The notes under the pieces: model-generated
Database searches by the model: none
The model's input: the letters and a program-made list of their open reading frames with translations, nothing else
What the model was told of the DNA's origin: nothing
Source of the DNA: a phage
Length of the DNA stretch: 64,000 bases
Sequence record: PV805633.1
Strand: one strand, 5' to 3'
Made by a program: the position numbers and the translations under genes
Shown: positions 1-64,000 of the stretch, one piece after another
How the letters are laid out: the number at the start of each line of letters is the position of its first letter
How positions within the stretch are numbered: position 1 is the stretch's first letter

Positions 1-87
1 TGACTGGGGCTACACCCTTACACTCAACCATCCCCCCCGGTATGTTGACCCTGTAGCCACTACCCTACCCCACCTTACACGTTACAC

Positions 88-100
88 GTTGCTCCGCAAC
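88..100 (+). promoter_or_regulatory. N4-type virion-RNAP early promoter hairpin (GTTGC-TCC-GCAAC)
   Basis: 5-bp GC-rich inverted repeat with 3-nt loop TCC (template loop GGA), followed by CTATGGA; same architecture recurs at 767 and 4748, all intergenic and upstream of plus-strand genes. Confidence 0.5.
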
Positions 101-143
101 CTATGGACATGTCGTCCTATCATCAACTATTGGAGCTATCATC

Positions 144-467
144 ATGACTACTACCGCTACTGTACGTATGACCGCAGGAACTCTGCTGGGTACTGTTAAC
201 TCAGCTGCTACTACTGTTGCAGATTCCTTCGGTGCTGCAACAAAAGCAGTTGGTATGCTTAATTCTTATGTAAGTACTATGGCAAAGAAACAAGCCATTC
301 GTACTAAATTAGAAATGCATACTTTCGAAAACAAATTAGCTGAAGAAACAGCTATGAACGAGACTCTTCGTAAGAAAAGTATCGAAGAATTCTGCAAAGA
401 TCCAGAAAACGCTCGTATCTACAACGCAGAATATTCAAGAATAATTGACATCCTGTCTAAAGACTAA
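144..467 (+). CDS. hypothetical early protein (107 aa)
   Basis: ORF track; SD-like TGGAG upstream; first gene after promoter hairpin. Confidence 0.6.
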   Translation: MTTTATVRMTAGTLLGTVNSAATTVADSFGAATKAVGMLNSYVSTMAKKQAIRTKLEMHTFENKLAEETAMNETLRKKSIEEFCKDPENARIYNAEYSRIIDILSKD

Positions 468-470
468 ATC

Positions 471-497
471 AATAGGAGGCTCTTCGAGCCTCCTATT
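471..497 (+). terminator. 12-bp perfect hairpin with 3-nt loop directly after ORF stop; no T-tract (possible phage-RNAP terminator or processing site)
   Basis: AATAGGAGGCTC-TTC-GAGCCTCCTATT read from sequence. Confidence 0.3.
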
Positions 498-556
498 AAG
501 GGCATTAGATAGATAGATAGTCAGTTCTGTATAAAAAGATAGGAGAGATACCTACT

Positions 557-703
557 ATGAGCAAACTAAAAAACGCATTCATGCTGATTGTCAGTGTCCT
601 TGCACTTGTTGCTATGGTTTCCGTATACATTGGAAAACCTCTGGTAAACACTGACTATGGTAATGGTCAGAAAGTAAAATCCATCCTGCTAATGGATAAG
701 TAA
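557..703 (+). CDS. small membrane protein (48 aa)
   Basis: ATG preceded by AGGAGAG; hydrophobic core MLIVSVLALVAMVSVYIG; below the 60-aa ORF-track cutoff. Confidence 0.4.
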   Translation: MSKLKNAFMLIVSVLALVAMVSVYIGKPLVNTDYGNGQKVKSILLMDK

Positions 704-766
704 AATGTCCTTGAATCTAAATCACCGTAAGAAATTCTGGATATCTTACATACCCTAAAAGACAAC

Positions 767-779
767 GACGCTCCGCGTC
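767..779 (+). promoter_or_regulatory. N4-type virion-RNAP early promoter hairpin (GACGC-TCC-GCGTC)
   Basis: Same stem-loop architecture and downstream TTATGGA as the hairpins at 88 and 4748. Confidence 0.5.
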
Positions 780-887
780 TTATGGATGATGTAAATGCAT
801 CCACTAATCATTGAAATTTTATCCTTTTGTTTGGGTGTTCTCACCGACGAGTTCACCCGTAATTCACATAAATCTGGAGAGTACAAA

Positions 888-1271
888 ATGTCTATTCAAA
901 AATTCACTTTCGGTCAATCTAACGCTGCTGCTACTTCTACTGCTAAAGCTGATAAACCTAAAGCTCAGTTCTGGCTGAACATTGGTTATGTAGCTAATGA
1001 AGGCTCTGATGATGAGAAATTCATCTCGCTGCCTACTGGTATCCCACTGGATACTCAGGAACCGCTGCCTACTAACAGCAGCAATGCTGACTTCCGTGCT
1101 ATGCGTTGTGCACAGAACGATTTGCTGGAACAGTTAATCGAATATGCTCAGAACCTGAAACCAGGTGAAGAGGGTATCATTAACCTGCAAGTTCAACTTC
1201 GTCGTGTGAAAGCAGAGGCTGCTGACATCCCAGCAGACGAGAATAAATATGCTCGTAAACTGACTTTCTAA
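888..1271 (+). CDS. hypothetical early protein
   Basis: ORF track 795..1271; start moved to internal ATG preceded by GGAGAG because the promoter hairpin lies inside the longer ORF. Confidence 0.5.
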
Positions 1272-1280
1272 TCAACAACT

Positions 1281-1310
1281 GGACTCCCTTCGGGGAGTCC
1301 TTTTATTTTT
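1281..1310 (+). terminator. rho-independent terminator
   Basis: GGACTCCC-TTCG-GGGAGTCC followed by TTTTATTTTT. Confidence 0.7.
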
Positions 1311-1415
1311 AACTCAGCGATAAACTAAGTAGAGTGTAATCCTACTTTTAGACGAAGAGTCACTAAAAGTTAAACGTAAACAGAAGCAGATAACTTAGAG
1401 TAAGGAGTAATCAAG

Positions 1416-1715
1416 ATGCGTACATTATGTAACCGTTATAACTCACAGAAGTTGATTGTTACGTTGCAACCTTGGGGTAGTAAGATGTCATTGGATGCTC
1501 GTTGGCAAGTGTCTGTAGAAGGCAAGAATGGCAAATGTCATGACCACTACTTCGTAGCTAAGCCTACTCGTAAACAAATCCGTAAACTTCACAAAGTACG
1601 TAAGCATTACTTACTAAGTAAATGCTACGAATGTGGCAAAAGGATAGAACTAGGTAAAGAATTTACTTTTGATGATCTCAACTATGCTCACAATAACTGC
1701 TTAGGAACTAAATAA
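1416..1715 (+). CDS. hypothetical Cys-containing protein (possible zinc-binding)
   Basis: ORF track; AAGGAG SD; CHDHY...CYECGK spacing. Confidence 0.55.
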   Translation: MRTLCNRYNSQKLIVTLQPWGSKMSLDARWQVSVEGKNGKCHDHYFVAKPTRKQIRKLHKVRKHYLLSKCYECGKRIELGKEFTFDDLNYAHNNCLGTK

Positions 1716-1817
1716 AATGACTACTCATAAAATTGTAAAAAGCTGGACTACTGAAGCTGGTTTATCTGCTGTAATCCTGCTAGTAATGATGGTTCTCACC
1801 ATTGTGGTTACGTAGCA

Positions 1818-2120
1818 TTGCCTGCTGATTTAGCAGACAAAGACTTTATTAATTATGATCCAGAAGAATCCATTTCTGTTCATGGTGGTGTTACCTATCA
1901 AGATGCACTTCCTCAATTAGAGGATAAAATCGCTATCGGTTTTGATTGTGCTCATCACGGTGACCTCATGAAATGCCCTGAGAAGTACAAAGGTACTCCT
2001 CTGGAAGGACTGCGCATGTATTCAGAAGGTGTATGGCGAGATGAGCAATATTGCACCAATGAGTGTGAGTCTATGGCTAAACAACTAATGGCAATGTTGC
2101 CTAAACAACTAGAAGGATAA
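1818..2120 (+). CDS. hypothetical protein; 5-prime end uncertain
   Basis: ORF track (TTG start, no SD); frame is open upstream to about 1755 and may join the ATG-initiated ORF at 1717 through a 1-nt frame change near a T run. Confidence 0.35.
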   Translation: MPADLADKDFINYDPEESISVHGGVTYQDALPQLEDKIAIGFDCAHHGDLMKCPEKYKGTPLEGLRMYSEGVWRDEQYCTNECESMAKQLMAMLPKQLEG

Positions 2121-2124
2121 TGCT

Positions 2125-2277
2125 ATGAAGCTACTAGCAGAGATTCTGTGTATTTTATTAATGATACTGCTGGTAGCTGCATTTCCGTGGCTATTAGCCG
2201 TAGGCATTATTATTGGTATGCTCGTAGCCGGAGCGAGTGATGCTCGTGGAAGAGATGAGCCAGGTGGGGATGTGTAA
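2125..2277 (+). CDS. small membrane protein (50 aa)
   Basis: ATG after AGAAGGA; hydrophobic LLMILLVAAFPWLLAVGIIIGMLV. Confidence 0.4.
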   Translation: MKLLAEILCILLMILLVAAFPWLLAVGIIIGMLVAGASDARGRDEPGGDV

Positions 2278-2291
2278 ATACTGTCAGAAGA

Positions 2292-2483
2292 GTGTGTACG
2301 GAGGAACCAGTGATATTCACTAACATTGAGGATGCCATTGAAGAATGTATCTTCCGTAGATATCACACTGGAGTGCAGAAAAGACACTATGGTGTTGTAC
2401 AACTCAATGGTTATCAAATGGCTGTAAGAATTGTACGTAACAATAAACCTTTTAACTTTATGTGGAGTACTAAACATGCGTAA
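2292..2483 (+). CDS. hypothetical protein (63 aa)
   Basis: ORF track. Confidence 0.4.
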   Translation: MCTEEPVIFTNIEDAIEECIFRRYHTGVQKRHYGVVQLNGYQMAVRIVRNNKPFNFMWSTKHA

Positions 2484-2607
2484 GTCATTAATCATGGGAA
2501 CCAAAGCTGACGTACAAAAGATGAAAGAGCGTCTGGCTGCTAAGCAACAGACATCTGAACCAGTACGTAAGATTGTTACCTTCAATCATCCGTGCATCAA
2601 ATAGTAA

Positions 2608-2638
2608 GGAGTCCTCCAATAGGAGGCTCCTATTTTTT
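2608..2638 (+). terminator. rho-independent terminator
   Basis: GGAGTCCTCC/AGGAGGCTCC stem followed by TATTTTTT; shares AATAGGAGGCTC with the hairpin at 471. Confidence 0.6.
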
Positions 2639-2681
2639 ATTTTTGAATAGTTAGATATGTATTTAAATAGGAGAAAGAACC

Positions 2682-2990
2682 TTGAATGAAATAGTATGCA
2701 TACTTCCACACTTAGCTAAAGTAGCTGATAGGAATATACGGATACATTTACCCTTCCCATTAAGTAACCCATTCACTCGTAATGAAAGAACCACAGTAGA
2801 GGATATAGAGGTAGCTTATGAAGCTTACCTTCGTAATCGTCTTATTAGTGGTGACAAATTAATTACAGCAGAGATGGAAAGGATTGCTGGCTTTGTCACA
2901 GATAGTACAAAGAAACCTGTTGGTTTAATTGGTACTGAATCTGATGTTAACGTTATTCGTAAAATATTAATGGAGGCATTAAGCCAATGA
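2682..2990 (+). CDS. hypothetical protein (102 aa, TTG start)
   Basis: ORF track; GGAG 8 nt upstream. Confidence 0.45.
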   Translation: MNEIVCILPHLAKVADRNIRIHLPFPLSNPFTRNERTTVEDIEVAYEAYLRNRLISGDKLITAEMERIAGFVTDSTKKPVGLIGTESDVNVIRKILMEALSQ

Positions 2991-3208
2991 TGTACTCAAA
3001 CGATTATGGTATATGCCCAGTCTGTAAGAAAGGACGTGGAGTTGCCAATCATAAGCGTTGTAGTCGTATTTTGCAGAAACAACGGAACCAGGAAGAATGG
3101 TCTAAGGTGTTGGAAAATCAGCATAAAGAAGAGAATCAACAGATGGCTGTTAGGGCATCTACTCAACGTATTCGCCGTATTAACTATATACAAGGATACC
3201 AAAAGTGA
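2987..3208 (+). CDS. hypothetical small protein with CxxC motif
   Basis: ORF track; overlapping start/stop with neighbours. Confidence 0.5.
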   Translation: MMYSNDYGICPVCKKGRGVANHKRCSRILQKQRNQEEWSKVLENQHKEENQQMAVRASTQRIRRINYIQGYQK

Positions 3209-3462
3209 TTATTACATTCCCTGTAACTAAATCATTTAACTATATGGGACAAACTATTGAAGTCCCATTATGGGTTAAATATGTAGCCTTATTGCCTCGA
3301 CCACAGAAGAGTAAGAATGCCTCACTAATTGGATTTAGTAGAAAGCCTAAGCTAACCGAAAACTGTATTTGGAAGTCTAGCGGTAGACAAGAGGAAATTG
3401 GTTTTTGTGACTATGTACCTCAACCGAATACAGTATATCTAACCCTGGAGAAAGTAGAGTGA
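3205..3462 (+). CDS. hypothetical protein
   Basis: ORF track; start/stop coupling. Confidence 0.5.
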   Translation: MIITFPVTKSFNYMGQTIEVPLWVKYVALLPRPQKSKNASLIGFSRKPKLTENCIWKSSGRQEEIGFCDYVPQPNTVYLTLEKVE

Positions 3463-3773
3463 ATAATATTGTAGTAGTACATGATAGTACATTTACTGAT
3501 GTCGATAAGATGATGCGTAATATTGATTATGTATCTCAGACCAGTAAAGCATTTAACGAAGAGTTCACTATCTATTGTGAACCAGAGTCACCACTGGTTC
3601 CTGTATTAAAGGAAGCAGGTCTACCCTTCTCTACAGAGAACTTCCCGGAGGAACCAGAGTATATGATTACATTCATATATGACTTACATGATGGCTCTCC
3701 TGCTAGTGAACTAGCTATGAACCAGTGGAGTAGTAAACGTCCTGTATATGCTTTCCAGGTACTCAAACCATGA
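3459..3773 (+). CDS. hypothetical protein
   Basis: ORF track; start/stop coupling. Confidence 0.5.
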   Translation: MNNIVVVHDSTFTDVDKMMRNIDYVSQTSKAFNEEFTIYCEPESPLVPVLKEAGLPFSTENFPEEPEYMITFIYDLHDGSPASELAMNQWSSKRPVYAFQVLKP

Positions 3774-4012
3774 TCTACGAAGAATATTATGTATTCAAAA
3801 AGGGAGATGATTTTATAGCTATGCCTAATAATTACAGGGGTTGGCATACAACTCCTGTATTAAAGGAAGCATTTTCCGTACCCAACCTGGAAGAGGTTAA
3901 TAAAGTAATGAACGGAGTAATGCTAACAAGAGGTATGGCTTACAAAATAGACGCATTAGAAGGAGCTTCTGTATGCAAAGTAACTACATCCATTGAGGTA
4001 CTTAAACCATGA
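3770..4012 (+). CDS. hypothetical protein
   Basis: ORF track; start/stop coupling. Confidence 0.5.
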   Translation: MIYEEYYVFKKGDDFIAMPNNYRGWHTTPVLKEAFSVPNLEEVNKVMNGVMLTRGMAYKIDALEGASVCKVTTSIEVLKP

Positions 4013-4389
4013 AAACTATCCCATTAGGTGATAACACCAATGCTTTGATGGGTGTATCCGCACGTCCAATTATCATTGTTAATAAACATCACGGTAAATC
4101 CGGTGAGTATATTGGACGTGGCTCACCGTTAGGCAATCCATTCGTCATTGGTAAACATGGAACCAGAGAGCAAGTAATTGCTAAGTATAAAGTCTGGCTA
4201 CAAGAACAGATTGATAAAGGTAATCCAGTTGTACTGGATGAACTTAATCGTCTTGGTAATAAAGCCATAGATGAAAAAGGATTAGCCTTACAGTGCTTCT
4301 GTTATCCAAAACCATGTCATGGTGCGGTTATTAAAGAGAAGCTAGTAAAGGCTATGTATAACTACTTTGTAGAAAATTCAAAAGGATAA
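4009..4389 (+). CDS. DUF4326-like protein
   Basis: EYIGRGSPLGNPF motif recalled from the DUF4326 family. Confidence 0.5.
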   Translation: MKTIPLGDNTNALMGVSARPIIIVNKHHGKSGEYIGRGSPLGNPFVIGKHGTREQVIAKYKVWLQEQIDKGNPVVLDELNRLGNKAIDEKGLALQCFCYPKPCHGAVIKEKLVKAMYNYFVENSKG

Positions 4390-4392
4390 TTC

Positions 4393-4743
4393 ATGAAAGA
4401 AATCTTAGTATTCACTACCAATGTACTTGGGCAGCATACCAATGCTGCTGCCAAGTTAGCTTATAAGAAGCACGGTGCACGTTGGGGCATGGCCTACGGT
4501 CATTATGGTAATAGCTTTGCCATCCCAGTAAGGGATGGCAATGGTAACCGAATTAAAGAGGGTGCTATCTATGGCTTCGTTGAAGGCTTTATTTCCTATG
4601 CATCTACTAATCCACAGTGGGATTTCAAAGTAATGGGAGATGACTATCTGGACCCATACCTGTTCAATAATGTTACTGGCAATGTACTGTTACCAGAAGC
4701 ATGGCGTAAATACTTAGGTGATGCTTACAACTACTGGTCATAA
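4393..4743 (+). CDS. hypothetical protein
   Basis: ORF track. Confidence 0.5.
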   Translation: MKEILVFTTNVLGQHTNAAAKLAYKKHGARWGMAYGHYGNSFAIPVRDGNGNRIKEGAIYGFVEGFISYASTNPQWDFKVMGDDYLDPYLFNNVTGNVLLPEAWRKYLGDAYNYWS

Positions 4744-4747
4744 GAAG

Positions 4748-4760
4748 GGTGCTCCGCACC
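4748..4760 (+). promoter_or_regulatory. N4-type virion-RNAP early promoter hairpin (GGTGC-TCC-GCACC)
   Basis: Same architecture as 88 and 767, followed by TTGTGGT; 32 nt upstream of the RNAP II small-subunit gene. Confidence 0.5.
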
Positions 4761-4791
4761 TTGTGGTAATTAAATAATTGGAGAATATGCG

Positions 4792-5610
4792 ATGTACTCA
4801 TCTATCGAACATCAGAAGCAGCTTGAAGTCCTATTCAATAAAAATCAATTACTGCCTCGCATGAGGAAGGAATTCGAGGACTCCAAAGAAATTGACTTTA
4901 AGGCATTCGCTGCCTATTTGGAAATTGATTATAAGCTGCTCATTGATGCAATGGTACAAATTGCCCTACATAAACGTGCTGACATCCAGACTATGATTGG
5001 CTCTCTCATGAGTCACTCAGATGATGCTCAGTACATCGCTGACTGTCTGTATAAGATGGCAGAGAATGACTGCTTCAACTATGACCCTACCATCGACAAG
5101 TTCGGTGTTATCTATGAGATTAGTGAAGATGTTCAGATGGAACTGGAAGCATTCCAGTATCCATTACCTATCGTAAGTGCTCCTAATCCTGTCAGAACTA
5201 ACAGGGATACTGGTTATTACCAGACTAAAGGAAGCATCATCCTCAAGAAGAACCATCATGAGATGGATGTCTGCCTTGACCACATCAACCGTATGAACAA
5301 TCAACGTCTCTGTATTAACTGGGACGTTGCTAACTATGTAAAAGACTCTCGTCCTAACATGGATAAACCCAAAGAGGGTGAAACCCGTCAGGAATATGAG
5401 AAACGTGTTAAAGCCTTTGAGAAGTACAGTCGTACAGCTAAGGAAGTAATGGAGTTAGTGACCCAAGAAGGTAATAACTTCTCACTAGGCCACAAATACG
5501 ACAAACGTGGGCGTACCTACGCTCAGGGCTATCACATTAACTATCAGGGAACCAGCTACAACAAAGCTGTTCTGGAGTTCGCTGATAAGGAGCTGGTAAA
5601 CGATGATTAA
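4792..5610 (+). CDS. phage RNA polymerase II small subunit (N-terminal part of a T7-like single-subunit RNAP; N4 gp15-like)
   Basis: KYDKRGRTYAQGYHINYQG resembles the T7 RNAP DWRGRVYAV...NPQG region; size 272 aa and position match N4 gp15. Confidence 0.65.
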   Translation: MYSSIEHQKQLEVLFNKNQLLPRMRKEFEDSKEIDFKAFAAYLEIDYKLLIDAMVQIALHKRADIQTMIGSLMSHSDDAQYIADCLYKMAENDCFNYDPTIDKFGVIYEISEDVQMELEAFQYPLPIVSAPNPVRTNRDTGYYQTKGSIILKKNHHEMDVCLDHINRMNNQRLCINWDVANYVKDSRPNMDKPKEGETRQEYEKRVKAFEKYSRTAKEVMELVTQEGNNFSLGHKYDKRGRTYAQGYHINYQGTSYNKAVLEFADKELVNDD

Positions 5611-5736
5611 TAATCGTGCAGTAGAAGACTTCTATGCTCATAGAGAGTTGGTACTGAAACGTATCAATGAAGCAATGAAACGTGAAGCAGAAGCTAAAGC
5701 TAAACGTAACCGTAAATAAATCCAAATGCGAGCCAA

Positions 5737-6185
5737 GTGGCTCAAGACGCTAAGGAATATAAAATGCAACTGTTAACCGCCCGTGAATACCTGAAAGTAG
5801 ATATCGCTAACAACTATGGCTTAGACAAAAAGACATGGGATGAGCGTATTAGCTGGTTCGATGAGAACGAAGCTAACCTGCTCAATCTGGTAGATGAAGC
5901 TGAAGAATCTGCACTGTTCTACGCAGGTGTAAACGCTTGGAAAGATATGAAAGCTGGTAAGCCTATCGGTTATGCCGTAGCTCTGGATGCTACATCATCT
6001 GGCTTGCAGTTACTGGCTTGCTTGACTGGTGATCGTTCTGCTGCTGAATTGTGTAATGTAGTTAACTACATGGGCGAGAATGGTAAGCCATTACGACGTG
6101 ATGCTTATACAGTTATCTATCACAAGATGCTGGACATCCTTGGTGAATCATCCCGTATTAAACGTAGTGATACTAAGCAGGCCGT
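5737..6185 (+). CDS. phage RNA polymerase II large subunit, exon 1 (motif A)
   Basis: LDATSSGLQLLACLTGD matches T7 RNAP motif A; frame ends 2 codons into the insertion; RIKRSDTKQAV is the first half of motif B. Confidence 0.7.
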
Positions 6186-6991
6186 TAACCTATAAGTCAT
6201 GGCGGCCTTTAAACCGGGTGAACTCATGGAACATCCCTAGTGGACAATCATGAGCCAAGTTGGTAACGTAGAAAGCTCAATAAGGAGCATTCTATGTCAG
6301 AATTCAAAACGTGCAGTCGATGTAAAGAATTACTTCCTATCGAAGTATTCCCAGAGACTAAAAAAGCAATCACAGGACTCAAGACTAATTACGAGAATCG
6401 TTGCAGACCTTGCAAGGCTGCTGCTGCTCGTGAATGGCGTAAAAATAATCCCGGTTACACTGGAACTGGGATTCTTAAGGCAATACCGGAAGAGCATCGT
6501 AATGGTATTCAGCAGTCTCACTTAGACTGAGAGATGCAAAGAGCAGATGTAAAAAGCTCGGTAAGCCTATGCCTGATTGCACAGTAGAGTACTTATTTGA
6601 AATCCTTAAATCACAGGAATTCAAATGTGCTTTAACTGGTGCAACCTTAGTAATTGAGTCGGGACATCCCTTGTGTCTATCATTAGACCAGATAGAGCCA
6701 AGCAAGGGATATAGTATTGATAATGTTCAATGGTTAGCTTGGTGTGTAAACCGAGCAAAGGGTGACCTTTCTACCAATGACTTTATTGATATGTGTGATG
6801 CTGTTTTGAATAACCAAAAGGTGCAGAGACTATCGAAAAGCAGCGTAAGCTGAACTTAGTAGAGTAGGCCCAAGTGGGTCGAAGCGCCCGGCTAGACTAA
6901 TAGTCTAGATGATATAGTCCGAACTCACTGGTAACAGTGAGATGCAGGTAAAGCTGCTGGGGAAGATTAACGACCTTCCTTGAACATAATG
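6186..6991 (+). mobile_element. putative group I intron carrying an HNH homing endonuclease
   Basis: Splits motif B; exon 1 ends in T, intron ends in G; GCGGCC guide sequence about 16 nt in pairs with the exon end GGCCGT with U-G at the splice site; P7-like AGACTA/TAGTCC and S-like GATGATATAGTCCG; internal ORF has its own AAGGAG SD. Confidence 0.6.
6294..6853 (+). CDS. HNH-family homing endonuclease, disrupted by a 1-nt frame change near 6500-6510
   Basis: N-terminal CSRCK...CRPCK zinc ribbon (ORF 6294..6530); C-terminal LRLRDAKSRCKKLGKP...CALTG...SLDQIEP..GYSIDNVQW..CVNRAKG in another frame (open from 6503, ORF 6569..6853). Confidence 0.55.
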
Positions 6992-7787
6992 TATGACTGC
7001 ATTCTATGGTTCAGAAGCCAAGCCTAAAGAAGTATTCGGTGAAGGTATTCGTCTCAAGACTTTTGAGAATGTAATGGAAACAGTTGCTAGTGGACCTTGG
7101 GCACTGAACAAGTTCTTACTGCAATGTGGTGACCCGGATGCTAACCGTTACGTATGGATACTGCCTGACAACTTCCATGCTGTCATTAAGGTCATGGTTC
7201 CAGAAGTACAGACTGTTAACTTCTTAGGTAAGCCATTCGACATCACTCGTATGGTTCAGGGTACTGAAGATAAGACTCGTATGCTCTCTGCTAACATCAC
7301 CCACTCTATTGATGGAATGGTGGTACGTGAGATGCTACGTCGTTGTAACTTCAACATGAACCAAGTGAACTATGTTAAGCCCCTCTGTGAAGGAACCAGT
7401 GAGTATATGCTGGGTACTAGCGAGAACTACGACATGGTTAGTCAACTGTGGCATAACTATGAGAAATCAGGATTCCTGTCTACCCGTATCTTTGATTATC
7501 TGGATTCTGACTCAATTAAACTGGTTGATACAGATGTAATCATGGCTATGCTTAATACCATGCCTAAGAAACCATTCCCTGTAATGACCGTACATGACTG
7601 CTTCCGTTGCCACCCTAACTACGGTAATGACTTGCGTCGTCAGTACAATCAGATTCTGTCTGACATTGCTAAGAGTGATCTACTGGGCTTCATCCTGTCT
7701 CAGGTACTGAGACAAGAGTTCTCTGCTGGTAAGCTGGATGACAGCCTCTGGCAGGACATCCTTGAAACGGATTATGCATTAAGTTAA
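6992..7787 (+). CDS. phage RNA polymerase II large subunit, exon 2 (motifs B and C)
   Basis: MTAFYGSEAKPK matches T7 MTLAYGSKEFG; VHDCF matches T7 motif C IHDSFG; exon 1 + exon 2 = about 414 aa, close to N4 gp16. Confidence 0.7.
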
Positions 7788-7794
7788 TAAACTG

Positions 7795-7829
7795 GCCTCA
7801 TACCTTCGGGTATGGGGCTTTTATTTTTT
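7795..7829 (+). terminator. rho-independent terminator
   Basis: GCCTCATACC-TTCG-GGTATGGGGC followed by TTTTATTTTTT. Confidence 0.7.
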
Positions 7830-7831
7830 GC

Positions 7832-8029
7832 TTGGAGGTAGTCAACATGACAGACATCTATGATGTTATTACTAAAACTGTACTGATAGTTTTATCTGCT
7901 ATTGTGGTATTCACTATAGCCAATGTTCATAAATCCAAGTTTTCCTATTGCTACTATGGGGCATATTCTGCCGGATGTTTTGTATTAGCCGGTTGGATAG
8001 CTTACTGGATTTACCACATCAACAACTAG
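7832..8029 (+). CDS. small membrane protein (65 aa)
   Basis: ORF track; two hydrophobic segments. Confidence 0.5.
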   Translation: MEVVNMTDIYDVITKTVLIVLSAIVVFTIANVHKSKFSYCYYGAYSAGCFVLAGWIAYWIYHINN

Positions 8030-8056
8030 CCACCCTCATGGGTGGCTTTCTTTTTA
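8030..8056 (+). terminator. rho-independent terminator
   Basis: GCCACCC-TCAT-GGGTGGC followed by TTTCTTTTT. Confidence 0.65.
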
Positions 8057-8102
8057 TCAGCCTTCATAATGATTAGGCATATTTACCTAAGAGGATACAT
8101 AC

Positions 8103-8924
8103 ATGCCAACCCTAAAGATTGCGTTTAATAAAACAACCAACGTTGCTATCGTGCTTGATTCAGATGGTAGTGTTCCAGATGGTTTTGCGGAAGTAGGTAC
8201 TTTTGTACATCCTGATGCCACTTACCCTGATAGCTTAGTTATCTATCACGGTGTACGTGACCTGTTGTATAAACGTTCTGCTGAAGACCCTGCTGAAGAA
8301 GGTTTCTGGCCTAACAACATCGTGGATATGCAGTCGATCACTATTACCCCACAACTGTCTATTGCTACCGAACTGCCTAATGAAGTCTCTGCCATCGAAG
8401 GTGAAGATATTAACTGGCATATTGATGTAGCAGGTGGTAAAGCACCTTTTACCTATAAGTGGCAATACAAAGCAGGTACTGATGGTGCAGTATTCACTGA
8501 TATTGATTCTAGTGATAACGAATCTGCTGCTACTGCAACATTGACCCTTAATGGCGTAACCACTGCTTCTGCTGGTACTTATAAAGTGATTGTTACTGAT
8601 GCTAATGGAACCACGGTGGAAGATACCTCACTGCTGACTGTAAGCTACCCCGAAGCAAGTTCACTGGTAGCTACCCCTGATTCACTGGAACTGTCTGTTG
8701 CTGACGATGCCACTGATGGTAAGACTGTAACCATTACTGCTATGCCTGTTGGAGCGTCTGTTGGTACTTTATCTATCAAGACTGCTCCAGATTCTGCCCG
8801 TGCTACAGCTACCATTTCTGATAACGTACTGACAGTTAAACCTGTGGCAGAAGGTGAAGCTACTTCTGTAGTAGTTACCAACGGTACTGTCGATGTAACC
8901 ATCGCTATTACTGTTGCAGCATAA
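8103..8924 (+). CDS. Ig-like domain protein (I-set-like plus Big_2-like)
   Basis: GGKAPFTYKWQYK...AGTYKVIVTDANG pattern, then TVKPVAEGEATSVVVTNGTVDVTI. Confidence 0.55.
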   Translation: MPTLKIAFNKTTNVAIVLDSDGSVPDGFAEVGTFVHPDATYPDSLVIYHGVRDLLYKRSAEDPAEEGFWPNNIVDMQSITITPQLSIATELPNEVSAIEGEDINWHIDVAGGKAPFTYKWQYKAGTDGAVFTDIDSSDNESAATATLTLNGVTTASAGTYKVIVTDANGTTVEDTSLLTVSYPEASSLVATPDSLELSVADDATDGKTVTITAMPVGASVGTLSIKTAPDSARATATISDNVLTVKPVAEGEATSVVVTNGTVDVTIAITVAA

Positions 8925-8973
8925 GGGTATCTCTTATTTGGGGTTATAAACCTGAAAGGAATCCCTCTAGTTT

Positions 8974-9010
8974 GACCTCCCTATTGAAGGGAGGTCTTTT
9001 TTTTTTTTTG
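8974..9010 (+). terminator. rho-independent terminator
   Basis: GACCTCCC-loop-GGGAGGTC followed by a T run of more than 10. Confidence 0.75.
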
Positions 9011-9034
9011 ACTTAAACAAACCGGAGCCAGGAA

Positions 9035-9223
9035 ATGTATAAAGAGATTGCATTCTTCTCGTTCTTGTTAGGTGGGTTAATTGGTGCAGGATTTGTAGCC
9101 ATTTCTAATAACTACTTTGGTTCTACTCCAAATTCTGTAACACAAACCCTCAAGCATGAATGTGAATTGAATATCCCTCGTAACCAAAACTGCGTAATGC
9201 AGTTCGTACCGGAGAAGAAATGA
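9035..9223 (+). CDS. small membrane protein
   Basis: ORF track; hydrophobic N-terminus. Confidence 0.45.
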   Translation: MYKEIAFFSFLLGGLIGAGFVAISNNYFGSTPNSVTQTLKHECELNIPRNQNCVMQFVPEKK

Positions 9224-9480
9224 ATATTCATAATCTACGTTTGGTTGAAAGACTGTATGAAGAATACAACGACAACCGACAGCAATTAGCTAGTATAAAA
9301 AAGTCCCCACATATGGTGAAAGTAACCTTCTGTGATACAGATTTGGGGGTACAAGCACGTACAAGCATAATCCCTAAATTGGTAGCATTTTATCAGAAGA
9401 AAGTGGATGACTTAGAGAAACGCCTAAAGCATTTAGGAGTTGACCTATCTTTATTACCTGAAGAAGAGGAAGAAGAGTGA
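9220..9480 (+). CDS. hypothetical protein
   Basis: ORF track; start/stop coupling. Confidence 0.5.
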   Translation: MNIHNLRLVERLYEEYNDNRQQLASIKKSPHMVKVTFCDTDLGVQARTSIIPKLVAFYQKKVDDLEKRLKHLGVDLSLLPEEEEEE

Positions 9481-9662
9481 AACTAACCCAGTCCCAAGCA
9501 ATTTTCCTTCGCATGATTCAAGGTGGTTCTGCCACCAGCAACCGTAATAACAAAACCGCACAGTCTCTTAAGAAGCTGGGCTTAGTACAGTTCAATGCTG
9601 GTCTTGGGTGGTCATTAACCCCTACCGGCGTACTTCAACTCAACGAATTAAAAGGTAACTAA
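9477..9662 (+). CDS. hypothetical protein
   Basis: ORF track. Confidence 0.45.
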   Translation: MKLTQSQAIFLRMIQGGSATSNRNNKTAQSLKKLGLVQFNAGLGWSLTPTGVLQLNELKGN

Positions 9663-9989
9663 ATGAAAACTTTAATTGCTGTTGTTCTAGTAGCTCTATC
9701 AGTTCTGTCATTCGGTGCTCAGGCATCCAGTCGTGCAACCTTGTTGGAATCTGCTGCTGATTACAAAGCCAATAATGCAAACTTTGTGAACCAGGGTTAC
9801 TTCATGGGCATGGTTACTATGGGTGTGGAAGCAGGAAAGAATTGTGTACCTGACGGTATAAAATTAGGGCACATTTTTGACAGAGTGGCCTCTATTATTC
9901 TGTATGACCGAAAGGTTAATGCAGTAAAAGTACCATCAGACATGGTTCTGTTAGCGATTAATACAGCCTATCCCTGCGTTAAATCTTAA
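9663..9989 (+). CDS. secreted/periplasmic small protein with signal peptide
   Basis: MKTLIAVVLVALSVLSFGAQA/SS signal-peptide pattern; two Cys. Confidence 0.5.
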   Translation: MKTLIAVVLVALSVLSFGAQASSRATLLESAADYKANNANFVNQGYFMGMVTMGVEAGKNCVPDGIKLGHIFDRVASIILYDRKVNAVKVPSDMVLLAINTAYPCVKS

Positions 9990-10023
9990 TTAGTAATTCC
10001 ATTAACTTTAGGAGAGTAAGTAA

Positions 10024-11076
10024 ATGGCGAACATTGACTCCTTGACTGTATGTAATACACGGCAAGCCCGTAACTTTATTATCCGTGCCTTGCAAGCAGG
10101 TAACGTACCGTTCCTGACTTCATCACCGGGTATGGGTAAGTCTGCAATTATTCATTCTATTGCAGAAGAATTTGGTATGAAGCTGATTGACCATCGTTTG
10201 TCTACTTCTGCCCCAGAAGACTTATCTGGTCTACCATTCCGTAATGGTGACCGTGCAGAATTTATTCCTTTCGCTGATTTATTCCCTATCGAGGGTGACG
10301 AAGTACCGAAAGGTTATAATGGCTGGCTCCTGTTCCTTGATGAGTTCAACTCAGCTAAAAAGGAAGTAGTAGCTGCTGCATACAAACTGATTCTAGACCG
10401 TATGACCGGACAGAAAAAACTTCACCCTAATGTGATGATTATCTGTGCCGGTAACAAAGCTACTGACCGAGCCATAGTTAACCCACTGGGTACTGCAATG
10501 CAGTCCCGTGTTGTCCACTTCGAAATGGAACTCGACTTCGACATCTTTGTTGAAGACGTTATGATTCCACAAGAATGGGATGAGCGTCTGGTTGCATTCT
10601 TACATGCTAACCCTGGTTATCTGCATGACTTCGACCCTGCCCACAAGAACAAAACATTCTGTTGCCCACGTACCTGGGACTTTGTTAACAAAGACCTCAA
10701 GAACCGACCAGAAGGTGCTTTGCCTGATGAAGATTCTATCTACTATGCAGGCCACGTCACTGCTGGTAAAGCTACAGAGTTTGTTCAGTTCACTCAGGTA
10801 TACAATCGTATGATTACGATTGAGAAGGTAGTCAAAGACCCTTTGGGATGTGCACTACCGGAAGATAATAACCTGTGCTGGGCTACTGTTAACCATCTGG
10901 CTAACAAAACTACTGAAGATAACTTCGCTGATGTTCTTCAGTACATTGAACGCTTTAAAACGTTCACCCATAAGATTCTGTACTTCCGTACAGTAGGCAA
11001 AGCATTACCAGAAATTCAGGCTACCCCTGAATGGCGTAAAGCTGCTGCCAATATCTCTCGTTACATTCACGGATAA
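10024..11076 (+). CDS. MoxR-like AAA+ ATPase
   Basis: Walker A SPGMGKS; Walker B/MoxR motif LFLDEFNSA...AAAYKLILDR. Confidence 0.7.
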   Translation: MANIDSLTVCNTRQARNFIIRALQAGNVPFLTSSPGMGKSAIIHSIAEEFGMKLIDHRLSTSAPEDLSGLPFRNGDRAEFIPFADLFPIEGDEVPKGYNGWLLFLDEFNSAKKEVVAAAYKLILDRMTGQKKLHPNVMIICAGNKATDRAIVNPLGTAMQSRVVHFEMELDFDIFVEDVMIPQEWDERLVAFLHANPGYLHDFDPAHKNKTFCCPRTWDFVNKDLKNRPEGALPDEDSIYYAGHVTAGKATEFVQFTQVYNRMITIEKVVKDPLGCALPEDNNLCWATVNHLANKTTEDNFADVLQYIERFKTFTHKILYFRTVGKALPEIQATPEWRKAAANISRYIHG

Positions 11077-11083
11077 TCACAAC

Positions 11084-12259
11084 ATGAACCAGATACCTCA
11101 GCACACACTTAGTGATGAACAACTCATGCGTGAGTATGACCGTATTCAGGCCCAAGCCTTCCTAGGCAAGTCTGCTGCGTTTTTTGGTTCATTGCTGTGT
11201 AGTCTTAAGTTCTCATGGAAACGTGAGGGTTGTCCCACTGCATGTACCGATGGGATAGAACTCCATTTCAACCCTGACTTCTTTATCTGGATGTGCCCTG
11301 ATGCAAGAGAAACAGTGCTAATGCACGAACTCTGGCATGTGGCATATCTGCATGGCATCCGTTGTGGAAGCCGTGACCCGGAAGTCTGGAACCAGGCATG
11401 TGACCACTTCATTAACCTTCAGTTAGAGGAAGATGGTTACAAGTTCACTGGTATCGACGAAGGTATTTGCAAAGACCCTCAATATAAAGGATGGGTCGAA
11501 GAAGACATCTACGATGACCTGATGAAGAACCCTCAGAAAAGGCAGAAGCCGTCGGGGGGAGCTGGAGCAAGTCTTGCTGGCGACATGAAAGCCCCCTCTT
11601 CGGGGCAGTCCCAGGGTGCTGTTGTCAACAACGTAGTGCGTGCAATGCAAAGCCAGAAGATGGCTGGTGGAACAATGCCCGGTAAAGGTGCTGGTCGTAT
11701 GGAAGAGGTTATTACCCAATTCCTTAAACCAGTAGTTCCATGGCAGGAAGTTCTGATGAACTTCTTTACCGACATTGATGACACACATTATACGTGGGCC
11801 AGACCTAACCGTCGCTTCACTGACGTCTATCTACCTTCTCTGGAAGATGATGAAGGACGCTTACGACACTTAGCCTACTTTGAGGATGTATCCGGTTCTA
11901 TTAGTAGTGCTGACTCTCTGCGTTTTAACTCAGAGGTTGCCTACGTTAAGAGCCAGTTCAATCCTAAGAAGATGACCCTAATTACCTTCGACGATATTAT
12001 CCAAGAAGAAATAGACATCACTGAAGAAGATACTTTTGAAGAGATTAAGATTACTGGTCGTGGTGGTACAAACCTTGAACCAGTGCGCGAATGGATTATT
12101 AAGAATAAACCAACCGCTGCAATCATATTCTCCGATATGTATGTTCGTCCAATGGAAGAATTACCATTTGATATCCCTATCATCTGGTGTGTTCTGAATA
12201 ATCCTAATGCTACCGTACCTTTCGGGGAGGTAGTTCATATCCCTAAAGGAATGAAATAA
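11084..12259 (+). CDS. VWA-like / putative metallopeptidase partner of the MoxR ATPase
   Basis: HELWHVAYLH (HExxH) in the N-terminal half; immediately downstream of the MoxR-like gene. Confidence 0.45.
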   Translation: MNQIPQHTLSDEQLMREYDRIQAQAFLGKSAAFFGSLLCSLKFSWKREGCPTACTDGIELHFNPDFFIWMCPDARETVLMHELWHVAYLHGIRCGSRDPEVWNQACDHFINLQLEEDGYKFTGIDEGICKDPQYKGWVEEDIYDDLMKNPQKRQKPSGGAGASLAGDMKAPSSGQSQGAVVNNVVRAMQSQKMAGGTMPGKGAGRMEEVITQFLKPVVPWQEVLMNFFTDIDDTHYTWARPNRRFTDVYLPSLEDDEGRLRHLAYFEDVSGSISSADSLRFNSEVAYVKSQFNPKKMTLITFDDIIQEEIDITEEDTFEEIKITGRGGTNLEPVREWIIKNKPTAAIIFSDMYVRPMEELPFDIPIIWCVLNNPNATVPFGEVVHIPKGMK

Positions 12260-12765
12260 TGATTGTTAATGGTAATTCTCTATACCGTTCATCTCAATTG
12301 CTGGATGTCCCAGACCGTAAAGTATCCGAGCATGGTGTAAGCTATGGATTAGGTGAAGCTGGTTATGATATTCGTATCAAACAAGACATTACCTTCTATC
12401 GCTTATTTGGATTGATTCCAATGGTGAAAATCGCTGATGGAAAACAAGTATCACGCCACTTCGGTAAGTTTGCATTGGCTTCAGCAATTGAGAAATTCAA
12501 CATGTCCCCGTCCTGTGTAGCTATCGTTCACGATAAGTCCACATGGGCAAGACGTGCATTATCTGTGTTCAATACCGTAATAGAACCAGGATGGAAAGGG
12601 TATCTTACCCTCGAACTGGTCTATCATGGTCGTAAGAAACTGCATATCCCGGCTGGTGCTGGGATAGCTCAAGTATTATTTCATCTGGTTCAAGAGCCTG
12701 CTAACTACAATGGCAAGTATCAGAACCAGGAAAACAAACCAGTTGCTGCAAGAAGCAGCAAATAA
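12259..12765 (+). CDS. dCTP deaminase-like (dUTPase fold)
   Basis: GYDIRIKQD and GWKGYLTLELV...GAGIAQVLF motifs. Confidence 0.55.
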   Translation: MIVNGNSLYRSSQLLDVPDRKVSEHGVSYGLGEAGYDIRIKQDITFYRLFGLIPMVKIADGKQVSRHFGKFALASAIEKFNMSPSCVAIVHDKSTWARRALSVFNTVIEPGWKGYLTLELVYHGRKKLHIPAGAGIAQVLFHLVQEPANYNGKYQNQENKPVAARSSK

Positions 12766-12774
12766 GGAAACAAC

Positions 12775-12975
12775 ATGTCAGTATTTCAAGTATCTCCTGT
12801 TGACAGTACCCAACGTAAAACTATTGTTGCAACTAACGTAGTAGATGTAGATGAAACCCCGACTGGTGCTGTAATTCATCTGATTGATGGACGAACTGTA
12901 ACTGTAAAAGAAAGCTATCGTTCAGTACGTGGATATGTTCGTAAAGCTTTGACTGCTGACTCTGACGCAGAGTAA
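12775..12975 (+). CDS. hypothetical protein
   Basis: ORF track. Confidence 0.45.
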   Translation: MSVFQVSPVDSTQRKTIVATNVVDVDETPTGAVIHLIDGRTVTVKESYRSVRGYVRKALTADSDAE

Positions 12976-12987
12976 GTAGCTGCCTAA

Positions 12988-13015
12988 ATAGCCCAACTAT
13001 GTTGGGCTATTTGTG
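12988..13015 (+). terminator. terminator-like hairpin
   Basis: AGCCCAAC-TAT-GTTGGGCT followed by ATTTGTG. Confidence 0.45.
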
Positions 13016-13309
13016 AAGAAACTATCTCAACCTCACATAGGAACCATCATGGAATCTTTAGCAGCAATCCTCGTTCTGTTATTTGCACTTGCTGTATACC
13101 TTATCCCTACTATTATTGCTTTTGCACGAGGCCATGCCTCTAAGTGGGGCATTGGTGTACTCAATATCGTATTAGGCTGGTCTTTAGTCTTCTGGGTAGT
13201 AGCACTGATTTGGTCACTGTCTAATAAAGAACAGTCTCAGACTACAATCGTTAACGTTGGTAGTGGTAACCAGTACAACGTGTCTCAAACGAGCCTGTCT
13301 GATAAGTAA
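13013..13309 (+). CDS. superinfection-immunity-like membrane protein
   Basis: IPTIIAFARGHASKWGIGVLNIVLGWSLVFWVVALIWSL resembles the Imm_superinfect family. Confidence 0.55.
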   Translation: MKKLSQPHIGTIMESLAAILVLLFALAVYLIPTIIAFARGHASKWGIGVLNIVLGWSLVFWVVALIWSLSNKEQSQTTIVNVGSGNQYNVSQTSLSDK

Positions 13310-13383
13310 CTAACCTAAGCATCATTGTATAGTGGTGCTTGTGGAAGTTACTTCCAGCTCATTACTTATCCATCTCCTAATCC

Positions 13384-13412
13384 AAGCCCACCTAACCCGT
13401 GGGCTTTTTTAA
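13384..13412 (+). terminator. rho-independent terminator
   Basis: AAGCCCAC-loop-GTGGGCTT followed by TTTTTT. Confidence 0.65.
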
Positions 13413-13494
13413 TTACAGGTACTCTTATGTCAAACAGACAAATGGTAAGTCTATCTTATATGGACTGGACTTAAGTAAACTGGAACAAACTGCA

Positions 13495-13806
13495 ATGCTT
13501 ACTTTAGGTATACATGACCAAGTAGAAGTGAATGGAATTGGTCCTGATGTTTGTGCAGCAATGCAAGCTGCTATTCAGAAAGGATGGACTAGTAGATCAT
13601 TTAATGTTTTCCCATACATCCCTCCTGAACCTCATCTGAAATCTAAGGTAGACAGAATCATAGATAAGTTCTGGCTTAGCCCATGCGGGGATGACATGCA
13701 TCTTTACCTGGCTCAAATACAAAAGAATCCGCGTACTAAAGATGTGTTCAAAGGCAAAAGCACTACCCACCATTACCCTTGGTATAGAAGAGGTAGTAAA
13801 TACTAA
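13495..13806 (+). CDS. hypothetical protein
   Basis: ORF track 13399..13806 begins with GTG inside the terminator hairpin; first ATG in frame used instead. Confidence 0.4.
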   Translation: MLTLGIHDQVEVNGIGPDVCAAMQAAIQKGWTSRSFNVFPYIPPEPHLKSKVDRIIDKFWLSPCGDDMHLYLAQIQKNPRTKDVFKGKSTTHHYPWYRRGSKY

Positions 13807-14249
13807 TGCGTATCCCATTCCTAAGAAAAAGGGAACGAAATCCTGTTCTTTATAATAAAGGTATAGAGGATGAGTACGAACTCAACCGTAAAGCCCGTTC
13901 CTACGCAACAAAATTATTCATGGGGACTAGCAACCCTAATAGATTACTGGACTTTGTTTTCGAACAAGTCTTTATCATATACAGCTTAGCTATGTCTGCT
14001 GGTTCACAAGAAGTAAGTGATAAGGCAAGATATGCTCTCTGTATGCTCCGGAAAGAGTATGAAGCCATCATGTATGAAGACTTGTACTCCTTTAAGAAAG
14101 AAACCGCTGTAGCGTGTTCTGTGGCTCTTACTGAAGGTATAGCAGTATTACAAGAACTACCCCGTAGTGAGTTTAAGCTGGTATATGTCCAGGCCAGGAG
14201 AATTACAGAAAACCGAAGTGGTATTACCAACTATCTAAGGTCATTCTAA
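13806..14249 (+). CDS. hypothetical protein
   Basis: ORF track. Confidence 0.5.
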   Translation: MRIPFLRKRERNPVLYNKGIEDEYELNRKARSYATKLFMGTSNPNRLLDFVFEQVFIIYSLAMSAGSQEVSDKARYALCMLRKEYEAIMYEDLYSFKKETAVACSVALTEGIAVLQELPRSEFKLVYVQARRITENRSGITNYLRSF

Positions 14250-15193
14250 TGATTAAGGCAACTGTCATTGCAGATTCCGTTCATCATGTAACGGGTACTC
14301 GTATTACTACCTTTGAATTGGTTTATCCTCGATTCATTCACAGTGAGTTTATGACCCACCGTGTATTCAACCGAAATGCTTCAAGTAGTCGTGCTATCCC
14401 TACTTCTAAGTTCATCGAACAGGTTCGTAATGAACCAGTGATGCCAAGTCACTGGGGCAAGAACCAGAAAGGTATGCAGGCATTTGAAGAATTGTCTGAA
14501 GACCAGTGTAGTGATGCAACCTTTATCTGGGAACAGGCTGCATCCAGTGCTGCTACCTATGCAGAAATGCTACGTCGTGGACAAGTACATAAGCAGATTG
14601 TTAACCGTATTCTGGAGCCATTCACACATATCCGTGTAGTAGTAACTTCAACTAGCTGGGCTAACTTCTACGGCTTGCGTGACCATGAAGATGCTCAACC
14701 AGAGATTCGTGAATTAGCTCAAGCAATGCGTAAGGCTCATAATGAAAGTGTTCCATCTAAGCTGTCCCAAGGTGTGTGGCATCTGCCTTATATTCGCAAG
14801 ATTGATTGTATTAACGCTTACGATCATTGCAAATATCAACGAGTTACTTGTGATAAACCAAGTGATGAAGAAGTTATAGGCTTACTGCTTAAAGTCTCTG
14901 CTGCTCGTTGTGCTCGTGCCTCCTATAACAACTTTGAAGGCAAGCCATCTACTATTAGTGATGACCTTGCTCTCTTTGCTAAGTTGGTAGAGAAACAACC
15001 AATTCATGCATCACCTACTGAGCATCAAGCTACCCCGATGGACTTCAGTACCAAGTTTGTTAACAACCAGAACCCATTAACCTGGGAACAAGGTGTTACT
15101 TCAATGGACCGGGAAGGTAAGCTGTATTCTGGTAACTTAATGGATTTCATCCAATTCCGTAAACTAATCCCCGGAGAAACAATTACAGAATGA
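14249..15193 (+). CDS. ThyX-like (flavin-dependent thymidylate synthase-like) protein, tentative
   Basis: FMTHRVFNRNASSSRAIP resembles the ThyX RHR...S.R signature; next to dCTP deaminase. Confidence 0.35.
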   Translation: MIKATVIADSVHHVTGTRITTFELVYPRFIHSEFMTHRVFNRNASSSRAIPTSKFIEQVRNEPVMPSHWGKNQKGMQAFEELSEDQCSDATFIWEQAASSAATYAEMLRRGQVHKQIVNRILEPFTHIRVVVTSTSWANFYGLRDHEDAQPEIRELAQAMRKAHNESVPSKLSQGVWHLPYIRKIDCINAYDHCKYQRVTCDKPSDEEVIGLLLKVSAARCARASYNNFEGKPSTISDDLALFAKLVEKQPIHASPTEHQATPMDFSTKFVNNQNPLTWEQGVTSMDREGKLYSGNLMDFIQFRKLIPGETITE

Positions 15194-15426
15194 AGCGTTT
15201 AGCTATCCAAGCAATGATTGTAAGCATCATCCTGGTTCTGGAATTTGTATTTGCACTGCATGGTGCACAGAGCCTGGAAGGGATGTTTTTCGTAGTAGCT
15301 CGTTTCTCTGCATGTGTTCTTGGCTTATGGTGTGTGTATTACTATGCACGCGACTATGTAGCTATCAAGGAACATGATGATGCTAAGGAACGTCTACGAC
15401 AATTCGTAGAAGAGAATCGTAAGTAA
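15190..15426 (+). CDS. small membrane protein
   Basis: ORF track; two hydrophobic helices. Confidence 0.5.
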   Translation: MKRLAIQAMIVSIILVLEFVFALHGAQSLEGMFFVVARFSACVLGLWCVYYYARDYVAIKEHDDAKERLRQFVEENRK

Positions 15427-15431
15427 ACCTA

Positions 15432-15458
15432 AGACCTCCTCCGGGAGGTCTTTTTTTG
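15432..15458 (+). terminator. rho-independent terminator
   Basis: AGACCTCC-TCCG-GGAGGTCT followed by TTTTTTT. Confidence 0.75.
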
Positions 15459-15710
15459 GTTTCAATTACTGTCCCAGGAGGACTTATGGCAAGTTGGTAC
15501 GCAACTATGTTGGAGAAAGATTCCAATGGACTATACAGGGAATCCGTCGGTAGTTTTAAAAACATCTGTATAGATGGGCGTTTATGCATGATTAACGCAG
15601 TAGATATTGCAGAAGAAACCCTATCTAAAGAATCAGGTTATGCAGGGTTTAAGCTGGAAAAACTTAATAGAGCCTGGGATTACAGAAATCCTTTTATTTA
15701 TAAAAAATAA
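15456..15710 (+). CDS. hypothetical protein
   Basis: ORF track. Confidence 0.45.
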   Translation: MVSITVPGGLMASWYATMLEKDSNGLYRESVGSFKNICIDGRLCMINAVDIAEETLSKESGYAGFKLEKLNRAWDYRNPFIYKK

Positions 15711-15719
15711 GGAAACAGT

Positions 15720-15932
15720 ATGCCCGCTAAATACCGTATCAAAGACACTCCACTAATGTGTGAGAGTGAGAAGGGTGACATTGTATATGCCTGTATCCAA
15801 GACGATTTCAATGCTGCTCTGATATTAACCCAAATGACAAATACACTGCATGTATCAGTAACACTGGACCCTACCGGTGACTATCCCTGCTTCCCCATTC
15901 CTGCCCATAACCTGGAGCAAATCCGTGATTAA
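15720..15932 (+). CDS. hypothetical protein
   Basis: ORF track. Confidence 0.45.
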   Translation: MPAKYRIKDTPLMCESEKGDIVYACIQDDFNAALILTQMTNTLHVSVTLDPTGDYPCFPIPAHNLEQIRD

Positions 15933-16233
15933 TCCTGAAGTTATTCATAGTAAAACTGGTAAGGCTGTTCCACTTAGTGATATTGCAGTTACCGGTGATA
16001 TTGCTGCTTGCCCAGCTAACGTCGCTTCACTATGTATGTGCATTGCTGCACTGGCAGAGGAACGTAAATTATGGCTGGAACCAAGCAAAGAAATGGTACT
16101 GGCTGGCGTGTCTGAACTGAATGCACTTCTGAAAGAAATGTATGACGAGGATGGACAATTAGTTGAGCCAACCGATGACCAAATTTCTGATGCTGTAGTA
16201 TTCGTACTTCAGGCAATGGCTTCAAAACGCTAA
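15877..16233 (+). CDS. hypothetical protein (GTG start, overlaps upstream ORF)
   Basis: ORF track. Confidence 0.4.
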   Translation: MTIPASPFLPITWSKSVINPEVIHSKTGKAVPLSDIAVTGDIAACPANVASLCMCIAALAEERKLWLEPSKEMVLAGVSELNALLKEMYDEDGQLVEPTDDQISDAVVFVLQAMASKR

Positions 16234-16272
16234 TTAATTCAATAAGCAACATTTAAACTGGAGAGTAAATAA

Positions 16273-18837
16273 ATGTTAGTCGCAGATACCAATCAATCAG
16301 CCACTTCAGCGACACTGGGTGGCAAAGAAGCAATCGCCTTTGGCATCTCTGATGACCCGGCATTCTTTCACGTATTAAGTACTTCCTTATATAACAACCC
16401 TACACTGGCAGTAGTCCGTGAGACTATCTGTAATAGTTGGGATGCTCATATTGAAGCAGGTAAGACTGATACTCCTATCCGTATCACTATTGATACTGAC
16501 AATTTTATTACCTTCCGTGACTTCGGTAACGGGATACCAGATGAACTCATTGGTTCCATTTATGGCGTCTATGGTGCATCTACCAAGAAGTCCAACAGTA
16601 GTGTTACTGGTGGCTTTGGCCTGGGATGTAAATCCCCATTCGCTTATACAGATAGCTTCCAGGTTACTTCATGGAACCAGGGAAAGATGTCGGTATATAA
16701 CGTAGCTAAGGCTGCAATTGAGAATGATGGTAAACCGGGTATTGTTCCTATCGTTACTGGTATTCCTACTAAGGAATCTGGTCTGGAAGTTAAATTCCAG
16801 CTAGGTAAACATGATGTGAATACCTTTGTGCATTACATCACGTCAATTGTATTTAACGGTGAAATTAAGGCTGAGCTTAGTCTTCCCAAACTTGTTCGTG
16901 AAGAAACGGGTAATAGTATTCAGCAGGGTAACTATACTCTACTGAATACACTAGGTATGTCATTTGAACCTGGTTCATATGATATGTCTGATAGATGGTA
17001 TCAAGGATATATGAGTAGCAGTAACATCTTTGTTCGCTACGGTAACGTAATGTACCCAATAGTATCTAGCCCGGCTAGTGAAGAAGCTGTAGGTCTTATT
17101 CTCAACTTCATGAATATCATTGGAGCTGATAATTTAGTAGTTCAGGCTGCACCAAATACACTAGCGATTGCTCCTAGTCGTGAAACTCTGTCTAACCAGA
17201 AGTTAACCGACGACGGCATTACTGCTCTATGTGTAGACTTAGTAGACCGTATGGAGAAAGAGATTAAGGCTAAGATTCCTGAAGCTATTAAGCAGATTGA
17301 AGAATATGCCTCCCAATCTTCTACTCGTTACTGGGAATATCCATCTTTCTTGGGTGCTGTTACATACAGAACTGTTCAACGCTATATGTCCTCTAGCTTG
17401 TGGGCTAAGCAACGTAAGCATCATATTAAGCACTGGCGTAATCTATCCAATAAGGCATTACTAGCTCGCCCTGAATATGCAGGTCTTAAGAGAATGTATG
17501 GTAAGGCTATGCGTGCTCTTAAGGATACCCGTAAAGATAGTACCAACCATTCTTTCCAGGATTTGGTATATCGACATCTGCACTTACCTCAGCTTGCTGC
17601 TTTAAAAGCTACTGGTGTTAAGTGGTCTGGTTACATAATGAACCAGGGTAACAGTGTTGGCCTGGTAAAAGGTAAACTTACTGACTACTTTAAGATGGGC
17701 TATAACTCCCACCTAGGTATCGGTATATTCACTACCAAGAACGTTGTAGTTACCCGACGTTTCTCTGACTGTGCAGACTCTTTCTCATACTTCCCAGAGT
17801 ACAACCGAGGTGACCTGGAGCGTACAGCTTTTGTTCACGTCGTTGGTCCTAAGAAGGGAGAAGCAGAAAAAGCTGTAGCTAAGTTCACTGCTATGGGTTA
17901 TCGGGTAATTGACCTTACTCAATATAATGAGTGGGACAAGCCAACTAACTTCCGCAGGGAACAAGCTAAGTTAGCTGCCGAGAAGCGTGCTAAGACAATA
18001 GCTGCCAATAAAACCAAAGTAAGCGGTAAAACTAATGCACTGGTTTCATTGAATGCAGTACTTGGTACTACTCTTGTACGAGATAAAAGTGGTGATTTGG
18101 TAACTAAACCGGTCATTGACAAGGCTTTTGCTGACCCAGCACGCCATGAGAAGTATGGTTTCGTCGAAGTAGAACAGCCTAAGTACTACGTACCAGCCAG
18201 TCAGGTTGTTTCTGGTAGACCAGAAACTGCCAAGATTGGAACCATGTGGAAATGGTATGAACTGTCTGATGAGATGAAAGCAGGAACTGTTGTCTGTCGT
18301 AATCAAATCGAAGTTAACAAAGCCAAACGTCGTGGGGCTATTCACATTGACGATATTCGTCTTAATGAATTGATGTCTGTTATTACCAGCAAGGGATTCA
18401 AGAAGTACGCCACTGAACAACGTAATGGTGTTCTTGAGTATCTTGATTTAAATGACAAAGAGTACTGTGAAATCCTCGATATTCTTGGACTAACATTCAA
18501 ACCATTACAGAGTCTGGTTCTTAAACCAGAGTATGAATGGGCATGTAACTTCCTAAGAAATCATTCAAGTAACAAAGATAAACTGGTTGAGATGGGCCTC
18601 ATTAAGTCAGTAGATGACTTGGAACCATATGTAAAGATGGTTAATCCTCGTATGCATAAGCATTTCAAAGTACTTAACGAGTACAAAGGGTTATTTAGAT
18701 ATAGCTGGAATGATAATGACATCCTGCAAAGCCTGGATTTGAGTAGATTAATCAAACATCTCAAGAAAAATCCGGAGGATATTCCTGGATTTAAGTCCCT
18801 CTACCGTAATCGTCTAAATAAACTGAAAGGTAACTAA
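16273..18837 (+). CDS. rIIA: rIIA-like protein
   Basis: 854 aa; N-terminal GHKL/HATPase-like motifs (NSWDAH, DFGNGIP, GGFGLGCKS); directly precedes an rIIB-sized gene. Confidence 0.6.
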   Translation: MLVADTNQSATSATLGGKEAIAFGISDDPAFFHVLSTSLYNNPTLAVVRETICNSWDAHIEAGKTDTPIRITIDTDNFITFRDFGNGIPDELIGSIYGVYGASTKKSNSSVTGGFGLGCKSPFAYTDSFQVTSWNQGKMSVYNVAKAAIENDGKPGIVPIVTGIPTKESGLEVKFQLGKHDVNTFVHYITSIVFNGEIKAELSLPKLVREETGNSIQQGNYTLLNTLGMSFEPGSYDMSDRWYQGYMSSSNIFVRYGNVMYPIVSSPASEEAVGLILNFMNIIGADNLVVQAAPNTLAIAPSRETLSNQKLTDDGITALCVDLVDRMEKEIKAKIPEAIKQIEEYASQSSTRYWEYPSFLGAVTYRTVQRYMSSSLWAKQRKHHIKHWRNLSNKALLARPEYAGLKRMYGKAMRALKDTRKDSTNHSFQDLVYRHLHLPQLAALKATGVKWSGYIMNQGNSVGLVKGKLTDYFKMGYNSHLGIGIFTTKNVVVTRRFSDCADSFSYFPEYNRGDLERTAFVHVVGPKKGEAEKAVAKFTAMGYRVIDLTQYNEWDKPTNFRREQAKLAAEKRAKTIAANKTKVSGKTNALVSLNAVLGTTLVRDKSGDLVTKPVIDKAFADPARHEKYGFVEVEQPKYYVPASQVVSGRPETAKIGTMWKWYELSDEMKAGTVVCRNQIEVNKAKRRGAIHIDDIRLNELMSVITSKGFKKYATEQRNGVLEYLDLNDKEYCEILDILGLTFKPLQSLVLKPEYEWACNFLRNHSSNKDKLVEMGLIKSVDDLEPYVKMVNPRMHKHFKVLNEYKGLFRYSWNDNDILQSLDLSRLIKHLKKNPEDIPGFKSLYRNRLNKLKGN

Positions 18838-18841
18838 TCTG

Positions 18842-20893
18842 ATGAAAATCGAACTGATTTCTATCATCGCACTGGCAGTTGACAGTCGTAACCTTACACT
18901 GTGGAAGCCAGATGGCTCTACGGTTGTATACCCTCAGAGCGACCCACGGGTTGCTCGTATTGTATCTGAAGCACAGACTAAAGGTCTGGGCACTACCCAG
19001 GATCAAATAGAAGTAAACATTGCACCAGAAGTAGAACTTCGTACTGAATACCTGGAAGCAGAGAAAAACACCAACGGATTCGTTCGTTTCTTTAAGGTAG
19101 CTAAAGCTAAACTCAAAGAGTTCTTCGAAGATGGTACGGGTGTTTCACCAGCCCGTATCGTCTCAGATATTAAGCTAGGTAATCCTACTAAGACGCTGGT
19201 GTCTAAAGCTATGGATACCTACCTGGCTATTCAGGCTAATGAACCAGAAGTAACAGTAGCAGATGGTTACTACGACAAACGTGACAATCTGATGTGGGTT
19301 ACTGGTTGGGATAAAGACCATAACCATCTTGCACTGGTTCGTTTTATTAACGACGTACTTTGTTGGAGTCATAAGCATACTGATCATATTCTTGCACAGG
19401 AGTGGCCTATTGCAATTCGTGCAGTATCCGATGATGAAATGGGTGAGTTTGCTAAACAAGCCCAATACATCAAAGGTGTACACATTGTATTTACCAACCG
19501 TGGGGAAACACCACTGCCTTATGTGGAAGTGGTTAAAACTACGAACCAGGATAAGCTGGCTGCTGCTTCAGAGAAGCTGGCTGCATTAGGTGCTATCAGT
19601 ACCGATGATGCTAACTTCCATACTGATGTGAAGGAAGACGAGGTGGTTGTTGCTGTTACCAATAGTGGGGTTATCCCTGGAGTTGAGAACCTGCAACGTC
19701 ATCTACGTCAGTCTGCCAAGCTGAAAGACTATAAGGGCTTTACCAAGTTCCTTGAGCGTCTGGCTCCGGTTATCAAAGACCGTCTGCACTCAGTGGAAGA
19801 CCTGATGAAGTTCATGGAAACTGCTGAACTGCCTATCGCTGATGATGGCTCCATCCTGTTTCTGAAACGACTTAAGATCAAAGGCGAAGAAAATGGTAAA
19901 CGTGTATTCGTTGACTGTCACTCAGGCAACATCCGTCAATGGGTAGGCTGTAAAGTACAGGTACGAGAAGACCTGGTAGACCCTGACCGTCGTCGGGACT
20001 GCTCCAATGGCCTGCACGTAGCATCCATGAGCTACATCCGCACCTTCGGTGGTAACGTAACTATCCTAGGTAAAGTAGCACCAGAAGATGTATTTGCTGT
20101 TCCTGAGTACAACACTAATAAGATGCGTGTAGCTGCGTATCACATTATTGCTGAACTACCGGAAGAGGAACGTTGCAACGTTAACAATGGTATCTATCTG
20201 TCTAATACAGAAGTAGGTAAGAAGTTACTTAATGATGCCATCGTTGGGAACCATAGTTCACCTACCACACTTGTTATGGTTGGCGGACATCGTGGCACTA
20301 ACCTCAAATACACCAATCTATCATCTGGTTCCGTAGAACAATTCCGTACAGTTGCTAATAAAGAGGCACTGAATATGGAAGAGTCACTGAATGAAGCTTT
20401 AGCTGCTGAACCAGTGAAGGCTACTGACCTTAAACCTATTGTTAATAAGGCTCCTACCGTGAAAGAACAAATCCAGGAACTGATTAAAGAGTTCCTTAAC
20501 GCAACTACTCCGGAAGATAAATTAGCTGCTGCTGACTTACTTGTGGAAATGCGAGGTAAGGCTCGTAAGCCATGGGCTGCTTTAGGTGTTGGTTCTGATG
20601 TGGTGGCTAAGATTGCTGATGTACGTACAACCTACACAGCTAAACCTATTGGCAAACCAAAACCAGTGAAGCAAGCTAAGGTTCATCGCTCGGCTACTGC
20701 CACTAAGGTAGCACCGTCAGGTAAACACGCTGATAACCTGCGTAGCATCCTGAACGATACGTCCTACTCTGACTATCAGAAAGGTCATGCTCTGCAAGAC
20801 TATAAGCGTCATGCTAAGAAGTCATTCACTGCAATGGGACTGACAGAAGAAGAAGCTAAGTTGGCTACCAAGCTGGTCAAGGCCGTTAAGTAA
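18842..20893 (+). CDS. rIIB: rIIB-like protein
   Basis: 683 aa immediately downstream of rIIA-like gene; assignment by position and size. Confidence 0.45.
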   Translation: MKIELISIIALAVDSRNLTLWKPDGSTVVYPQSDPRVARIVSEAQTKGLGTTQDQIEVNIAPEVELRTEYLEAEKNTNGFVRFFKVAKAKLKEFFEDGTGVSPARIVSDIKLGNPTKTLVSKAMDTYLAIQANEPEVTVADGYYDKRDNLMWVTGWDKDHNHLALVRFINDVLCWSHKHTDHILAQEWPIAIRAVSDDEMGEFAKQAQYIKGVHIVFTNRGETPLPYVEVVKTTNQDKLAAASEKLAALGAISTDDANFHTDVKEDEVVVAVTNSGVIPGVENLQRHLRQSAKLKDYKGFTKFLERLAPVIKDRLHSVEDLMKFMETAELPIADDGSILFLKRLKIKGEENGKRVFVDCHSGNIRQWVGCKVQVREDLVDPDRRRDCSNGLHVASMSYIRTFGGNVTILGKVAPEDVFAVPEYNTNKMRVAAYHIIAELPEEERCNVNNGIYLSNTEVGKKLLNDAIVGNHSSPTTLVMVGGHRGTNLKYTNLSSGSVEQFRTVANKEALNMEESLNEALAAEPVKATDLKPIVNKAPTVKEQIQELIKEFLNATTPEDKLAAADLLVEMRGKARKPWAALGVGSDVVAKIADVRTTYTAKPIGKPKPVKQAKVHRSATATKVAPSGKHADNLRSILNDTSYSDYQKGHALQDYKRHAKKSFTAMGLTEEEAKLATKLVKAVK

Positions 20894-20908
20894 TAGCCTG
20901 TTCAAATG

Positions 20909-20940
20909 CCCTCACTTATAATAAAGTGAGGGTAAATTTG
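20909..20940 (+). terminator. terminator-like hairpin
   Basis: CCCTCACTT-loop-AAGTGAGGG followed by TAAATTT. Confidence 0.4.
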
Positions 20941-20955
20941 AAGAGGAAATGTACT

Positions 20956-21351
20956 ATGAGTTCTGTATACAGAGTTAATCGCAAAGCAACTGATGAAGAC
21001 ATCATTCGTATGAATGCTGTTGGTCTATCCCTCGCAACTATCGCTAAGACGTTGGGGGTTCACCCCACTACGGTTACTTTGCGATTGCGTTCTTTAAACA
21101 TTGAACCAGCCGACACACGTCGGACGTTCATGGAGAATGTACTCCGTCCATTACCAACCCATGTGGTAGATTGGCTATCAGAGCAAGTTGGTCCTGCTTA
21201 TGAGATTCGTTCATATGTAAGGGACTTGATTCTGGAGGCATATAATAATCGCCACCTTAACCAAGAGAGTGAGCATGACAAGTTCATCCGTTTGTACGCT
21301 GGAAAACACACGGCAATGGTTTCTAAAAGCCGTACCAAATCCGACGAGTAA
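20956..21351 (+). CDS. HTH DNA-binding protein
   Basis: GLSLATIAKTLGVHPTTV helix-turn-helix; start set at MSSVY after GAGGAAA. Confidence 0.5.
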   Translation: MSSVYRVNRKATDEDIIRMNAVGLSLATIAKTLGVHPTTVTLRLRSLNIEPADTRRTFMENVLRPLPTHVVDWLSEQVGPAYEIRSYVRDLILEAYNNRHLNQESEHDKFIRLYAGKHTAMVSKSRTKSDE

Positions 21352-21736
21352 GAATATTAGTACCCAGATTGGTTGCCATCTGGAAGAAGTATGTGAAATG
21401 TTAGACGAGTTAACTCCTTCATGCGAAGAAAGTATGCAGGTATTAGCTGAAGCACAATCTGCTTTAAGTAAACTGTCCTTACTCATGAAAACAAATCACA
21501 CAGCTGTTTTCCCAGAAGATGCCAATCGTTTGGCTCTCCTGGATGCACTGGCAGATCAGATTGTTACAGCAACTGGCGTCGGTACTTTTCTTGGGATGAA
21601 TGTCCCTGGAGCATTGGCTGAAGTCAATCGCTCAAACTATTCCAAGTTCGAAGATGGGGAACCTATCTTCAACGAGAATAAGAAAGTCATGAAGGGGAAA
21701 GATTATACTCCCCCTGATTTAACACCTTACATCTAA
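21275..21736 (+). CDS. MazG-like nucleotide pyrophosphohydrolase, tentative
   Basis: QWFLKAVPNPT...HLEEVCEMLDEL resembles the MazG EExxE region; overlaps upstream gene by about 77 nt in another frame. Confidence 0.35.
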   Translation: MTSSSVCTLENTRQWFLKAVPNPTSKNISTQIGCHLEEVCEMLDELTPSCEESMQVLAEAQSALSKLSLLMKTNHTAVFPEDANRLALLDALADQIVTATGVGTFLGMNVPGALAEVNRSNYSKFEDGEPIFNENKKVMKGKDYTPPDLTPYI

Positions 21737-21757
21737 CCCTCTACGGAGGGTTTTTTA
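21737..21757 (+). terminator. rho-independent terminator
   Basis: CCCTC-TACG-GAGGG followed by TTTTTT. Confidence 0.65.
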
Positions 21758-21769
21758 CTGGAGATTTAA

Positions 21770-23080
21770 ATGTTTTCCAAACCTACCAAAGCCCCATTGA
21801 ACCAGGGGCAAGAAGCGGTTGCGAAGGAGTTCTTCGACTTCCTGCTCGACCCTAATGCCACAGAGTTCGGAATCAGTGGACCTGGAGGGACTGGTAAGAC
21901 ATTCCTGATGTCGCACCTAATTGATGACACTATGCCTGCGTATATGGAAACCTGTTCTCTGATGGGAACCAAGCCTCTGTATAACGAAGTTGTCATGACT
22001 GCGACCACGAACAAAGCTGCTGAAGTTCTGGCTCAAGCTACTGGGCGTCCAACGTCTACCTATCACTCCTTCCAGGGACTGATTGTTAAGAATGACTTTA
22101 AGACTGGTGAGGCTAATGTCGTACCGTCTAAGTCATTCTCTATTAAGAAGAACAAAATCATCTTCGTAGACGAAGCATCCATGATTGACCGTCAGTTACT
22201 TAAGTATGCTCGTGAAGGTACTCACCAGTGCAAACTGGTATTCGTAGGTGATGCTTCTCAGCTTCTACCTGTTAAAGAGAGTAAGTCTCCAGTGTACGCA
22301 GGTAATATCCCAACACACTATCTGACTGAACAGATGCGTACCGATTCACCAGAACTCAAAGCGTTGCATCAGCAATTGCGTGATACGGTGGAAGGTAAGA
22401 CAGGCTTCCTGCCTATTAAATGTATTCCAGGCATTATTGACTGGGTGCAAGGAGAAGAGATGGAGAAACTGGTTCTCAGTCACTTCACTCAGCCTACCAA
22501 TAGCCGCATTGTTGCTTACACCAATGACCAGGTTATTAATTACAATAACTACATTCGTGAAGCTAACGGCTACGTAGGTGAATACTCCATTGGTGAGCAG
22601 CTAGTCTCTAACTCAGCTGTTCGCTTGGGCGTGGATGACCGTCTGTCTATCGAGCAGGACGTAAAACTCATCGACCAGGATAGTAGTACTCGAATGATTA
22701 AGGTTACAGGTGACCTGGAACTGGAAGTCCGTGATAGTACTCTAGACCTTGGTTATGGTGGTATTGTTAGTGAAGTACCAGTTCCTACCGACCCAGACTA
22801 CTTCAACCGTTTGGTTAAGTGGTTAGGTAAAGAGAAGAACTGGGAACCTTACTTCCGCCTTAAAGAAACCATTCCAGACCTACGTGCTACTCATGCATGT
22901 ACTGTTCATAAATCACAAGGCTCTACTTATGACACAATCTTCATTGATGCAGATGACCTCTCAAGCTGTCGCCAACCAGATATGGTTGCTCGTCTGCTTT
23001 ACGTCGCTGTGTCTCGTGCCCGTAAGCGAGTAGTGTTCTATGGCAATCTTGCCAGTAAGTACGGTGGCCTAACTTTCTAA
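21770..23080 (+). CDS. SF1 DNA helicase (Dda/RecD-like)
   Basis: Walker A GPGGTGKT; Walker B IFVDEASM; motif VI LLYVAVSRARKRV. Confidence 0.75.
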   Translation: MFSKPTKAPLNQGQEAVAKEFFDFLLDPNATEFGISGPGGTGKTFLMSHLIDDTMPAYMETCSLMGTKPLYNEVVMTATTNKAAEVLAQATGRPTSTYHSFQGLIVKNDFKTGEANVVPSKSFSIKKNKIIFVDEASMIDRQLLKYAREGTHQCKLVFVGDASQLLPVKESKSPVYAGNIPTHYLTEQMRTDSPELKALHQQLRDTVEGKTGFLPIKCIPGIIDWVQGEEMEKLVLSHFTQPTNSRIVAYTNDQVINYNNYIREANGYVGEYSIGEQLVSNSAVRLGVDDRLSIEQDVKLIDQDSSTRMIKVTGDLELEVRDSTLDLGYGGIVSEVPVPTDPDYFNRLVKWLGKEKNWEPYFRLKETIPDLRATHACTVHKSQGSTYDTIFIDADDLSSCRQPDMVARLLYVAVSRARKRVVFYGNLASKYGGLTF

Positions 23081-23090
23081 GGGAGGGTAT

Positions 23091-23621
23091 ATGCCTCAGA
23101 TTGGTTCAGCGACTATTGGTCAGGTTGCCAATAGCAGTGAGATAGTCAAACACCTGTTCTTAGCAGAACTGGTTCGTCTTGATGGTGTGTTAAATGGCAT
23201 TATTGATAAGAATGATCGTATCAATGGCGTAGACGTATCGGCTGGATTCCTTCACCAAGGGGAGTTCTATCAGCGTTCCAATGCTACCAGACCCCCAACC
23301 TACGGTGAGCGATTAACGCTTAATCCAGAACTTTGGCCTGCAATGGACAAGTATCTGAAAGCCTCCAGTCGTCTGATTATGGAAGTACACCTTGTGAACC
23401 AGACTGTATATCGACTGGTTCGTGGTTGTATGTCCTATCAGGATGTACGTGATGCTCTACCTGAATGCCTGGTAGCACAAGACCAGACTGGTCAGTACAA
23501 AGGACTACCACGTACTCGTGAAGCAGCATGGACTCTTGCTGGTGATGCTATGGCAATCAAACAGTATGAGAAGATTCTTCCTTCTATTGAGTACTATGCA
23601 GCTTCACATCTGATCTTCTAA
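23091..23621 (+). CDS. hypothetical protein
   Basis: ORF track. Confidence 0.5.
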   Translation: MPQIGSATIGQVANSSEIVKHLFLAELVRLDGVLNGIIDKNDRINGVDVSAGFLHQGEFYQRSNATRPPTYGERLTLNPELWPAMDKYLKASSRLIMEVHLVNQTVYRLVRGCMSYQDVRDALPECLVAQDQTGQYKGLPRTREAAWTLAGDAMAIKQYEKILPSIEYYAASHLIF

Positions 23622-23630
23622 GGTAAAGCT

Positions 23631-26210
23631 ATGCGTTACATCACCTCTCAGGATACTGGCAAGTATCCTATTGCTATCCTCGGTCATCAAATCCGAAGGG
23701 AGGAGATGATTAAAACCTACCTGCTGCCTTATGACCTAAGCATGGAAGATTTCATCTTCCTTGAACTTCATTCTGCCCCAGGCAAAAAGAAGACCCCTGC
23801 AAGGGAGATTAAGGAGTTCATTCAGCAGGAACTGCAACAAGTACTGGATGATGCAGAGACTCAATACATTATCTGTACCGATTCTGACTACTTTAAAATA
23901 CTGACTAAGGAAGCTAAAGCAGAAGCTAACCTCGGCTATGTTTGTGATTCGGTATGGGGTAAGCAGAAGGTTATCTATACACCCAGCTACAGACAGGTCT
24001 TCTACGACCCACCTGTAGTAAAGGCCAAGATTGCTCAGGGTATGGATGCATTACTTAACCACATCCGGGGACAGTATGCTGAACCAGGGCAGGGAATAAT
24101 TGAGTTTGAAGCCTACCCAGATACACCCGAAAAGATTAAAGCCTGGTTGGACCAGTTGCTTGAGATGAATAAGCCTCTGGCTATAGACATCGAATCGTTC
24201 GGTTTAAAGCACTATAACGCAGGTATAGGAACGATTACATTCTGTTGGAGTAAGACACAAGGCATAGCCTTTAATGTGGACTACGAGCCAATTAAGGGGG
24301 CTACTGAAGCTCCTTATGGGCGTATCAACAGGAATGATGTTGTTCGTAACCTGTTACGTGAGTTCTTCATTAAGTACACTCAACGGCAGATGTATCACAA
24401 CATTAGCTATGACGTGTACATACTTATCTATCAGTTATTCATGGATAACCTGATTGATACAGAAGGCTTACTGCATGGCATGGAAATCATGCTACGTAAC
24501 TGGGACTGTACTAAGTTAATCACCTACCTGGCTACTAACAGTTGTGCCGGTAATCATCTTAGCCTGAAAGATCAGGCTCAGGAATATGCTGGTAACTATG
24601 CTCAGGATGATATTAAAGACATACGTCTTATTCCTAATGAGCAACTGTTACGCTACAACCTCATTGATGGTTTGTGTACGTGGTACACCTACGAGAAGCA
24701 CTGGGATACTCTCATTGCTGATGACCAACTGGATGTTTACAACAACATCTTTAAACCAGCCTGTGAAGACATTATTCAGATGCAGTTAACCGGTATGCCC
24801 ATGAACATGGAAACCGTTAACCAAGTGGCTGAAGAGATGGAAACTGACAGGAACCAGGCTCTGAAAACTATTCGTGAGTCTAAGCTCATGAAGAATTTCA
24901 CCCTGATGCTTCGTCAGGAATGGGTAGACGATAAGAATGCTAAGCTGAAGAAGAAACAAGTAACACTTGCAGATTGTGACATCGAGTTTAATCCTAACTC
25001 CGGTCCTCAATTACAGAAGCTGTTATTTGATTATATTGGCTTACCAGTCCTTGGTCTTACTAAGAGCAAGCAACCTGCTACTGACGGTGACACCATTAAA
25101 GCACTGCGCACACATACGCAGAGTGAAGATGTTAAGGAACTGCTCAATGCACTTATCGACTATAAACTCGTGGATAAGATCATCACTAGTTTTATACCAG
25201 CTTTCAGGAATGCCCAACCGGGGCCGGATGGCTGGCACTATCTGTTCGGAAACCTCAATCTGGGAGGCACAGTCTCCGGTAGGCTATCGGCTTCAGAGCC
25301 AAATCTACAAACAATTCCATCCGGCTCTAAATATGCCAAGAAGATTAAGAAATGCTTCGAAGGCCCTCCTGGCTGGATATTTTGCGGTTTGGACTTCGCC
25401 TCGCTGGAAGACAGAATCTCTGCACTAACCACTAAAGACCCGCAAAAGCTTAAGGTATATACCGATGGCTATGATGGTCATAGTCTCCGCGCATATGCTT
25501 ACTTCGGTGAGCAGATGCCAGACATAGTAGACACAGTTGAGTCAATCAATTCTATTCAGACGAAGTACAAGCACTTGCGTAGTGATTCTAAAGCCCCAAC
25601 CTTCTTGCTTACCTATGGTGGCACGTATATGGGCTTGATGAAAAACTGTGGCTTCTCAGAAGAGAAAGCTAAAACAACAGAGAAACGTTATCACGACCTC
25701 TATGTAGTTAGTGATGCGTGGGTTCAGGCTAAGCTAGATGAAGCTGCCAAGACTGGTTATGTAACTGCTGCATTTGGTTTGAGAGTGCGTACTCCTTTAC
25801 TGGCTCAGGTATTACGTGGGACATGTAAGACTCCATATGAAGCAGAAGCTGAAGGTAGAACTGCTGGTAATGCTTTAGGGCAAAGCTGGTGTCTACTGAA
25901 TAACCGTGCTGGTTCAGAGTTTATGCGTAAAGTCAGAGCCAGTGAGTTCAGATTAGATATACGTCCTAGTATTCACATTCATGATGCCCAGTACTTCATG
26001 ATTCGTGACAATATGGATACCTTGCAATTCACGAACAAGCACTTGGTTGAAGCCGTTAACTGGCAAGACCATCCTGATATTGCTCATCCAGAAGTTGGTT
26101 TGGGTGGGGAACTATCCTTGTTCTACCCAACGTGGGCTAACGAGATTGAGATTCCAAATCACGCTACCCCAGAAGAAGTTCATCAAATAATTCAAAAGGC
26201 ATTCGCATGA
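23631..26210 (+). CDS. family A DNA polymerase with 3-5 exonuclease domain
   Basis: AIDIESFGL (Exo I), LDFASLEDR (motif A), RSDSKAPTFLLTYGG (motif B), IHIHDAQ (motif C). Confidence 0.8.
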   Translation: MRYITSQDTGKYPIAILGHQIRREEMIKTYLLPYDLSMEDFIFLELHSAPGKKKTPAREIKEFIQQELQQVLDDAETQYIICTDSDYFKILTKEAKAEANLGYVCDSVWGKQKVIYTPSYRQVFYDPPVVKAKIAQGMDALLNHIRGQYAEPGQGIIEFEAYPDTPEKIKAWLDQLLEMNKPLAIDIESFGLKHYNAGIGTITFCWSKTQGIAFNVDYEPIKGATEAPYGRINRNDVVRNLLREFFIKYTQRQMYHNISYDVYILIYQLFMDNLIDTEGLLHGMEIMLRNWDCTKLITYLATNSCAGNHLSLKDQAQEYAGNYAQDDIKDIRLIPNEQLLRYNLIDGLCTWYTYEKHWDTLIADDQLDVYNNIFKPACEDIIQMQLTGMPMNMETVNQVAEEMETDRNQALKTIRESKLMKNFTLMLRQEWVDDKNAKLKKKQVTLADCDIEFNPNSGPQLQKLLFDYIGLPVLGLTKSKQPATDGDTIKALRTHTQSEDVKELLNALIDYKLVDKIITSFIPAFRNAQPGPDGWHYLFGNLNLGGTVSGRLSASEPNLQTIPSGSKYAKKIKKCFEGPPGWIFCGLDFASLEDRISALTTKDPQKLKVYTDGYDGHSLRAYAYFGEQMPDIVDTVESINSIQTKYKHLRSDSKAPTFLLTYGGTYMGLMKNCGFSEEKAKTTEKRYHDLYVVSDAWVQAKLDEAAKTGYVTAAFGLRVRTPLLAQVLRGTCKTPYEAEAEGRTAGNALGQSWCLLNNRAGSEFMRKVRASEFRLDIRPSIHIHDAQYFMIRDNMDTLQFTNKHLVEAVNWQDHPDIAHPEVGLGGELSLFYPTWANEIEIPNHATPEEVHQIIQKAFA

Positions 26211-26512
26211 CTAAAAGTACTAAAGAAACCGTCGTCAAAAAATATCATTGGATGGTGGCAGCACAGGTAATCTTCCAGCTTCCTAAAGCCGATGATGGTT
26301 CCCTGCTTACCATGAACACAATGCTGCTCACTGACGAACCTCATGTGACCTATAAAGATTTGGCCCGTGTCAATCACTCCCTGAAGATTAGTCTGGACCA
26401 GCGTTTCGACACCTCAGTTGACCTGAAAGACATTGTTTATCTGTCTATTAACAATCTGGGTCTGATGTCTGAACCAGAGTTCCAGGCAAACATGATTCCC
26501 AAGGGGGAATAA
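26207..26512 (+). CDS. hypothetical protein
   Basis: ORF track; start/stop coupling. Confidence 0.5.
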   Translation: MTKSTKETVVKKYHWMVAAQVIFQLPKADDGSLLTMNTMLLTDEPHVTYKDLARVNHSLKISLDQRFDTSVDLKDIVYLSINNLGLMSEPEFQANMIPKGE

Positions 26513-26796
26513 TGACTAAGCTCTCCGGTGGTCTTAATAACTACTATGTAGTTTTAATTAAAAATCCCCAACGGAAAGAGCAAGAGCCATATCAAGCAGA
26601 GTGTGAAGATATTATCCAAGCACTGGGCATGACCTTCGATGAAGGTTGTGCCTTTAAAGCTCTATGGCGAAATGCTGCTGCCCGTATGGGTAATGGTAAA
26701 CCAGGTAACTCTTCGGTGTACGACTCAGAGAAGATTGTGCATTATGCCAATCGAATATTGAAAAAGGCTTACAATGAAAGTAACCAACAACCATGA
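26512..26796 (+). CDS. hypothetical protein
   Basis: ORF track. Confidence 0.5.
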   Translation: MTKLSGGLNNYYVVLIKNPQRKEQEPYQAECEDIIQALGMTFDEGCAFKALWRNAAARMGNGKPGNSSVYDSEKIVHYANRILKKAYNESNQQP

Positions 26797-37700: not shown

Positions 37701-40700
37701 AAACTCAATATTGTTAGCACCCATGATGGTATCGAACTTCTGCTGTGCATAGTAACGGTCAGCAGGGTTAGTACTATCTGGGTCAGTCATGAATGATTCA
37801 ACAGTCAGGTTCTTAGTAACGTGTGCATAGTATTCCTGTGCACGAGAAAGAGCAGCCGGACTAATAGCAGCTTCAGTAGCGAGTGCAGCAACAATGTTAG
37901 TAAAGAGACGCTGTTCCTGCATATTCATGGTAAAGCCATGAGCCTGAACATCACGGGTTACTTTAGTTGCGTGCTTTTTCGCATCAGAGAACTTACCTTC
38001 ACGGATTACTTGCTGTACTGGTTCTGAACCAATGTAGTTAGTAATCAGCTTATCAAAGGTCTGTCCTAACTCTTCCAGACGGGTATTGTCACCATATGCT
38101 TTGTTATGGAACAAGGTAGTATCTTTGGCTACAGCAGCCGTAGGAGCCTGACCACGCATAACTACTGAAGAGTTAAACAGTAAGCCAGAGAACATATCAT
38201 CTGCATTAGCAGGTGCTTTCTTGCGACCAAATACCAGACGTTTGATTGCTTCATATACTGACTGAACCATGGCTTTCAGTGCAGTGGTCTTCTTCTGCTT
38301 ACTAATTAATTCACGGTTAGTTAAGCCCCAAGCCATGTACTCATTCAGTGCAGCAGCTTTAGCCATTGCTGGTTCAATAAAGCCGTTAGACAAGTGACCA
38401 TTAATGGTATTAAGTGCATCAGCATATGCTTCACGTACTGCCGGAGATTCATCCATAACATCCAGATTACGGAACTGGTTCATCAAGTCTTCAATATTCT
38501 GGACTGCTTCATTAGGAGTACCCTCATAGTGAGCCAGTACAGATTCAAAAGTAGAAGCATGTACTAATTCATGAACCAGAGTCTCTAGGGAAGGGGTAAC
38601 TAAGTAGATGGTTTTATCATCAAAGTTAGTCCAGCCATACGCATTACCAGCTTCGGCAGCTTCAATATCTTCCGGTGCTGGACGAGTAATGTTCTTCTCA
38701 ATAGCATAGGCATCCAGTTGAGCAGGAGTACCGTAAACAACTTTGTAGTCTTTAGCAGCAAGGGATTTCTGTATCTCTTTCAATACTGCTTGCTGTTCTG
38801 GAGACATCTCTTTAGCCAGCTTGGTAATAGCAGTATTAGACAATAGACGTACACCAGACTTAAGTACACGACCAACTTGTTCCATTGCTGGCACTTCTTT
38901 AGTAGGTACTTCTTTCACTGGATCTGCTTTAGCAGCACGTACTGCATCACGACGCTTATTTAATTCAGCATCAAACAGTTCGTTCAGCTTAGCTACTTGC
39001 TGGTCTACAGTCAGTCCCTCAAGAGAAATTTTACCGTTGTTCACATAAGGAGCACCTACAGCAGCCATCTGGTCAACAGTGGTCTGTACCTGGTTCATTA
39101 CTTTGTGGCGAATATCCACACTTAAAGCAATGTTACGCAGGTTACGCTCAATAAGGTTAACACCGGAATTCTTAATCATATCAATCTTATACTGCCTGTC
39201 TCCCTCAACGCGACTGATATGAGAAAGCTGTTCAAAATCTAAAGCGGAACGGGCAATGTCATCAATTGTCTTATCTGACAACTTATCAAAGTCTACATTC
39301 TTCAAGAACTCAGAGAAGGATTCATATACAGCCTTGATAGGATTCCCCTGCCAGGAAGTGTATACAGCCTCGTTTGCTTTACGACTTGCATCAGTGATGT
39401 CACTAATACCAATGTTCATACCATCAAAGATTTTCAGGGTATTCTTCGGAGCACCTTTCATAGTAGAAAGGGTCTGCATCATCATGCCATCACCAGTACC
39501 GATGGTCATAAATGGAATACCTGCAACACCTGCTTGTGAAGGAGCATAGATGCTCATTGGCACACGCATACGGTCATCTAAGTTGGTAGCCAGTACTTGG
39601 TTAGCAACGTCAGTACTCTCACTGCCAGCAAGGTAGAAAGTCTGTGAGCCAGTCTCAATCATTGGAGCCAATGGAGATAATGATTCCTGGATTTCATTCA
39701 GTTCTTTCTGTGTTAAGAAATCACCCTTCTTCCAGGTTGGGTCTTTTTCTTTTTCTGCTAGCTTAGCCTGTACTGCTTGCTGGAACATATCCTGCAATAC
39801 CAGGGACTGAATCTGAGTAGCCTTCTGCAAGTTCTCAGTAGAGTACATCAGACCTTCACCAACAGTATTACGGATACCAGTACGCATTGGTTCAACGAAC
39901 AAATGGAGCATATTCTCTTGTAAGTTCTTCAGAGCATTACCGGATACGGTAAATTTCTGAGGGTCTAACTTACCAGTCAGAGCACCATCTACTTCCTTAA
40001 TAAATAACTTACCCTTACGCTTAGCTGGAATCTTACCGGTCAGTGCTTCCATAGAAGTAAGGAAAGTATCCAGCATAGCCTGAGCATCTGCCTCAGACGC
40101 AGCCTCCTTACCAAACATTGCCATAGCCGGGGAAATGCTAGGGTCAGCAGCACGTGCTTGCAGAACGTCGCTGAAGCGTTCGTAGATGGTGTCAGTAATT
40201 GCACTGACCATCTTGCCAGCAATACCACGAGCACCAGAACCATAGATGGTAATGGTCAGAGGGTTCTTAGCGATACCACGTTTCAGGTCCAGAGTACCAT
40301 CTTCATTCAGGTTAAAGTCTTTAATGAACAGGTCCATTAACTTCTGGAGATGATTTATCTGGTTCATAACTGGAACGTTGTTACGGTAAGTAGTACGTAA
40401 CTCATTCAGTGCTTGTTGTAGACCATTGGTAGATGCTTCATACAAGTCAACATTATCGTCGATAGAACAATGTTCATTCATCGTTTTACCAGCACGACCG
40501 AAAAACAAACCACCTTTAGCAGTGTTCTTAATCCAGTCTGGGGTGAACTTACCACCAGTCATTAATACCATTGCATTGATTGGGCCGTTGGTTACACCAT
40601 CAGCTTCAACGTACAGAGGGGTAGTAAAATTAGCACGGTCATCACTGTTCAGGTAACGGGCATATTCCATCAGAGCCATGAGAGCCACGAAGGATTTGTT

Positions 40701-43700
40701 ATCACCCAGAGAGGTTTTCAGAATATCTACTGCATCAGTAGGTAAGTAGCCAGACTTATCAAACTCGACCATCATATCAACAGCAGGTTTCAGATTACCT
40801 TCCAGGGCTTTGGTCAGATTTTCAGACATAGCTTCACGGGACATTTTATGTACCTTGATGCCCAATGCCTGAGCCAGTCCTAGCTGGAAGTCAGAGAACG
40901 CTTGGCTGTTTTCATTACTCAAGTCGATAGTAGAGAAGGTTGGCAGAATTGCTTCACGAACCAGTTTACTGGATTGTGGGTTATTCTTACCAAGCATCTG
41001 CATACGACCTACACGGGTCATGTTGTAACCGTAGTGGATAGGTGTATCCAGTCCATCCTCTTGTTCTTTTAGCTGATTAATTAAACCAAACAAGGAATCA
41101 TATGCCATAGACACAGACAGGTTTTTACCTTCCAGAGATTTGGCAGTGTTTTCATTCAGCAAATCAGGATTAAGAGAACCAGCACCCATCAGTTCCAGAA
41201 TGCCGTCTCGACCTAATGCTTCATAGAAATTAACCATCGGCATGTGTACACGGAACTCCGTAGCCTGTTCAGCTTTCAGAGCAGCTTTCTGTTCTGGGGT
41301 ATTCCTAACCGCAGGGTTACGTAACTGAGTTTGAGCCACAGAAGGAATGTCGTCACCGAAGTACGTTTTCTCTTCCGGGTTTACCAAAACAGCTTCTTCA
41401 ATTGCTGTAAGGAAATTATTAATAGGGTCTTTATCAGCCAACTTATTAATAGTGTACAAACCAATAGTCTTATTAGAGTCCGGGTCAATCTCAGACACAT
41501 CCAGCATAGTCTCAGTAACTGCACCCATCTCGATGAGGGAAGACAGAATCTCTGTAGCCATTGCCACTGGAATACCCTTGGTATAACCCAGTGGTGCATT
41601 AGGGTTACGGTTTAAACCCCAGTAGGATTCAATCTTTTGAGCCAGTGAGTTAGTAGCCTCAATCAGAGTCTGGGCATTATCAAACTCAGCCAGAATACTT
41701 TCTGGTAACAGAGATGCATCTACACCAGTAATAGCAGCTACGTCTTTCATGTCTTTAATGGCAGCATTCTGTGTAGCAGTCAGTCGCCATTGCAGACCGG
41801 CAAGTACAGCAGTCTCTAACAACTGGTCATTGAACTTAAAGGTATCCCCGTCTTTCTCTACGATGTTAAGTAACTTACCACCTACCCAACGGTTAGCCTC
41901 AGTACCTTCTGCAAAACGTTTACCAACATTTTTATTAGCAAGGAACTTAGCCAGTCGTTCAGACAGAGTAGCCTTCAGAGTTTCCCCAAAGTCCATCAAG
42001 TCCTGATAACGTTCTAACACATCACCTGCGAGAACGTTATTTTCTTTTTGAGTGAACGCTTCAAAGCGAGCAGCAGAAGACAGTGCTTTCTTGATATCAG
42101 CCAAAGGAGATTCAGAGCCAATGGTACGGGACTTAGGTTCTTCCGGTAAGGTAAATGCTTTCAGGAACTGGTTCGGTGTCTTCTCATTGTTATAGACAGG
42201 GAACACTGCTTCCATTCCAGAAAGGGGTTTGCCACCCACTGTATAATCTGCTTTCAGCTGAGCCAGTGATACTTCATCCTTCTCCACGTTGTTAGTGTTA
42301 CGACCAGAGGTATCTACACCAACCAGTATCTGTGCATTATTAGCTTCAACGAAAGACTGAACAGTATTGAATTGTTCAGCAGTCAGCTTCTGATTATCAA
42401 ACAGTTGCAGAGATACGAATGGTTGTTCACTACCTTTATAGAAGGTAGAGCGAATAGCACCTGTATCCAGAGACATATCACGATAACCATCGTGACCAAA
42501 TACATCGGACAGGCTGATATGGTCGCCATTAGAACCAACCACAGTACCATCAGCAAACAGCCATGGACTCTCCCTACGATCACCATACTTATTAAGAGTT
42601 TCCTGTGAAATAGTATTTTCTTTCACATAAGCATCTCTCTCAGATTCAGTAGGTTGTTCGACGGTATCCTCATTAGTGGGGGTAGCCTCATCTACAACCG
42701 GGCTAGTCTTTTCAGACTTAGGTACTTTCTCTTCCTGTACAGGTGTAACTTCTGGCTGGGAGAATGTATTACGTACATAGTTCATAAAATCATTACGTGC
42801 TTGAGAAGGAGAAGACCATACTTCCCGTGTGCTACGTAAACTAAAGATTCGACCTTCAGGAGTCATTACGTAAGGTACATTTGTTTCACCGTACTTAAAT
42901 GAAGTGAGCACGTCTGACTTACCAGTAACAGTGCTTTCCCCTGGAATGACAATAGTCTTACCACCAGTAGAAGGAACAGCACGAACACCCTCAATATCCT
43001 TACCAAGAGAAATATACTCTTTACCGTTGTAATCAAAGTACTGACCTATCTGCATATAGGTAGCTTGTTGCTTACCAGTAAACTCAGCAGTTTTCATCTC
43101 CGGGCCATTAGGTACAGACGTACTTTCAGACTTAGGCTTAGATACTTTCTCTGGTTCTGACTTAGACTCTACAGTGTTAGGAGCAGTTTTATTGTTTACC
43201 ACTGGTTTAGCTTTAGATTGTACAGTAGTAGTGTCCTCTTGCACTGGTGCAGGGGTTTCATCAACCTGATTCACTGGTTCATTAGTCTGTTGAGACTGAG
43301 TGGCATTAAGACCACCTTGACGGAACTCTTTAACTACCTGGGCAGCTGGCTTGTTCAGACGTGAATCCAACGAGGTAACTTTCACATGAGAAACATTAAG
43401 CTCCGGGTAAGCCGTAGCAAGTGCGTTAGCAATATCAGCTACGGTCTTAGCTTCCAGCGCTACTTGCTGGGCAAACTTAACAGACTTGGTATCATAAGGA
43501 TTGACACCGAGGCCAGTACGACTACGTACCCATTCACGGGTAGGCGTGAGAGCCTGATAATGAACAGACTTATTCTTATCCGCATTCCCCGAAATCAGAT
43601 GCTCATTCAACGCTCCGACCTTATTCTGCATGTGCTGGGCGAACTTCATAAAATCGCTCAGATAAGCGGAGGCCAAATCGAAGTTACCAGAGTTATACGC

Positions 43701-46034
43701 AGAACGAATGCGTTTCGCATGTTGCAACGCAGAGTACTGTCCTTCATTAGAACGAGACTCGTCGGTTTTAATCTGTTTACTAACGATGTCTTGACGACGT
43801 AAGCCCAGTTCTTCTGCTTTAGCATCATACTCACGTGCACCCTGTAATAGAGCAGCAGCTGATTGCAGGGCAGCACGTTGACGATTATTCAGTGTAATCT
43901 TACCTTCACTCGCATGCTTCAGAACCATGTTCACTGAATCTGCATCCAGTACTTCTGGAGACATATCAGCAGCCATAGCAATGTTGTTTGCTTGGGCTTG
44001 GTTAGCTTCTTCAGTAGCTTTCAGTTTACCTGCTTCAGCCTGTTCCTGAATCATAGAATGGATGGCACGGAATGCACGAAGTACTTTAGGGGTATTCTGT
44101 ATGTTAGCCATCAGGCCGGAGAACTGGTCTACGATTGCAGCAGCAGGAGAACCTTGTTCCAGATTAGCCAGAGCACCTGGGTCACGGTTAATGAAGCTAT
44201 CCATAGACATGATGTTGTCATACATCTGGATTGCAGCTTCCATTTGAACGTTAGGGTCTTCAGCAGTATTAACCAGGTCAGCCATCTTCTGAATAGCTTC
44301 CACACGGTTAGTGGAACCAGAAACAGCTTCACGGATTACTGGGCTGGCTTGTTCCAATTCTACTGGGTCAAACTTCATTGCCTGGGTTAAGTCAGCAGCA
44401 TACTGGGTAGCAGCAGCCTTCTCTTCTGGAGTGATGTCCATTGCATCTACTGCTTCCTGTACAGTTGCTTGTGCTTGCTCTGCTTGAGCAGCAGCTTCCT
44501 GTGCAGCAGCATTAACCGTAGCATCAGCTACAGGGGATGCTTGTTCATTACGCTTAGCAACTTCTTCACCACGTTGAACCAGGATGTTAGTAAGAGGGGA
44601 TGCAGCTTTAGCTAATGTTTTACCAACCAGAGAAGCACCTGCCAGAGTAGTACGAAGAGCGGGGCCAGCAGCAGCACCGGCAGCTTTAACAGTTGCACCT
44701 GGAGCTTGAGCAACCCCAGCACTACCGAAGCCATAGAGTGCACCAAGACCCGCTTGCTCACCGACACCTTTGAGGGTATCTCGGGATGCATCAACATTTT
44801 CCTTGATTGCACGGTTCTGTGCGAACTGACCAAAGCCTGATTGAGTACCCTCTTCAAAAGTCTGAGCACCAAGGTTAGTAAGGGCTGCCCCAGCAGAACC
44901 AACCCTCATGGGGTTAAGTTCAAACTTAGATACTAACGGACCCATAGCAGCAGCAACTGGAGCAGTTAAGCCAGCAGCAATGATACCTGTTTCGGATGCA
45001 GTCTGACGACGTGCTTCATCAGGAGATAAACCATCAGCAATATGTTGTTGGTAAACAGGAGACTTACTTGCCAGTTCTGGATGGGACATCTTCATGATTT
45101 CAGAAGCAGTCTGTTGGTATGCACCACCAGCTTCCATACCACCGATTGCAATAGCAGGTGCAGCAACACGACCAGTAGACAATGCAACCTGTGCAGGACG
45201 TGAACCTAACCCAGCAGCTAAGGTAATACCCTTAACAGCTTTATCACCACCTACCATTACTTTACCGAGTGCAGATACACCACGGATAAGAGGACCACCA
45301 GTAAAGAGGGAACCAACACCTTCACTCAGTCCATCTGAGGCAGCCATACCATTATCAAGTGTATTAGCAACAGAGTCGAAAGCGTCACGACCAATGCGAG
45401 ACAGGGAGGCAACCAAATCGCTCTCCCCATTTTTGATGTCCTGTTCATAGAGTTTCTGGTTCTTTTGAGCAGAAATCTGGTTCTGATTCTGAACAACTTT
45501 ACGGGTAGCATTCAGTGCATCAGACTGTAGACTATGCACGCCTTCATTCAACCAATCCATCCCGGAAGCAATGGTTGCCCCGGCATTATCATTGACCAGA
45601 CCTGCGCCAAGAGCAGCAATGCCCCCAAGGGTATTAGCAACACCAAGACCAACACCAGAAAGAGTATCGCCAAATGCTTCTGCGTTAGTACGCTGTTTAG
45701 ATAAGTCCTGACGTACAGCATCCGCAGCATTAGCTCGGCTATTAAGAATCTGTAAACCTTGCTCATTACCGTACTTATTAATGATTTCTAAAGGGGAGGC
45801 TTGAGTGAAATCTGCTTGAAGTGAACCTGGTTCGAATGCACCGATTCCAAGATTACCTACTCGTCCAGTCTGGAGATTGTAAGCATTCTCTGGGGTTAAT
45901 TGGAAAGGGTTTTGCCCTTGTGCAGCTTGCTTCTGAGCGGTTGCAGTAGAGACATCGACTTGCTTAGCATTAGTGATGCTGTCTGCGAAACCTGCCAGAC
46001 GGTCAAATGTTGACATAGCATGTTTCCTGTTCAA
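34770..46034 (-). CDS. virion RNA polymerase (N4 gp50-like giant vRNAP), 3754 aa
   Basis: Intact ORF; central T7-like motifs EADGVTNGPINAMVLM (A), LKRGIAKNPLTITIYGSG (B), KIFDGMN (C); AGGAAAC SD. Confidence 0.8.
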   Translation of the reverse strand: MNRKHAMSTFDRLAGFADSITNAKQVDVSTATAQKQAAQGQNPFQLTPENAYNLQTGRVGNLGIGAFEPGSLQADFTQASPLEIINKYGNEQGLQILNSRANAADAVRQDLSKQRTNAEAFGDTLSGVGLGVANTLGGIAALGAGLVNDNAGATIASGMDWLNEGVHSLQSDALNATRKVVQNQNQISAQKNQKLYEQDIKNGESDLVASLSRIGRDAFDSVANTLDNGMAASDGLSEGVGSLFTGGPLIRGVSALGKVMVGGDKAVKGITLAAGLGSRPAQVALSTGRVAAPAIAIGGMEAGGAYQQTASEIMKMSHPELASKSPVYQQHIADGLSPDEARRQTASETGIIAAGLTAPVAAAMGPLVSKFELNPMRVGSAGAALTNLGAQTFEEGTQSGFGQFAQNRAIKENVDASRDTLKGVGEQAGLGALYGFGSAGVAQAPGATVKAAGAAAGPALRTTLAGASLVGKTLAKAASPLTNILVQRGEEVAKRNEQASPVADATVNAAAQEAAAQAEQAQATVQEAVDAMDITPEEKAAATQYAADLTQAMKFDPVELEQASPVIREAVSGSTNRVEAIQKMADLVNTAEDPNVQMEAAIQMYDNIMSMDSFINRDPGALANLEQGSPAAAIVDQFSGLMANIQNTPKVLRAFRAIHSMIQEQAEAGKLKATEEANQAQANNIAMAADMSPEVLDADSVNMVLKHASEGKITLNNRQRAALQSAAALLQGAREYDAKAEELGLRRQDIVSKQIKTDESRSNEGQYSALQHAKRIRSAYNSGNFDLASAYLSDFMKFAQHMQNKVGALNEHLISGNADKNKSVHYQALTPTREWVRSRTGLGVNPYDTKSVKFAQQVALEAKTVADIANALATAYPELNVSHVKVTSLDSRLNKPAAQVVKEFRQGGLNATQSQQTNEPVNQVDETPAPVQEDTTTVQSKAKPVVNNKTAPNTVESKSEPEKVSKPKSESTSVPNGPEMKTAEFTGKQQATYMQIGQYFDYNGKEYISLGKDIEGVRAVPSTGGKTIVIPGESTVTGKSDVLTSFKYGETNVPYVMTPEGRIFSLRSTREVWSSPSQARNDFMNYVRNTFSQPEVTPVQEEKVPKSEKTSPVVDEATPTNEDTVEQPTESERDAYVKENTISQETLNKYGDRRESPWLFADGTVVGSNGDHISLSDVFGHDGYRDMSLDTGAIRSTFYKGSEQPFVSLQLFDNQKLTAEQFNTVQSFVEANNAQILVGVDTSGRNTNNVEKDEVSLAQLKADYTVGGKPLSGMEAVFPVYNNEKTPNQFLKAFTLPEEPKSRTIGSESPLADIKKALSSAARFEAFTQKENNVLAGDVLERYQDLMDFGETLKATLSERLAKFLANKNVGKRFAEGTEANRWVGGKLLNIVEKDGDTFKFNDQLLETAVLAGLQWRLTATQNAAIKDMKDVAAITGVDASLLPESILAEFDNAQTLIEATNSLAQKIESYWGLNRNPNAPLGYTKGIPVAMATEILSSLIEMGAVTETMLDVSEIDPDSNKTIGLYTINKLADKDPINNFLTAIEEAVLVNPEEKTYFGDDIPSVAQTQLRNPAVRNTPEQKAALKAEQATEFRVHMPMVNFYEALGRDGILELMGAGSLNPDLLNENTAKSLEGKNLSVSMAYDSLFGLINQLKEQEDGLDTPIHYGYNMTRVGRMQMLGKNNPQSSKLVREAILPTFSTIDLSNENSQAFSDFQLGLAQALGIKVHKMSREAMSENLTKALEGNLKPAVDMMVEFDKSGYLPTDAVDILKTSLGDNKSFVALMALMEYARYLNSDDRANFTTPLYVEADGVTNGPINAMVLMTGGKFTPDWIKNTAKGGLFFGRAGKTMNEHCSIDDNVDLYEASTNGLQQALNELRTTYRNNVPVMNQINHLQKLMDLFIKDFNLNEDGTLDLKRGIAKNPLTITIYGSGARGIAGKMVSAITDTIYERFSDVLQARAADPSISPAMAMFGKEAASEADAQAMLDTFLTSMEALTGKIPAKRKGKLFIKEVDGALTGKLDPQKFTVSGNALKNLQENMLHLFVEPMRTGIRNTVGEGLMYSTENLQKATQIQSLVLQDMFQQAVQAKLAEKEKDPTWKKGDFLTQKELNEIQESLSPLAPMIETGSQTFYLAGSESTDVANQVLATNLDDRMRVPMSIYAPSQAGVAGIPFMTIGTGDGMMMQTLSTMKGAPKNTLKIFDGMNIGISDITDASRKANEAVYTSWQGNPIKAVYESFSEFLKNVDFDKLSDKTIDDIARSALDFEQLSHISRVEGDRQYKIDMIKNSGVNLIERNLRNIALSVDIRHKVMNQVQTTVDQMAAVGAPYVNNGKISLEGLTVDQQVAKLNELFDAELNKRRDAVRAAKADPVKEVPTKEVPAMEQVGRVLKSGVRLLSNTAITKLAKEMSPEQQAVLKEIQKSLAAKDYKVVYGTPAQLDAYAIEKNITRPAPEDIEAAEAGNAYGWTNFDDKTIYLVTPSLETLVHELVHASTFESVLAHYEGTPNEAVQNIEDLMNQFRNLDVMDESPAVREAYADALNTINGHLSNGFIEPAMAKAAALNEYMAWGLTNRELISKQKKTTALKAMVQSVYEAIKRLVFGRKKAPANADDMFSGLLFNSSVVMRGQAPTAAVAKDTTLFHNKAYGDNTRLEELGQTFDKLITNYIGSEPVQQVIREGKFSDAKKHATKVTRDVQAHGFTMNMQEQRLFTNIVAALATEAAISPAALSRAQEYYAHVTKNLTVESFMTDPDSTNPADRYYAQQKFDTIMGANNIEFDAQGRSSILPTFVGLAMVSEEVRSVLANIPVMKADKKSGNTVDAMLTNIGTAAMASLNARVAGDTKATNVQEGMDALAQTIMQTSLNAQSFYDSVATPSGNAIDRANQYLVDSIDVLSTRVLESAREVAANTKNPLVKGAAHAAQLMAAIATEKNGANVAEGVMVAMNQGKVWQPFHDLVNDLTGRTKSNASVYDLIKAVRAQVQADRQQFREHLPTTIASKFSRKLTKDEWKAMYTGMGKTDLAVLRDTMSLAEIRDLLSDQKIVDREVNKLEADLQKQAGRNWPLINRKSKQLAQYMINGTVGKNLLRNATAISRMLGERKTTRSIVDVAQLDKLITLYALEAMNKSDREMLSSLAQTEVEGMDFATSYLVGQRKDEMAKAKSNMRATLNQYKGYIPSETKQGVSLVVAEDSEFGDLIEKSYVRLGTYQGSSANRGLARSYYFAPVQAQAPFSQGILQNVRNTAGGVDLGTGFTMGSMVAGRITDKPSVDRIAKALARGERGNEPLLPVYNAKGDVVAYEQSINPNMLKHIEGENHLARAIGVWRGRQVEEAKAQRFNDMLIENLYSMYKEDIKMSAANKSQYVNLFGSKLDPVTADALKLMNSETRRKAEKLFGEGELWVRRDMLNDALGYRAASIGDAWSGNSRWSPETLNTFKKAILGLAGNRAYKYLMGGENLVQNLVKDAKTLIVVKSVVVPVVNFLANLYQMVARGVPVKNIAKSIPQKTAEINQYLKSRLRQVDAEAELRAATNPNQIRKLKAEIQSITDSHKRMSIWPLIEAGEFSSIADAGIGRDDILITEGKLHEYMEKLADKLPKSVRAAGRYALITKDTALFQGIQKTVEYSDFIAKAIIYDELTQRKGKTREEALGRVTEEFINYDRLPGRFRGYMESVGLMWFYNFKIRSAKVAVSMIRNNPVHAAMAMLAPTPTMFGNVGLPIQDNIFSIAAKGSLDYSWGFGQGLRAHNLNPWMNLVN

Positions 46035-46081
46035 ACTTATATCGTATATAGGTAACCTACTCTACAGTAAGCCAGTGTAAG

Positions 46082-46100
46082 AAAAAAGCCCCGTAGGGCT
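46082..46100 (-). terminator. rho-independent terminator downstream of the corrected virion-protein stop
   Basis: Minus strand reads AGCCC-TACG-GGGCT followed by TTTTTT. Confidence 0.65.
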
Positions 46101-46119
46101 TTTATTAGTATGAAGTATT

Positions 46120-48074
46120 TTAAGGCATTTTCACATACCCAGGTATGCCTTGGGCTTGGCGTATATACCGTATAGCACGCTCCTGGTTTTCTTTCTCAGC
46201 CTCCCGATCTACGGAAGCCTGTGATCGAAAGTTACGAGGAGCCAGGTTTTGCGGATCAGCCTGTACCTGCCCCTGAGCATTTTTAAGCATTGCAGCAGCT
46301 CTAGCAACAGCCTCCTGTCGTGCAGGTAACAGTGCAGTAAGTGCAGTCTGACCTGTAGCAATCTTATTTGGGTGTTTGACAGTGCAGCTACGGCAGCATC
46401 ATATGCAGTCTGTGCTGCCTGAATATTCTGCATAGCCTGAGCACGACCAAGGTTACGTACACTTGCTTCAAGGGGTTCACCACGTTTTAACCCCTCAATC
46501 ATTTGGTCTACCTGACGGTCATTAAGTCGCAAGCCATTACCGGCTTCTGGGGTTTGCCCTATAGTTAGATAATCAATAAGACGTCCTGTATTACTTTCCG
46601 GTACGTTAGTCATTGCACGTTGAACAACAACACCTGCCATAGCAGGAGATACATTAGCACGCTGAGCAATATCATTGATACGAGCCACAACCCATTGTTT
46701 ATCTGCCCCCTTAAAGTCACCCTCTAGTAATCTGTTAGCAACTTCCCCAACAGTAGAAGTGTCATTTAAGGCAGGTAAATAATCAGGAGCAATACTTCCA
46801 GCATTGTCCTCCATAGAACGAGTACCAATCATACCGGTAGCCAGAGTAGATACTGCCTGATTACCTTGGTTATTCTGAACCATAGCTAGTGGGTCAGCCC
46901 CTACTTCAGCTTGGGCAATAACAGGTTTCATCTCTTCCCAAGTCATATCCTTATAAGCACCTGGAGTAGAGTTAGGCAGAGCAGCCCAAGTATCTTTAAG
47001 GTTACCGTTCTTACGGGCCTCGAAGATAGCCCTACCAATCTTATCCTGGTTCTCAGGAGAAAGAGGCTGGCTTTGCCAATCTGGACCAAGAACTTTAGGA
47101 GCGAAGTCTAGCAGAGTAGCTTGGTTAATCTGGAATGCACCAACAGGAGAAGCACCCTGCTTCGACTTCATACTATCCTGATGCTTAATTACATCACCAA
47201 TACTCATTTGAGTAATAGGAGTAGATGTACCAGCAAACTGGTAAGTAACATCATAAGGAGAACCCTGACGAGTACCAGCAGTACCTGGGGCAGACGTAGC
47301 ACCAACATTGTTACCGTAAACACCCGGATATGCTCGTGCAAGCATTTCCTGCAAACGTGCCTGTGCAACCGGAGACAGATGCTTACTATAAGATTCTGCC
47401 AGAATACGGGCATCGTCAGCATTCTCAGCACCACGAGTAATCAGTGCCATTACCCCCGTAGCAGCCTGACTATCAGCATCATTACGTTGAGCAACACCTA
47501 AATCAAAACGATTCTGTGCCTGATTAATAGCCTGACCACCCTGACCTTGAAGACGACTCAGCATGTCCAATTGCTGGTCAGCAGGGAGTGCAGACAATGC
47601 ATCACGGGTCTGACTTAATGCAGCATTAATACGGTTCTGGTCACCCGACTGATAAGCCTCAGACAGCAAACGAATAGCAGGGGAAGCATTATCTAATGCA
47701 GTGTTAGTATCCCGTAAACGATCAAAGTTATAAGTATTGTAGTCATTGGTTCCCTGCTGACCTTGTTGAGTCAACAGTGTACCTGCTCGCTCATCAAGGT
47801 TTTGGAGGGTACGCTGGTTTATCAATGAAGGGTCAACCCCCTGAAACAGTGCACCAGATGCCAAAGCATTGCGGTACTCAGTAGGGTCTTGGTACTGCAT
47901 AGCATTCATCATGACGGCATTGCCAGCCTCCTGCTTGGCAGCGTTCTGGAAATTACCCAGTGCATCACTTAAGCCGGAGGTGGCGTTACCAATCATGCTA
48001 CCAAATGTGCGAATGCTGTCACCAACTCCAGAGAAGTTAGGTGCATCAACATTTCTCCACGTTATCTGAGCCAT
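46120..48074 (-). CDS. virion structural protein (N4 gp51/52-like), with apparent 1-nt frame change near 46366-46372
   Basis: ORF track 46209..48074 ends in Leu-rich out-of-frame sequence; alternative frame gives a plausible Ala/Gln-rich tail ending at 46120 just before the terminator. Confidence 0.5.
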
Positions 48075-48086
48075 GATGGTTTCCTA

Positions 48087-48551
48087 TTAACGAGTTAATT
48101 TATTAGCTGCAATGTAAGCATCAGCCGAAGACTGGTCACGGTTCTCTGCTGTAGCACGACTACGAGCACGGTCTTCCAGTGCAGTGTTATAAGACTTAAT
48201 CTGATTATTCAGGTTAGTGTTAGTAACACTCTTAGTAAAGTTCAACTGGTCTTTGGCTAACTTGTTAGCCTGGAAACCACTATAGATACCTGCTAAGGAA
48301 CCAAGTGCACCGAGTCCTAGCTGGAAGGTAGGAATGTTCATTCCCAACTGATTAGCTGAACCAGATAAGAAAGAGGTGGGCGTAGTTAATCCTGTACCTG
48401 CATTCATACCAATAGCTGCACCCGGATTGTAGTTCATAGCTGGGGTATTAAAGTTCTGATTGTTATTAGACATCCAAGACATAGCAGCTGGCTGTGGGGT
48501 TTGGTTGCCTGTTAAGAATGACAAATCCATGGGGATTCTCCTGTTAAACAA
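48087..48551 (-). CDS. virion-associated protein
   Basis: ORF track; 8-nt overlap with upstream gene. Confidence 0.5.
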   Translation of the reverse strand: MFNRRIPMDLSFLTGNQTPQPAAMSWMSNNNQNFNTPAMNYNPGAAIGMNAGTGLTTPTSFLSGSANQLGMNIPTFQLGLGALGSLAGIYSGFQANKLAKDQLNFTKSVTNTNLNNQIKSYNTALEDRARSRATAENRDQSSADAYIAANKLTR

Positions 48552-51207
48552 GGTCAGTATTAAGAGTCATATCAGAGTAGCTGCCAACCATGTTTAAGGA
48601 CATGTCAGCTATATCCGAACCAGTCATAAGAGTACGTGAGAGGAAAGAATCCAACGACTCCATTGACACAAATTGCATAGGGTCAATTACACCCTGCCCA
48701 GCAGTACCAAACATTTCTTCATACTGCTTATTGATTGCCATCATATCAGTATTGTACTGCTGCATTACATTCTCTGCTTTCTGAATAGTAGCAGCCGTAG
48801 ATGCATTAATATACTGACTAATGCCGTTACCTACTGAACTAGTAAGCTGCATGATGTTTTGAGCATTCATCATTTCACTAGCTAAGGTAGATAAGGATGT
48901 ACCAGTAGACATAGCAGTACCAACATTCATAGCCACCATTGAAGCAACAGCAGCAATGATAAAGCCTAGCTTATCACCAAATAGTGAAGTAGATACTTTA
49001 GTGATAATAGATACCAGAATCATTGCAGCAATGGCGTTTGCTACAGCACCTACTATTACAGCAGCTAATCCAACAAAGCCAAGTGATGCACCAACTGCAC
49101 CATATGCCCCAAGAATACCTGCACCACCTGCACTACCAGCACCCATAGTAAATACGGATATAACGACAGCAACTACAACAACCACAATCTTAAAGGCAGA
49201 GGACTGATACCACTTTTTCTTAACCTTTTTATATGAGTTCATTACTAAGTAGGAACAAGCAGTAGACAGTTGAGTACTACGAGTCAGTGACATTGAACGG
49301 TAGATGTTAGTGTGTAGCGGAATAATGAATCCACTCTCCTCTGCATCACCCATCGCCTCAGCAACATCAATATTTACTGACTTATTTTTATATACCCTGT
49401 TGCTATGATGAAGGCCCAATACCCTAAGTTTACGGTAGGTGTTATTACCATCCTGCCAAAGCAACTCATATTCTTGCATAGAGTAAAACGTAGGAGTAAC
49501 TTCTAATCTTTTAGTCGAACCAGAGTTACCAGCAGTACGTATGTTCTTACGGGTAAGAGTTATATCTCCTGCATATCTGGCTCGTAGCTGTCCTTGCTTA
49601 GCACCAGACCACGCTTTACCTGAGTGGGTAGTTTCAAATACGTAGTTCCAACTAATAGTCATGTCATACTTATACTGCTTACTACTGTGTACCCTAAACT
49701 CTCGCTTAGGTATGACGGGGTATTCTGGCAGAGGTGGAGGTGTTCCAACAGTTTGACCTTCCTGCCTGTTCCACCATTCTACATACTCATCGACTGCATC
49801 ATTTGCTGCCTGATAGCCTGCAATCACTGCTTCCAGTGTAGGGTAGGTTGGATCAGGTGGGAATGCTTCAGTAGCCATCTGAAAGAAACGGTAGATGTAT
49901 TCCTTAGCAGTATCCTCTGGAGTATTTAGGGATACACCGAATGTGCCATAGATGTATTGAATATCACCTATGTCGTCATTCTTCTTAAGCTCAGTCACTA
50001 CTTTATTAAGCTTACCACCAGTAGCTTTATAGAGTGCCTTCTCACAGTGGGGGTAGATTGGGTCATTCTCTACCCATTGTTTATCATTCCTGATTGGAAT
50101 GAATGGATAGAATCGGTTATCAGTAGCTTCAGTATCAAACAGGGAATCAAGTGCAACGTTACCTGAGTTCTGCTTATAGATAAGCATCTTAGGTGTACCA
50201 ACAGCAGTCATCTCAGTATCAGTACTAGTAGTCTGGGATGAGTACTTACGAACCAGTGTCTCTGTAGTTGTAGTGATTGTATCTGTGCGAGTAACACCAC
50301 CACCTAAATCAACTACATTGGTAGTTACAGTAGTACTGGATTGAACCTCACCAAACTTTGTATGAGTCATTACCCTGTCGGATACAACCACAGTTACATC
50401 ATCAGGTTTCTCAGTGAACCCTCTACGGTAAACCTTAACGTAAGAGTTCCAGCTATCCACACTTGGTTCAGTAACAGTATTGTCTTCATCCGGTCTACCA
50501 TCAGAGTAAACAGAATGAGTCTGTATAGTCTTAGTAAGATTTGTTGTGTTAGCCGTCGTATCACTTGAGATGGTAGTCCATAACAGAGTAGACGGTAAGT
50601 CATCTTCGCTGTTATAGACAGTAGTCGGACCTACTACCGGTGGATTGGTAGCCGGGGACTTATAGAAAGTGTAATCAGCATAGAGATACAAAGCACCTGG
50701 TTCAAAGTTAGTAGGTGTGAATGTAATGGGGGAACCTCCATCTAAGGAGGTCATAGTGATTACATTGGTATCTTCATCAATGTCTACATCGAATCGTTCC
50801 ATGATTCGACTTGGGGCATTCTCATAAAGATACTGGTCACACCATTGCTCAAAGTCAGCAAAGCCAATCTCTGCTGCCTGAACATAGACAGATTCTCCAG
50901 CAGGTGGAGTAATTTGACCCTCTATAACAGTAGGGTCAATCTTAGCCAGTACACCTAACGAAGAACCTGCCATACCAACTTCTGAATCATAGTGGTTCTT
51001 GCTCCAGCTAGAGAACAGTCGCATACGTATACCAGGCCCCTTCAGATAACTATCAGAGATAGTGTCTGCCATAGTGAATCCTGTATCAGCAACAATCTTA
51101 CCAATGACTACAGTCTTCATATAGTTTGGACGTTTGTGTATATCCCCTGCCATGTTATAGACAGAGGATGCTACGTATACTTTGGTCTTACTACTGAATA
51201 AGCCCAT
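48544..51207 (-). CDS. large virion protein (887 aa) with C-terminal Gly/Ala-rich hydrophobic segments
   Basis: ORF track; position between capsid genes and vRNAP. Confidence 0.55.
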   Translation of the reverse strand: MGLFSSKTKVYVASSVYNMAGDIHKRPNYMKTVVIGKIVADTGFTMADTISDSYLKGPGIRMRLFSSWSKNHYDSEVGMAGSSLGVLAKIDPTVIEGQITPPAGESVYVQAAEIGFADFEQWCDQYLYENAPSRIMERFDVDIDEDTNVITMTSLDGGSPITFTPTNFEPGALYLYADYTFYKSPATNPPVVGPTTVYNSEDDLPSTLLWTTISSDTTANTTNLTKTIQTHSVYSDGRPDEDNTVTEPSVDSWNSYVKVYRRGFTEKPDDVTVVVSDRVMTHTKFGEVQSSTTVTTNVVDLGGGVTRTDTITTTTETLVRKYSSQTTSTDTEMTAVGTPKMLIYKQNSGNVALDSLFDTEATDNRFYPFIPIRNDKQWVENDPIYPHCEKALYKATGGKLNKVVTELKKNDDIGDIQYIYGTFGVSLNTPEDTAKEYIYRFFQMATEAFPPDPTYPTLEAVIAGYQAANDAVDEYVEWWNRQEGQTVGTPPPLPEYPVIPKREFRVHSSKQYKYDMTISWNYVFETTHSGKAWSGAKQGQLRARYAGDITLTRKNIRTAGNSGSTKRLEVTPTFYSMQEYELLWQDGNNTYRKLRVLGLHHSNRVYKNKSVNIDVAEAMGDAEESGFIIPLHTNIYRSMSLTRSTQLSTACSYLVMNSYKKVKKKWYQSSAFKIVVVVVAVVISVFTMGAGSAGGAGILGAYGAVGASLGFVGLAAVIVGAVANAIAAMILVSIITKVSTSLFGDKLGFIIAAVASMVAMNVGTAMSTGTSLSTLASEMMNAQNIMQLTSSVGNGISQYINASTAATIQKAENVMQQYNTDMMAINKQYEEMFGTAGQGVIDPMQFVSMESLDSFLSRTLMTGSDIADMSLNMVGSYSDMTLNTDLV

Positions 51208-51208
51208 A

Positions 51209-52051
51209 TTAATTCAGCCCGTTGTTAATCTTCAGCTTGGACAAAATGGTATCAATACTTGCGTTGGTGAATCCATTAGGTGGGTTCAAGCCTTCATCAA
51301 TAGTCTTCTGTGTAATCCATGCATCAGTAAACAACTTAGATGCTTTAACTTCTGCATCACGTTGGTAAGAAGTAATCTGTTGGGAGTACAACTCTTTCTG
51401 TTTACCTACGGAACCCCTAACTGCTGCACCGTCTGTACGAGTATCCAATGTCTGTGCACGTTGTGCCTCAGTCTGCTCAGTAATCAGTTTAAGCTGTTGA
51501 GGTAACATATGGTCAGCATTAAACAATGCAGCACAGTACGTTTCAGACTCAGTAGCAATCTTCATCTTAGTGAGAGCATATTCACTCTTAGCAGATAGTG
51601 CCTGAATCTTAGCCAGCACATACTGAGCTTTAGAAGTAGCCAGTTGCACTCGTGCAGTAACTGCCTGAATCTGTGCCATAGCAGCAGCCCAGTATGCTTG
51701 GTCACGACCGAGTAAGAACTGAACAGCGTTACTCATGCACGATTCCATCATAGCAATGTATGCTTTGGTATATTCACCACCAGTAATACGGTTAGCTTTA
51801 AACTCAGCTTTAAGATGGTTGTGTGCAGATTCCATTAAAGCATCAAACGTACCACTACCACCTACTTCACGGGTAGTAAGCGATTCATTCGTTACTTTAG
51901 TAATAGCATCAAAGATAGGAGAGTCATCACCACCAGGGATATCCCATTCAGGGCCAGACATATCAATGTCAGGGAGGGTAAAGTCATCACCCTTAGTTAA
52001 CTCTTCTAGGAGTCGGTTAGCTTCTACCTCAGCAGAACAAGACATAATCAT
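51209..52051 (-). CDS. virion protein, coiled-coil rich
   Basis: ORF track; start/stop coupling. Confidence 0.5.
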
Positions 52052-52121
52052 TCCTCTTGGTTCAAAAAGAAACGGCCCACGGAGTTACCCCAGTGAGCCG
52101 TGTTGAACTGTAGCTTATACG

Positions 52122-52763
52122 TTAATCGTTCAGGCTACCAGCAGCAATCTGTGCTTGAGCCAGTTGAGCCAATTCTGCTTCAGTCAGCGGAGGCAATACT
52201 TCAATGGAGAACTCACGTGCTTCTGTTGCACGGATATCTGGTAAGCCATTCTTACCTTTACGAGTCGTAATATTGATGAACTTACGCTCTTTAAGGAACT
52301 CGTAGATACAGTACGGAATATGATAACCATTGTCGGTAACTTCACCGAATGGAACAAACTTACGCACAGTACCCATATATTCGTTAGCTACGGTGATAAT
52401 CTCACCCGGCAGGTCTTTCTTCTTAGGGTCAAGGTTCTGGATACGTACACGAATCAGTCGAGTTTGTTCTGCACGAATCTTCTGACCCAGGGTCATCTTC
52501 TTAACACCAGCTTCCTGTTTTTCACCCAAAGGGTTAACAGCAGATTCTTTTACTTCTGGTTCATCTTTTGCTTGTGCAGCTTCAATTTTCTCACGGAGTT
52601 TCTCAACGGAGATGTTGTTAGAGAACTTAATATTCATCAACGTTGCACGTTGCTTAAGAACTTCAAGTTCGCTAGGCATTGCAATATCGTTAACGGTATC
52701 TTCGTTGCCCTGTACGTCCAGTTCTACGCCAGTGGTCGGTTTATCGTTAATGCTCATGTTCAT
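52122..52763 (-). CDS. virion/head protein
   Basis: ORF track; directly downstream of major capsid gene. Confidence 0.5.
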   Translation of the reverse strand: MNMSINDKPTTGVELDVQGNEDTVNDIAMPSELEVLKQRATLMNIKFSNNISVEKLREKIEAAQAKDEPEVKESAVNPLGEKQEAGVKKMTLGQKIRAEQTRLIRVRIQNLDPKKKDLPGEIITVANEYMGTVRKFVPFGEVTDNGYHIPYCIYEFLKERKFINITTRKGKNGLPDIRATEAREFSIEVLPPLTEAELAQLAQAQIAAGSLND

Positions 52764-52794
52764 ATTTCCTGTGGTTCAACTAGTTTTATTAAGA

Positions 52795-52812
52795 GGGGGA
52801 CACTAGTCCCCC
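52795..52812. other. 7-bp GC hairpin between major capsid gene and downstream gene
   Basis: GGGGGAC-ACTA-GTCCCCC; T-rich flank is on the plus strand only. Confidence 0.35.
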
Positions 52813-52830
52813 TTATTTTATTTAGGACTA

Positions 52831-54033
52831 TTACAGAGGAGCAACAGTCTTAATCAGAGCCAGACGTTCCGGACGTTTAACCAGGATACCGTAGTACCAC
52901 TTGATGGAACTGAAACCAGTCTCACCATACGGGTCATTACGGTCAGCAGTTTCACGACCAGGCATCTTAGTCATGATGGAGAACTTAACAGACTTACCAT
53001 CAGTCTGGAAGCCAATGGTAGAGAAGGAGTCATCACCAACTACCAGCATCGGGAACACGTCATAGTGTTCTTCACCACTAACCATAGAAGAACGGTAACC
53101 CGGGTTAGTAGAGACTTGAGCACCAGCACCTGCCCAATGCAGCATCTCAGGAACCTGGATAATACGGAACTTGTCGATACAACCAATCTCACCATTCATC
53201 AGAGTACCAGCATCAGCATAGTGCTGAACCTCGATGAATGCTTTGTTACCGAATAGGTCTTTCATCGCTTTCAGTTCTGGAACAAGTTCAGAACCAACGT
53301 ACATTACACGAGTACCACCAAGTACTTTGGTATCGGTAAGTTTAGAACCAGTGATGATAGTAGTCTGGGTCGGAGTACGGTTCTCAGTAAGAATCTGGTC
53401 AAGACGCATCAGGTTCTTATAAGAAACTACAGATGGGGTAGCACCTTCACCAGTGATGGTAGCATCGGAGGTAGCAGCACCTGCATACAGTACAGTACCA
53501 GCAGCAGCCAACAGATCTTTCTGGAGAACAGCTTCAGTCAGCTGTACAGCACCGTTCATCAGTTCACGAGACAGGTGTTCTTTCAGTTGGTCATCAGAAT
53601 CAAAGTCCAGAGACTCTTGAGTAAATTCGTAGAAGAAACCGAACTTATGAATGGAACCTTCACGAGACAGACGAGTAAAGCCTACACGGTTAACACGACC
53701 ACCGTTCTCTGTCAGCAGAGGCAGTTTAGAAGTGATGTTACCAACGTCTCGGGAAGAACCATACAGGTTACCATTAACAATGGTAGCACCATTAGCATCA
53801 ATACCCTGGTCGTTGATGTTCTTATCGTCAAGCAGTGGAACGTATTCATACACCTTAACAGTCTTACCGTAGTTCTTCGGCATGTTAATGGTGTTAGCCA
53901 GTGGCATGAAGTACTGGTCTTTACGGGACTGAATAATAGCTTTCTTCAGCCAGTAATAGGTATTCATCTGGTCGGAACCAGTACCATCAATGCTAGATTT
54001 CTGGCCGTCAATTGGGGCGTTATAGTTTAACAT
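52831..54033 (-). CDS. major capsid protein (N4 gp56-like)
   Basis: 400 aa; position between portal and virion proteins; size matches N4 MCP. Confidence 0.6.
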
Positions 54034-54049
54034 ATCATCTTATTCCTGT

Positions 54050-55270
54050 TTAAAGACTACCCGGTACTGGGAGTTTAGCGAAATCTTCATCACTCATAGC
54101 GAGTGGGTTTACAATAGGTGTTGCTTTACGTGTAGCAGCCCGATTAAGGGAAGCTGCTTTAGCTTGCTCACTGTTAGCCAGAGTCTGCTTAGGTTGTGCT
54201 ACACGCACTACCGGCTGAACTACTGGTTTAACTGCTTGTACCGGTTCTGGCTTAGCCACTCGGTTAAATGCCCCCTGCTGTGCAAGGAGGTTACCGACGT
54301 GGTTATAAGCCTGAATGAACGGAGTACCTACCGGAATCTGGCCTAACATTTGAAGACGGTTCACTTCGTTTGCAATGGTGTCATAAATACCATTCTCACG
54401 TTGTTCGTGAATAGTCTGGAGTAGGCCACGATTCTGGTAAAGAGCTTCTTTACTGGCAGCATCCCATGTCGAGCCGATAACACCTAATGTAGCTTGTCCT
54501 TCTTGAGTAGACTTTAAGTCGTCAATTTCGGTTGCAAAATCTGCTTCGGTGTCGGTAACACGGTGATTGCCACCCTGGTAGTTAATTTCTTCATCTGGAT
54601 TAAAGTCCAGAGGATCTGTACCAGAGTCTTTGAGCAACTTCTTAATGGCTTCAGGATTCTTTTTATCCAGGTCAATAAGGAAAGAAAGTTTATCCTCATC
54701 CATCAAACCGTTGTTCTGTAACATCAGCATTACCTTACGGTAAGGCTTTAGTTCTTGCATCTTACGAGTATAGTTAGCACCCATCTGCATCAGGCTAATG
54801 GCCTCCTCCGGTGAACGGGGAGTAATTACTTTGCCGTTAGCTTTAAAAGGAGCCATCAACTTCTCGTAACCTTCTTTATAGTTGAAGTCAGCAGGCAGAC
54901 CTTCAGACTGTTTGCCTTCTTCTTTCTGTTCCTGGCCTGGTTCAGTAGTAGAAGGTTCAGCTTTAGTAATCGGCTCGCCGTTACTATCAACTTCTGTGTC
55001 AACAACTTTATCATCAACTTTATCAGAAGTTAAAGGATTTGCTGAATCTTCTTCATCTGGTTCGGCTTCAGGGGAGGTTTCTTCAGTTGGTAGGTCTTCA
55101 ACAGCAGGGGTGTCAACTTCTTCTTCAGGAGTCTGTACGCCGTTGGTTTCTGGGTTGTTCTGAGTGGAAGTATCTTCCTCAGCAATAATTGCTGGGGCTT
55201 CCATATTCAGAATCTCATCATCCGACATTGCGAGAATGTCGGAAGCTGTGGTTGCAGCTTCCGTAGTCAT
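54050..55270 (-). CDS. head assembly protein (possible scaffold), acidic N-terminus
   Basis: 406 aa between portal and MCP. Confidence 0.35.
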   Translation of the reverse strand: MTTEAATTASDILAMSDDEILNMEAPAIIAEEDTSTQNNPETNGVQTPEEEVDTPAVEDLPTEETSPEAEPDEEDSANPLTSDKVDDKVVDTEVDSNGEPITKAEPSTTEPGQEQKEEGKQSEGLPADFNYKEGYEKLMAPFKANGKVITPRSPEEAISLMQMGANYTRKMQELKPYRKVMLMLQNNGLMDEDKLSFLIDLDKKNPEAIKKLLKDSGTDPLDFNPDEEINYQGGNHRVTDTEADFATEIDDLKSTQEGQATLGVIGSTWDAASKEALYQNRGLLQTIHEQRENGIYDTIANEVNRLQMLGQIPVGTPFIQAYNHVGNLLAQQGAFNRVAKPEPVQAVKPVVQPVVRVAQPKQTLANSEQAKAASLNRAATRKATPIVNPLAMSDEDFAKLPVPGSL

Positions 55271-55289
55271 AGGAAATATCTCCGGTTAA

Positions 55290-55634
55290 TTATTCGTCTT
55301 CAGGTTCAGCACGAACTGCGTCGAGTTCTTCTTCTACCTGTAGAATAACGTCAGCTTCGTTTTCGCCCATACGAATGGCAAGATCAAGCCAACGACGTAA
55401 GTGACCAGCAGCTTGAGCCATGTTCAGTGCATCTGCACGGTTATTAGGTTCAAGCAGTGGGTCACCAGACTCTTGCACGTAACGTGCACAATCTTCCGTA
55501 CAGAACTGGCGAAGGATTACTTTACGGAACAGTGGATTCTCCAGAAGTTTACGTACATCTTCTGCATGTGCAACTGCACCTTTAGCAGCTTCCAGTCGAT
55601 GTTCCAGTCCAGCGATTGTTGATTCTTTACTCAT
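55290..55634 (-). CDS. hypothetical head protein
   Basis: ORF track. Confidence 0.45.
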   Translation of the reverse strand: MSKESTIAGLEHRLEAAKGAVAHAEDVRKLLENPLFRKVILRQFCTEDCARYVQESGDPLLEPNNRADALNMAQAAGHLRRWLDLAIRMGENEADVILQVEEELDAVRAEPEDE

Positions 55635-55647
55635 GTGAAGGTCTGCC

Positions 55648-57918
55648 TTACAGGTTCATGCCAAGAGCCGATGCTGGGTCTTGGCTAGGGTCATAGTATT
55701 GGGAACTAAGTGAATAAGACGGGTCTTGCTGAGCAGCTAAATCCCGTTCTGGTATAGAGTTCACGTTAGTCAAAGTATTATATCCAACAGCTGCAGATAT
55801 GTTGGGGGTAGTTTCCCCTTCTTTAATAGGTGTTGTCAATGCCTTAGTTATTTGAAGGTTCTGGTTTCCTTGGGATTGTGCTTTTTGTTTTTCCATATCA
55901 CGAGCATGTTTAGTACCAGATTCCTGTTCCAGATAATCCAGGTCTTTAAGGTCACCACTAGAAGCAGCCTCTTTAGCTTTAGCCATATTGAGTGCAATCT
56001 TACTTTGCAACTCTTCATTCTCAAGCTGTGCTTTCTGAATTGCCAATTGCTTAAGCTGTTCTTCCATAGGGTCTGGTTGTGGTTGCCAAGTACGTAACTC
56101 ATGAGCCAGGTCAGGCATACGTTTAAGCTCTGCAATCTTAGCTACGAGGGATAATGTAATAGTCTGGTCAACCGTATTACCCAATGTTTGAACCATGAAG
56201 CTCAAGTCCTGGGATTTCTGGTTATCAATTTCAGCAGTGTTAATATCAACCTCAATGTCGAAGTTACCTTTAAGATCTTCACGGTTAATCTCTACATACT
56301 GCTCGTTAGTAATACGTACTACTTCCTTCTCAGATAAGAACACAGCATTCATTGCACAAATCTTAGTACCAATGTCTGCCATACCCTTAGCTAATCGACG
56401 AAGGATTGCCATCTCACGCTTGGATGCTGCATCAAGTGCACCACGAATACCAGCAGCCACATCTCCGTATGCTGAACCAGTTACACCACCGGAGAATGCT
56501 TTAACACCAGTTAATGATTCAGCTTCCTGGTTTTGCATCTGGGTCATTATTATTGCCGACTGAGGTAACTCAGGGAACTTATGTTCCATAATGGCTTGAC
56601 TAGGATTACCCTGCATTGGGTTGTATTCATAGTCTTGCCCATCGTCATAACGACGTCGGTTTAGTGTATCCAACATCCCTTTAGGATAACCACGTTGACC
56701 ATTTGCACTTCGACCTAACAGGTCAATCATCCCACGCATAGTTGCACCAAGAATTGCTTGGTTATCCCCCAACAGTTCAGCATCAGCTTCACCAAAGAGT
56801 TCACGTTTACGAGGCATGTAAGGAACAACTACTAAAGGTAATTTGCCGTCAGGGAATGGGTTCCTCTCCATACGAATAAGGGTAGAACCAATCCAGGTAG
56901 CAACAATAGGTTCCAGAGAACCATCATCATTGATGTCGTAGAATCCCCAGTATTCATAAGCAACAACTTTCTTACGTAGTGCATCCTTAAACTGAAAGTC
57001 ACTAGGGGTTTTACTTTCATGGTCTGGGTCAGTCATAGGACTGGAGCTTTCCCAGTCAATCTTATCTAAGTTGTGATATATGTCCTTGTTCTTCATGAGG
57101 TCTGCTTTGCATGTCTCAAACGAGATAACTGCATACAGAGCCTTATCCAAATCACCATTACAGCTTGGGTCAATAACTACGTTATTAGGGTTAAGCATTT
57201 CAACGGTAGGTCTGTTAACTAGTGCCTTCTCTACTTCTACTTCAGTAACTCCCGTTTGAATTGCATAGGTAGCTTCCCCGGTTTCATTGAAGTAGTTAAC
57301 AGCTTCCTTAATATCTTCCGGCATTGTTTCATCATACTCACGAGGATTCTCTGCCTGAAGCTGTAAAGCTTGTTGAAGAACATCAGCTTGTTCCTGGTTC
57401 TCAATTGGATACAACTGGAATACTGGTGTTTCTGTTTTAATCTTAACAGTCTTACGTTCCCAACCAATACGAGCAATACCAGTGCCATCATCTACGACAC
57501 TATGTACATAATCATCTACCAGTTTCACTTTATTAAGCTGAGTACGGAATTGGTAGTTAAGAACTAATTCATTCTGGCGTGCAGCTAACTCATCTTCAAA
57601 AGTAACAGGGGTTACTTTAAAGAGCTTATTAGACGAGAGAAAAGGCTCAGACAATGGAGCATATCGCCATTCTGCCTGACGGCGAACCAGTCTGGGTTGG
57701 ACTTGGGAACGTCCCTTAACCTTTGGGGGTTTAGCTTTACCTTTAACTTCCATCAGGTCATTCCACTCACGAATCTGTGCCATAATTGCATCGTGAGCAG
57801 GTTTAGCTGATTCCAAATCACCCTTCAGTAATTGGATACTTGGTTCCTTCTTCCAGTCCGTTAACTTCTCTGATTGAGCCGGGTCTGGTAAAGGCTTAAA
57901 AGTGTCTTGGTGTTCCAT
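55648..57918 (-). CDS. portal protein (N4 gp59-like)
   Basis: 756 aa; position upstream of MCP. Confidence 0.55.
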
Positions 57919-57926
57919 AGTTAATC

Positions 57927-58427
57927 CTATTCAAAAAGTTTACGGTCAGCCTGAATTTGCTTACCCAACTCAATTAGTTGGTTGTCACGGAGTCTAACAG
58001 TTGCCCGGAGTTCTTCAACCAAACGTCTGCCTTCTTCAAGACTGTTGTCGAGTCTGGCTGCATGGCTTGCAAGACTTCTGCACTCAAGGGTTCCGGCTTC
58101 GGCTTGACGTTTATATACCGATGCTCGTCTTTCAGACTGTTGCATCCGGCTGTCGTAATCACTGCTAACGCGAGCAAGCTCGCTTGCGTAATTACTCTCA
58201 GCCGTCTGCAACCGGGAAGTAAGTAACCCGACTTCATAACTATGGTTTCTTTGGAGAGCATTGTATTTGTCCTGTAGTTTTTGTGTTGCCTTCTGGTCTT
58301 CAACCTTTTGAGCATCCCATCTCTTTTGGACAGTAGACTGTCCATTGGAATTGCCCCAAAAGTAAATGGTGGCCCCGAGGACCACCACCAGAAGATAAGG
58401 CCAACCTTTAGAGATTAGCATCTTCAT
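57927..58427 (-). CDS. i-spanin (Rz-like)
   Basis: N-terminal [17 protein letters not shown] then coiled-coil periplasmic domain; start set at internal Met. Confidence 0.55.
57974..58237 (-). CDS. o-spanin (Rz1-like) lipoprotein embedded in the i-spanin gene
   Basis: Alternate frame inside i-spanin; signal peptide with lipobox-like TAGC; Pro-rich mature region. Confidence 0.5.
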   Translation of the reverse strand: MKSGYLLPGCRRLRVITQASLLALAVITTAGCNSLKDEHRYINVKPKPEPLSAEVLQAMQPDSTTVLKKADVWLKNSGQLLDSVTTN

Positions 58428-59042
58428 TACATGCCTCCAGTGGTACATTACCGATTCGGTTAGCTACCCAACCATACGTAAAGTCTGGCATGTTCAATGA
58501 GGTGTAGTGGTTCAATTGTTTAGCATCAAGCAACTTAATCATTACCTGACATGCTGCAACTTTGCCTCGTTTTTTCTGTAATGCTTTATATGCATTAACA
58601 GTACCTGCACCGACTTTACCATCAACTTGTATTTTAGGGTAGTCTTTGCCATCACGGGACATTTCATTAAGGGATTGCTGCAACCACTTAGCTGGTCTGG
58701 TTACACCGGTATTAACACCAGCATCAACCAGTTTGTGTGTTACAGCAGGAGATATATCAGCGAAGGCTACGAAGTTAGGCTTAATAACGTAGTCATCAAT
58801 GTATATCTCAGCAGCCATTTCTTTCGATAAACCCTTCATGGAACCATCCCAACCATACTCAGTAGCCAGAACTTCTTTGTGAGACTTAGCTACTGATTGG
58901 GTAATACCATGATTGGTTTCCCCACCTGGGTCACGAGGATTGTTTACGTACCCCCTTCCATATAGAACACTGCCCCCAGAATAGCAGCGATAACTCCTCC
59001 CACCGCACCCCCTTTTGCAGCAAGTTTCTGTTTAGCTTTCAT
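58408..59042 (-). CDS. SAR-endolysin, GH108-like N-acetylmuramidase with PG_binding_3-like C-terminus; apparent 1-nt frame change at a G5 run (plus strand C5 at about 58951-58955)
   Basis: ATG-initiated MKAKQKLAAKGGAVGGVIAAILGAVFYMEGG stops 4 codons after the run; downstream frame continues GYVNNPRDPGGETNHGIT...DGKVGAGTVNAYKAL. Confidence 0.55.
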
Positions 59043-59292
59043 GGGAATCTTCCTTTGGATGGAAACGTATTAGTCTGCCCACAATGTTTAAGGCAAACAG
59101 TGCGATTGTAATACTGGAACCATGTGGAATATCTTCAAGGATGTGACGTGGTAGTCCTGTTAGCATTGGTTGGATAATATCTACTGTAGAAAACAGAATT
59201 AATCCAAATGCACTAATCTGAACAGATGCCCACTTCCAGGACTTCTTCCAGTTAGGAACTAGCCCTATTTTTCTTTTTAGCTTGCGAACCAT
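59032..59292 (-). CDS. holin-like two-TM membrane protein
   Basis: ORF track 59032..59358, start set at internal Met; two hydrophobic helices; stop overlaps endolysin start. Confidence 0.4.
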   Translation of the reverse strand: MVRKLKRKIGLVPNWKKSWKWASVQISAFGLILFSTVDIIQPMLTGLPRHILEDIPHGSSITIALFALNIVGRLIRFHPKEDSHES

Positions 59293-59609
59293 GCGAATAT
59301 CTCCCGTCTTGCAGCAGCCAATACACCAATAATTGCACCTGCCCCAGCCCATACCCACTTACCAAAAATCCCAGCACCTGCAACCTTATGTTTGATGGTG
59401 ATGAACTCTTCAATGGTAGGTTCGGACTTAGTGATGCTCTCCTCTACCCGTTTAAGTCGGGTACTGAGGTCACCCATAGACTCGCTTAGCTTTTTAATAG
59501 ACTCTTCCATTTTCTCCCTATCCCTCGATTCACGAGTTTGGTTTTCGAAAATGTTTCTCAGTCTCTCTTCAAGTCTGGCTAGAGTTACGTTATCTGGTTC
59601 ATTTCCCAT
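59277..59609 (-). CDS. coiled-coil protein with C-terminal TM (lysis accessory candidate)
   Basis: ORF track; C-terminal GAGIFGKWVWAGAGAIIGVLAAA. Confidence 0.4.
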   Translation of the reverse strand: MGNEPDNVTLARLEERLRNIFENQTRESRDREKMEESIKKLSESMGDLSTRLKRVEESITKSEPTIEEFITIKHKVAGAGIFGKWVWAGAGAIIGVLAAARREIFAWFAS

Positions 59610-59854
59610 AGGGATTTTCTCAGGTTAGTTAAGTCGTAATTGACTAAAACAGTCTACCTAATGACTTGTTTTTGGTACAACAAAACCCACCCCCGCAACC
59701 TAGTTGGGCTGGTTAAAGCCTGAAATATGGAACAGCAGTCACCAAAACAACAAAGACCATACTTAGGATTGAGACAACCATATGGGTGGCTATATGCGTA
59801 TAATATTTTTAGGGAGCAAGTATACACCTGCTCCCCGGAGCTATCTCAGAGCCA

Positions 59855-62395
59855 TCAGAACACAAAATCCAGTTGCATAAGCTGCTTCAACTGAATCTGC
59901 ACGGTACTATCCTGGGTTACTTCCGGAACAGTTAAGCCAGAAACACCGATTGCAAAGTCCGCAATGAACCCGGTAGTAGGATTCCTTACTATATCCGCCC
60001 CAGTACCCCCAGAACCTGTACTTGCAAACTGAGTCTGCTTAGAACCAAAAGCATTACCTGTACCTGCAATAACTAGTTGCCATACACCCCTGCCGAGCGT
60101 ACCTGGAATACTCAAGCTACCTGAACCAGCAGCACGGAATATCTTGGTATTCTCATAGAACATACACTCTTGCAACGTGCAGGTACTTCTCTGCCCGGTA
60201 CTCAGTACCTGATTACCCTGGAAGCTAAAGTTAGTCTGGTCATTCAGAACGAAGTCGCAGAGCATGGATGCTTGCAACTGCACGTTCATATCCAGAGTGT
60301 TGGCATGTGCAATCAGGGACTTAGGAATGCCTCCAATACGATAACCGGGGGAGCGGTAGTTCAGGTTCAGCGTGTTCAGTTGCTTAATACTGTTACCCAC
60401 CAGCTTAACGGTTTGCCCACGATATACTTCAGTTGCGTTGGTGCCGGCGTTAATCATGACACCTTCTGCTTTATTGCTGGCGGTTAAGCACTTAAGCACT
60501 ACAGTATTATGACTTACGTCAATATCCTGGTACACCTGGTATGCGCTATCGCCACCTCCAGTTGATATAGCTACCCCATCAAAAGCTCTAAGCTCGCAAT
60601 AGTTGTTGTGAATCTTAACAAAGGGGTTCGGATACGTCGCTGCCGTAGCCTCCCCACCCCCACCTACATCGATGCTGCGGGTGTACCTGCCGCCCGCAAG
60701 CGGACCGGTACTGGTACTATCCGGAATATCCCTGGAGCGCACATAGTTGTTAGAGATTATGAGGTTATATGGTTCATAGTTTGGGTGCCAGCCTGAACCA
60801 CATTTAGCGTAGATACCGACTACGCCATGCTCCAGGCAGAAGTTATCAGTGATAATTAACTGACCCCCACCGTGAAAATCGATGCATTTTCTACGGCAGT
60901 TAAAAACGAAATTGCGGCTGGCTGTTATGTTGCGTATTCTCCTGTTTCTACCATGTCCGATGCCATAGCCAGGGTCAAAGGATGCATTCAAATCATCAGC
61001 ACCGTTCGGGTGTCCGATGTTGCTAATTACATTATCAAAGTAGCCCATTTTGTAGCCACACAGAACACCTATACCGTTTGAGTAACAGTTGGTTATTGTG
61101 TTCTTTGAAATAATAATACCTTCTGGAACATCGCTTTCATTTGGGTAGTCCGCCATGTCCGGTGAGGCAATATTTCTTATGCCAATCCCAACACCTGCAT
61201 AGTTAAAGCCAGATATCTTACACCTTTCAACGGTTATATTTTTACAAGCTCTTTGAATCTTAACACCGCAACTCCAGCTGCCAATATACCCGCCAAGAAA
61301 AGTACCCCAACTGCTTTGGTAGCTTCCTGTTGGATTACCCGCACTGTCATAGGATGGGAATTGTCCGGACACCTCATTAAATGCCCCTGTGTTATAACTA
61401 GAGGTATCAACTGAGTTATTTGGTCCCAACACATTAACTCCACCGGCTGTATTGTAGCCAAATCGAGATTCTCCTTTCTCTGCATAACCAGTAGGCGCAT
61501 CTATAGCAGGGAACTTGTTAGGGCCACGCACTGTTACAGACACAGTCACGTTCCGGCAATTTACAAGGGCAAGCCCATCCAGTCCGTGCGTATTCACAAT
61601 TATAGTGCCGTTGGAGATACGAATACCTTCCTTATTTACCAGTGCCAGACACGGACTGTAGTTACGTGTACCGTCGCTGAAGTCAGGCTCAGTAGGGTAC
61701 GTAGAAGCCAGTGCAGGATTTTTCGAACTAAATACGTCTTCCCGCCTAAATCAATATCTCCAGTGGTGGCGTCGAAACATGCCTGCACTGCCAACGTATC
61801 GTCGGCAACGCCATCACCAACCGCCCCCCCATCCACGTGGATCGCCATTATCACGCCAGCGAGCCATTTGTAGTTCGGGGTATTTTGTTGCACCTTCAGG
61901 GTCTGAAATCTGTCCTCGTAGTACCGCATCCCCAACACTCACCCAAGCACCCAGACCAACGCCACCAGAAGTTTCGGGGGTTGAATCAGCAGGAACCTCT
62001 TTAGGTAATGCTCCATCCCAACGGTACTTACCATCAGTGAATACAACCAGTTCATTCTTAGTATTAACTGTTACACCAGTAGCAAATGAACCAGGTAGGG
62101 TTACATACTCTTCACGAGCAACAGCCAGTGCACCTAAGTCCACACTACCAGCAGAATGAACTAATACTCCAGCAGGGCTAAGACTTACAGCAGTAACCCC
62201 TGAACCAATATCAGCAGGTAAGGAATAAGCACGCTGTGACGCTTTGTCATAAATGACTTTGTAACCAGTAAGCAGAGCACCCACTGAGAAGTAAACAACT
62301 TCCGATTGTTTAACCCCAAAGTGACGGGCTACTGCTTGTTTGTTGGTTAATATTCCGGTTGATCCTCTTCCACCTTGTGAGAATAATTCGTTCAT
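59855..62395 (-). CDS. tail spike with pectate-lyase-like beta-helix; apparently one gene split into three ORFs by two frame changes
   Basis: ORFs 61814..62395, 61636..61938 and 59855..61597 overlap in different frames; junctions near the T5 run at about 61719-61723 and in the 61815-61860 region; 59855 ORF frame stays open upstream of its GTG start. Confidence 0.45.
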
Positions 62396-62422
62396 GTAAA
62401 CCTCTTTGTTTTTCTATAAGAA

Positions 62423-62440
62423 ACTGCCCCGAAGGGCAGT
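62423..62440 (-). terminator. rho-independent terminator
   Basis: Minus strand reads ACTGCCC-TTCG-GGGCAGT followed by TTTCTTAT. Confidence 0.5.
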
Positions 62441-62444
62441 CTGT

Positions 62445-64000
62445 TTAGCCAATGGACATACGGGAGTTAGCGAAATCATACGCATCTTGCTTTTTAGCAA
62501 ACTGCGTTACGAAGTAGTCGCTGATACGAATTACACACCCGTTCGTTGACTGCAACTTAAGACGGCAAGTTCCTGCTGTTGCCGCCTGTCCTACACCGAA
62601 AGTATGCACCCATTCTCCTGGTGATGTGTATAGCCCCCCAAGAGGTACAGAATCCGCAATAGATGCCGTAACATCACCACTTACCAGTTTAAGACTGCAC
62701 CCCCATACAATCTGATAATACTGCGCTATGTTAGCCACTGGTTCACTCAAGAATAGGGTATATCCGGCAGGTATTACTAACTGAGCGCAAGTATCGCTTA
62801 ACACACCGTCAGTAACCGATGTGGCGTCTACGGTGCTCGTCCCGACAAACGCCCACGGCCCGCTCCCTGAAAAAGATTGTGAGTTTAGTACCGTACCAGT
62901 ATGTGGGCGCTTTATTCTTCCGTTCAGCTTTGTACCACGAAGTGACAAATCCAGGTTACTGGCCACAGTGGATGAAACACTCGCCACAGATTCAACGTGA
63001 ACCTTATCGCCGACGTAGCCACCTACGATAAGGTCGTGCGCAATAATCTGGCTTCCGTCGTCAACATTGATACTATACACACCAGTCGCGGCATCAAACC
63101 TACAGTTTTTTGCCACCAGGGTAGAGCTTATCAGCTCAATATTGTTAAAATGGCACCCTTCCGCAACAGTTACCGGAACATTCTCTATTTTTAACTGTCT
63201 CGGGGTTTGCGGAACCCCGTCAACAGTTACTGTGTCTGCGGTGGCTACCAATTCGAACCATACGTTGCTGATAGTGGGCGGTACGACAGGAGCCAATCCA
63301 TTGCCTTTAAAATAAATACCGCCACCAGGGCATGCCTCAATGATACAGTCACGAATTGCTATGCCGTCAAGACCACCACCAGGAGCAGGACCTCCGACAG
63401 CGCCATTAAGGTAAATGCTGTACGTATTAATTCCTGCAAAATGGCAATCCCTCCATGTATCAGCCCCGACATGCATGCCTGGGTCTGATACCGCCATATG
63501 GCCGTAATTACACGCCAGATAGCTACAGTGTTGGTACGTGTTGCCGATGTTTCCTTTCGGCTTGTAAAATCCAATATCAAGACCGTCAAAGGCAATATCC
63601 CTAAAGTTCCATCGGCCATCAAGATTAGATGATCCAAAAGCTATGCCTGTACCAACAGGGGTGGTTATGTCCCCTTCGATGAGGAAGTTCTGGGCGTGCC
63701 GATACTGCCACAGGCGGGAAGACTCGGTTAGAGTTAAACTTGTTTCCCCGGAGGATGGTTTAAATTTTACCTGATAACCAGTACCAATTATGTTGGCATT
63801 TCCCGATGTGTATTGCCCCGTGTAAGTACCAGGAGTGACCAGGAGATCATCTCGCCATCCAGTTGCATCAATAGCATCCTGTAAGTCTAAGTAATTACCA
63901 GAATGTTTAATATCATCAAGATTGTCAGCAACAGTTCTCGTCCCATGACCAACGGATGCAGAACCAGTTGTCTGTGAATAGAAGTCCTTAACTTCAGCGA
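62445..64000 (-). CDS. second beta-helix tail fiber/spike protein, 5-prime partial (runs off window)
   Basis: ORF track 62445..63497; frame stays open upstream of that Met for at least about 70 codons. Confidence 0.45.
   Translation of the reverse strand, partial: AEVKDFYSQTTGSASVGHGTRTVADNLDDIKHSGNYLDLQDAIDATGWRDDLLVTPGTYTGQYTSGNANIIGTGYQVKFKPSSGETSLTLTESSRLWQYRHAQNFLIEGDITTPVGTGIAFGSSNLDGRWNFRDIAFDGLDIGFYKPKGNIGNTYQHCSYLACNYGHMAVSDPGMHVGADTWRDCHFAGINTYSIYLNGAVGGPAPGGGLDGIAIRDCIIEACPGGGIYFKGNGLAPVVPPTISNVWFELVATADTVTVDGVPQTPRQLKIENVPVTVAEGCHFNNIELISSTLVAKNCRFDAATGVYSINVDDGSQIIAHDLIVGGYVGDKVHVESVASVSSTVASNLDLSLRGTKLNGRIKRPHTGTVLNSQSFSGSGPWAFVGTSTVDATSVTDGVLSDTCAQLVIPAGYTLFLSEPVANIAQYYQIVWGCSLKLVSGDVTASIADSVPLGGLYTSPGEWVHTFGVGQAATAGTCRLKLQSTNGCVIRISDYFVTQFAKKQDAYDFANSRMSIG

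Follow-up and report, generated by a model that had tools for sequence, protein, structure and literature searches.

Single-base indels in homopolymers are a documented artefact of phage assemblies. In the HYPPA study of przondoviruses, such indels split conserved genes, and one DNA polymerase gene was left as three ORFs by a double error (PMC10438801). For the detection of frameshifts of this kind, the method recommended is BLASTX with a homologous phage as reference (PMC8785237). Two frames are also joined for the full protein in the lambda G/GT tail chaperone and in T7 gene 10A/10B, but there the slippery site is conserved in position among relatives and two products are made by design.

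The window analyzed here, the first 64 kb of sequence record PV805633.1, makes up most of the genome of a Gamaleyavirus (G7C-like, N4-like) coliphage with about 95.5% nucleotide identity to vB_EcoP_G7C (NC_015933; Gamaleyavirus, Schitoviridae). The two genomes are colinear from the same starting base, and nearly all proteins are full length and 94-100% identical. In contrast to the window, G7C has five free-standing HNH genes, an intact gp51 and an intact endolysin, but neither the gp16 intron nor a gp4-like or gp28-like gene, and its tail spike gp63.1 differs in the receptor-binding part.

It was found that seven single-base length changes break six genes in the window. All seven are changes of one base in a homopolymer, six deletions and one insertion. 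Each coding break is private to PV805633.1, and all relatives examined, 3 to 12 independent ones per site, carry the in-frame length. The relatives comprised phages in GenBank, contigs from IMG/VR and assemblies of metagenomes or runs; several are evidently short-read, and among the metagenome and run assemblies there are contig names that point to short-read assemblers. When single bases are corrected, full-length proteins of 134, 186, 126, 651, 211 and 846 aa result, which are colinear with their homologues. The initial annotation had claimed that at least four genes need a 1-nt correction. All of these breaks exist and were placed to the base by alignment, but the tail spike needs two corrections. 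A fifth gene, suspected there at 1717/1818, is really broken, while the gp28-like break was missing from the list, so that the pattern had been slightly understated. The count of three sites in runs of five or more bases was correct (C5, C7 and T5 on the plus strand). The warning that ORF boundaries are unsafe across the window holds for the six broken genes but not for the others, which are full length and match G7C, F22 and Bas96 end to end.

Three of the broken genes are accessory:

1717..2120, plus strand: gp4-like gene (homologue of N4 gp4), 134 aa when corrected; the recorded form stops after 32 codons
1785..1786, plus strand: frame break 1 (gp4-like), AA instead of AAA or GAA in relatives, one base missing
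6294..6853, plus strand: intron-encoded HNH-type homing endonuclease gene, 186 aa when corrected
6501..6502, plus strand: frame break 2 (intron HNH), AA instead of AAA in eight related contigs
13427..13806, plus strand: gp28-like gene with ATG at 13427, 126 aa when corrected; the recorded form stops after 15 codons
13440..13442, plus strand: frame break 3 (gp28-like), AAA instead of AAAA in F22, Bas96 and PhAPEC5

In tblastn with the 134-aa proteins of CU10EC and VTCC322 and with N4 gp4, residues 1-23 of the gp4-like protein, which opens at ATG 1717, are encoded in frame +1 and residues 24-134 in frame +3. The missing base was located by DNA alignment with CU10EC, VTCC322 and N4. The corrected intron HNH protein is 91% identical to a 186-aa homologue (P0001) and is colinear with three others (P0002, P0003 and P0007) and with the JWAlpha endonuclease, while ORF21 of HN02 matches the recorded gene in two frames. 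At the break, all eight aligned contigs (L017-L024; six of them are ENA metagenome assemblies) have CGTAAATGG and the window has CGTAATGG. The stop-to-stop ORFs of F22 and Bas96 likewise match the gp28-like gene in two frames, and the corrected protein matches the 127-aa protein of F22. Apart from the missing base, the 133-nt alignment around this break is identical; the PhAPEC5 copy in IMG/VR has a 4-nt gap at the site in a pattern scan. The mechanically called ORF at 13399-13806, which starts with GTG, arises from this break and is an artefact.

The HNH gene lies in an insertion in the RNAP2 gene:

5764..6185, plus strand: RNAP2 (gp16) exon 1
6186..6991, plus strand: putative group I intron, 806 nt as recorded, within the K-x-AVMT-x-x-YGS stretch of RNAP2
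6992..7787, plus strand: RNAP2 (gp16) exon 2

The exons were delimited by tblastn and blastn against G7C gp16. When joined, they encode 405 aa, of which 395 are identical to G7C gp16 without a gap. The insertion is absent from G7C, F22 and Bas96, while the same split gp16 was found in the eight contigs with the HNH gene (L017-L024) and in Burkholderia phage HN02. The borders are GGCCGT/TAACC and ATAATG/TATGAC (slashes mark the splice sites), with a T (U) before the 5′ splice site and a G as the last intron base. With the Rfam model Intron_gpI (RF00028), the insertion scores 30.2 bits (E=1.3e-5) against a gathering score of 50; no match was found at gathering. Alignment is good for P7-P9, and the 5′ part is a separate match (E=0.071); the low score is due to the internal ORF, which splits the core. 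Judged from these features, the insertion is probably a group I intron that carries an HNH gene, a real feature that is predicted to be spliced. A td intron is known in the N4-like Vibrio phage pVa5 (PMC5746245). Like the HNH group I introns in td of T4 and pVa5, the gp16 insertion has a U before the 5′ splice site, a final G and an internal HNH-type ORF, is placed in a conserved gene at a highly conserved stretch, and shows some resemblance to the Rfam group I core. Unlike them, it interrupts an RNAP2 subunit gene and not td.

The other broken genes are those of gp51, the endolysin and the tail spike:

46120..48074, minus strand: gene for virion structural protein gp51, 651 aa when corrected; recorded as 621 aa with the tail out of frame
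46367..46369, minus strand: frame break 4 (gp51), TTT on the plus strand; coding strand CCCAAATAAG instead of CCCAGAATAAG or CCCAAAACAAG in relatives
58408..59042, minus strand: gene for endolysin gp61 (Glyco_hydro_108 and PG_binding_3), 211 aa when corrected; the recorded form stops after 32 codons
58951..58955, minus strand: frame break 5 (endolysin), C5 on the plus strand; coding G5 instead of six nucleotides (GGAGGG, GGGGGA or GGGGGG) in relatives
59855..62395, minus strand: tail spike gene with a gp63.1-type N-terminus and a foreign receptor-binding module; with both corrections made, a clean ORF of 846 aa
61824..61830, minus strand: frame break 6 (tail spike), C7 on the plus strand; coding G7 instead of G6 in four relatives (L005, L036, L037 and L038), the sole insertion
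61719..61723, minus strand: frame break 7 (tail spike), T5 on the plus strand; coding A5 instead of A6 in five relatives (the same four and L004)

By tblastn with gp51 of G7C, Bas96, E20, PD38 and PhAPEC5, residues 1-575 lie in frame -3 and residues 573-652 in frame -2. The five GenBank relatives have one base more at the break, and four of four IMG/VR contigs have four nucleotides against three in the window; the coding strand of the relatives reads CAGAAT or CAAAAC in this region. The endolysin also gave tblastn matches in two frames, and its Pfam domains were found on the corrected protein. At the endolysin site, six nucleotides are present in each of five GenBank relatives and seven IMG/VR contigs. 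Since a natural G6 allele exists in two of the relatives (L026 and L031), the G5 of the window is the expected product of a one-base undercall of G6.

In three-frame translation, the recorded tail spike falls into three ORFs (193, 100 and 580 aa), the same pattern as the DNA polymerase gene with the double error in the HYPPA study (PMC10438801). A TGA follows four codons after the G7. The corrected protein contains Pfam Tail_spike_N and aligns without gaps to the homologues P0121-P0129 across both break sites, with the columns G42 A43 G45 D46 G47 D50 D51 T52 ... K77 N78 invariant across both corrections. The relatives compared at these sites were three metagenome or run assemblies and two phage records. 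The tail-spike module is common to the window phage and T7-like Enterobacter phages, as an exchanged module.

Run lengths also differ outside the coding regions:

8051..8055, plus strand: T5 instead of T6 in G7C, F22 and Bas96, non-coding, in a terminator U-tract
8951..8952, plus strand: CC instead of CCC or CCCC in four relatives, non-coding
8997..9009, plus strand: T13 tract instead of T7 in four relatives
33732..33736, plus strand: A5 instead of A6 in G7C, non-coding
34060..34064, plus strand: T5 instead of T6 in G7C, non-coding, in a terminator tail

Four non-coding runs (8051, 8951, 33732 and 34060) have one-base shortenings found only in the window. The T5 at 8051 is probably the same artefact as the coding breaks. 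The T13 tract is unexplained and may be an error or a real expansion. Differences in run length are commoner in longer runs: of about 28 runs with at least 6 bases in relatives, about 7 differ, compared with about 5 among some 2400 runs of 3-4 bases.

What has caused the breaks? They are very probably uncorrected homopolymer errors of a long-read or flow-based consensus and not biology, a reading preferred from the start and supported by the comparisons; it fits the homopolymer context, the uniqueness, the deletion bias and the breakage of lysis and virion genes. Here the cause is inferred by comparison, whereas the HYPPA study (PMC10438801) demonstrated its errors with short-read polishing, read mapping or Sanger sequencing. 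The number of breaks in long runs exceeds what chance would give: runs of at least 5 bases make up 1.08% of the window, and the probability that at least three of seven random positions fall in such runs is about 4e-5 (binomial). On the other hand, replication slippage too prefers homopolymers, and thus the context alone cannot tell error from mutation. The indels may be real, in which case the variant would be defective or decaying, or its accessory genes (HNH, gp4-like and gp28-like) at a minimum would be slippage pseudogenes, but this seems unlikely. Homing-endonuclease genes normally pass through a stage of decay in the homing cycle; relatives can do without three of the six broken genes (G7C has neither the intron nor a gp4-like or gp28-like gene), and a real inactivating mutation in these accessory genes would be tolerated. 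However, the endolysin, the tail spike (with two hits) and gp51 are also broken, which is hard to square with a viable phage. Since these are lysis or virion proteins in N4 and G7C, a plaque-forming phage with all the lesions is implausible. Each gene has one lesion except the tail spike, which has two, each of them in a homopolymer; no second lesion of another kind or further indel (stop or indel) lies downstream in any broken gene, the corrected ORFs being clean. The sequence 3′ of each break still codes for the conserved protein and is open in the corrected frame; its identity to the nearest relatives is 92-95% for the gp4-like gene, the C-terminal part of HNH, the gp28-like gene, the endolysin and the tail-spike segment, and 70-75% for the gp51 tail. 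Genuine mutation is further opposed by the one-base shortenings in non-coding runs and by the alignment of six relatives to G7C (about 122 kb pairwise), in which no isolated 1-nt coding indel was found, against seven in the 64 kb of the window.

The conserved downstream frames, together with the three sites in runs of 5-7 bases, are the sole support for recoding, which the initial annotation had raised as a less likely alternative. It is very unlikely that the run lengths are real and the frames are restored by programmed ribosomal frameshifting or by transcriptional slippage of the phage RNA polymerases. No X XXY YYZ slippery heptamer can be read in the zero frame at any break site; GTA ATG ATG, CGT AAT GGT, CAA ATG GTA, CAA ATA AGA, GAA GGG GGT ACG and CGA AAA ATC were checked, and none is slippery. 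Known bacterial transcriptional slippage typically takes place on long A/T tracts of roughly 8 or more bases, whereas the coding-strand tracts here are A2, A2, A3, A3, G5, G7 and A5. Six sites would need a -1 change and one a +1 change in unrelated contexts, and after the tail-spike G7 the TGA comes up in the zero frame without a known +1 signal. At none of the break positions does a relative require a change of frame, so that the requirement is not conserved. This differs from lambda G/GT and T7 10A/10B, as here there are seven unrelated positions, no slippery site, and relatives in frame. Less credible still is that the endolysin, the tail spike, gp51 and the three accessory genes are all expressed by non-canonical recoding that occurs frequently at short homopolymers, as by low-fidelity slippage of the phage's own N4-type RNA polymerases. 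Under a recoding reading, GWGAVGDGVADDTLAVQACFDATTGDIDLGGK would be an example of a peptide spanning the tail-spike junction. Consensus error, the preferred reading, has weak points of its own: at four of the seven sites the recorded run is short, with 2-3 bases, and miscalls are less typical there than in runs of at least 5 bases, and a change from T7 to T13 is no typical one-base miscall.

The frame changes are almost certainly not a real biological feature. The deposited consensus would be off by one base in run length at seven coding sites and probably four or five non-coding ones. The cause is very probably a base-calling or consensus error, with a nanopore-like deletion bias or a flow-based chemistry, left without short-read polishing. 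Instead of depositing some 13 fragments, annotators should merge or repair the six genes, and the split genes for the endolysin, the tail spike and gp51 should not be taken for new small genes, for recoding or for pseudogenes. PV805633.1 needs to be polished with accurate reads before it is used in comparative or engineering work. The actual phage most likely has A3, A3, A4, A4 (T4 on the plus strand), G6, G6 and A6 at the seven sites, and its six genes in question (gp4-like, intron HNH, gp28-like, gp51, endolysin and tail spike) most likely code for intact proteins. The damage is confined to these six genes, and two real features stand among the artefacts, namely the putative RNAP2 intron and the tail-spike module exchanged with T7-like Enterobacter phages.

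The nearest relative of this phage is Escherichia phage vB_EcoP_G7C (G7C; Gamaleyavirus, Schitoviridae, N4-like), with ~95.5% identity and with base 1 of the window at G7C base 1, as revealed by megablast against the phage collection. The N4-type gene set is the usual one, including a virion RNA polymerase (vRNAP) of 3,754 aa. In the same collection, megablast found no record with >99% identity to the window; a protein look-up gave no exact matches to the portal protein and nine other window proteins. All translated G7C proteins and every stop-to-stop ORF of G7C and its relatives F22, Bas96, E20, PhAPEC5, and PD38 were searched against the window by tblastn. A stop-to-stop query was flagged when its consecutive matches switch frame, and window-specific regions were compared with their own nearest relatives. 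Seven single-base frame breaks, each a one-base change of run length that splits a gene, were found across six genes of the 64-kb window:

1717-2120: gp4-like gene; relatives' reading MTTHKIVKSWTTEAGLPAVILLVNDGSHHCGYV; window AGTAATGATGG vs GTAAATG (CU10EC, N4) and GTGAATG (VTCC322)
6294-6853: HNH endonuclease of the RNAP2 intron; window CGTAATGG vs CGTAAATGG in eight independent contigs
ATG at 13427: gp28-like gene; window GACAAATGG vs GACAAAATGG in F22, Bas96, and PhAPEC5
gp51, virion structural protein; coding strand, CCCAAATAAG vs CCCAGAATAAG or CCCAAAACAAG in relatives
gp61, endolysin; window GAAGGGGGTAC (G5)
61824-61830: tail spike, first break; G7 vs G6 in homologues
61719-61723: tail spike, second break; A5 vs A6 in homologues

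The initial annotation had named the intron endonuclease, the virion protein, the endolysin, and the tail spike as needing a one-base correction, and the comparison with relatives confirmed all four frame changes. It had also pointed to a possible case at 1717/1818. This case is real; residues 1-23 of the gp4-like gene are in frame +1 and the remainder is in frame +3. The gp28-like break was absent from that list, and its alignment of 133 nt is identical apart from the break. The corrected HNH endonuclease (186 aa) is 91% identical to a homologous protein of 186 aa (P0001), and HRKWYSAVS is common to both. As recorded, gp51 loses its C-terminus; its break was judged against five relatives from GenBank and four contigs from IMG/VR, and the predicted peptide across the frame junction is NTQNKIATGQTALTALLPAR. 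The recorded endolysin ends after 32 codons, while the corrected one would read MEGGYVNNPR across the junction. At this site, five GenBank relatives have six bases, as do seven IMG/VR contigs, and two of these relatives (L026 and L031) have a pure G6. A one-base undercall of this natural G6 allele would give the window G5.

For the tail spike, which ends after 193 codons as recorded, the initial annotation was right about the frame change but not about the count, as two corrections are needed. Removal of one G and addition of one A gives a clean ORF of 846 aa with a Tail_spike_N domain and with GWGAVGDGVADDTLAVQACFDATTGDIDLGGK as predicted junction peptide. The corrected protein aligns with six homologues without gaps through both break sites, and the GAVGDG..DDT and KN columns are invariant in these homologues. 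Metagenome and run-assembly contigs served as the references; the GenBank records of Enterobacter phages were dropped because they are chopped into small ORFs with extra indels. A pattern scan of IMG/VR gave no second copy of the tail-spike site for run-length comparison. At the DNA level, the receptor-binding part (59855-62030) shares 83-93% identity with the tail-fibre region of vB_Ecl_MII_002, MII_004, and the IJM phages, which are T7-like phages of Enterobacter cloacae; as protein, it is 89% identical to a metagenome protein (P0121). This similarity suggests that the tail-spike module may have been exchanged between N4-like and T7-like phages. Two public records of Enterobacter phages, PQ039555 and PQ039553, have the homologous tail-fibre gene broken up into many small annotated ORFs, with extra one-base gaps in the region (for example, G5 or G6, and GGCGGG read as GGGGG); a homopolymer artefact of the same kind seems to have affected these records.

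The remaining G7C proteins have single-piece, end-to-end tblastn matches in the window. The tail fibre at 62445-64000 is a single open frame leaving the window end. The gp35/gp36 overlap and the low gp36 identity were rejected as a frameshift; gp36 (NTP pyrophosphohydrolase) has a hypervariable middle segment (21400-21540) in all relatives, which differs between the window, G7C, Bas96, and F22 despite nearly identical flanks and is a local mosaic. The gp41 ORF has 94 aa, against 156 aa in G7C, but is equal to the Bas96 gene, which also has 94 aa; the longer gp41 of G7C accompanies an HNH insertion in that phage. The gp42/gp43 overlap is a matter of the start-codon call (TTG at 27703), since the alignment of gp43 begins at 27751, in agreement with G7C. 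Paired 1-nt gaps against G7C in vRNAP, gp25, gp42, and gp51 are alignment effects, namely equal-length substitutions in divergent patches. As for gene content, G7C has five HNH endonuclease genes that are free-standing (gp2.1, ST15.1, gp24.1, gp41.1, and gp47.1), and none of them occurs in the window; gp1.2 and gp32.1 are missing as well. The gp4-like gene, an 86-aa ORF at 9220-9480, and the gp28-like gene have no G7C counterpart.

The gp16 (RNAP2) gene at 5764-7787 is interrupted between KQAV and MTAFYGS by an insertion of 806 nt (6186-6991). Judged from its sequence features, the insertion is probably a group I intron carrying the HNH-type endonuclease. The base preceding the 5′ splice site is T, and the intron ends in G; the joined exons encode 405 aa, 395 of which are identical in G7C gp16. 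The match to Rfam Intron_gpI (E=1.3e-5) is under the gathering score, and Rfam at the gathering threshold gave no match in the whole window. The gp16 gene is split in the same way in several metagenome contigs, in a 74.8-kb contig associated with Salmonella, and in Burkholderia phages HN02, HN04, and HN05, where its pieces carry separate annotations ('RNA polymerase 2' and hypothetical genes). Homologues of the intron endonuclease occur in Achromobacter N4-like phages such as JWAlpha. A td intron has been reported in an N4-like phage (PMC5746245); literature searches found no paper describing the present RNAP2 intron.

A 1.8-kb ORF-poor region (32965-34770) is conserved with G7C and unannotated there. 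It has two T-arm-like motifs, GGTTCGATTCC(C/A)TCC, at 33531-33545 and 33598-33612 (67 nt apart), which may be tRNA remnants. ARAGORN detected no tRNA in the whole window, nor at these motifs with relaxed thresholds; Rfam gave no tRNA match, and the fold is no better than that of shuffled sequences (z=-0.97). A reading of the motifs as tRNAs or as a stable fold is not supported.

Are the breaks distributed by chance? Runs of at least five identical bases add up to 693 nt (1.08% of the total), and three break sites lie in such runs (C5, C7, and T5 on the plus strand), as the initial annotation had stated. The probability that at least three of seven random positions fall in these runs is ~4e-5 (binomial). 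As a control, isolated 1-nt gaps were counted in segments of six relatives aligned to G7C (~122 kb in total). Six gaps were found, all non-coding, against seven coding breaks in 64 kb of the window. Three of the six represent one G7C-private T7 tract recurring in three alignments, and the right-hand segments of E20, PhAPEC5, and PD38 have no isolated 1-nt gaps against G7C. The window alone has the following non-coding shortenings:

8051: T5 vs T6
8951: C2 vs C3
33732: A5 vs A6
34060: T5 vs T6

In addition, a T13 tract follows a terminator hairpin at 8997-9009, against T7 in a metagenome contig and in G7C, F22, and Bas96; either an error or a genuine lengthening of the tract may account for this difference. 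Run lengths differ at ~7 of ~28 runs that are at least six bases long in the relatives vs ~5 of ~2,400 runs that have three or four bases, a tally of coding and non-coding differences that is indicative only because the latter could be natural. Three of the seven breaks (1785, 6501, and 13440) share the context (A)AATG(G/A)T. Ten intact AAATGGT sequences remain in the window, hence there is no systematic motif effect, and the sharing is probably a coincidence rather than motif-specific base-calling error.

The sequence comparisons point to homopolymer-length miscalling in an unpolished consensus as the best explanation, because the changes are ±1, homopolymeric, deletion-biased, and private to this record. 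Deletions outnumber insertions six to one in coding sequences and ten to one when the non-coding sites are included, which suggests nanopore sequencing, with flow-based chemistry as a possible alternative. The relatives always have the in-frame length, including NODE_..._cov and k141/k127 contigs, evidently the output of short-read assemblers. If the run lengths were real and the frames restored by recoding, six -1 events and one +1 event would be required in unrelated contexts, and no relative requires a shift. Recoding is not supported, as the break sites lack a zero-frame X XXY YYZ heptamer, the tracts are far below lengths known to allow transcriptional slippage, and a TGA lies four codons after the tail-spike G7. 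Genuine mutation is conceivable for the three accessory genes (gp4-like, gp28-like, and intron HNH), since decay of homing endonucleases is common, but the identical signature at all breaks argues for a single cause. Joint mutation of the endolysin, the tail spike, and gp51 is implausible; these are lysis and virion proteins of N4 and G7C, and a viable phage with all the lesions is hardly credible. No further lesion was found in any of the six broken genes. Three of four tests for a consensus artefact were positive, whereas programmed frameshifting, transcriptional slippage, and pseudogene decay each failed in the tests of their defining features.

These results confirm and extend the initial observation and support miscalling, long-read or flow-based, as its preferred interpretation. 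The caution then advised for ORF boundaries across the window holds for six genes and is lifted from the rest, because all other genes are unbroken. The same artefact is known from phage assemblies, where a double homopolymer error turned one gene into three ORFs (PMC10438801), and BLASTX against a homologous phage is advised for frameshift detection (PMC8785237). The frame breaks of the window are most probably an artefact of this known kind and not a new biological feature.

Follow-up and report, generated by a model that had tools for sequence, protein, structure and literature searches.

The early region and its genes

The window analysed here, 64,000 nucleotides of record PV805633.1, is the left 64 kb of the genome of a G7C-like, N4-like coliphage of the genus Gamaleyavirus, with about 94-96% identity to G7C. 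The G+C content of the window is moderate. Three short inverted repeats, labelled P1, P2 and P3 after their proposed counterparts in N4, are found in its early region (Table 1). All of the genes around them are encoded on the plus strand. The first early gene is a homologue of gp1, and the corresponding G7C record is likewise annotated as similar to N4 gp1. The small ORF that follows it, at 557-703, is extra relative to N4. Downstream of P3, the coding sequence of gp16 is split by a group I intron; its two pieces match positions 1-137 and 138-401 of phrog_2051, and the junction falls between QAV and MTAFYGSEAK. Sites resembling sigma-70 promoters were fewer in the early region than expected (9 against 24).

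Table 1. Hairpin sites, predicted initiation regions, genes and terminators. Starts are predicted from the N4 spacing.
Feature	Position	Strand	Details
Putative P1 orthologue, hairpin GTTGC-TCC-GCAAC (non-template strand)	88..100	+	loop centre 94 = -11
P1 initiation region C-TAT-GGA	101..107	+	predicted start G105 (+1), G106 = +2
gp1 homologue, first early gene	144..467	+	phrog_5020, E 2e-44; GGAG Shine-Dalgarno at 132-135
Small extra ORF, gp1.1 homologue, between gp1 and P2	557..703	+	
Putative P2 orthologue, hairpin GACGC-TCC-GCGTC	767..779	+	loop centre 773 = -11
P2 initiation region T-TAT-GGA	780..786	+	predicted start G784
gp2 homologue, cofactor of RNAPII	795..1271	+	phrog_4099, E 1e-51
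Strong intrinsic terminator with T-run, past gp2	1281-1300		
ORF directly upstream of P3	4393-4743	+	
Putative P3 orthologue, hairpin GGTGC-TCC-GCACC	4748..4760	+	loop centre 4754 = -11
P3 initiation region T-TGT-GGT	4761..4767	+	predicted start G4765
gp15, RNAPII small subunit	4792..5610	+	phrog_2166 (N4-like RNA polymerase), E 3e-117; GGAG Shine-Dalgarno at 4780-4783
gp16, RNAPII large subunit, split by ~800-bp group I intron	5737..7787	+	pieces 5737-6195 and 6993-7787
Terminator past gp16	7794-7819		
Virion RNA polymerase (gp50 homologue), 3754 aa	34770..46034	-	match to PDB N4 vRNAP, E = 0

Three hairpin sites at the left end of the genome

The preliminary description of this DNA had reported three hairpins at 88-100, 767-779 and 4748-4760, and each was found there. 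P1 is situated 88 nt from the left genome end, with no gene upstream, and precedes the ORF at 144-467; P2 lies between the ORFs at 557-703 and 795-1271, and P3 between those at 4393-4743 and 4792-5610. Thus, the ORF map bore out that the sites are intergenic and point in the same direction as the genes downstream. These include RNAP II genes as had been claimed; PHROG matches identified gp1, gp2, gp15 and gp16. None of the three hairpins lies more than 4.8 kb from the left end. The core heptamer GCTCCGC was likewise present, on either strand of the 64 kb, only at the three intergenic sites (positions 91, 770 and 4751). Two further claims required revision. The TrTGGw box is present at all three sites; however, it begins exactly 1 nt past the stem rather than 1-2 nt downstream, and its GG corresponds to the predicted +1 and +2. 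Further, the motif as written is on the coding, that is, the non-template strand, whereas the functional hairpin would be its template-strand complement, 5'-GC-GGA-GC-3' (for P1, GTTGC-GGA-GCAAC).

We searched both strands of the window for missed copies using the pattern GC-T[CT]C-GC with up to three stem mismatches. P1, P2 and P3 were the sole perfect 5-bp stems with a TCC loop, on either strand. The search otherwise gave only GCTTCGC at 29885 and at 32521, which were considered as further promoters and rejected; 0 of 3 outer pairs formed and GG was absent. When the three sites were folded as DNA, the 5-bp stem with its 3-nt loop was the minimum-free-energy structure of both strands. The predicted hairpin energies were modest, at -3.2 to -4.7 kcal/mol, with weak z-scores of -0.5 to -2.3 that we did not count as evidence. 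Note that nearest-neighbour parameters may underestimate the stability of G-N-A triloops.

Comparison with the promoters and virion RNA polymerase of N4

In N4, the promoters of the virion RNA polymerase (vRNAP), P1-P3, are located before gp1, gp2 and the RNAPII gene gp15, and each consists of a 5-7 bp stem and a 3-nt loop centred at -11 (PMC4496689). Biochemical and structural studies showed that they act as template-strand hairpins, in which the enzyme reads a purine at -11, G at -10, G at -8 and C at +1 (PMC4496689). The A at the 3' side of the loop (-12A) and a G:C loop-closing pair are needed for extrusion and stability, and the non-conserved stem bases are free to vary while pairing holds (PMC4496689).

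The comparison with N4 P1-P3 that had been proposed yielded base-for-base alignments before gp1, gp2 and the RNAPII gene gp15, and the flanks were homologous at all three sites. P1 aligned with N4 P1 (gttgcTTCgcaac), with near-identical flanks. P2 aligned with N4 P2 (gaagcTCCgcttc) and P3 with N4 P3 (gctgcTCCgcagc), and these differed from N4 by compensatory changes of A-T to C-G and of C-G to G-C, respectively. Common to both phages are GC-T(C/T)C-GC at -11, a 3-nt loop, a 5-bp core stem, a 4-nt spacer and GG at +1/+2. The non-template strand carries T(-12)C(-11)C(-10)G(-9)C(-8) and G(+1) in each case, giving template -12A, -11G, -10G, -9C, -8G and +1C. The predicted +1 was assigned by the N4 spacing, eleven nt past the loop centre, with which the start predicted in the preliminary description (10-12 nt) agrees. 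Differences from N4 were also observed. The P1 loop is TCC here (template -11G) but TTC in N4 (-11A), and the P2 and P3 stems are 5 bp here, whereas up to 7 bp are possible in N4. All three stems here have the minimal 5 bp, in contrast to the 7 bp possible in N4 P2 and P3, and the relative strengths of the promoters may therefore differ.

The window also encodes a homologue of the N4 vRNAP, with 66% overall identity. The base-reading residues K114, R119, W129, D901 and R904 are identical to those of N4, and K268, K849 and K850 are conserved as well, as are the catalytic D559 and D951. The polymerase domain of the enzyme spans residues ~1263-2368. As judged from conserved residues, the enzyme possesses the promoter-recognition elements, namely the -11 recognition element, the specificity loop and the beta-intercalating hairpin, apart from position 267 in the latter, which is N here and K in N4. 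A Pfam search with the linker insert of the enzyme gave no match. We infer that this vRNAP reads the three hairpins.

Conservation and covariation in relatives

To compare the sites among relatives, we used 22 genomes together with the 64-kb window. The sites were anchored on the GCTCCGC heptamer alone, in place of a collection of perfect stems, which could not test pairing. On the coding strand, 50 of 51 heptamers were located in a perfect stem, with the three outer pairs complementary, and 49 of 51 were followed by GG at +1/+2. None of the four heptamers on the opposite strand fitted the pattern of stem and GG. Among the stem cells, 98.9% were paired (74% in shuffles), and pairing dropped to 12-46% when the register was slid. 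All three variable stem pairs changed on both sides (40 cells), and the covariation score was 0.59 as compared with 0.12, with the observed score reached by 0 of 500 shuffles. Among sites and phages, the outer stem triplet was GTT, GAC, GGT, CAT, GCT, GCA or GAA, with complementarity kept.

Alternative explanations of the sites

Short palindromes may arise by chance in a genome of 64 kb, and the simplest counts agree with this: perfect hairpins of 5 bp and 3 nt with any loop number 118 per strand, and the bare heptamer was found 3 times against 2.8 expected, a count that 50 of 100 shuffles reached. This non-significant count was therefore replaced by a test of the composite motif, that is, the hairpin and the start box. 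A perfect hairpin on GC-TYC-GC occurred 3 times against 0.10 expected, with 1 of 2000 shuffles reaching 3, and the hairpin followed by TGG at the fixed offset occurred 3 times against 0.002, with shuffles never exceeding 1. Further, the three copies are all in the first 5 kb, intergenic and facing downstream genes, and every relative examined has kept them, with covarying stems. We regard chance as a negligible explanation.

Two functional alternatives were considered, and both appear very improbable. Each site is a 13-bp near-palindrome at an intergenic regulatory position, as would be expected of a double-stranded operator for a dimeric regulatory protein of phage or host. However, the outer three positions vary freely yet stay complementary, a pattern of structure unlike that of half-sites read as sequence. 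The conserved TCC centre is asymmetric, a conserved GG flanks the stem on just one side, always at the same distance, and the motif is strictly strand-specific among the relatives. In addition, the sites align with N4 promoters proven to be template-strand hairpins. The stems might otherwise serve as transcription terminators, or as RNA stem-loops for processing or stability in read-through transcripts; RNA reading through from P1 would include the P2 and P3 hairpins, and a simple scan flagged the minus strand at 767-779 and 4748-4760 as weakly terminator-like. Terminators on that strand would have nothing to terminate because the genes of the region are all on the plus strand. The plus-strand sequence after the stems is CTATGG, TTATGG or TTGTGG and not a T-run, and the stems do not qualify as Rho-independent terminators; the real terminators, with stems of 8-14 bp, sit apart from the hairpins, past gp2 and gp16. 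P1 has nothing upstream to terminate, and an absolutely conserved loop, closing pairs and GG eleven nt away are not the signature of a terminator. Further, an Rfam scan of positions 1-9000 gave no match at any of the three hairpins.

The alignment with N4, the bases read, the covariation and the vRNAP residues support the assignment to N4 vRNAP-type promoters made in the preliminary description. We conclude that the three sites are very probably early promoters orthologous to N4 P1, P2 and P3, read by the injected, virion-packaged single-subunit RNA polymerase, and from this orthology we infer that they are active as promoters.

Known and putative hairpin promoters in other N4-like phages

This promoter type is already known. 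It is the textbook example, from N4 (1985-2008), of promoter recognition by structure; the literature on N4 P1-P3 includes Haynes and Rothman-Denes 1985, Glucksmann 1992, Dai 1998, Davydova 2007 and Gleghorn 2008, with a 2015 review (PMC4496689). The same sequences from hairpin to start have been published for the related Klebsiella N4-like phage KP8. Putative promoters P1-P4 were listed for that phage (PMC6950046, Table 1). Its P1, ACGTTGCTCCGCAACCTATGGA, is identical to the P1 site here, and its putative P2 equals the P2 of this phage over the stretch that begins with the stem and includes the start, GACGCTCCGCGTCTTATGGA (PMC6950046). The sites are also shared with G7C and other Gamaleyavirus genomes, and G7C is identical to this phage in the hairpins and start boxes of P2 and P3. 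No promoter features are annotated in the GenBank records of G7C and PhAPEC7.

Early hairpin promoters were predicted in the Pseudomonas N4-like phages LUZ7 and LIT1 (PMC3715699) and described in Pectobacterium phage CB1 (PMC6027278), and those of LUZ7 were confirmed when the transcription start sites (TSSs) were mapped by ONT-cappable-seq (PMC9163698). The promoters of LUZ7, LIT1 and CB1 share with those here a short stem (at least 4-5 bp), a 3-nt loop, a preference for starting with G, a location before early genes and an injected giant vRNAP. In contrast to the three sites and N4 spacing of 11 nt in this phage, LUZ7 has nine early TSSs, which are 13-14 nt from the hairpin centre; the 11-nt spacing is therefore not universal in the family.

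Three hairpins are present here, whereas KP8, G7C, L005, L012 and several other relatives have a fourth, between gp1 and gp2. The fourth hairpin of G7C, at the place that corresponds to 469-499 here, lacks GG at +1/+2; G7C also has P1 duplicated in its terminal repeat. Copies of the fourth hairpin adjoin inserted small ORFs, and both the extra copies and P2 have an A-rich box, YTAAAR, 3-8 nt before the stem. This box could be an additional aid to cruciform extrusion or only a trace of duplication. How many vRNAP hairpin promoters a phage carries thus varies within the clade. It is conceivable, although rather unlikely, that early promoters move as cassettes of a promoter and a small gene. On that suggestion, the three-promoter state here might be the minimal one, the gp1.1 homologue at 557-703 having perhaps lost its own promoter. 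This ORF would then rely on read-through past the weak hairpin that follows gp1.

Proposed mechanism of early transcription

Transcription from the N4 promoters starts with GTP 11 nt past the loop centre, is resistant to rifampicin and, in vivo, requires both gyrase and SSB (PMC4496689). If the orthologous promoters of the present phage act in the same way, the left genome end would enter the cell first, and supercoiling by host DNA gyrase would cause the 13-nt inverted repeat to extrude as a small cruciform. The template arm, 5'-NNNGC-GGA-GCNNN-3', would fold into a hairpin of unusual stability, capped by a G-N-A triloop, and E. coli SSB would melt the non-template arm. The vRNAP would then bind the template hairpin, with -11G stacked on W129 and bonded to R119, -10G contacted via K114, and -9C and -8G via D901 and R904. 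Binding of the hairpin would switch the enzyme from an inactive to an active form, and RNA would start with GTP at G105, G784 and G4765. From these starts gp1, gp2 and both RNAPII subunits, gp15 and gp16, would be transcribed, and the latter two would set up middle transcription; gp15 is the first gene of the predicted P3 transcript.

The predicted early starts and the early transcription units, which are missing from the public annotations of the closest relatives, are now placed. The analysis otherwise adds nothing new in general, and its useful addition is comparative. Among Enquatrovirinae-like genomes, the bases read and the vRNAP residues that contact them are constant, whereas the outer stem covaries, which, as evidence from evolution, independently supports the biochemical model.

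Hairpins at the left end of the genome

Over its first 6 kb and an internal stretch of 25 kb, the window shared 94-96% identity with Escherichia phage vB_EcoP_G7C (Schitoviridae, Enquatrovirinae, Gamaleyavirus); other G7C-like relatives number dozens, but no record was identical. Position 1 of the window aligned with position 1 of both the G7C and N4 records; the window therefore begins at the left genome end. The three hairpins proposed in the preliminary description as N4-type promoters were found exactly as described in sequence and position. They are intergenic and have the same orientation as the downstream ORFs, and the ORF map, with its gp1, gp2 and gp15 homologues, agreed with the claim that they face early genes including that of RNAPII. 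The TrTGGw box (TATGGA, TATGGA and TGTGGT at P1, P2 and P3, respectively) was present and corresponds to the initiation region, but it starts exactly 1 nt past each stem rather than 1-2 nt.

Promoter hairpins and associated genes in the window, with the matching sites of N4
Feature	Coordinates	Strand	Remark
P1-site hairpin GTTGC-TCC-GCAAC	88-100	+	read directly from sequence
N4 gp1 homologue	144-467	+	downstream of P1 hairpin
P2-site hairpin GACGC-TCC-GCGTC	767-779	+	read directly from sequence
gp2 homologue	795-1271	+	downstream of P2 hairpin
P3-site hairpin GGTGC-TCC-GCACC	4748-4760	+	read directly from sequence
RNAPII subunit gp15 homologue	4792-5610	+	downstream of P3 hairpin
RNAPII subunit gp16 homologue, interrupted	5737-7787	+	after gp15
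Virion RNA polymerase, 3754 aa	34770-46034	-	solved N4 vRNAP structures match, E = 0
N4 P1, gttgcTTCgcaac ttatGG			before gp1; matching site in N4 genome
N4 P2, aagaagcTCCgcttctt ttGG			before gp2; matching site in N4 genome
N4 P3, agctgcTCCgcagct tttGG			before RNAP1/gp15; matching site in N4 genome

The N4 promoters P1-P3 share conservation from -17 to +1, with inverted repeats flanking a GC-rich heptamer centred at -11; the N4 virion RNA polymerase (vRNAP) specifically reads template-strand bases -11A/G, -10G, -8G and +1C, and the start lies eight nt downstream of -8 (PMC4496689). In three-way alignments of the window, N4 and G7C, each window hairpin fell on its N4 counterpart with conserved flanks on both sides, which bears out the suggested comparison with N4 P1-P3. 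Compensatory changes were found in the stems of P2 (C-G in the window vs A-T in N4) and P3 (G-C vs C-G). All three window sites carry template -12A, -11G, -10G, -9C, -8G and +1C, and the predicted +1 positions, counted from loop centres 94, 773 and 4754, are G105, G784 and G4765. The hairpins are of the N4 type, but it is the template strand that forms the relevant hairpin, whose sequence complements the one originally written.

Conservation and covariation in related phages

We compared 20 IMG/VR loci encoding gp15 relatives (99% to 31% identity) together with G7C, N4 and PhAPEC7. GC-TCC-GC hairpins were present at the P1, P2 and P3 positions in every coliphage or Klebsiella-phage relative compared. 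Because circularity was to be avoided, the pairing test was anchored on the heptamer only and stems were not required. The outer three pairs were all complementary in 50 of the 51 coding-strand heptamers, where chance would give 1 in 64 per site, whereas GG stood at +1/+2 in 49; none of the four opposite-strand heptamers had either. In an alignment of 36 distinct heptamer-anchored sequences, standard pairs occupied 98.9% of cells, compared with 74% in shuffles, and all three variable pairs had changed on both sides (40 cells). The covariation score was 0.59 vs 0.12 and was reached by 0/500 shuffles, and pairing fell to 12-46% when the 3' arm was shifted by 1-3 columns. The non-template consensus was G(-17)NN-GC-TCC-GC-NN-C(-5)-TTrT-G(+1)G(+2).

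Alternative explanations

The heptamer GCTCCGC occurred exactly three times in the two strands of the 64-kb window taken together, all at the hairpins, as had been noted. However, this uniqueness is by itself no evidence, since 2.8 occurrences are expected and half of the shuffles contained at least three. Chance palindromes were instead excluded by the composite motif. Each strand contains 118 perfect 5-bp/3-nt hairpins, and only these three have a TCC loop; in 2000 dinucleotide-preserving shuffles, perfect hairpins on GC-T[C/T]C-GC, counted on either strand, were expected 0.10 times vs three observed, and one shuffle reached three. When TGG at a fixed offset was included, the expectation was 0.002 vs three observed, with a maximum of one in any shuffle. 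A relaxed scan of both strands of the window (<=3 stem mismatches) yielded no extra candidates; two GCTTCGC sites were rejected, being unpaired and lacking a stem and GG. Predicted hairpin energies were unremarkable, and thermodynamics was therefore left out of the argument.

An inverted repeat might also serve as a double-stranded operator, which is unlikely here: the variable half-site bases covary rather than stay conserved, the centre is asymmetric, the motif is strand-specific and GG stands on one side only. Equally, the sites are unlikely to act as a terminator or an RNA element, as the transcribed strand has no T-run after the hairpins, the real terminators sit apart (1281-1300 and 7794-7819) and no Rfam match was found at the hairpins.

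The virion RNA polymerase

The window vRNAP was 66% identical to N4 gp50. For the alignment to N4 gp50, mini-vRNAP residue numbers were converted by adding 997, an offset that is valid because all thirteen N4 residues checked carry the published identities. The residues for the -11 recognition element (K114, R119 and W129) and those of the specificity loop (D901 and R904) are kept, as are K849, K850, K268 and the catalytic D559 and D951. The sole difference among the checked residues is K267 of N4, which is N in the window enzyme. Given this conservation, the window vRNAP should read the same hairpin as the N4 enzyme.

The window enzyme is also ~250 aa longer than that of N4: ~290 residues (~975-1262) replace the 27-residue linker between the N-terminal and polymerase domains. 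By eye, this insert resembles two globular stretches linked by low-complexity Ser/Thr/Glu-rich segments, and it showed no Pfam match and no internal repeats.

Alignment, covariation, the bases read and the enzyme residues together support the proposed match to promoters of the injected N4 vRNAP, and the three hairpins are supported as putative early promoters P1-P3.

Promoter number and neighbouring genes

Between gp1 and gp2, a fourth hairpin is present in G7C, the Klebsiella phage KP8 and others. That of G7C (AACGC-TCC-GCGTT followed by gtttCG) lacks GG at +1/+2 and is located in an 85-bp insert after gp1. This insert is absent from the window, as is the G7C gene cassette gp1.2 (440-1262 of G7C locus L001 vs window 468-800). 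Therefore, window ORF 557-703, the equivalent of G7C gp1.1 (phrog_26357), lacks a dedicated hairpin promoter. No plus-strand T-run accompanies the hairpin that comes after gp1 (469-499), and P1 read-through may therefore express this ORF. A short (GATA)4 tandem run in the spacer between that hairpin and the ORF (~509-524) is conserved in G7C.

The right terminal repeat of G7C holds second copies of P1 and the fourth hairpin; its heptamers (1350-1356 and 1764-1770 of right-end locus L025) are spaced like the left-end pair. The window itself stops short of the right genome end. Further, in 16/49 distinct sites the stem is preceded, at 3-8 nt, by an A-rich box, YTAAAR (e.g., cTTAAAAaCCA); by eye, almost all of these sites belong to the P2 class and its extra copies rather than to P1 or P3. 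The box was found in the 14 nt upstream of gp1-gp2 hairpins in related-phage loci L001, L003 and L005-L016, and in the window at ~752-759 (CTAAAAGA). It might be left over from a promoter duplication, or it might be an AT-rich flank aiding extrusion.

The gp2 ATG at 795 is just 11 nt past the predicted P2 start and has no Shine-Dalgarno sequence. In the same frame, the ATG at 888 is preceded at 6 nt by a strong GGAGAG, and it is here (residue 32) that the match to the PHROG 4099 profile begins; despite these signals, protein-level conservation with N4 is apparent in the first 31 codons. Gene 16, encoding the RNAPII large subunit, lies in two ORF pieces, 5737-6195 and 6993-7787, separated by an insert of ~800 bp (~6187-6992), in which Rfam gave an Intron_gpI match below threshold (6602-6941; E 1.2e-4; 30.2 bits against a gathering score of 50). 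The residues flanking the insert, ...TKQAV and MTAFYGSEAK..., correspond to QAVMTAFYGSEAK, the published spliced-junction peptide of the already known g16 group I intron in G7C-like phages N4G2 and Sz33 (bioRxiv 10.1101/542787).

Discussion

The hairpin promoters are nothing substantially new, N4 P1-P3 being classic. Hairpin early promoters were predicted earlier in Pseudomonas phages LIT1/LUZ7 (PMC3715699) and Pectobacterium phage CB1 (PMC6027278), and those of LUZ7 were confirmed by TSS mapping (PMC9163698). In KP8, putative promoters ACGTTGCTCCGCAACCTATGGA and AAGACGCTCCGCGTCTTATGGA were identified by homology to N4; the former is identical to the window P1 site and the latter matches P2 from stem through start (PMC6950046). 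Neither G7C nor PhAPEC7 has these promoters annotated in its GenBank record, and the practical gain is therefore an annotation.

By inference from N4, the inverted repeat would be extruded by gyrase-driven supercoiling and its non-template arm melted by SSB; the template hairpin, 5'-GC-GGA-GC-3', would bind the injected vRNAP and activate it allosterically, and the enzyme would initiate with GTP 11 nt downstream. In N4, ~500 bp of the genome enter the cell first (PMC4496689), and P1, 88 nt from the genome end, lies inside this interval. Further, sigma-70-like sites are depleted in window 1-9000 (9 observed vs 23.9 ± 4.5 in shuffles), which is consistent with early transcription independent of the host RNA polymerase.

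Follow-up and report, generated by a model that had tools for sequence, protein, structure and literature searches.

A probable subgroup IA group I intron interrupting motif B of the RNA polymerase II gene in a G7C-like coliphage

T4-like phages carry group IA2 introns in genes such as td, nrdB and sunY of T4. A closer counterpart of the element described here is found in the G7C-like coliphages N4G2 and Sz33, in which Babenko et al. (2019) found an insert of ~800 bp in g16 to be spliced (bioRxiv 10.1101/542787). The evidence came from RT-PCR on infected cells, a sequenced junction and a junction peptide, QAVMTAFYGSEAK, detected by MALDI, and cloned g16 of the related phages gives a full-size protein in E. 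coli (bioRxiv 10.1101/542787). In other N4-like phages, the split of RNAP2 has been explicitly wondered about (PMC3915230, PMC4496689).

We analyzed a 64,000-nt stretch of phage DNA (record PV805633.1; here, the window) whose gene 16 carries an insert that matches the N4G2/Sz33 intron in phage group, gene, size (~800 bp), internal homing-nuclease ORF and junction peptide (QAV-MTAFYGSEAK); the published peptide QAVMTAFYGSEAK agrees with the junction predicted for the window. Splicing between QAV and MTAFYGSEAK is already known experimentally, and the initial annotation, to which no such intron of N4-like phages was known, is corrected on this point by the 2019 report (bioRxiv 10.1101/542787). 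Our analysis adds a canonical fold, obtained comparatively whereas the published one was energy minimized only, and it indicates, from sequence comparison, that this intron is also what divides the RNAP2 genes published as "split" in other N4-like phages. We consider it very likely (probability of about 0.93) that positions 6186 to 6991 constitute a mobile phage IA-type group I intron in the RNAP II gene 16 of a G7C-like (Gamaleyavirus) coliphage, spliced to give a 405-amino-acid (aa) gp16. This protein is the larger of the two subunits of RNAP II, a heterodimer that transcribes the middle genes. The boundaries of the insert, a fold with covariation and a frameshift in the endonuclease gene were observed directly and are documented below (Table 1).

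Boundaries of the insert and the joined reading frame

Alignment with the intact gene 16 of G7C produced one clean gap, the window having 806 additional bases between T6185 and T6992, where G7C reads ...AAGCAGGCAGT followed directly by TATGACTGCG. The interruption that had been noticed between RSDTKQAV and MTAFYGS is therefore a precise 806-nt insert relative to the intron-less gene, a comparison that the initial annotation had itself proposed. Joining 6185 to 6992, as it suggested, restores an open frame of 1,245 nt (...RSDTKQAV-MTAFYGS...) with a junction identical to that of G7C; exon 1 codes for residues 1 to 140 and supplies the first two bases of Val141. Alignment of the G7C and N4 N termini (MQ.FTA.EYLK) points to ATG 5764 as the most likely start of the gene, and not to GTG 5737, the start proposed earlier. 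A megablast search with positions 5500 to 8000 against 50,697 phage records retrieved 62 G7C-like records, all of them lacking the insert; the same arrangement is present on at least 13 independent contigs.

Removal of the insert gives a 405-aa protein that is collinear with N4 RNAP2 (PDB 6DT7_B) over 405/404 residues (E = 5.5e-192). Against Pfam RNA_pol, exon 1 alone scores 41.4 bits (residues 17 to 135) and the spliced product 54.3 bits (residues 8 to 148), the latter match spanning the junction. The insertion point lies inside the O-helix/motif B of RNAP II, whose motif B residues we take to be K631 and Y639 in T7 numbering. No terminator-like hairpin with a T-run was found on the plus strand inside the intron (6186 to 6991).

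Table 1. Coordinates of gene 16, the predicted intron and its elements in the window
Feature	Position	Strand	Basis or remark
Gene 16 (RNAP II large subunit), exon 1	5764..6185	+	alignments with G7C gp16 and N4 RNAP2 6DT7_B; Pfam PF00940 match
P1 hairpin	6179..6208	+	exon A6179-U6185 paired with G6202-U6208, 7 bp; U6185.G6202 wobble at splice site
Probable IA-like group I intron of 806 nt (with P7.1 and P7.2, without P2)	6186..6991	+	G7C alignment, sub-threshold Rfam RF00028 matches, covariation, same-site homologues
Guide 5' half / P10	6195..6201	+	7 bp with first seven exon 2 bases (6992-6998); directly abuts P1
P3 5' strand	6214..6220	+	partner 6885-6891; 100% of cells paired, double changes in 3/7 pairs
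P4	6223-6228 with 6249-6254	+	encloses P5; comparative alignment, RNAalifold
P5	6234-6236 with 6242-6244	+	inside P4 (6223..6254)
P6	6255-6256 with 6820-6821	+	5' strands of P6 and P6a, 6255..6264
P6a	6260-6264 with 6813-6817	+	all 5 pairs covary, 100% paired
Shine-Dalgarno AAGGAG	6282..6287	+	6 nt before endonuclease ATG 6294
Endonuclease N-terminal piece, 78 aa	6294..6530	+	four-Cys zinc-finger region; shortened by frameshift
Frameshift site	6498..6505	+	CGTAATGG in window, CGTAAATGG in 93%-identical relatives; one A absent
Endonuclease C-terminal part, -1 frame	6503..6853	+	first ATG 6569, 94-aa ORF (6569-6853), stop TGA 6851-6853; beta-beta-alpha-metal nuclease core
P7 5' strand GACUAU	6828..6833	+	pairs with AUAGUC 6914-6919; pseudoknot with P3; fits AGACUA...UAGUC consensus of RF00028
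P7.1	6841-6844 with 6849-6852	+	GUAA loop; compensatory changes; RNAalifold
P7.2	6867-6871 with 6876-6880	+	compensatory changes GGCCC/GGGUC to GGUUC/GAACC and GGCAC/GUGUC
P3 3' strand (6885-6891), P8 (6892-6898 with 6902-6908), J8/7, P7 3' strand (6914-6919)	6885..6919	+	P7 3' strand within GAUGAUAUAGUCC
P9	6924-6930 with 6935-6941	+	double changes in 6/7 pairs
P9.1	6944-6947 with 6954-6957	+	comparative alignment, RNAalifold
P9.2	6959-6965 with 6975-6981	+	compensatory change even versus 93%-identical relative L033
Terminal (omega) G	6991	+	last base of intron is G in 11/11 same-site introns
Gene 16 exon 2	6992..7787	+	third base of Val141, then MTAFYGS... up to stop codon; G7C and N4 alignments
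Terminator-like hairpin and T-run	7794..7829	+	downstream of gene 16

Exon guide and ribozyme fold

A single contiguous 14-nt guide (6195 to 6208) pairs with both exon ends, forming P1 and P10, and, with G.U pairs counted, is complementary to the ligated junction AGGCCGU-UAUGACU over its whole length of 14 bases. By rough arithmetic, the chance of such a guide is (3/8)^14, or ~1e-6 per position and ~3e-5 over the insert's first 40 nt. The marks that had been listed for the ends of the insert were all located: the 5' exon ends in U6185, which is wobble paired to G6202; the GCGGCC guide with U-G at the splice site lies at 6202 to 6207, 17 to 22 nt into the intron; and the terminal G is G6991. 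The guide tracks the exon sequence across 11 same-site inserts (GGCCGU/GCGGCC, GGCGAU/GUCGCC, GGCCAU/GUGGCC, UGCGCU/GGCGCA and CCUU/GAGG), all of which have the U.G wobble in P1 after an exon-terminal U. P10 comprises 4 to 7 bp in 10 of these 11 introns, with a U.G pair changed to A-U in L041 and L044. The P1 loop contains an in-frame TAA (6193 to 6195).

Every core pair listed in Table 1 is canonical in the window, and all core helices are intact. Two extra helices between P7 and P3', P7.1 and P7.2, which are characteristic of subgroup IA, are present, and the loop of P6a is 548 nt long (6265 to 6812) and houses the endonuclease ORF. An S-like sequence had been proposed for the insert and was found at 6909 to 6922 (GATGATATAGTCCG). 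The P7-like pair AGACTA/TAGTCC was half correct: P7 exists, with AUAGUC as its 3' strand, but the AGACTA at 6895 to 6900 belongs to P8, and the true 5' strand, GACUAU, sits in the end of the endonuclease ORF.

Covariation was assessed in eight inserts that occupy this site in five N4-like lineages and in metagenomes. Since a full-length MAFFT alignment (A1) put the 5' core of the ORF-less insert L027 into ORF columns, the P6a loop was trimmed from every sequence and the remainder was realigned (A2). In A2, 88.8% of the cells were paired, compared with 31 to 40% in slid controls, and none of 500 shuffles reached the observed value; this alignment loses register at P8 and, in the two Vibrio sequences, around P1/P2 and P9.1, which lowers rather than raises the percentage. 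Double compensatory changes were found in 39 of the 77 proposed pairs, and P3, P4, P6, P6a, P7.2 and P9 were 95 to 100% paired, while P7 is invariant in all eight sequences and for that reason has no covariation support. RNAalifold, run independently, recovered P1, P3, P4, P5, P6a, P7.1, P7.2, P9, P9.1 and P9.2.

A search of the whole window with Rfam at the gathering threshold gave no match, and a permissive scan of the same window found nothing beyond this intron; for the N4G2/Sz33 intron, the authors' Rfam search likewise gave no significant match (bioRxiv 10.1101/542787). The covariance-model search suggested for the insert had a mixed outcome: RF00028 matches both halves of the core, but at 30.2 and 17.8 bits, below the curated threshold of 50, because the 548-nt ORF loop in P6a splits the core. 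A natural ORF-less insert of 325 nt at the same site, L027, scores 49.8 bits (E = 1.3e-11), and introns sharing the P7-P7.2 core motif, among them the IA2 intron of Aeromonas phage 25, exceed the threshold with 59 to 82 bits, the range for relatives with this motif extending to 91 bits overall. The group I interpretation thus stands, with its hallmarks present and both guide and core covarying in same-site inserts. Phage introns of this type that contain an ORF thus escape the Rfam group I model at its curated threshold.

The endonuclease gene and the proposed splicing pathway

The internal HNH ORF with its own Shine-Dalgarno sequence was confirmed in part: AAGGAG precedes the gene, but the gene is in two pieces in different frames, and the HNH assignment holds at the level of the fold. 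The HNH/His-Me beta-beta-alpha-metal fold is present and is most like that of PacI. Neither the ORF pieces (two) nor the repaired window ORF nor the intact homologues matched a nuclease or HNH family in Pfam, and the repaired ORF and the homologues matched none in NCBIfam. Among PHROGs, the endonuclease matches "endonuclease VII" (1e-32) and "HNH endonuclease" (1e-7 to 2e-8). A profile of the family found nothing significant among PDB sequences; PacI (E = 0.2) is a plausible relative, and TOM70 (E = 0.08) was rejected as spurious. The nuclease-core columns that are invariant or conserved at ≥90% in 53 homologues include S130, D132, Y140, N144 and N153, and none of these columns is a His.

Relatives L032 and L033 carry an intact 186-aa ORF (P0001). 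Around the frameshift, the window reads EHRNWYSAVS, compared with the family consensus EDRLLMSAIR, but wider decay was discarded as an explanation: the intact 93%-identical relative reads EHRKWYSAVS, so that the single-base deletion alone is abnormal. This 1-nt deletion probably inactivates the endonuclease of the window.

In the proposed pathway, gene 16 would be transcribed as a single pre-mRNA in which the intron RNA adopts the P1-P10 architecture. An exogenous guanosine would attack after U6185, a chemistry that we infer, and the freed exon 1 would then attack after G6991, ligating the exons. The resulting message, ...GCC GU-U AUG ACU... (A-V-M-T), would restore motif B and the 405-aa gp16. 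Unspliced RNA would yield only a truncated product of 143 aa because of the in-frame TAA. In relatives, the endonuclease presumably cleaves gene 16 alleles that lack the intron and drives homing.

The 3' end of the endonuclease ORF (6813 to 6853) overlaps P6a', P6', the P7 5' strand and P7.1, so translation of an intact endonuclease to its end would open up the ribozyme's catalytic core; in the window, the 1-nt deletion halts endonuclease translation ~320 nt earlier. It is conceivable, though we regard it as unlikely, that endonuclease translation competes with splicing of this essential early transcript, that the intron thereby acts as a timer of the early-to-middle switch, and that loss of the frame was selected because it speeds RNAP II production.

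Since the intron sits in motif B of the polymerase transcribing all middle genes, the phage would depend on RNA splicing to pass the early stage. In other respects, the element appears to be an ordinary mobile group I intron placed at a conserved catalytic site, with splicing at the junction already demonstrated in related phages.

Alternatives and comparison with related elements

The exon 1 frame ends 3 codons past the start of the insert, and exon 2 opens with a native in-frame ATG, an arrangement that could also be read as a gene in pieces. The insert would then be a non-splicing endonuclease cassette, and gp16 would be made as two polypeptides (1-143 and M142 to the end), which together with gp15 would form a three-piece polymerase. 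JWAlpha, HN02, phi 1 and pVco-5 are annotated in this manner in GenBank, and Aeh1 NrdA/mobE is a precedent. [quoted passage not shown] However, the 20 nt preceding ATG 6993 (6973 to 6992, ACCTTCCTTGAACATAATGT) contain no purine-rich Shine-Dalgarno sequence, this ATG lies inside P10, and the cut falls inside the O-helix/motif B. Separate translation would also leave unexplained the covarying ribozyme fold, the guide that tracks the exons and the 325-nt ORF-less insert at the same site, and for the g16 insertion of related phages both spliced RNA and full-length protein have been seen (bioRxiv 10.1101/542787). We therefore judge a gene in pieces to be very improbable. Slightly less probable still is an intron whose ribozyme has become inactive in this genome along with its endonuclease gene, in a defective or misassembled genome: the frameshift, as a sign of an element past its invasive phase, and the low Rfam score would fit, but the core helices are intact with canonical pairs, the core differs little from those of 93%-identical relatives with an intact endonuclease (in P9.2, by a compensatory change), the arrangement recurs on the contigs noted above, and a splicing-dead allele would not propagate, because gp16 is essential for middle transcription (PMC4496689).

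An active group I intron remains our preferred reading, and its main practical value lies in the annotation of N4-like RNAP2 genes. The RNAP2 of JWAlpha/JWDelta (Achromobacter), vB_BpP_HN02/04/05 (Burkholderia), phi 1 and pVco-5 (Vibrio) is deposited as a pair of genes accompanied by an "endonuclease" or "hypothetical protein," and many metagenomic N4-like contigs of 72 to 77 kb are likewise annotated with RNAP2 as two genes. In all the named phages, the corresponding codon is interrupted by an insert that shares its ribozyme core and endonuclease family with that of the window, which indicates that the split RNAP2 in these phages and in the metagenomic contigs is probably one spliced gene. 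The insert of Burkholderia phage HN02 is 75% identical in nucleotide sequence to the window over half of the insert. The endonuclease ORFs of the Achromobacter, Burkholderia and Vibrio phages are intact, whereas that of the window is frameshifted, and the Vibrio inserts contain a P2 hairpin in addition and a P1 shortened to 4 bp, whereas the window intron lacks P2.

Beyond the N4-like phages, PacI/DraIII-type HNH (beta-beta-alpha-metal) nucleases have no significant sequence similarity to the window endonuclease, whose family differs from them in its N-terminal four-Cys finger, in being intron encoded and in having no invariant core His (53 members). Among introns, those of Aeromonas phages (gene 43B of phage 25, annotated as IA2) are 76 to 83% identical to the window over ~100 nt of the P7-P7.1-P7.2-P3'-P8-P7' core. 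Compared with the IA2 introns of T4-like phages, the window intron resides in a T7-like RNA polymerase gene, lacks P2 and encodes a PacI-like His-Me finger endonuclease rather than a GIY-YIG or canonical HNH enzyme; it shares with them an ORF looped out from a peripheral helix and an in-frame stop codon soon after the 5' splice site, and here too the host gene belongs to nucleic acid metabolism.

Interruption of gene 16 at motif B

Starting at its first base, the window is collinear with the left genome end of Escherichia phage G7C (Gamaleyavirus, Schitoviridae), at 91-97% identity. Alignment to the intact G7C gene 16 leaves one clean gap, where the window holds an additional 806 bases, after T6185 and before T6992. 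The gene product, gp16, is the RNAP II large subunit; it contains T7-like polymerase motifs A, B, and C and is needed for middle transcription (review, PMC4496689). Read into the insert, the exon 1 frame gives Val-Asn-Leu-stop (TAA 6193-6195). Removal of 6186-6991 gives an open frame, ...IKRSDTKQAV/MTAFYGSEAKPKE..., with a junction identical to that of G7C, and all 405 residues of joined gp16 match crystallised N4 RNAP2 (6DT7_B, 404 aa; E 5.5e-192), ungapped at the junction. The Pfam RNA_pol match grows from residues 17-135 (41.4 bits) in exon 1 alone to residues 8-148 (54.3 bits) in the joined protein, thus extending across the junction. The comparisons with intron-less G7C and with N4 RNAP2 bear out the initial annotation, in which gene 16 is interrupted at motif B and joining 6185 to 6992 restores the frame. 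Its gene start, GTG 5737 as in the mechanical ORF list, gives way to ATG 5764, the probable true start, since the N-termini of G7C and N4 match there.

On the + strand, no terminator-like site lies inside the insert; the first is a strong hairpin with a T-run at 7794-7829, just 3' of gene 16. A second hairpin (8028-8047, in region 8028-8056) scores on both strands. Window segments 1596-2113, 9224-9471, and 13421-13791 have no blastn counterpart in the initial 50 kb of G7C; small genes may have been exchanged or added there. When window 1-48528 was compared with G7C 1-50000, all five free-standing HNH endonuclease genes present in this half of the G7C genome were missing; the absent G7C genes are gp2.1, ST15.1 (between gp15 and gp16), gp24.1, gp41.1, and gp47.1. 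The broken nuclease gene in gene 16 is the only nuclease gene seen at the compared positions.

Splice sites and core fold of the insert

Placement of the insert is ambiguous by one base (TT 6185-6186, T 6992). Group I chemistry requires an exon-end U and an intron-end G, and the boundaries were set at 6186-6991 because only that choice provides both. Both exon ends can pair with a single guide at 6195-6208 (AGUCAUG GCGGCCU); by rough arithmetic, with G.U allowed, the chance expectation for a 14-nt complement to the joined exons in the initial 40 nt of the insert is ~3e-5.

Scanned against the whole of Rfam at gathering threshold, the window gave no match. The Rfam check named in the initial annotation thus fell short of the threshold (50 bits for the group I model, RF00028), but a permissive scan placed two RF00028 matches in the intron region. 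One, at 6602-6941 (30.2 bits; E 1.6e-5 for a 1.2-kb stretch, 8.4e-4 for the whole window), is confidently aligned only over the 3' core (P8, J8/7, P7', P9); the other, at 6150-6403 (17.8 bits), covers the 5' core. The match falls into two parts, as the model does not span the ORF that separates the core halves. We give a full helix model built by comparison, with each pair confirmed canonical in the window. It lacks P2 and includes P7.1 and P7.2, the hallmark of subgroup IA. The P7 helix noticed initially is present, with its strand assignment corrected.

Features of the gene 16 region and helices of the intron model
Feature	Position	Strand	Remark
gp15, RNAP II small subunit	ORF 4792-5610		
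P1	A6179-U6185 / G6202-U6208	+	U6185.G6202 at splice site
P10	A6195-G6201 / U6992-U6998	+	complementarity of guide to exon 2
P3	6214-6220 / 6885-6891	+	comparative model
P4	6223-6228 / 6249-6254	+	comparative model
P5	6234-6236 / 6242-6244	+	comparative model
P6	6255-6256 / 6820-6821	+	comparative model
P6a	6260-6264 / 6813-6817	+	comparative model
P6a loop, host of endonuclease ORF	6265-6812	+	
P7	6828-6833 / 6914-6919	+	comparative model
P7.1	6841-6844 / 6849-6852	+	comparative model
P7.2	6867-6871 / 6876-6880	+	comparative model
P8	6892-6898 / 6902-6908	+	comparative model
P9	6924-6930 / 6935-6941	+	comparative model
P9.1	6944-6947 / 6954-6957	+	comparative model
P9.2	6959-6965 / 6975-6981	+	comparative model

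The same RNAP2 codon is interrupted in Burkholderia phages HN02/04/05, Achromobacter phages JWAlpha/JWDelta, and Vibrio phages phi 1 and pVco-5, in IMG/VR contigs found by core-motif scan (L011, L027, L028), and in contigs encoding endonuclease homologues (L032-L039, L041, L043, L044). All 11 tabulated same-site inserts have an exon-end U paired to a guide G and an intron-end G, and splicing restores K-x-(A/P)-(V/I/L/F)-M-T-(A/H)-(F/L) in each. Exon and guide change together among them (GGCCGU/GCGGCC, GGCGAU/GUCGCC, GGCCAU/GUGGCC, UGCGCU/GGCGCA, CCUU/GAGG).

Eight diverse same-site sequences were aligned with MAFFT after trimming of the P6a loop. The model paired 88.8% of cells, versus 31-40% with 3' partners slid by 1-3 columns, and 39 of 77 pairs changed on both sides; none of 500 shuffles reached the observed pairing or covariation score. 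These totals are lowered by mis-registration of P8 and of the Vibrio P1 and P9.1 regions. P3, P6, and P6a were 100% paired, with covariation in all five P6a pairs, while P7 was invariant and so uninformative either way. From the alignment alone, RNAalifold recovered P1, P3, P4, P5, P6a, P7.1, P7.2, P9, P9.1, and P9.2 (34/65 pairs compensatory).

The Vibrio introns (phi 1, L005:926-1833; pVco-5, L006:814-1713) differ in an extra hairpin between P1 and P3 (UAUACA-GCAA-UGUAUA), likely P2, in a P1 of only 4 bp, and in a larger P9.1 region; pVco-5 has no obvious P10. The core motif GCAGAGACTATCGAA...GTAGAGTAGG (P7 to P7.2) also marks a wider phage intron family in other genes, family B DNA polymerase among them (IMG/VR contigs L010, L012, L015-L025, and L029-L031, and record L008); L018 has two introns passing Rfam (82 and 75 bits) within ~1 kb. 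A close relative with the motif-B intron, L032 (contig JANDFC010000012.1, assembly GCA_026132285.1), carries a second gene 16 group I intron (3798-4041; RF00028, 91 bits, above threshold) directly after motif C residues TVHD, followed by an AP2/HNH_3 endonuclease ORF (4102-4746). Both its introns lie at catalytic motifs; at the equivalent site (~7598) the window is uninterrupted.

The intron endonuclease

The internal ORF is indeed preceded by a good Shine-Dalgarno sequence of its own (AAGGAG, spaced 6 nt from ATG 6294), but it is frameshifted, and its HNH label holds only at the level of fold. It is split over two frames (6294-6530 and 6503/6569-6853), where relatives have a single ORF of about 180-202 aa. 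The closest, P0001 (93% identical, 186 aa), occurs on at least 13 contigs, one of which (74.8 kb) comes from a Salmonella assembly. At the position where P0001 has CGTAAATGG, the window has CGTAATGG, so that one missing A, either a true mutation or a sequencing artefact, is the sole lesion. Toward its 3' end the ORF shares sequence with P6a', P6', the P7 5' strand, and P7.1, which accounts for the nucleotide conservation of GCAGAGACUAUCGAA... across otherwise divergent ORFs. Among 53 homologues, conserved nuclease core columns include S130, D132, Y140, N144, and N153; none of the invariant or near-invariant core columns is a histidine. In structure the best match is PacI, itself an HNH enzyme whose active site is unusual.

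Spliced intron or gene in pieces

Far less probably, the insert could be a free-standing endonuclease cassette that leaves gene 16 in pieces. Public records annotate three genes, a native ATG starts exon 2, and the mechanism is real elsewhere: an insertion in g39 of phage 10Gb, a gene uninterrupted in the window, yields two polypeptides without splicing (bioRxiv 10.1101/542787). However, ATG 6993 has no Shine-Dalgarno sequence before it (ACCTTCCTTGAACATAATGT) and lies within P10, and a split there would cut inside motif B. Nor does a cassette explain contig L027 (IMGVR_UViG_3300013132_000173, 2290-2647, - strand), whose 325-nt insert at the same site has no ORF yet keeps the same fold, with a P6a loop of ~63 rather than ~550 nt; over the full RF00028 model it scores 49.8 bits (E 1.3e-11), short of the curated threshold by 0.2 bits.

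The group I intron reading of the initial annotation is upheld by the P1/P10 guide, the terminal G, the covarying core, and splicing published for G7C-like phages. In Pseudomonas phage ZC08, Amgarten et al. 2017 described an endonuclease within RNAP2 (PMC5418858); neither they nor Wittmann et al. termed the insertion an intron. Babenko et al. 2019 did so for identical ~800-bp g16 insertions, without a significant Rfam match, in G7C-like phages N4G2 and Sz33; RT-PCR demonstrated splicing in Sz33-infected cells, with the junction sequenced, cloned intron-containing genes yielded full-size gp16, and MALDI-TOF confirmed the junction peptide QAVMTAFYGSEAK (bioRxiv 10.1101/542787), which is the junction predicted for the window. 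For this phage group, the intron has already been established by experiment. Our analysis adds a P1-P10 model of canonical IA type, supported by covariation, together with a naturally ORF-less variant and a PacI-like fold for the endonuclease. It also places the same-codon intron in several genera of Schitoviridae and in many N4-like genomes from metagenomes that are annotated as split genes. Outside gene 16, the gene 43B intron of Aeromonas phage 25, group IA2 by its record and above the Rfam threshold at 64 bits, is, with its relatives, 76-83% identical to the window over 100 nt around P7.2-P8-P7'.

Follow-up and report, generated by a model that had tools for sequence, protein, structure and literature searches.

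A single missing base splits the endonuclease gene of a group I intron in the RNAP2 gene of a G7C-like phage and is probably a consensus sequencing error

In the 64,000-nt stretch of phage DNA analysed here (hereafter the window), the endonuclease gene of a group I intron was found to lack one A of the AAA codon for Lys70, which breaks its frame, and we infer that this break is probably a consensus sequencing error and not biological decay, because two more one-base losses unique to the window break essential genes. In the mechanism proposed here, a 186-codon homing endonuclease gene is nested in an intron of the gene for the large subunit of RNAP2; the enzyme of related phages presumably cuts intron-less RNAP2 alleles, after which the intron would be copied in, and the intron RNA, as predicted from a covariation-backed structure, would splice itself out to allow RNAP2 to be made. 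Apart from the absent A at 6501–6502, the window copy has the appearance of a gene that selection still maintains. The missing A would then be a single-base deletion error, one of several in the assembly, and restoring it would return an ordinary intact intron endonuclease.

The reading frame that starts at ATG 6294 closes after 78 codons at TGA 6528–6530. The frame one base behind has a TAA at 6500–6502, next opens with TGG at 6503 and runs to TGA 6851–6853, so that both frames are open across 6503–6527. This agrees with the first-pass annotation, which had assigned a zinc-ribbon N terminus (6294–6530) and an HNH region (6503–6853) to different frames with a junction in 6500–6528. Alignment with intact homologues, by which that annotation had proposed to place the indel, located one missing A in the Lys70 codon relative to ten relatives, at 6501–6502 (plus strand) and hence at the very start of the proposed range. 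The window reads CAT CGT AA TGG TAT where 10 of 10 close relatives read CAT CGT AAA TGG TAT, and 6294–6853 measures 560 nt compared to the 561-nt ORF of the intact relatives. The closest relative, the metagenomic copy L014, reads CATCGTAAATGGTATTC at this site, and the missing A is the sole gap in its 2042-nt alignment with the window. Codons 1–69, comprising the CxxC...CxxC zinc ribbon and a linker (6294–6500, plus strand), are followed by 9 out-of-frame codons up to TGA 6528–6530, while codons 71–186 and the stop, which encode a PacI-like His-Me finger domain with D132, Y140, N144 and N153 (6503–6853, plus strand), continue in the −1 frame. A MAFFT alignment with distant relatives gave a gap at 6500 plus an extra TAA nonsense change, a solution rejected since the closer relatives show a simple AAA to AA change.

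Restoring the A yielded a 186-codon ORF. The two pieces are collinear on phrog_1035, matching positions 61–109 and 126–230, respectively, and joined they matched this family with E=2e-30; the joined protein was 89% identical to a 186-aa homologue (P0001) over 100% of its length. It has 156 homologues, and the best 120 of the 156 measured 171–210 aa. Judged from these alignments, the 6294–6530 ORF and the 6503–6853 frame are halves of one 186-codon gene, far beyond chance. P0001 is encoded on a 74.8-kb Salmonella assembly contig as well as on several contigs from metagenomes, flanked in every case by two RNAP2 fragments, and L014, the copy closer still, came from a pattern scan of metagenomes. 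The continuous ORF expected of an active homing endonuclease is interrupted in this genome by the break at 6501–6502. Exact look-ups of the 78-aa and 94-aa shortened products returned no record. Neither the AA nor the AAA allele occurred in viral contigs or GTDB genomes when searched as a DNA pattern, and the metagenomes held one intact AAA copy, that of L014. A megablast search of E. coli genomes and plasmids with the intron gave no match, and an intron-core pattern scan of IMG/VR found 2 loci, too small a number for estimating the frequency at which the endonuclease is naturally disrupted.

The window represents a G7C-like, N4-type E. coli phage (Gamaleyavirus), its closest record being vB_EcoP_G7C with 96–96.6% identity in megablast searches of 5700–7800 and 18001–43000. 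The subunits of the middle-gene RNA polymerase correspond to ORFs at 4792–5610, 5737–6195 and 6993–7787. The large-subunit gene gp16, a single 405-codon gene in G7C, is interrupted in the window by ~800 nt, an insert found in none of the roughly 50 Gamaleyavirus records of the phage collection. Exon 1 of this N4 gp16 homologue (5764–6185, plus strand), identified by tblastn with G7C gp16, ends in GGCCGT, the last U of which makes the U·G pair of P1, and exon 2 (6992–7787, plus strand) begins with T ATG ACT. The splice junction falls within polymerase motif B, between KQAV and MTAFYGS, and the intron-less gp16 target sequence is GCCGTTATGACTGC. In-silico splicing of 5764–6185 to 6992–7787 restored the host frame and gave a gap-free 405-aa RNAP2 with 394 of its 405 residues identical to G7C gp16, which bears out the earlier view that the endonuclease is intron-encoded and identifies 6186–6991 as the intron. 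Exact look-ups of both RNAP2 exon products returned no record and hence no independent copy of the window lineage. The two genomes differ in other mobile genes as well: the window (1373–2113, 5610–5763, 11076–11084, 26766–26774 and 32765) has no counterpart of the five HNH endonuclease genes that stand free in G7C (gp2.1, 15.1, 24.1, 41.1 and 47.1), and G7C gp41, 156 residues long, matches the window over its first 85 residues only. Conversely, the RNAP2 intron is present in the window and absent from G7C, and PhAPEC5 has a DNA polymerase intron that is absent from the window.

The intron (6186–6991, plus strand, 806 nt), IA-like with P7.1/P7.2, starts with TAACC and ends with AATG, with the omega-G at 6991. 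Comparison with intron-less relatives leaves a two-base (TA) ambiguity at the junction, and the bounds follow from the group I rules, under which exon 1 ends in U and the intron in G. An Rfam scan of the whole window gave no RF00028 match at the gathering threshold of 50 bits; below it, partial matches of 30.2 bits (E=1.3e-5) and 17.8 bits were found, because the 560-nt ORF splits the model, and the segment from the 3′ strand of P7 to P9 was aligned by Rfam with high posterior probability. Helices P1, P10, P3, P4, P5, P7, P7.1, P7.2, P8, P9, P9.1 and P9.2 were mapped on 7 aligned ORF-less introns. The internal guide sequence GCGGCC (6202–6207, plus strand) forms P1 with GGCCGU of exon 1 (6180–6185), a helix that was 100% paired with 2 covarying pairs, kept U6185·G6202 as U·G in 7 of 7 sequences and covaried with the exon in one relative (L018). 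P10 joins AGUCAU (6195–6200) to AUGACU of exon 2 (6993–6998; plus strand, 92.5% paired). The U·G pair of P1, a guide that also forms P10 and an omega-G (G6991) before exon 2, as in group I introns, were thus all present. On the same strand, the 5′ strand of P3 (CCGGG, 6214–6218) pairs with CCCGG at 6887–6891 (3 of 5 pairs covarying, 100% paired), and the 3′ strand of P7 (AUAGUC, 6914–6919) pairs with GACUAU at 6828–6833, P7 being invariant. After it comes P9 (6924–6941) with 6 of 7 pairs covarying, followed by P9.1 and P9.2 with 2 of 4 and 4 of 5, respectively. Altogether, 64 pairs were scored, with 92.3% of cells paired and 21 pairs with double changes, a count in which P8 stood one column out of register and scored badly; read directly, P8 is its own perfect 5–7 bp hairpin in each of the 7 sequences. 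None of 500 shuffles reached the observed covariation, and slid controls gave 3–5 double-change pairs. The group I core of P3-P4-P5 and P7-P8-P9 with the P3/P7 pseudoknot was therefore recovered together with its covariation.

The endonuclease ORF is nested between a putative P6 and P7, and P7.1/P7.2 lie between P7 and P3′, which is the layout of subgroup IA phage introns such as that of T4 td. The last 26 nt of the ORF double as the 5′ strand of P7 (6828–6833) and as P7.1 (6841–6852), which accounts for the invariance of the C-terminal VQRLSK. With its core intact in the window, the intron should leave RNAP2 expression unaffected. The ribosome-binding site (AAGGAG, 6282–6287) and start codon (6294–6296) of the endonuclease lie in a hairpin predicted by RNA folding at 6266–6297 (plus strand; −14.7 kcal/mol, z = −3.86, equalled by 0 of 200 shuffles), an arrangement reminiscent of how I-TevI translation is masked in the td intron of T4; the hairpin may also be part of P6/P6a. 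Separately, the 3′ core of the intron (6811–6930, P7.2 to P7′) showed 76–87% identity to regions inside or beside the split DNA polymerase gene 43 of the Aeromonas T4-like phages 25, Aes508 and AS-gz, and also matched parts of Vibrio phage genomes that lack annotation, suggesting that related intron cores are present at these places.

The repaired protein combines two domains. The four cysteines C7, C10, C37 and C40 of the CxxC...CxxC motif are invariant or nearly so in 120 homologues and form a zinc ribbon in an AF2 model, in keeping with the N-terminal zinc ribbon named in the first-pass annotation. Its HNH assignment for the second domain held at the level of the fold, a beta-beta-alpha-metal (HNH / His-Me finger) fold, and did not extend to the canonical active site. 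The general-base His of the DH motif at the end of strand beta-1 is replaced by Q133 (D132-Q133), a residue that is Q in the consensus and K in Vibrio phage phi 1, so that this position is not conserved. The metal-binding Asp/Asn residues D132, N144 and N153 are invariant in the 120 homologues and align with the PacI motif VDR...EGY...N...CNRIK, and the omega-loop Y140, also invariant in the 120, is aligned to the Tyr of the PacI EGY. PacI, in group 20 of the His-Me fingers, is the documented case of a loop Tyr replacing the catalytic His (PMC5714182, PMC3384342). Thus, "HNH" is right at the fold level, and the active site looks PacI-like, with the invariant Y140 at the position of the catalytic Tyr of PacI. 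The nuclease domain also contains a conserved helix at residues 66–88 (SAxRxRLxDAKxRCKKL). None of the Pfam HNH models match the endonuclease, and nothing useful came from searching Pfam and NCBIfam with the two pieces or the repaired protein.

The age of the lesion was addressed through selection on the repaired reading. With the A restored, dN/dS against relatives (Nei-Gojobori) was 0.10–0.12 overall and 0.05–0.06 for the 116 codons downstream of the lesion, at dS 0.24–0.54. Changes on the window branch, polarised with L014 and the L008 group, comprised 7 synonymous and 2 non-synonymous codons (3 non-synonymous nucleotide changes) downstream of the lesion, compared to a neutral expectation of about four non-synonymous per synonymous change; upstream they comprised 5 non-synonymous and 1 synonymous, in codons 44–66 of the poorly conserved linker. 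The repaired reading contains no second stop or indel and keeps all of the family-invariant residues C37, C40, S130, D132, G139, Y140, N144, N153 and K156, and it showed neither the several lesions nor the dN/dS near 1 of a decayed pseudogene. By this measure, purifying selection has acted on the downstream domain throughout essentially all of the lineage's history. Strong purifying selection downstream of a single lesion indicates that the lesion is either very recent or non-biological.

Evidence bearing on a non-biological origin came from the rest of the window. When every G7C protein was compared with it by tblastn, the conserved genes, that of the 3748-aa virion RNA polymerase included, were full-length and in one frame with the exception of gp16, which is split by the intron, gp51 and gp61. 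The endolysin gp61 (N4 gp61 homologue; minus strand, ORFs 58408–58839 and ~58944–59042) carries a one-base deletion at ~58954 that leaves 32 codons in frame. The site, on the gene strand, reads GGAAGG-GGGTAC in the window compared to GGAAGGAGGGTAC, the intact form being GGAGGG, and the deletion is unique to the window, as the extra base is present in 3 IMG/VR contigs and in all 12 of the phage records listed. The virion structural protein gp51 (minus strand, 46209–48074) has a one-base deletion at ~46369 that puts its conserved C-terminal ~80 residues out of frame, continuing in another frame to 46129. This site, again on the gene strand, reads CCCA-AATAAG in the window and CCCAGAATAAG in G7C, with CCCAGAAT as the intact form; 25 of 25 matching records span one base more. 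Both deletions are isolated and uncompensated within otherwise well-matched sequence. Since a plaque-forming lytic phage cannot have its endolysin cut short, we infer that the sequence contains single-base deletion errors. The endolysin frameshift is almost certainly one of them and is the main reason for doubting the frameshift in the endonuclease.

Comparison of four genomes for isolated 1-nt indels pointed in the same direction. The window had 6 unique isolated 1-nt indels alongside 672 unique substitutions, whereas its sister genome G7C, with an equal substitution branch length, had 0 alongside 666; the corresponding numbers were 0 and 1058 for F22 and 2 and 1220 for PhAPEC5. In the window, deletions make up five of the six, and 4 of these deletions shorten a homopolymer, a type of run that signal-based and flow-based sequencing platforms under-call. 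The six do not include the gp51 site, which fell outside the filter of the scan, or the endonuclease site, which the three relatives lack. At roughly 8 events per 64 kb, the chance of one falling within a 560-nt ORF is about 7%, a value that we guess to be above the prior probability of a natural frameshift that has only just arisen and is accompanied by no further sign of relaxed selection. Short homopolymers between genes or in terminators showed window-unique 1-nt length differences at 8051, 8951, 33732 and 34060 (T6 to T5, CCC to CC, A6 to A5 and T6 to T5, respectively), and a window-unique one-base insertion at 33686. A T13 run at 8997, downstream of the gp17 (Hoc-like) gene, corresponds to T7 in G7C.

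Several observations weigh against a consensus error. The endonuclease is dispensable, and a real frameshift in it would be tolerated, unlike one in the endolysin; polymerase slippage, too, yields loss of one unit from an A3 run. The ORF occupies less than 1% of the window, which makes it unlikely that a single random error would land there, and all other conserved genes are intact, including the virion RNA polymerase (3754 codons), indicating a low error rate in absolute terms. All three lesions could also be real if the genome were uncultured or defective. Even so, a consensus error remains in our judgement the probable explanation, and of the two origins offered by the first-pass annotation, a decaying endonuclease or a consensus indel at a short run, the one-base indel (AAA to AA) stood and long-term decay was disfavoured by the single lesion and the dN/dS of 0.05–0.06.

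A genuine and very recent null allele is possible and clearly the less probable reading. The A would have been lost by replication slippage at a time when the endonuclease was no longer needed, the intron having been fixed, as the first step of the cycle of invasion, degeneration and loss; the intron would still splice, and a 78-aa zinc-ribbon peptide would be the sole product. A dispensable gene, an intact intron core with its splice-site pairings and a slippage-type lesion in an A3 run are all consistent with such an event, and defective intron endonuclease genes have a phage precedent in T4 I-TevIII. The 5:1 ratio of non-synonymous to synonymous changes upstream of the lesion (codons 44–66) could hint at relaxation, but this segment is a poorly conserved linker. 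Strong purifying selection downstream, including on the window's own branch, means that the event would have to be extremely recent. The AA allele is in no other record, two one-base deletions that are just as unique affect genes whose loss a viable phage could not sustain, and the window has an excess of unique 1-nt indels. It is somewhat doubtful that the missing A is real and that the intron was caught very soon after the knockout, with its ribozyme intact, its nuclease domain pristine and a 78-aa peptide translated that maybe binds the target, in a gene of an uncharacterised family of intron endonucleases with an apparent PacI-type Tyr in place of the HNH histidine.

It is very improbable that the split is a functional layout, expressed either by programmed −1 ribosomal frameshifting or as a two-piece enzyme consisting of the zinc-ribbon peptide and a nuclease domain restarted at ATG 6569. 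The required shift is indeed −1, the frames overlap at 6503–6527 and the ATG at 6569 is in frame. Yet no slippery X XXY YYZ heptamer is present in CGU AAU GGU AUU CAG or in 6498–6527, the A run of 2 nt is too short for transcriptional slippage, and the two-frame layout is not kept in relatives, the best 120 of 156 homologues and the ten close relatives all being single continuous ORFs. A restart at 6569 would drop residues 71–92, with most of the conserved helix 66–88, and no good Shine-Dalgarno sequence precedes it. Long-term decay to an old, eroding homing endonuclease pseudogene, for which the frameshift itself is the sole argument, is less credible still and can be put aside in view of the single lesion, the 116 open downstream codons, the low dN/dS both there and overall, and the retention of all family-invariant residues in the repaired reading.

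Taken together, these results make the frameshift nothing new in kind and probably not real. Should it prove an artefact, the lesson concerns annotation: the genes for the intron endonuclease, endolysin and gp51 need checking against the reads before any of them is labelled a pseudogene. A real frameshift would amount to a minor and unsurprising instance of the life cycle of homing elements, without much broader significance. Its surroundings are biologically more interesting than the frameshift itself: many N4-like phages have a group I intron at motif B of RNAP2, carrying a family of endonucleases with a putative PacI-like Tyr active site.

Interrupted RNAP2 genes occur in the N4-like Achromobacter phages JWAlpha and JWDelta, Burkholderia phages HN02, HN04 and HN05, Vibrio phage phi 1 and Pseudomonas phage ZC08. 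In these relatives the same gene is affected, the homologous ORFs (185–187 aa) are 52–56% identical and the intron core is conserved; in JWAlpha and HN04 the insertion point is the same as in the window. Intact ORFs of 558–564 nt occupy this place in RNAP2 in JWAlpha, HN04 and phi 1, in contrast to the broken ORF of the window. The closest copies, with 89% amino acid identity, come from the Salmonella assembly contig and from metagenomes, whereas the Gamaleyavirus records of the phage collection have no insert. The interruption was noted in JWAlpha/JWDelta by a paper that also asked if the gene remains functional (PMC3915230), and that of ZC08 was described as an endonuclease insertion (PMC5418858); both papers treat it as a gene interruption or endonuclease insertion, with no group I intron described. 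A second intron type with a homologous endonuclease (59% identity in L017) was also seen, at 1390–2160 of L017 and 950–1830 of L005 (phi 1). The L017 intron interrupts the same RNAP2 motif 8 nt downstream of the insertion site in the window, following ATGACCT. Its 5′ half differs from that of the window intron and is similar to that of L005. Neighbouring positions are thus targeted by two related homing elements.

The similarity of the nuclease domain to PacI (PDB 3LDY/3M7K, His-Me finger group 20) is marginal (17% identity, E=0.026). Two zinc sites surround the active site of PacI, a homodimeric restriction enzyme, whereas the window protein has a separate N-terminal zinc ribbon and is intron-encoded. 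The closest parallels in architecture are the td, nrdB and sunY introns of T4, with I-TevI, I-TevII and I-TevIII, which are likewise of subgroup IA type with P7.1/P7.2 and an ORF looped out between P6 and P7. As in the window, the end of the ORF overlaps core helices and the start of the endonuclease lies in a hairpin. They differ from it in that the host gene here is an RNA polymerase gene, and in that I-TevI and I-TevII are GIY-YIG enzymes and I-TevIII a canonical HNH enzyme, in contrast to the PacI-like family. The T4 I-TevIII gene is itself a natural defective allele, truncated relative to that of RB3. Its defect is an experimentally confirmed deletion, whereas that in the window is a single base and a candidate.

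Follow-up and report, generated by a model that had tools for sequence, protein, structure and literature searches.

A predicted ortholog of the N4 capsid decoration protein gp17 is encoded as a terminator-bounded single gene in the early/middle region of a G7C-like coliphage

We analysed an open reading frame at positions 8103-8924 of phage sequence record PV805633.1, the window being the whole 64,000-nt stretch, and found that its product is very probably an ortholog of N4 gp17, the auxiliary capsid decoration ("cement") protein, in a G7C-like N4-like podophage. A first-pass annotation made from the DNA letters had delimited exactly this plus-strand ORF of 273 aa. It had ascribed I-set-like and Big_2-like domains to the product, and had offered as candidate roles a capsid decoration or adhesion protein expressed early, or a host-surface-directed factor. 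The protein is of an already known kind: its family has been characterised structurally, and the ortholog encoded here is an ordinary one that occupies the conserved position. Both the protein family and its odd genomic position have reportedly been described in work on N4 from 2008 onward, and the structure of gp17 on the N4 capsid is said to have been resolved at 2.45 Å in 2024.

The window protein shared 95.6% identity with G7C gp17 (AEL79626.1), which is annotated as a "capsid decorating protein", and 63% identity with N4 gp17, the "32 kDa protein", over the full length (BLASTP, E=2e-124). N4 gp17 chains in the capsid and virion cryo-EM entries 9E99, 9LBZ, and 9LD7 matched residues 1-271 (phmmer, E=4e-105 for 9E99_J), and a PDB sequence search also returned the 273-aa "Ig-like domain-containing protein" of phage Moo19 (9D7Z, E=1e-83). 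Residues 1-273 aligned with positions 1-310 of the PHROG 2973 profile, "Hoc-like head decoration" (E=5e-94). When an AlphaFold2 model built from 20 homologues was compared with the PDB using Foldseek, the best matches were 9E99_K/J, 9LBZ, and 9D7Z. A large protein collection contained 197 homologues at E<=1e-5, mostly of 277 aa and many from complete N4-like genomes of ~71-73 kb. Collectively, these similarities place the window protein in the N4 gp17 family (PHROG 2973). The proposed role in capsid decoration is supported by this orthology, as both N4 gp17 and Moo19 gp28 have been seen on capsids by cryo-EM.

Two database records call for comment. The G7C record carries the remark "confirmed presence in G7C virion" on gp51, gp54, and gp67, but not on gp17. 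One homologue, P0012, with 83% identity to the window protein, is listed at NCBI under Enterococcus faecium, as a hypothetical protein encoded on a 2.76-Mb contig. Since every other close homologue belongs to an N4-like phage of E. coli or Shigella, this record is almost certainly a contamination or chimeric assembly.

The protein is predicted to consist of three domains (Table 1), of which the N-terminal one, DI, had no counterpart in the first-pass annotation. Structure prediction, which that annotation had named as a check, yielded Ig-type folds for the other two, with confident beta-sandwiches at residues 83-181 and 185-273 (AlphaFold2, pLDDT ~85-96). The proposed I-set-like domain corresponds to DII, a predicted beta-sandwich with a pLDDT of ~90. 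Pfam scores on residues 90-176 fell just under the cut-offs for both Ig_3 (PF13927; 27.8 bits, cut-off 30) and I-set (PF07679; 23.1 bits, cut-off 23.7), and a PF13927 match is precomputed for most close homologues. Besides the N4 and Moo19 homologues, the best fold matches of the model in the PDB were titin Ig (I-set) tandems (Foldseek).

The Big_2-like label stood by fold and failed by Pfam. Searches with DI alone and with DIII alone (182-273) returned no family at E<=10, Big_2 included, so the label was tested by fold instead. Modelled alone, DIII reached a pLDDT of 87, and its model superimposed on DIII of 9E99 with a TM of 0.89 and an rmsd of 1.6 (Foldseek). Its best non-homologue match was the C-terminal Ig-like (Big_2) domain of lambda gpV (2L04/7T4F; TM 0.68-0.74, 28% identity), followed by Big_2-CBM56 domains (7QUZ/7R3T; TM 0.67), suggesting that DIII is Big_2-like at the level of the fold alone. 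The lambda domain differs from DIII in being carried by a tail tube protein, while DIII has no Pfam Big_2 match; residues 205-272 weakly matched PHROG 41, "major tail protein" (E=0.004).

DI was poorly predicted (pLDDT 34-50, AlphaFold2), and its fold assignment rests on a gap-free alignment to the solved DI of N4 and Moo19. In N4-like phages of Klebsiella, Achromobacter, Xanthomonas, Stenotrophomonas, Burkholderia, and Pseudomonas, the match was limited to query residues 1-88, and the three such proteins inspected were 171-257 aa long. Of the three domains, DI is the one retained most widely across the Schitoviridae.

Table 1. Coordinates of the gp17-type gene, its predicted domains and signals, and other features of the window.
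Feature	Position	Strand	Description
CDS, gp17-type capsid decoration protein (predicted)	8103..8924	+	ATG start, 273 aa plus stop
DI, putative capsid anchor (aa 1-82)	8103..8348	+	1:1 alignment with chains of 9E99 and 9D7Z
DII, I-set/Ig_3-like beta-sandwich (aa 83-181), predicted	8349..8645	+	Pfam near-threshold, AlphaFold2, fold matches
DIII, Big_2-like beta-sandwich (aa 182-273), predicted	8646..8921	+	Model and fold matches
Third terminator	7794-7819		
Small ORF, counterpart of G7C gp16.1	7832-8029	+	65 aa
Upstream intrinsic terminator	8028..8057 (hairpin 8028-8047)	+	8-bp GC-rich stem AGCCACCC/GGGTGGCT, loop TCAT, then TTCTTTTTAT
5' leader and presumed promoter region of the gp17-type gene	8058..8102	+	Conserved block CATAATGATTAGGCATATTTAC
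Shine-Dalgarno sequence	8089-8095	+	AAGAGGA, strong, 7 nt 5' of the ATG
Downstream intrinsic terminator	8974..9009 (hairpin 8974-8996)	+	9-bp stem GACCTCCCT/AGGGAGGTC, loop ATTGA, then 13 T (8997-9009)
Small ORF	9035-9223		Membrane-protein-like
ORF with no G7C counterpart	9220-9480	+	86 aa, acidic C-terminus (EEEEEE)
Major capsid protein, N4 gp56 ortholog	52831..54033	-	E=1e-244 to 9E99_A, 4e-246 to 9D7Z_A, full length
Insert in the RNAPII large-subunit gene (gp16)	6186-6991	+	806 nt, putative group I intron
gp16 exons	about 5737/5764-6185 and 6992-7787		G7C gp16 residues 1-141 at ~5764-6185, residues 142-405 at 6993-7784
Short ORFs in the insert	6294-6530 and 6569-6853		
Rfam RF00028 matches	6602-6941 and 6150-6403		30.2 bits (E=5e-5) and 17.8 bits
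Sites of G7C HNH loci (G7C 2986-3567 and 7818-8294)	5610-5737 and 11076-11084		HNH genes absent in the window

Compared to the window protein, G7C gp17 has the same length of 273 aa, the same flanking stem-loops, and the same neighbours (gp16, gp16.1, and gp17.1); it differs by about a dozen substitutions over all three domains, as 95.6% identity across 272 aligned residues implies. N4 gp17 shares the order DI-DII-DIII, the position right after the RNAPII large-subunit gene, and a conserved capsid-protein partner, whereas it is 279 aa long, its linkers being longer by 4 residues (DI-DII) and by 3 residues (DII-DIII). Shigella phage Moo19 gp28 is again 273 aa and aligned over its full length, with ~51-52% identity over the modelled residues and a DII from which several residues of the 124-143 region are missing. 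A 4-residue stretch of the DI-DII linker (D-M-K/Q-A), present in all 17 other aligned homologues, N4 included, is absent after residue 81 (8345-8346) from the window protein, G7C gp17, and homologue P0001. This deletion gives a shorter hinge between the anchor DI and DII.

How such a protein is mounted is known from N4, where, in the capsid at 2.45 Å, each asymmetric unit of the T=9 shell carries three flat-lying gp17 monomers (PMC11768535). DI is found at each of the quasi-3-fold axes, DII rests flat against a major capsid protein subunit, on its P-domain and beside a quasi-2-fold axis, and DIII is flexible and solvent-exposed, with minimal capsid contact (PMC11768535). The authors concluded that gp17 reinforces the capsid and that DIII perhaps has an accessory, "uncertain, non-structural function"; the stabilising role stems from unpublished mutant data cited in papers (PMC11768535). 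A review states that N4 virions lacking gp17 are still infective and are less stable to EDTA and DNase (PMC7602432), and about 175 copies are present per N4 capsid (PMC3715699). Moo19 gp28 was detected in virions by mass spectrometry, with residues 1-183 modelled on the capsid, and its authors allow that it may not stabilise the capsid at all (PMC11654681). The two structural papers also differ on placement, which is quasi-3-fold/quasi-2-fold in N4 (PMC11768535) and "quasi-sixfold" in Moo19 (PMC11654681).

The same genome encodes the cognate N4-type (T=9, HK97-fold) major capsid protein, identified by sequence match. Its similarity to the N4 and Moo19 capsid proteins (E ~1e-245) almost equals the similarity between those two, so the gp17-type protein is expected to bind in the same way. 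By homology with N4, the T=9 head would be assembled first from the major capsid protein, and gp17-type monomers would then bind flat on its outer surface, three per asymmetric unit. DI would plug each quasi-3-fold axis, DII would rest on the capsid-protein P-domain near the quasi-2-fold axis, and DIII would project into the solvent on a flexible linker. The predicted net effect is that contacts between capsomers are reinforced against internal pressure.

An alternative, which we consider unlikely, is that the protein sits on the capsid but has been selected for adhesion, with the exposed DIII, with or without DII, acting as a putative binder of host-surface or gut-mucus glycans. Such binding would enrich the phage near the host, an effect already suggested for Ig-like decorations, T4 Hoc among them. 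The minimal contact of DIII with the N4 capsid and the non-structural function proposed for it (PMC11768535) are consistent with this possibility, as is a review that gives "stability, host adhesion" for gp17 (PMC7602432). DIII also resembles both the lambda gpV C-terminal Ig domain, which is dispensable, and Big_2 domains found on carbohydrate-binding modules. Furthermore, the shorter relatives that match in just their N-terminal ~60-90 residues fit a conserved anchor combined with a changeable outward-facing part. However, DI and DII of N4 gp17 lie flat and bridge capsomers, which is the geometry of a cementing protein (PMC11768535), and DIII is not markedly more variable than the other domains among close relatives, with a mean identity to the window protein of 74.8% compared to 78.8% for DI and 71.6% for DII. 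Adhesion could also coexist with cementing, and so is not an exclusive alternative to a capsid decoration protein.

The host-surface-directed factor suggested in the first-pass annotation would instead be a non-virion early/middle protein acting at the host surface or envelope; superinfection exclusion would be one such activity, a secreted or adhesive factor another example. The neighbourhood by itself would fit such a protein, as the gene lies among non-structural early/middle genes and small membrane-protein-like ORFs (7832-8029 and 9035-9223). This reading is highly improbable given that orthologs have been resolved on capsids at atomic resolution and that the N-terminus, the part most widely retained in the family, is the capsid-binding domain in N4 (PMC11768535). 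The protein starts with the polar sequence MPTLKIAFNKTTNVAIV, and no signal peptide or transmembrane segment was apparent by eye.

Several GenBank records of close relatives suggest yet another identity, a neck whisker or fibritin (wac-like) protein, with the labels "fibritin (wac) protein" and "neck whiskers protein" applied to orthologs 81-83% identical to the window protein. Residues 85-183 do weakly match wac of RB43-group phages (tblastn, 32-35% identity, E about 1e-6), but the likeness is confined to the single Ig-like domain DII. We found no coiled-coil or foldon, the model being all-beta in the predicted region 83-273, and in the structures solved for N4 and Moo19 the protein is located on the surface of the icosahedral capsid, off the neck, leaving a fibritin scarcely credible. 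The wac labels likely stem from the shared Ig domain DII. Together with "tail protein" and "kappa-carrageenase", which are also found on relatives, they are annotation artefacts, and identifying the gene as a gp17-type decoration gene has the corrective value of showing that close relatives labelled fibritin/wac, neck whisker, or tail protein are mis-annotated.

Databases call the gp17 family "Hoc-like", and T4 Hoc resembles gp17 in being a non-essential monomeric capsid decoration made of Ig-like domains. Among PDB sequence matches to the window protein at E<=1 there were no Hoc chains (e.g. 3SHS). Hoc is a fibre that projects from hexamer centres, at the quasi-6-fold axis (PMC11768535, PMC7602432), whereas gp17, from its mounting in N4, lies flat at quasi-2-fold/quasi-3-fold sites with an N-terminal anchor (PMC11768535). 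The capsid-binding domain of Hoc is described as C-terminal in one source (PMC11768535) and as N-terminal in another (PMC7602432); given this disagreement, the comparison with Hoc leaves domain order aside. "Hoc-like" appears to denote a functional analogy and a shared fold class rather than homology, with the gp17 family falling outside the Hoc family.

The window belongs to a Gamaleyavirus (Schitoviridae, Enquatrovirinae), a G7C-like N4-like coliphage. Its first 25 kb were 95.7% identical in DNA sequence to Escherichia phage vB_EcoP_G7C over 90% of their length, starting at G7C base 1. On the 5' side, the gp17-type gene is preceded by genes for both subunits of the T7-like RNAPII (N4 gp15 and gp16) and then by the 65-aa ORF (G7C gp16.1); on the 3' side it is followed by three or four small ORFs, a gp24-like ATPase, and gp25. 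In G7C, the virion genes (vRNAP, major capsid protein, portal, tail, and terminase) lie on the opposite strand from ~36 kb onward, and in the window the major capsid protein gene is ~44 kb away from the gp17-type gene on the opposite strand. The setting described in the first-pass annotation, a plus-strand gene among early/middle genes, bounded by terminators and far from the structural module, was correct. An 86-aa ORF located between the gp17.1-like and gp17.2-like ORFs, two genes downstream of the gp17-type gene, is absent from G7C, which accounts for the ~8% of positions 7000-10000 left uncovered by that genome.

This location, 3' of the RNAPII large-subunit gene on the rightward strand, is shared with other members of the gp17 family. 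Either right after the RNAPII large-subunit gene or with one to three small ORFs in between, it is found in every one of the following phages: N4, G7C, PhAPEC5, and pSb-1 (Enquatrovirinae), Ea9-2 (Erskinevirinae), phiAxp-3 and JWAlpha (Rothmandenesvirinae), RiverRider, and one Klebsiella N4-like phage. The phages in which the position is kept include N4-like phages of Klebsiella, Xanthomonas, and Achromobacter. By this comparison of gene order, a place among early/middle genes is normal for the decoration gene across several Schitoviridae subfamilies and no anomaly. The corrective value here is that a structural gene in the early/middle block is a family trait, with its terminator-bounded single-gene layout kept.

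The terminators proposed on both sides of the gene proved real, each hairpin being followed by a T run (Table 1). The upstream one closes the small gp16.1-like ORF, and its position is kept in six phages (that of the window, G7C, PhAPEC5, pSb-1, N4, and Ea9-2), among which the stems vary: AGCCACCC, ACCCTCC, GGCTATCCC, and AGCCCTC. Constancy of position despite a changing stem points to a terminator under selection, and the G7C and PhAPEC5 records annotate the hairpin as a stem_loop or terminator. The downstream hairpin is identical among Gamaleyaviruses, and N4 and Ea9-2 each have a different hairpin before the next gene. The first 20 kb contain only about six strong terminators on the plus strand, and three of these, the third terminator included, cluster around the gp17-type gene; in the 2-kb region around it, 6 terminator-like sites were observed vs 1.3 expected from shuffles. 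Rfam matches in the downstream terminator region (CRISPR-DR63, suhB, and MIR159; E 0.18-0.64) were discarded as chance matches to the hairpin.

The T run of the downstream terminator has 13 T in the window vs 7 T in G7C, PhAPEC5, and pSb-1, a difference that may reflect homopolymer length variation or a sequencing artefact. The 65-aa ORF upstream of the gene is hydrophobic, and its product resembles a small membrane protein. As the third and the upstream terminators lie on either side of this ORF, two insulated single-gene units follow one another here; in N4, the gp16.1 position holds no ORF.

Between the upstream terminator and the ATG, the alignment revealed a leader block, CATAATGATTAGGCATATTTAC, common to Gamaleyaviruses and N4, with the consensus CATAATG..TAGGCAT.TT.AC between the two. 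A promoter scan of this interval returned no sigma-70-like site. For comparison, all that is described of the N4 RNAPII promoter is a short AT-rich stretch spanning -7 to +2 (PMC4496689). The leader block was also considered as a repeated promoter motif (CATAATGATTAGGCAT); allowing <=3 mismatches, it had 3 matches in the window vs 0.83 expected, and the other two lay on the opposite strand, so it is not a repeated motif in the window. Taken together, these features suggest that the gp17-type gene is a conserved, insulated single-gene unit with its own leader and a strong ribosome-binding site.

The gene would be transcribed rightward, within a region of phage RNAPII and replication genes. A literature search found no published N4 time-resolved transcriptomics covering gp17. 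N4 RNAPII (middle) transcripts have been mapped to the leftmost half of the genome (PMC4496689), and together with the location of the gp17-type gene in that half, this makes middle-class expression the most economical reading. We infer that the gene is probably of the middle (RNAPII) class and not, like the other virion genes, of the leftward late class. A broader proposal, which we hold to be quite unlikely, is that DIII is a putative glycan or mucus adhesin conferring a sub-diffusive "search" advantage on a gut coliphage, and that the insulated unit lets a protein of ~175 copies be made independently of, and perhaps before, the host-RNAP-dependent late virion genes.

More unusual than the decoration gene is a nearby intron-like insert of 806 nt, which splits the RNAPII large-subunit gene (gp16) between V141 and M142 of G7C gp16. 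The G7C gp16 reading frame is restored exactly once the insert is removed, and the junctions can be drawn with U before the 5' junction and G as the last base. Two parts of the region matched the Rfam group I intron family RF00028, both below the gathering score of 50, and the two short ORFs within the insert have the appearance of a broken homing-endonuclease gene. Among 50,697 phage records searched, the insert was found in no E. coli phage; the sole similarity, 77% over 254 nt, was to the Achromobacter N4-like phages JWAlpha and JWDelta. In JWAlpha, the one of the two that was inspected, the RNAP2 gene is also split by an endonuclease ORF. These observations suggest that the insert is likely a mobile group I intron, still putative, in an essential transcription gene. 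Conversely, the window lacks two HNH genes that stand free in G7C, 15.1 (gp15/gp16) and 24.1 (gp24/gp25), and has the intron-like insert in gp16 instead, suggesting that homing-endonuclease content turns over between genomes that are 96% identical.

Follow-up and report, generated by a model that had tools for sequence, protein, structure and literature searches.

The gp24 and gp25 homologues of this N4-like coliphage probably constitute a two-component, ATP-driven protein-remodelling machine of the MoxR/midasin–VWA type that has gained a protease. The two open reading frames, reported as a pair by a first-pass annotation of the window (the whole 64,000-nucleotide stretch of record PV805633.1 analysed here), are real; they occupy 10024-12259 on the plus strand and are separated by 7 nt (Table 1). 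Profile searches with the pair returned DUF2201_N (8e-55), DUF2201 (1.8e-34), PHROG 1297 (2e-134) and PHROG 1314 (1e-144), and the databases hold >1700 and >970 homologues of the two proteins; at the level of sequence comparison these values and numbers are far beyond chance. Direct orthologues in the same order are gp24 (AAA ATPase) and gp25 (vWFA protein) of the Schitoviridae member N4 (also covered in PMC2784036), and in the N4/G7C-type locus the pair likewise lies between a decoration-protein gene and the dCTP deaminase gene. In G7C, where RefSeq names the gp25 homologue ‘VWA-like domain-containing protein’, the HNH gene gp24.1 separates the two genes, whereas the window phage is without gp24.1; otherwise nothing of substance differs.

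Table 1. Features of the gp24/gp25 region (window positions; residues are those of the respective protein).
Feature	Position	Strand	Basis or remark
Predicted intrinsic terminator closing the upstream unit	8974..8996	+	9-bp stem, 6 GC pairs, then T10
gp24 homologue, predicted 350-aa AAA+ ATPase, AAA_5 (dynein/midasin/MoxR) class	10024..11076	+	
Walker A, S34-P-G-M-G-K-S40	10123..10143	+	G38, K39, S40 invariant in 36 phage sequences
Strand 2-Walker B region, residues 59-99, presumed helix-2 insert	10198..10320	+	P64-x-D66-L-x-G69-x-P71 motif
Walker B, L103-F-L-D106-E107-F-N-S-A111	10330..10356	+	D106 invariant
Sensor-1 Asn144 (10453-10455) to candidate arginine finger Arg162 (10507-10509)	10453..10509	+	
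gp24 C-terminal all-alpha domain, residues 172-350	10537..11073	+	AF2 secondary structure; conservation
gp25 homologue, 391-aa predicted zincin + VWA-like protein	11084..12259	+	ORF; Pfam DUF2201_N and DUF2201; RefSeq G7C annotation
DUF2201_N putative metallopeptidase domain, residues 17-253	11132..11842	+	Pfam 8e-55
HExxH; H90; C106-D107	11324-11338; 11351-11353; 11399-11404	+	within DUF2201_N domain
Linker motif W238-A-R-P-N-R-R-...-Y249-L-P-S252, just before VWA domain	11795..11839	+	conservation
Minimal VWA-like domain, residues 263-386	11870..12241	+	complete MIDAS
MIDAS D268-x-S270-x-S272; T329; D351	11885-11899; 12068-12070; 12134-12136	+	
dCTP deaminase (gp26), context	12259..12765	+	sequence; annotation
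Predicted intrinsic terminator, downstream boundary of unit	13384..13406	+	8-bp stem, then T-run

The translated gp24 carries the elements by which AAA+ proteins are recognized, namely Walker A, Walker B, a polar sensor-1 residue and an arginine finger, and with them a complete predicted catalytic set. The two motifs earlier described as canonical for MoxR are indeed present (SPGMGKS at residues 34-40, LFLDEFNSA at residues 103-111), but they are generic P-loop/AAA+ Walker A and B sequences and not specific to MoxR. The Walker A lysine K39 is kept in 67/67 non-truncated homologues, Walker B position 107 is glutamate in 51 homologues and aspartate in 19, and N144 and R162, which align with the NP...RF of midasin modules, are each found in 72/72 aligned homologues. 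Judged from the alignments, the PxDLxGxP segment between strand 2 and Walker B is a more class-specific element than the Walker motifs: P64, D66 and G69 are invariant and P71 nearly invariant among phage and bacterial members, and the 41-residue segment aligns with the same region of the midasin AAA modules. An insert in helix 2 of the AAA+ core is the defining feature of the AAA_5/MoxR clade (PMC7159879). The AF2 model is poor across residues 59-99 (pLDDT 47-69, and <50 at 64-73), where it shows a single short strand (77-79). The C-terminal helical domain (∼180 aa) exceeds the usual AAA+ lid and contains an invariant R216 and a conserved R310; a Pfam search with this domain gave no match, lid families included.

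On family-level evidence gp24 can be assigned to the AAA_5 (dynein/midasin/MoxR) class, the score of the protein itself lying below the Pfam cut-offs. Of the profile matches foreseen by the first-pass annotation, DUF2201 was obtained and AAA_5 was not, since the window ATPase reached 16.6 bits against a curated cut-off of 22 (bpMoxR, 12.6 against 27; AAA_3, unreported); AAA_3 E-values of ≤1e-3 were seen in only half of the gp24 family members. At the level of the family, profile and fold are nearest to known AAA_5/MoxR-clade members: when a profile that included bacterial relatives was compared with solved structures, midasin was the best sequence match (1.3e-31), and NorQ and CbbQ matched in both sequence and fold. 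The assignment became clear only once bacterial relatives had entered the profile, as the single sequence and phage-only profiles gave only weak midasin and PspF matches among solved structures. NCBIfam provided no usable match for either protein. The proposed combination of a MoxR-like ATPase with a VWA partner thus holds in the broad AAA_5 sense, supported by family-level profile and fold and by the VWA coupling. MoxR sensu stricto was rejected, there being no AAA_3 match for the window protein and no Pfam lid match, and on these profile results gp24 should not be filed as MoxR proper.

The second protein, gp25, joins an HExxH zincin domain of putative peptidase activity to a minimal VWA domain whose MIDAS is intact. 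DUF2201_N matched with 186.8 bits (Pfam cut-off 23.2), and the HELWH motif already noticed in the first reading of the sequence maps to residues 81-85, is invariant in the phage alignment and sits on a predicted helix (72-87, AF2). Among 85 gp25 homologues, H81, H85 and D107 are each conserved in 84, H90 in 82 and E82 in 79. Bacterial relatives show weak, sub-threshold SprT-like (1.7e-4), M48 and M78 matches around the HExxH; against solved structures gp25 had no significant sequence match and its N-terminal domain matched no solved zincin, which leaves the Pfam family and the motif as the grounds for regarding it as a protease. The VWA/HExxH partnership in one protein was borne out by the DUF2201_N and DUF2201 matches together with the complete MIDAS (DxSxS...T...D) in a Rossmann-like VWA fold. 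Structural matches of the VWA half were the VWA domains of NorD and BchD and the MIDAS domain of midasin, and its predicted secondary structure contained no NorD-type β-hairpin ‘finger’. Ahead of this domain, the linker residues W238, R243, R244, Y249 and P251 are invariant in phages and strongly conserved in the 85 homologues, while the pLDDT of W238-S252 is <50 in the AF2 monomer model; this conserved linker is a candidate contact with the ATPase.

The pair lies in the plus-strand middle cluster of the window, with the late structural genes far off on the minus strand. In N4-like phages the middle genes have mainly replication functions and the late structural genes are on the opposite strand (PMC9163698), and gp24 and gp25 are middle transcripts in N4 (PMC4193335). 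The first terminator in Table 1, which corresponds to an annotated stem_loop in G7C, is the predicted upstream boundary of the transcription unit containing gp24/gp25. The stop codon of gp25 and the ATG of gp26 overlap (TAATG), an arrangement suggestive of co-translation of gp25 and the dCTP deaminase. Rfam yielded nothing within the gp24-gp25 region. The genes neighbouring the pair encode nucleotide-metabolism enzymes.

Phages, plasmids and ICE-like elements alike inherit the two genes together. A gp24-type ATPase gene is located upstream on the same strand in 68/80 bacterial gp25 loci, and linkage is also seen in the conjugative plasmid pBMC401, a Yersinia jumbo phage, Callisto and PA5oct-like and rV5-like loci; in some phages several kb separate the genes, or they are encoded on opposite strands. 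The family comprises 21,444 representatives at 50% identity, mostly of 360-420 aa, and all catalytic residues are kept at 25-30% identity. In the Yersinia jumbo phage fHe-Yen9-04 an Hsp70 gene and three genes for virion structural proteins immediately precede the pair, and in plasmids the cassette has PRTRC and T4SS genes beside it. Many bacterial mobile elements have a cassette that includes a third, ∼300-aa helical protein (weak DUF3150 match only in Pfam), which an HMM search of the window and other phage loci did not find at E-values up to 10; the phage has the mobile-element cassette in its minimal, two-gene form. An apparent homing intron in phage U1G falls exactly at the Walker B codon of gp24, a location typical of genes that need to stay functional. 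gp24 and gp25 are among the 14 core genes of N4-like phages and are two of the five of these without known function (PMC4193335), and we found no functional study in the literature on DUF2201, Schitoviridae VWA/ATPase proteins, N4 essential-gene screens and PRTRC with vWA/MoxR.

Several known systems resemble this module. NorQ/NorD and CbbQ/CbbO share with gp24/gp25 the combination of a single-module ATPase of the AAA_5 class and a VWA protein whose MIDAS is complete; they differ in that the N-terminal part of gp25 is a predicted zincin domain, that the gp25 VWA domain, at about 125 aa, is much smaller and shows no evident pore ‘finger’, and that gp24 carries a large additional helical domain at its C terminus. 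Their targets, NOR and Rubisco, have no bearing on this phage. In midasin (Rea1/Mdn1), too, AAA_5 modules are coupled to a substrate-binding MIDAS/VWA domain, but the protein is a giant eukaryotic polypeptide with six fused AAA modules, the MIDAS in cis and no peptidase domain. A further analogy is offered by Cdc48/p97 with Wss1/SPRTN, in which an AAA+ unfoldase works with a SprT/WLM-type HExxH protease; that ATPase belongs to another AAA+ clade, there is no VWA adaptor, and action on DNA-protein adducts is not implied for gp25. In the accessible text of Iyer et al. (2021, PMC7824862), group 2.2 jumbo phages are described as encoding a MoxR AAA+ and metallopeptidase-vWA pair of the same architecture (an AAA_5/MoxR-class ATPase and a vWA protein with an N-terminal zincin), and jumbo-phage homologues were found for both window proteins. 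That portion of the paper proposes a role in virion assembly and does not discuss the N4-like and plasmid/ICE relatives, whereas the window pair is embedded in the middle replication module. A viral pair with a chaperone role, p618 (MoxR)/p892 (VWA) of Acidianus two-tailed virus, also features there (PMC7824862, PMC7159879), yet it belongs to an archaeal virus, contains no peptidase domain and acts in extracellular tail development; the likeness is one of description. The MoxR-vWA ternary conflict/defence systems (VMAP, iSTAND, FtsH and beta-propeller types) were discarded, as bpMoxR remained below cut-off and the third component is absent from the phage; PADLOC returned no more than a 14.7-bit DolB match for gp24, and gp25 and the plasmid cassette had no match at all.

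If the module works like NorQ/NorD, CbbQ/CbbO and midasin, gp24 would form a hexameric ring onto which one gp25 would dock, possibly via the W-x-R-P-N-R-R...Y-L-P linker; the MIDAS-bound metal would grip an acidic residue of the target protein, ATP hydrolysis would pull or twist the target, and the zincin domain would then cleave it. In the systems serving as mechanistic template there is one VWA protein per hexamer, and the MIDAS binds carboxylates of the target and not the ATPase (PMC9976466, PMC13036017). The machine would be cytoplasmic and active in the middle (replication) phase, and its target would be one that large mobile elements have in common. Such a target could be a protein of host takeover or establishment, or a replication or DNA-associated protein; together these fall somewhat short of an even chance, and we rank them above virion assembly. 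Tentatively, we propose that the module may be a substrate-cleaving machine by which lytic phages, conjugative plasmids and ICEs remove a specific host or DNA-bound protein that confronts any large mobile element on entry, the candidates being either a factor of host defence, the nucleoid or replication, or a protein bound to DNA tightly or covalently. Two observations count against the roles ranked first here: (i) core-gene conservation is unusual for counter-defence genes; (ii) the fHe-Yen9-04 pair lies beside structural genes and Hsp70.

The latter arrangement would fit a virion-morphogenesis chaperone-protease that folds, assembles and proteolytically processes structural proteins, an explanation we regard as rather unlikely. 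It has been put forward for group 2.2 jumbo phages, where the architecture is the same (accessible text of PMC7824862), and draws on the analogy with p618/p892, on the presence of the pair in the core of all N4-like phages and on a second, mid-phase expressed structural module near gp24/gp25 in some of them (PMC4193335). However, the window pair is in the plus-strand middle cluster, predicted to be co-transcribed and translationally coupled with the dCTP deaminase gene, conjugative plasmids and ICE-like elements, which make no virions, carry close homologues of both proteins as a cassette, and gp24 and gp25 are absent from the N4-like virion protein list (PMC4193335).

We consider it improbable that the pair is a metal-cofactor insertase or maturation factor, opening a target enzyme while the HExxH binds or delivers the metal, as in NorQ/NorD, CoxD/CoxE, CobS/CobT and BchI/BchD. 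Metal insertion is the job of most characterized MoxR-VWA couples (PMC13036017, PMC9976466, PMC7159879), gp25 has structural matches to the VWA domains of NorD and BchD, among others, and nucleotide-metabolism enzyme genes adjoin the pair; against this, the phage and plasmid contexts examined have no conserved metalloenzyme partner in common, and the HExxH glutamate, retained in 79/85 homologues, fits hydrolysis over mere metal binding. A cobalt or magnesium chelatase in particular (CobS/CobT, BchI/BchD) was rejected, as Pfam and NCBIfam gave no CobS, CobT or chelatase match.

Less probable still are two independent proteins whose adjacency reflects synteny, with gp24 serving replication as a clamp-loader-like ATPase or helicase loader and gp25 acting by itself as a peptidase or as an adhesion-type VWA protein, given their co-inheritance over very large distances in 68/80 bacterial loci and four unrelated phage groups. 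A clamp loader of the RFC/gp44 type was rejected for gp24, which in sequence and fold is matched best by the VWA-partnered AAA_5 class and not by RFC, and no sliding-clamp gene was noticed beside the pair in any locus examined. Finally, the label of HNH homing endonuclease that PHROG 1314 and numerous GenBank records attach to gp25, probably owing to the frequent insertion of true HNH genes beside or inside the pair (G7C gp24.1, U1G), is refuted and has practically no chance of being correct, as neither Pfam nor NCBIfam gave an HNH match, DUF2201_N and DUF2201 cover the full length of gp25 and its C-terminal half has a VWA fold.

Both the domain architecture and the pairing have been described before, in the literature and in RefSeq, and will be of little surprise to the specialist; a practical gain is the correction of the widespread ‘HNH endonuclease’ misannotation of gp25. 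If the two proteins do act as a remodelling machine that removes a specific host or DNA-bound protein, they would be the first MoxR-VWA couple with proteolysis as its output, and the universality of the pair in N4-like phages and its PRTRC/T4SS neighbours in plasmids would be explained. The family spans several phage families, conjugative plasmids and ICE-like elements, and identification of the substrate would show whether MoxR-VWA machines can couple to proteolysis and would give a function to a universal module of the Schitoviridae.

The window comes from a G7C-like coliphage (Gamaleyavirus, Schitoviridae, N4-like); its segment 9000-13000 shares 96.6% identity with vB_EcoP_G7C and has matches in 59 related phage records. 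The two ORFs picked out in the first-pass annotation, with their SPGMGKS, LFLDEFNSA and HELWH motifs, are all present and are orthologues of N4/G7C gp24 ('ATPase') and gp25 ('VWA-like domain-containing protein'). Both genes lie in a single transcription unit between two strong terminators, in which the start of the dCTP deaminase gene overlaps the gp25 stop codon (TAATG). The early/middle cluster takes in all large + strand genes up to ∼31.5 kb, and the - strand carries the giant virion RNA polymerase and structural genes. An 86-aa ORF between the homologues of G7C gp17.1 and gp17.2 has no counterpart in the G7C annotation and is present in Escherichia phage U1G.

Coordinates of the gp24-gp25 unit and neighbouring features in the window
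Feature	Position	Strand	Details
RNA polymerase II large subunit (gp16/RNAP2) gene	5737-7787	+	appears split
gp16 N-terminal ORF	5737-6195	+	152 aa, DATSSGLQ motif
Small ORF between gp16 parts	6294-6530		
Small ORF between gp16 parts	6569-6853		
Group I intron match	6602-6941		sub-threshold, 30.2 bits (cut-off 50), E 1.1e-4
gp16 C-terminal ORF	6993-7787	+	264 aa, HDCF motif
Strong intrinsic terminator, one end of unit	8974-8996		
ORF without G7C counterpart	9220-9480	+	86 aa
gp24 ORF	10024-11076	+	350 aa
gp24-gp25 spacer (gp24.1 site of G7C)	11077-11083		7 nt only
gp25 ORF	11084-12259	+	391 aa
Strong intrinsic terminator, other end of unit	13384-13406		

SPGMGKS (gp24 residues 34-40) and LFLDEFNSA (residues 103-111), described at first as canonical MoxR motifs, are ordinary Walker A and B sequences that are not specific to MoxR. 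Searched alone, gp24 matched only the generic PF00004 profile (28 bits) and fell below the cut-offs for bpMoxR (12.6 bits against 27) and for AAA_5 (16.6 bits against 22), the profile that had been proposed as a check; its sole PDB sequence match was a midasin AAA module (8.5e-5). The question was settled by adding bacterial relatives to the gp24 profile: the resulting alignment, A3, matched midasin (1.3e-31), NorQ (3.5e-6), CHU_0153 (6e-4) and CbbQ (8e-4), and within the family 28 of 32 members matched AAA_5 and 16 of 32 matched AAA_3. Strand 2 and Walker B are separated by a long stretch of 41 residues that holds an invariant P-x-D-L-x-G-x-P motif and aligns to the corresponding part of midasin modules; this is where the clade-defining helix-2 insert (PMC7159879) would lie, and the structural model there is of low confidence. 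The midasin, NorQ and CbbQ matches, the AAA_5/AAA_3 counts and this motif place gp24, on sequence criteria, in the dynein-midasin/MoxR class, as a divergent single-module member closest to midasin modules. By the same criteria it is 'MoxR-like' in the broad, clade-level sense only and not MoxR proper; with this refinement the overall interpretation of the first-pass annotation is supported.

The description of gp25 as a VWA/HExxH protein was borne out by profile searches, in which DUF2201_N ('putative metallopeptidase') matched residues 17-253 (8e-55) and DUF2201 ('VWA-like') residues 263-386 (1.8e-34), a domain assignment that is unambiguous at the level of profiles. In the AlphaFold2 model (pLDDT 78), two domains flank a linker that is modelled poorly. 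Among 38 N4-like sequences, H81, E82 and H85 of HELWH (residues 81-85) and the full set of the MIDAS, the metal site of the VWA domain (D268-x-S270-x-S272, T329, D351), are invariant, and the HExxH and MIDAS residues are retained in 79-84 of 85 homologues that are just 25-30% identical. H90 and D107 show the same degree of conservation, and each is a candidate for the third zinc ligand. Bacterial members gave sub-threshold SprT-like, M48 and M78 matches around HExxH, and searches against solved structures found no relative of the N-terminal domain. A W238-x-R-P-N-R-R...Y-L-P segment directly before the VWA domain is strongly conserved and unstructured in the monomer model. gp25 matches PHROG 1314 (1e-144), a family that carries the label 'HNH endonuclease', and this label has passed to the gp25-type protein in many GenBank/RefSeq phage records; an HNH domain is absent from gp25, so that we reject this identity and consider the common label wrong.

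In G7C (NC_015933.1), a free-standing HNH homing endonuclease, gp24.1 (7821-8297), lies between gp24 and gp25. In the close relative U1G (NC_070872.1), an interruption of 882 bp divides the gp24 gene (1522-3456) precisely at the boundary of codons 105 and 106, directly before the Walker B Asp; it contains an HNH ORF, annotated 'Phage intron', and matches group I introns weakly (23.7 bits, E 0.0066). U1G gp25 is annotated as two ORFs owing to a frameshift near residues 148-158, which may reflect either a sequencing error or a genuine split. Homing endonucleases seem to insert preferentially at the gp24-gp25 junction and in the two genes. The two parts of gp16 in the window, ∼0.8 kb apart, correspond to an intact 405-aa protein in G7C, and the split probably reflects a homing intron within this essential gene.

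A prokaryote scan with one genome per species revealed gp25 relatives in a number of at least 572. Of the best 80 loci, 68 have a gene for a gp24-type ATPase immediately upstream in the same orientation, and the exceptions are mostly contigs ending on the upstream side; these bacterial ATPases score above the AAA_5 cut-off. An ORF intervenes between the two genes in 36 bacterial loci, and 33 of these ORFs form one homologous family of ∼300 aa, predicted to be helical. This third protein, with a weak, sub-threshold DUF3150 match, occurs in many of the cassettes borne by plasmids and ICEs (for example 8058-8984 in one locus and 4033-4977 in one of the 33 bacterial loci); no counterpart was found in the window or other phage loci. 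The neighbours of bacterial cassettes are mobile-element hallmarks, namely PRTRC system proteins (ThiF, PRTRC_E), VirB4- and VirB11-type ATPases, RNase H and Sipho_Gp157, and the conjugative plasmid pBMC401 has a PRTRC system on one side of the cassette and the T4SS/relaxase operon on the other. By tblastn, the gp25 family occurs in 92 plasmids (30 predicted conjugative) and in 680 phage records, covering all N4-like genera, several jumbo phages, and PA5oct-like and rV5-like phages. The ATPase is also present in every phage group examined: it neighbours the gp25-type gene in a Yersinia jumbo phage, Callisto has it ∼3 kb upstream, and an rV5-like phage carries it on the opposite strand, already annotated 'MoxR ATPase'. 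A whole-library search returned 21,444 representatives at 50% identity, mostly of 360-420 aa. The pair is ancient and a feature of mobile elements.

Two database records deserve comment. The Acinetobacter baumannii 'non-mobilizable plasmid' pRBH2-3 (NZ_CP110465.1; 75,126 bp) matches an N4-like genome in size, carries an N4-like gene set (phage-type RNA polymerase, gp24-type ATPase, HNH gene, gp25-type protein) and is probably a phage genome. The 69 kb contig JANQNF010000027.1 ('archaeon isolate PL23a_bin.95') encodes homologues of gp24 and gp25, with 79% identity to the window protein for gp25; almost certainly it derives from an N4-like enterobacterial phage and was mis-binned into an archaeal MAG.

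The annotation of N4 gp24 as an AAA ATPase and of gp25 as a vWFA protein dates from 2009 or earlier (PMC2784036). Both genes, whose function is unknown, are among the 14 core genes of N4-like phages and belong to the middle transcripts of N4 (PMC4193335); the KP8 authors already name the second protein a metallopeptidase (PMC6950046). Iyer et al. (2021; PMC7824862) describe exactly the architecture of the window pair in jumbo phages of group 2.2, where a MoxR AAA+ is accompanied by a vWA co-chaperone that has a metallopeptidase fused at its N-terminus, and propose a role in virion assembly and processing by analogy with ATV p618/p892. A literature search found no functional study of any family member. 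The feature is real, ancient and functionally uncharacterised; as its architecture and pairing are already published and annotated, it is a known kind of system and not a discovery. Our additions are modest: the link to PRTRC/T4SS-associated cassettes of plasmids and ICE-like elements, the midasin-like affinity of gp24, the minimal two-gene form carried by phages, and the recognition that gp25 has been mislabelled.

The best-studied MoxR-VWA relatives serve as a mechanistic template: one VWA protein binds each MoxR hexamer via the pore and ring side, the MIDAS is dispensable for ATPase binding but essential for engaging target carboxylates, and force from ATP hydrolysis passes through the adaptor (PMC9976466, PMC13036017). 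For the window pair, the analysis shows directly what the domains are, how far the motifs are conserved, that the genes are co-inherited and how the operon is built. Because every catalytic residue of the ATPase, MIDAS and HExxH is under strong purifying selection in phages and plasmids, we infer a gp24-gp25 complex, together with its stoichiometry, proteolysis and target: gp24 would be an ATP-driven ring, and gp25 an adaptor that would grip an acidic residue or peptide of the target and then cleave it.

Two observations lend some weight to rival readings of its role. The core-gene status of the pair is unusual for counter-defence genes, and the jumbo-phage pair adjoins Hsp70 and virion proteins, which supports action in virion assembly, a role that strikes us as unlikely. 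Expression of the pair falls in the middle phase, the two genes are coupled to nucleotide-metabolism genes, N4-like middle genes have chiefly replication functions (PMC9163698), and plasmid and ICE homologues reside in elements that make no virions; for these reasons we argue for a cytoplasmic role common to large mobile elements rather than a purely structural one, the candidates being host takeover or establishment, or a replication- or DNA-associated target.
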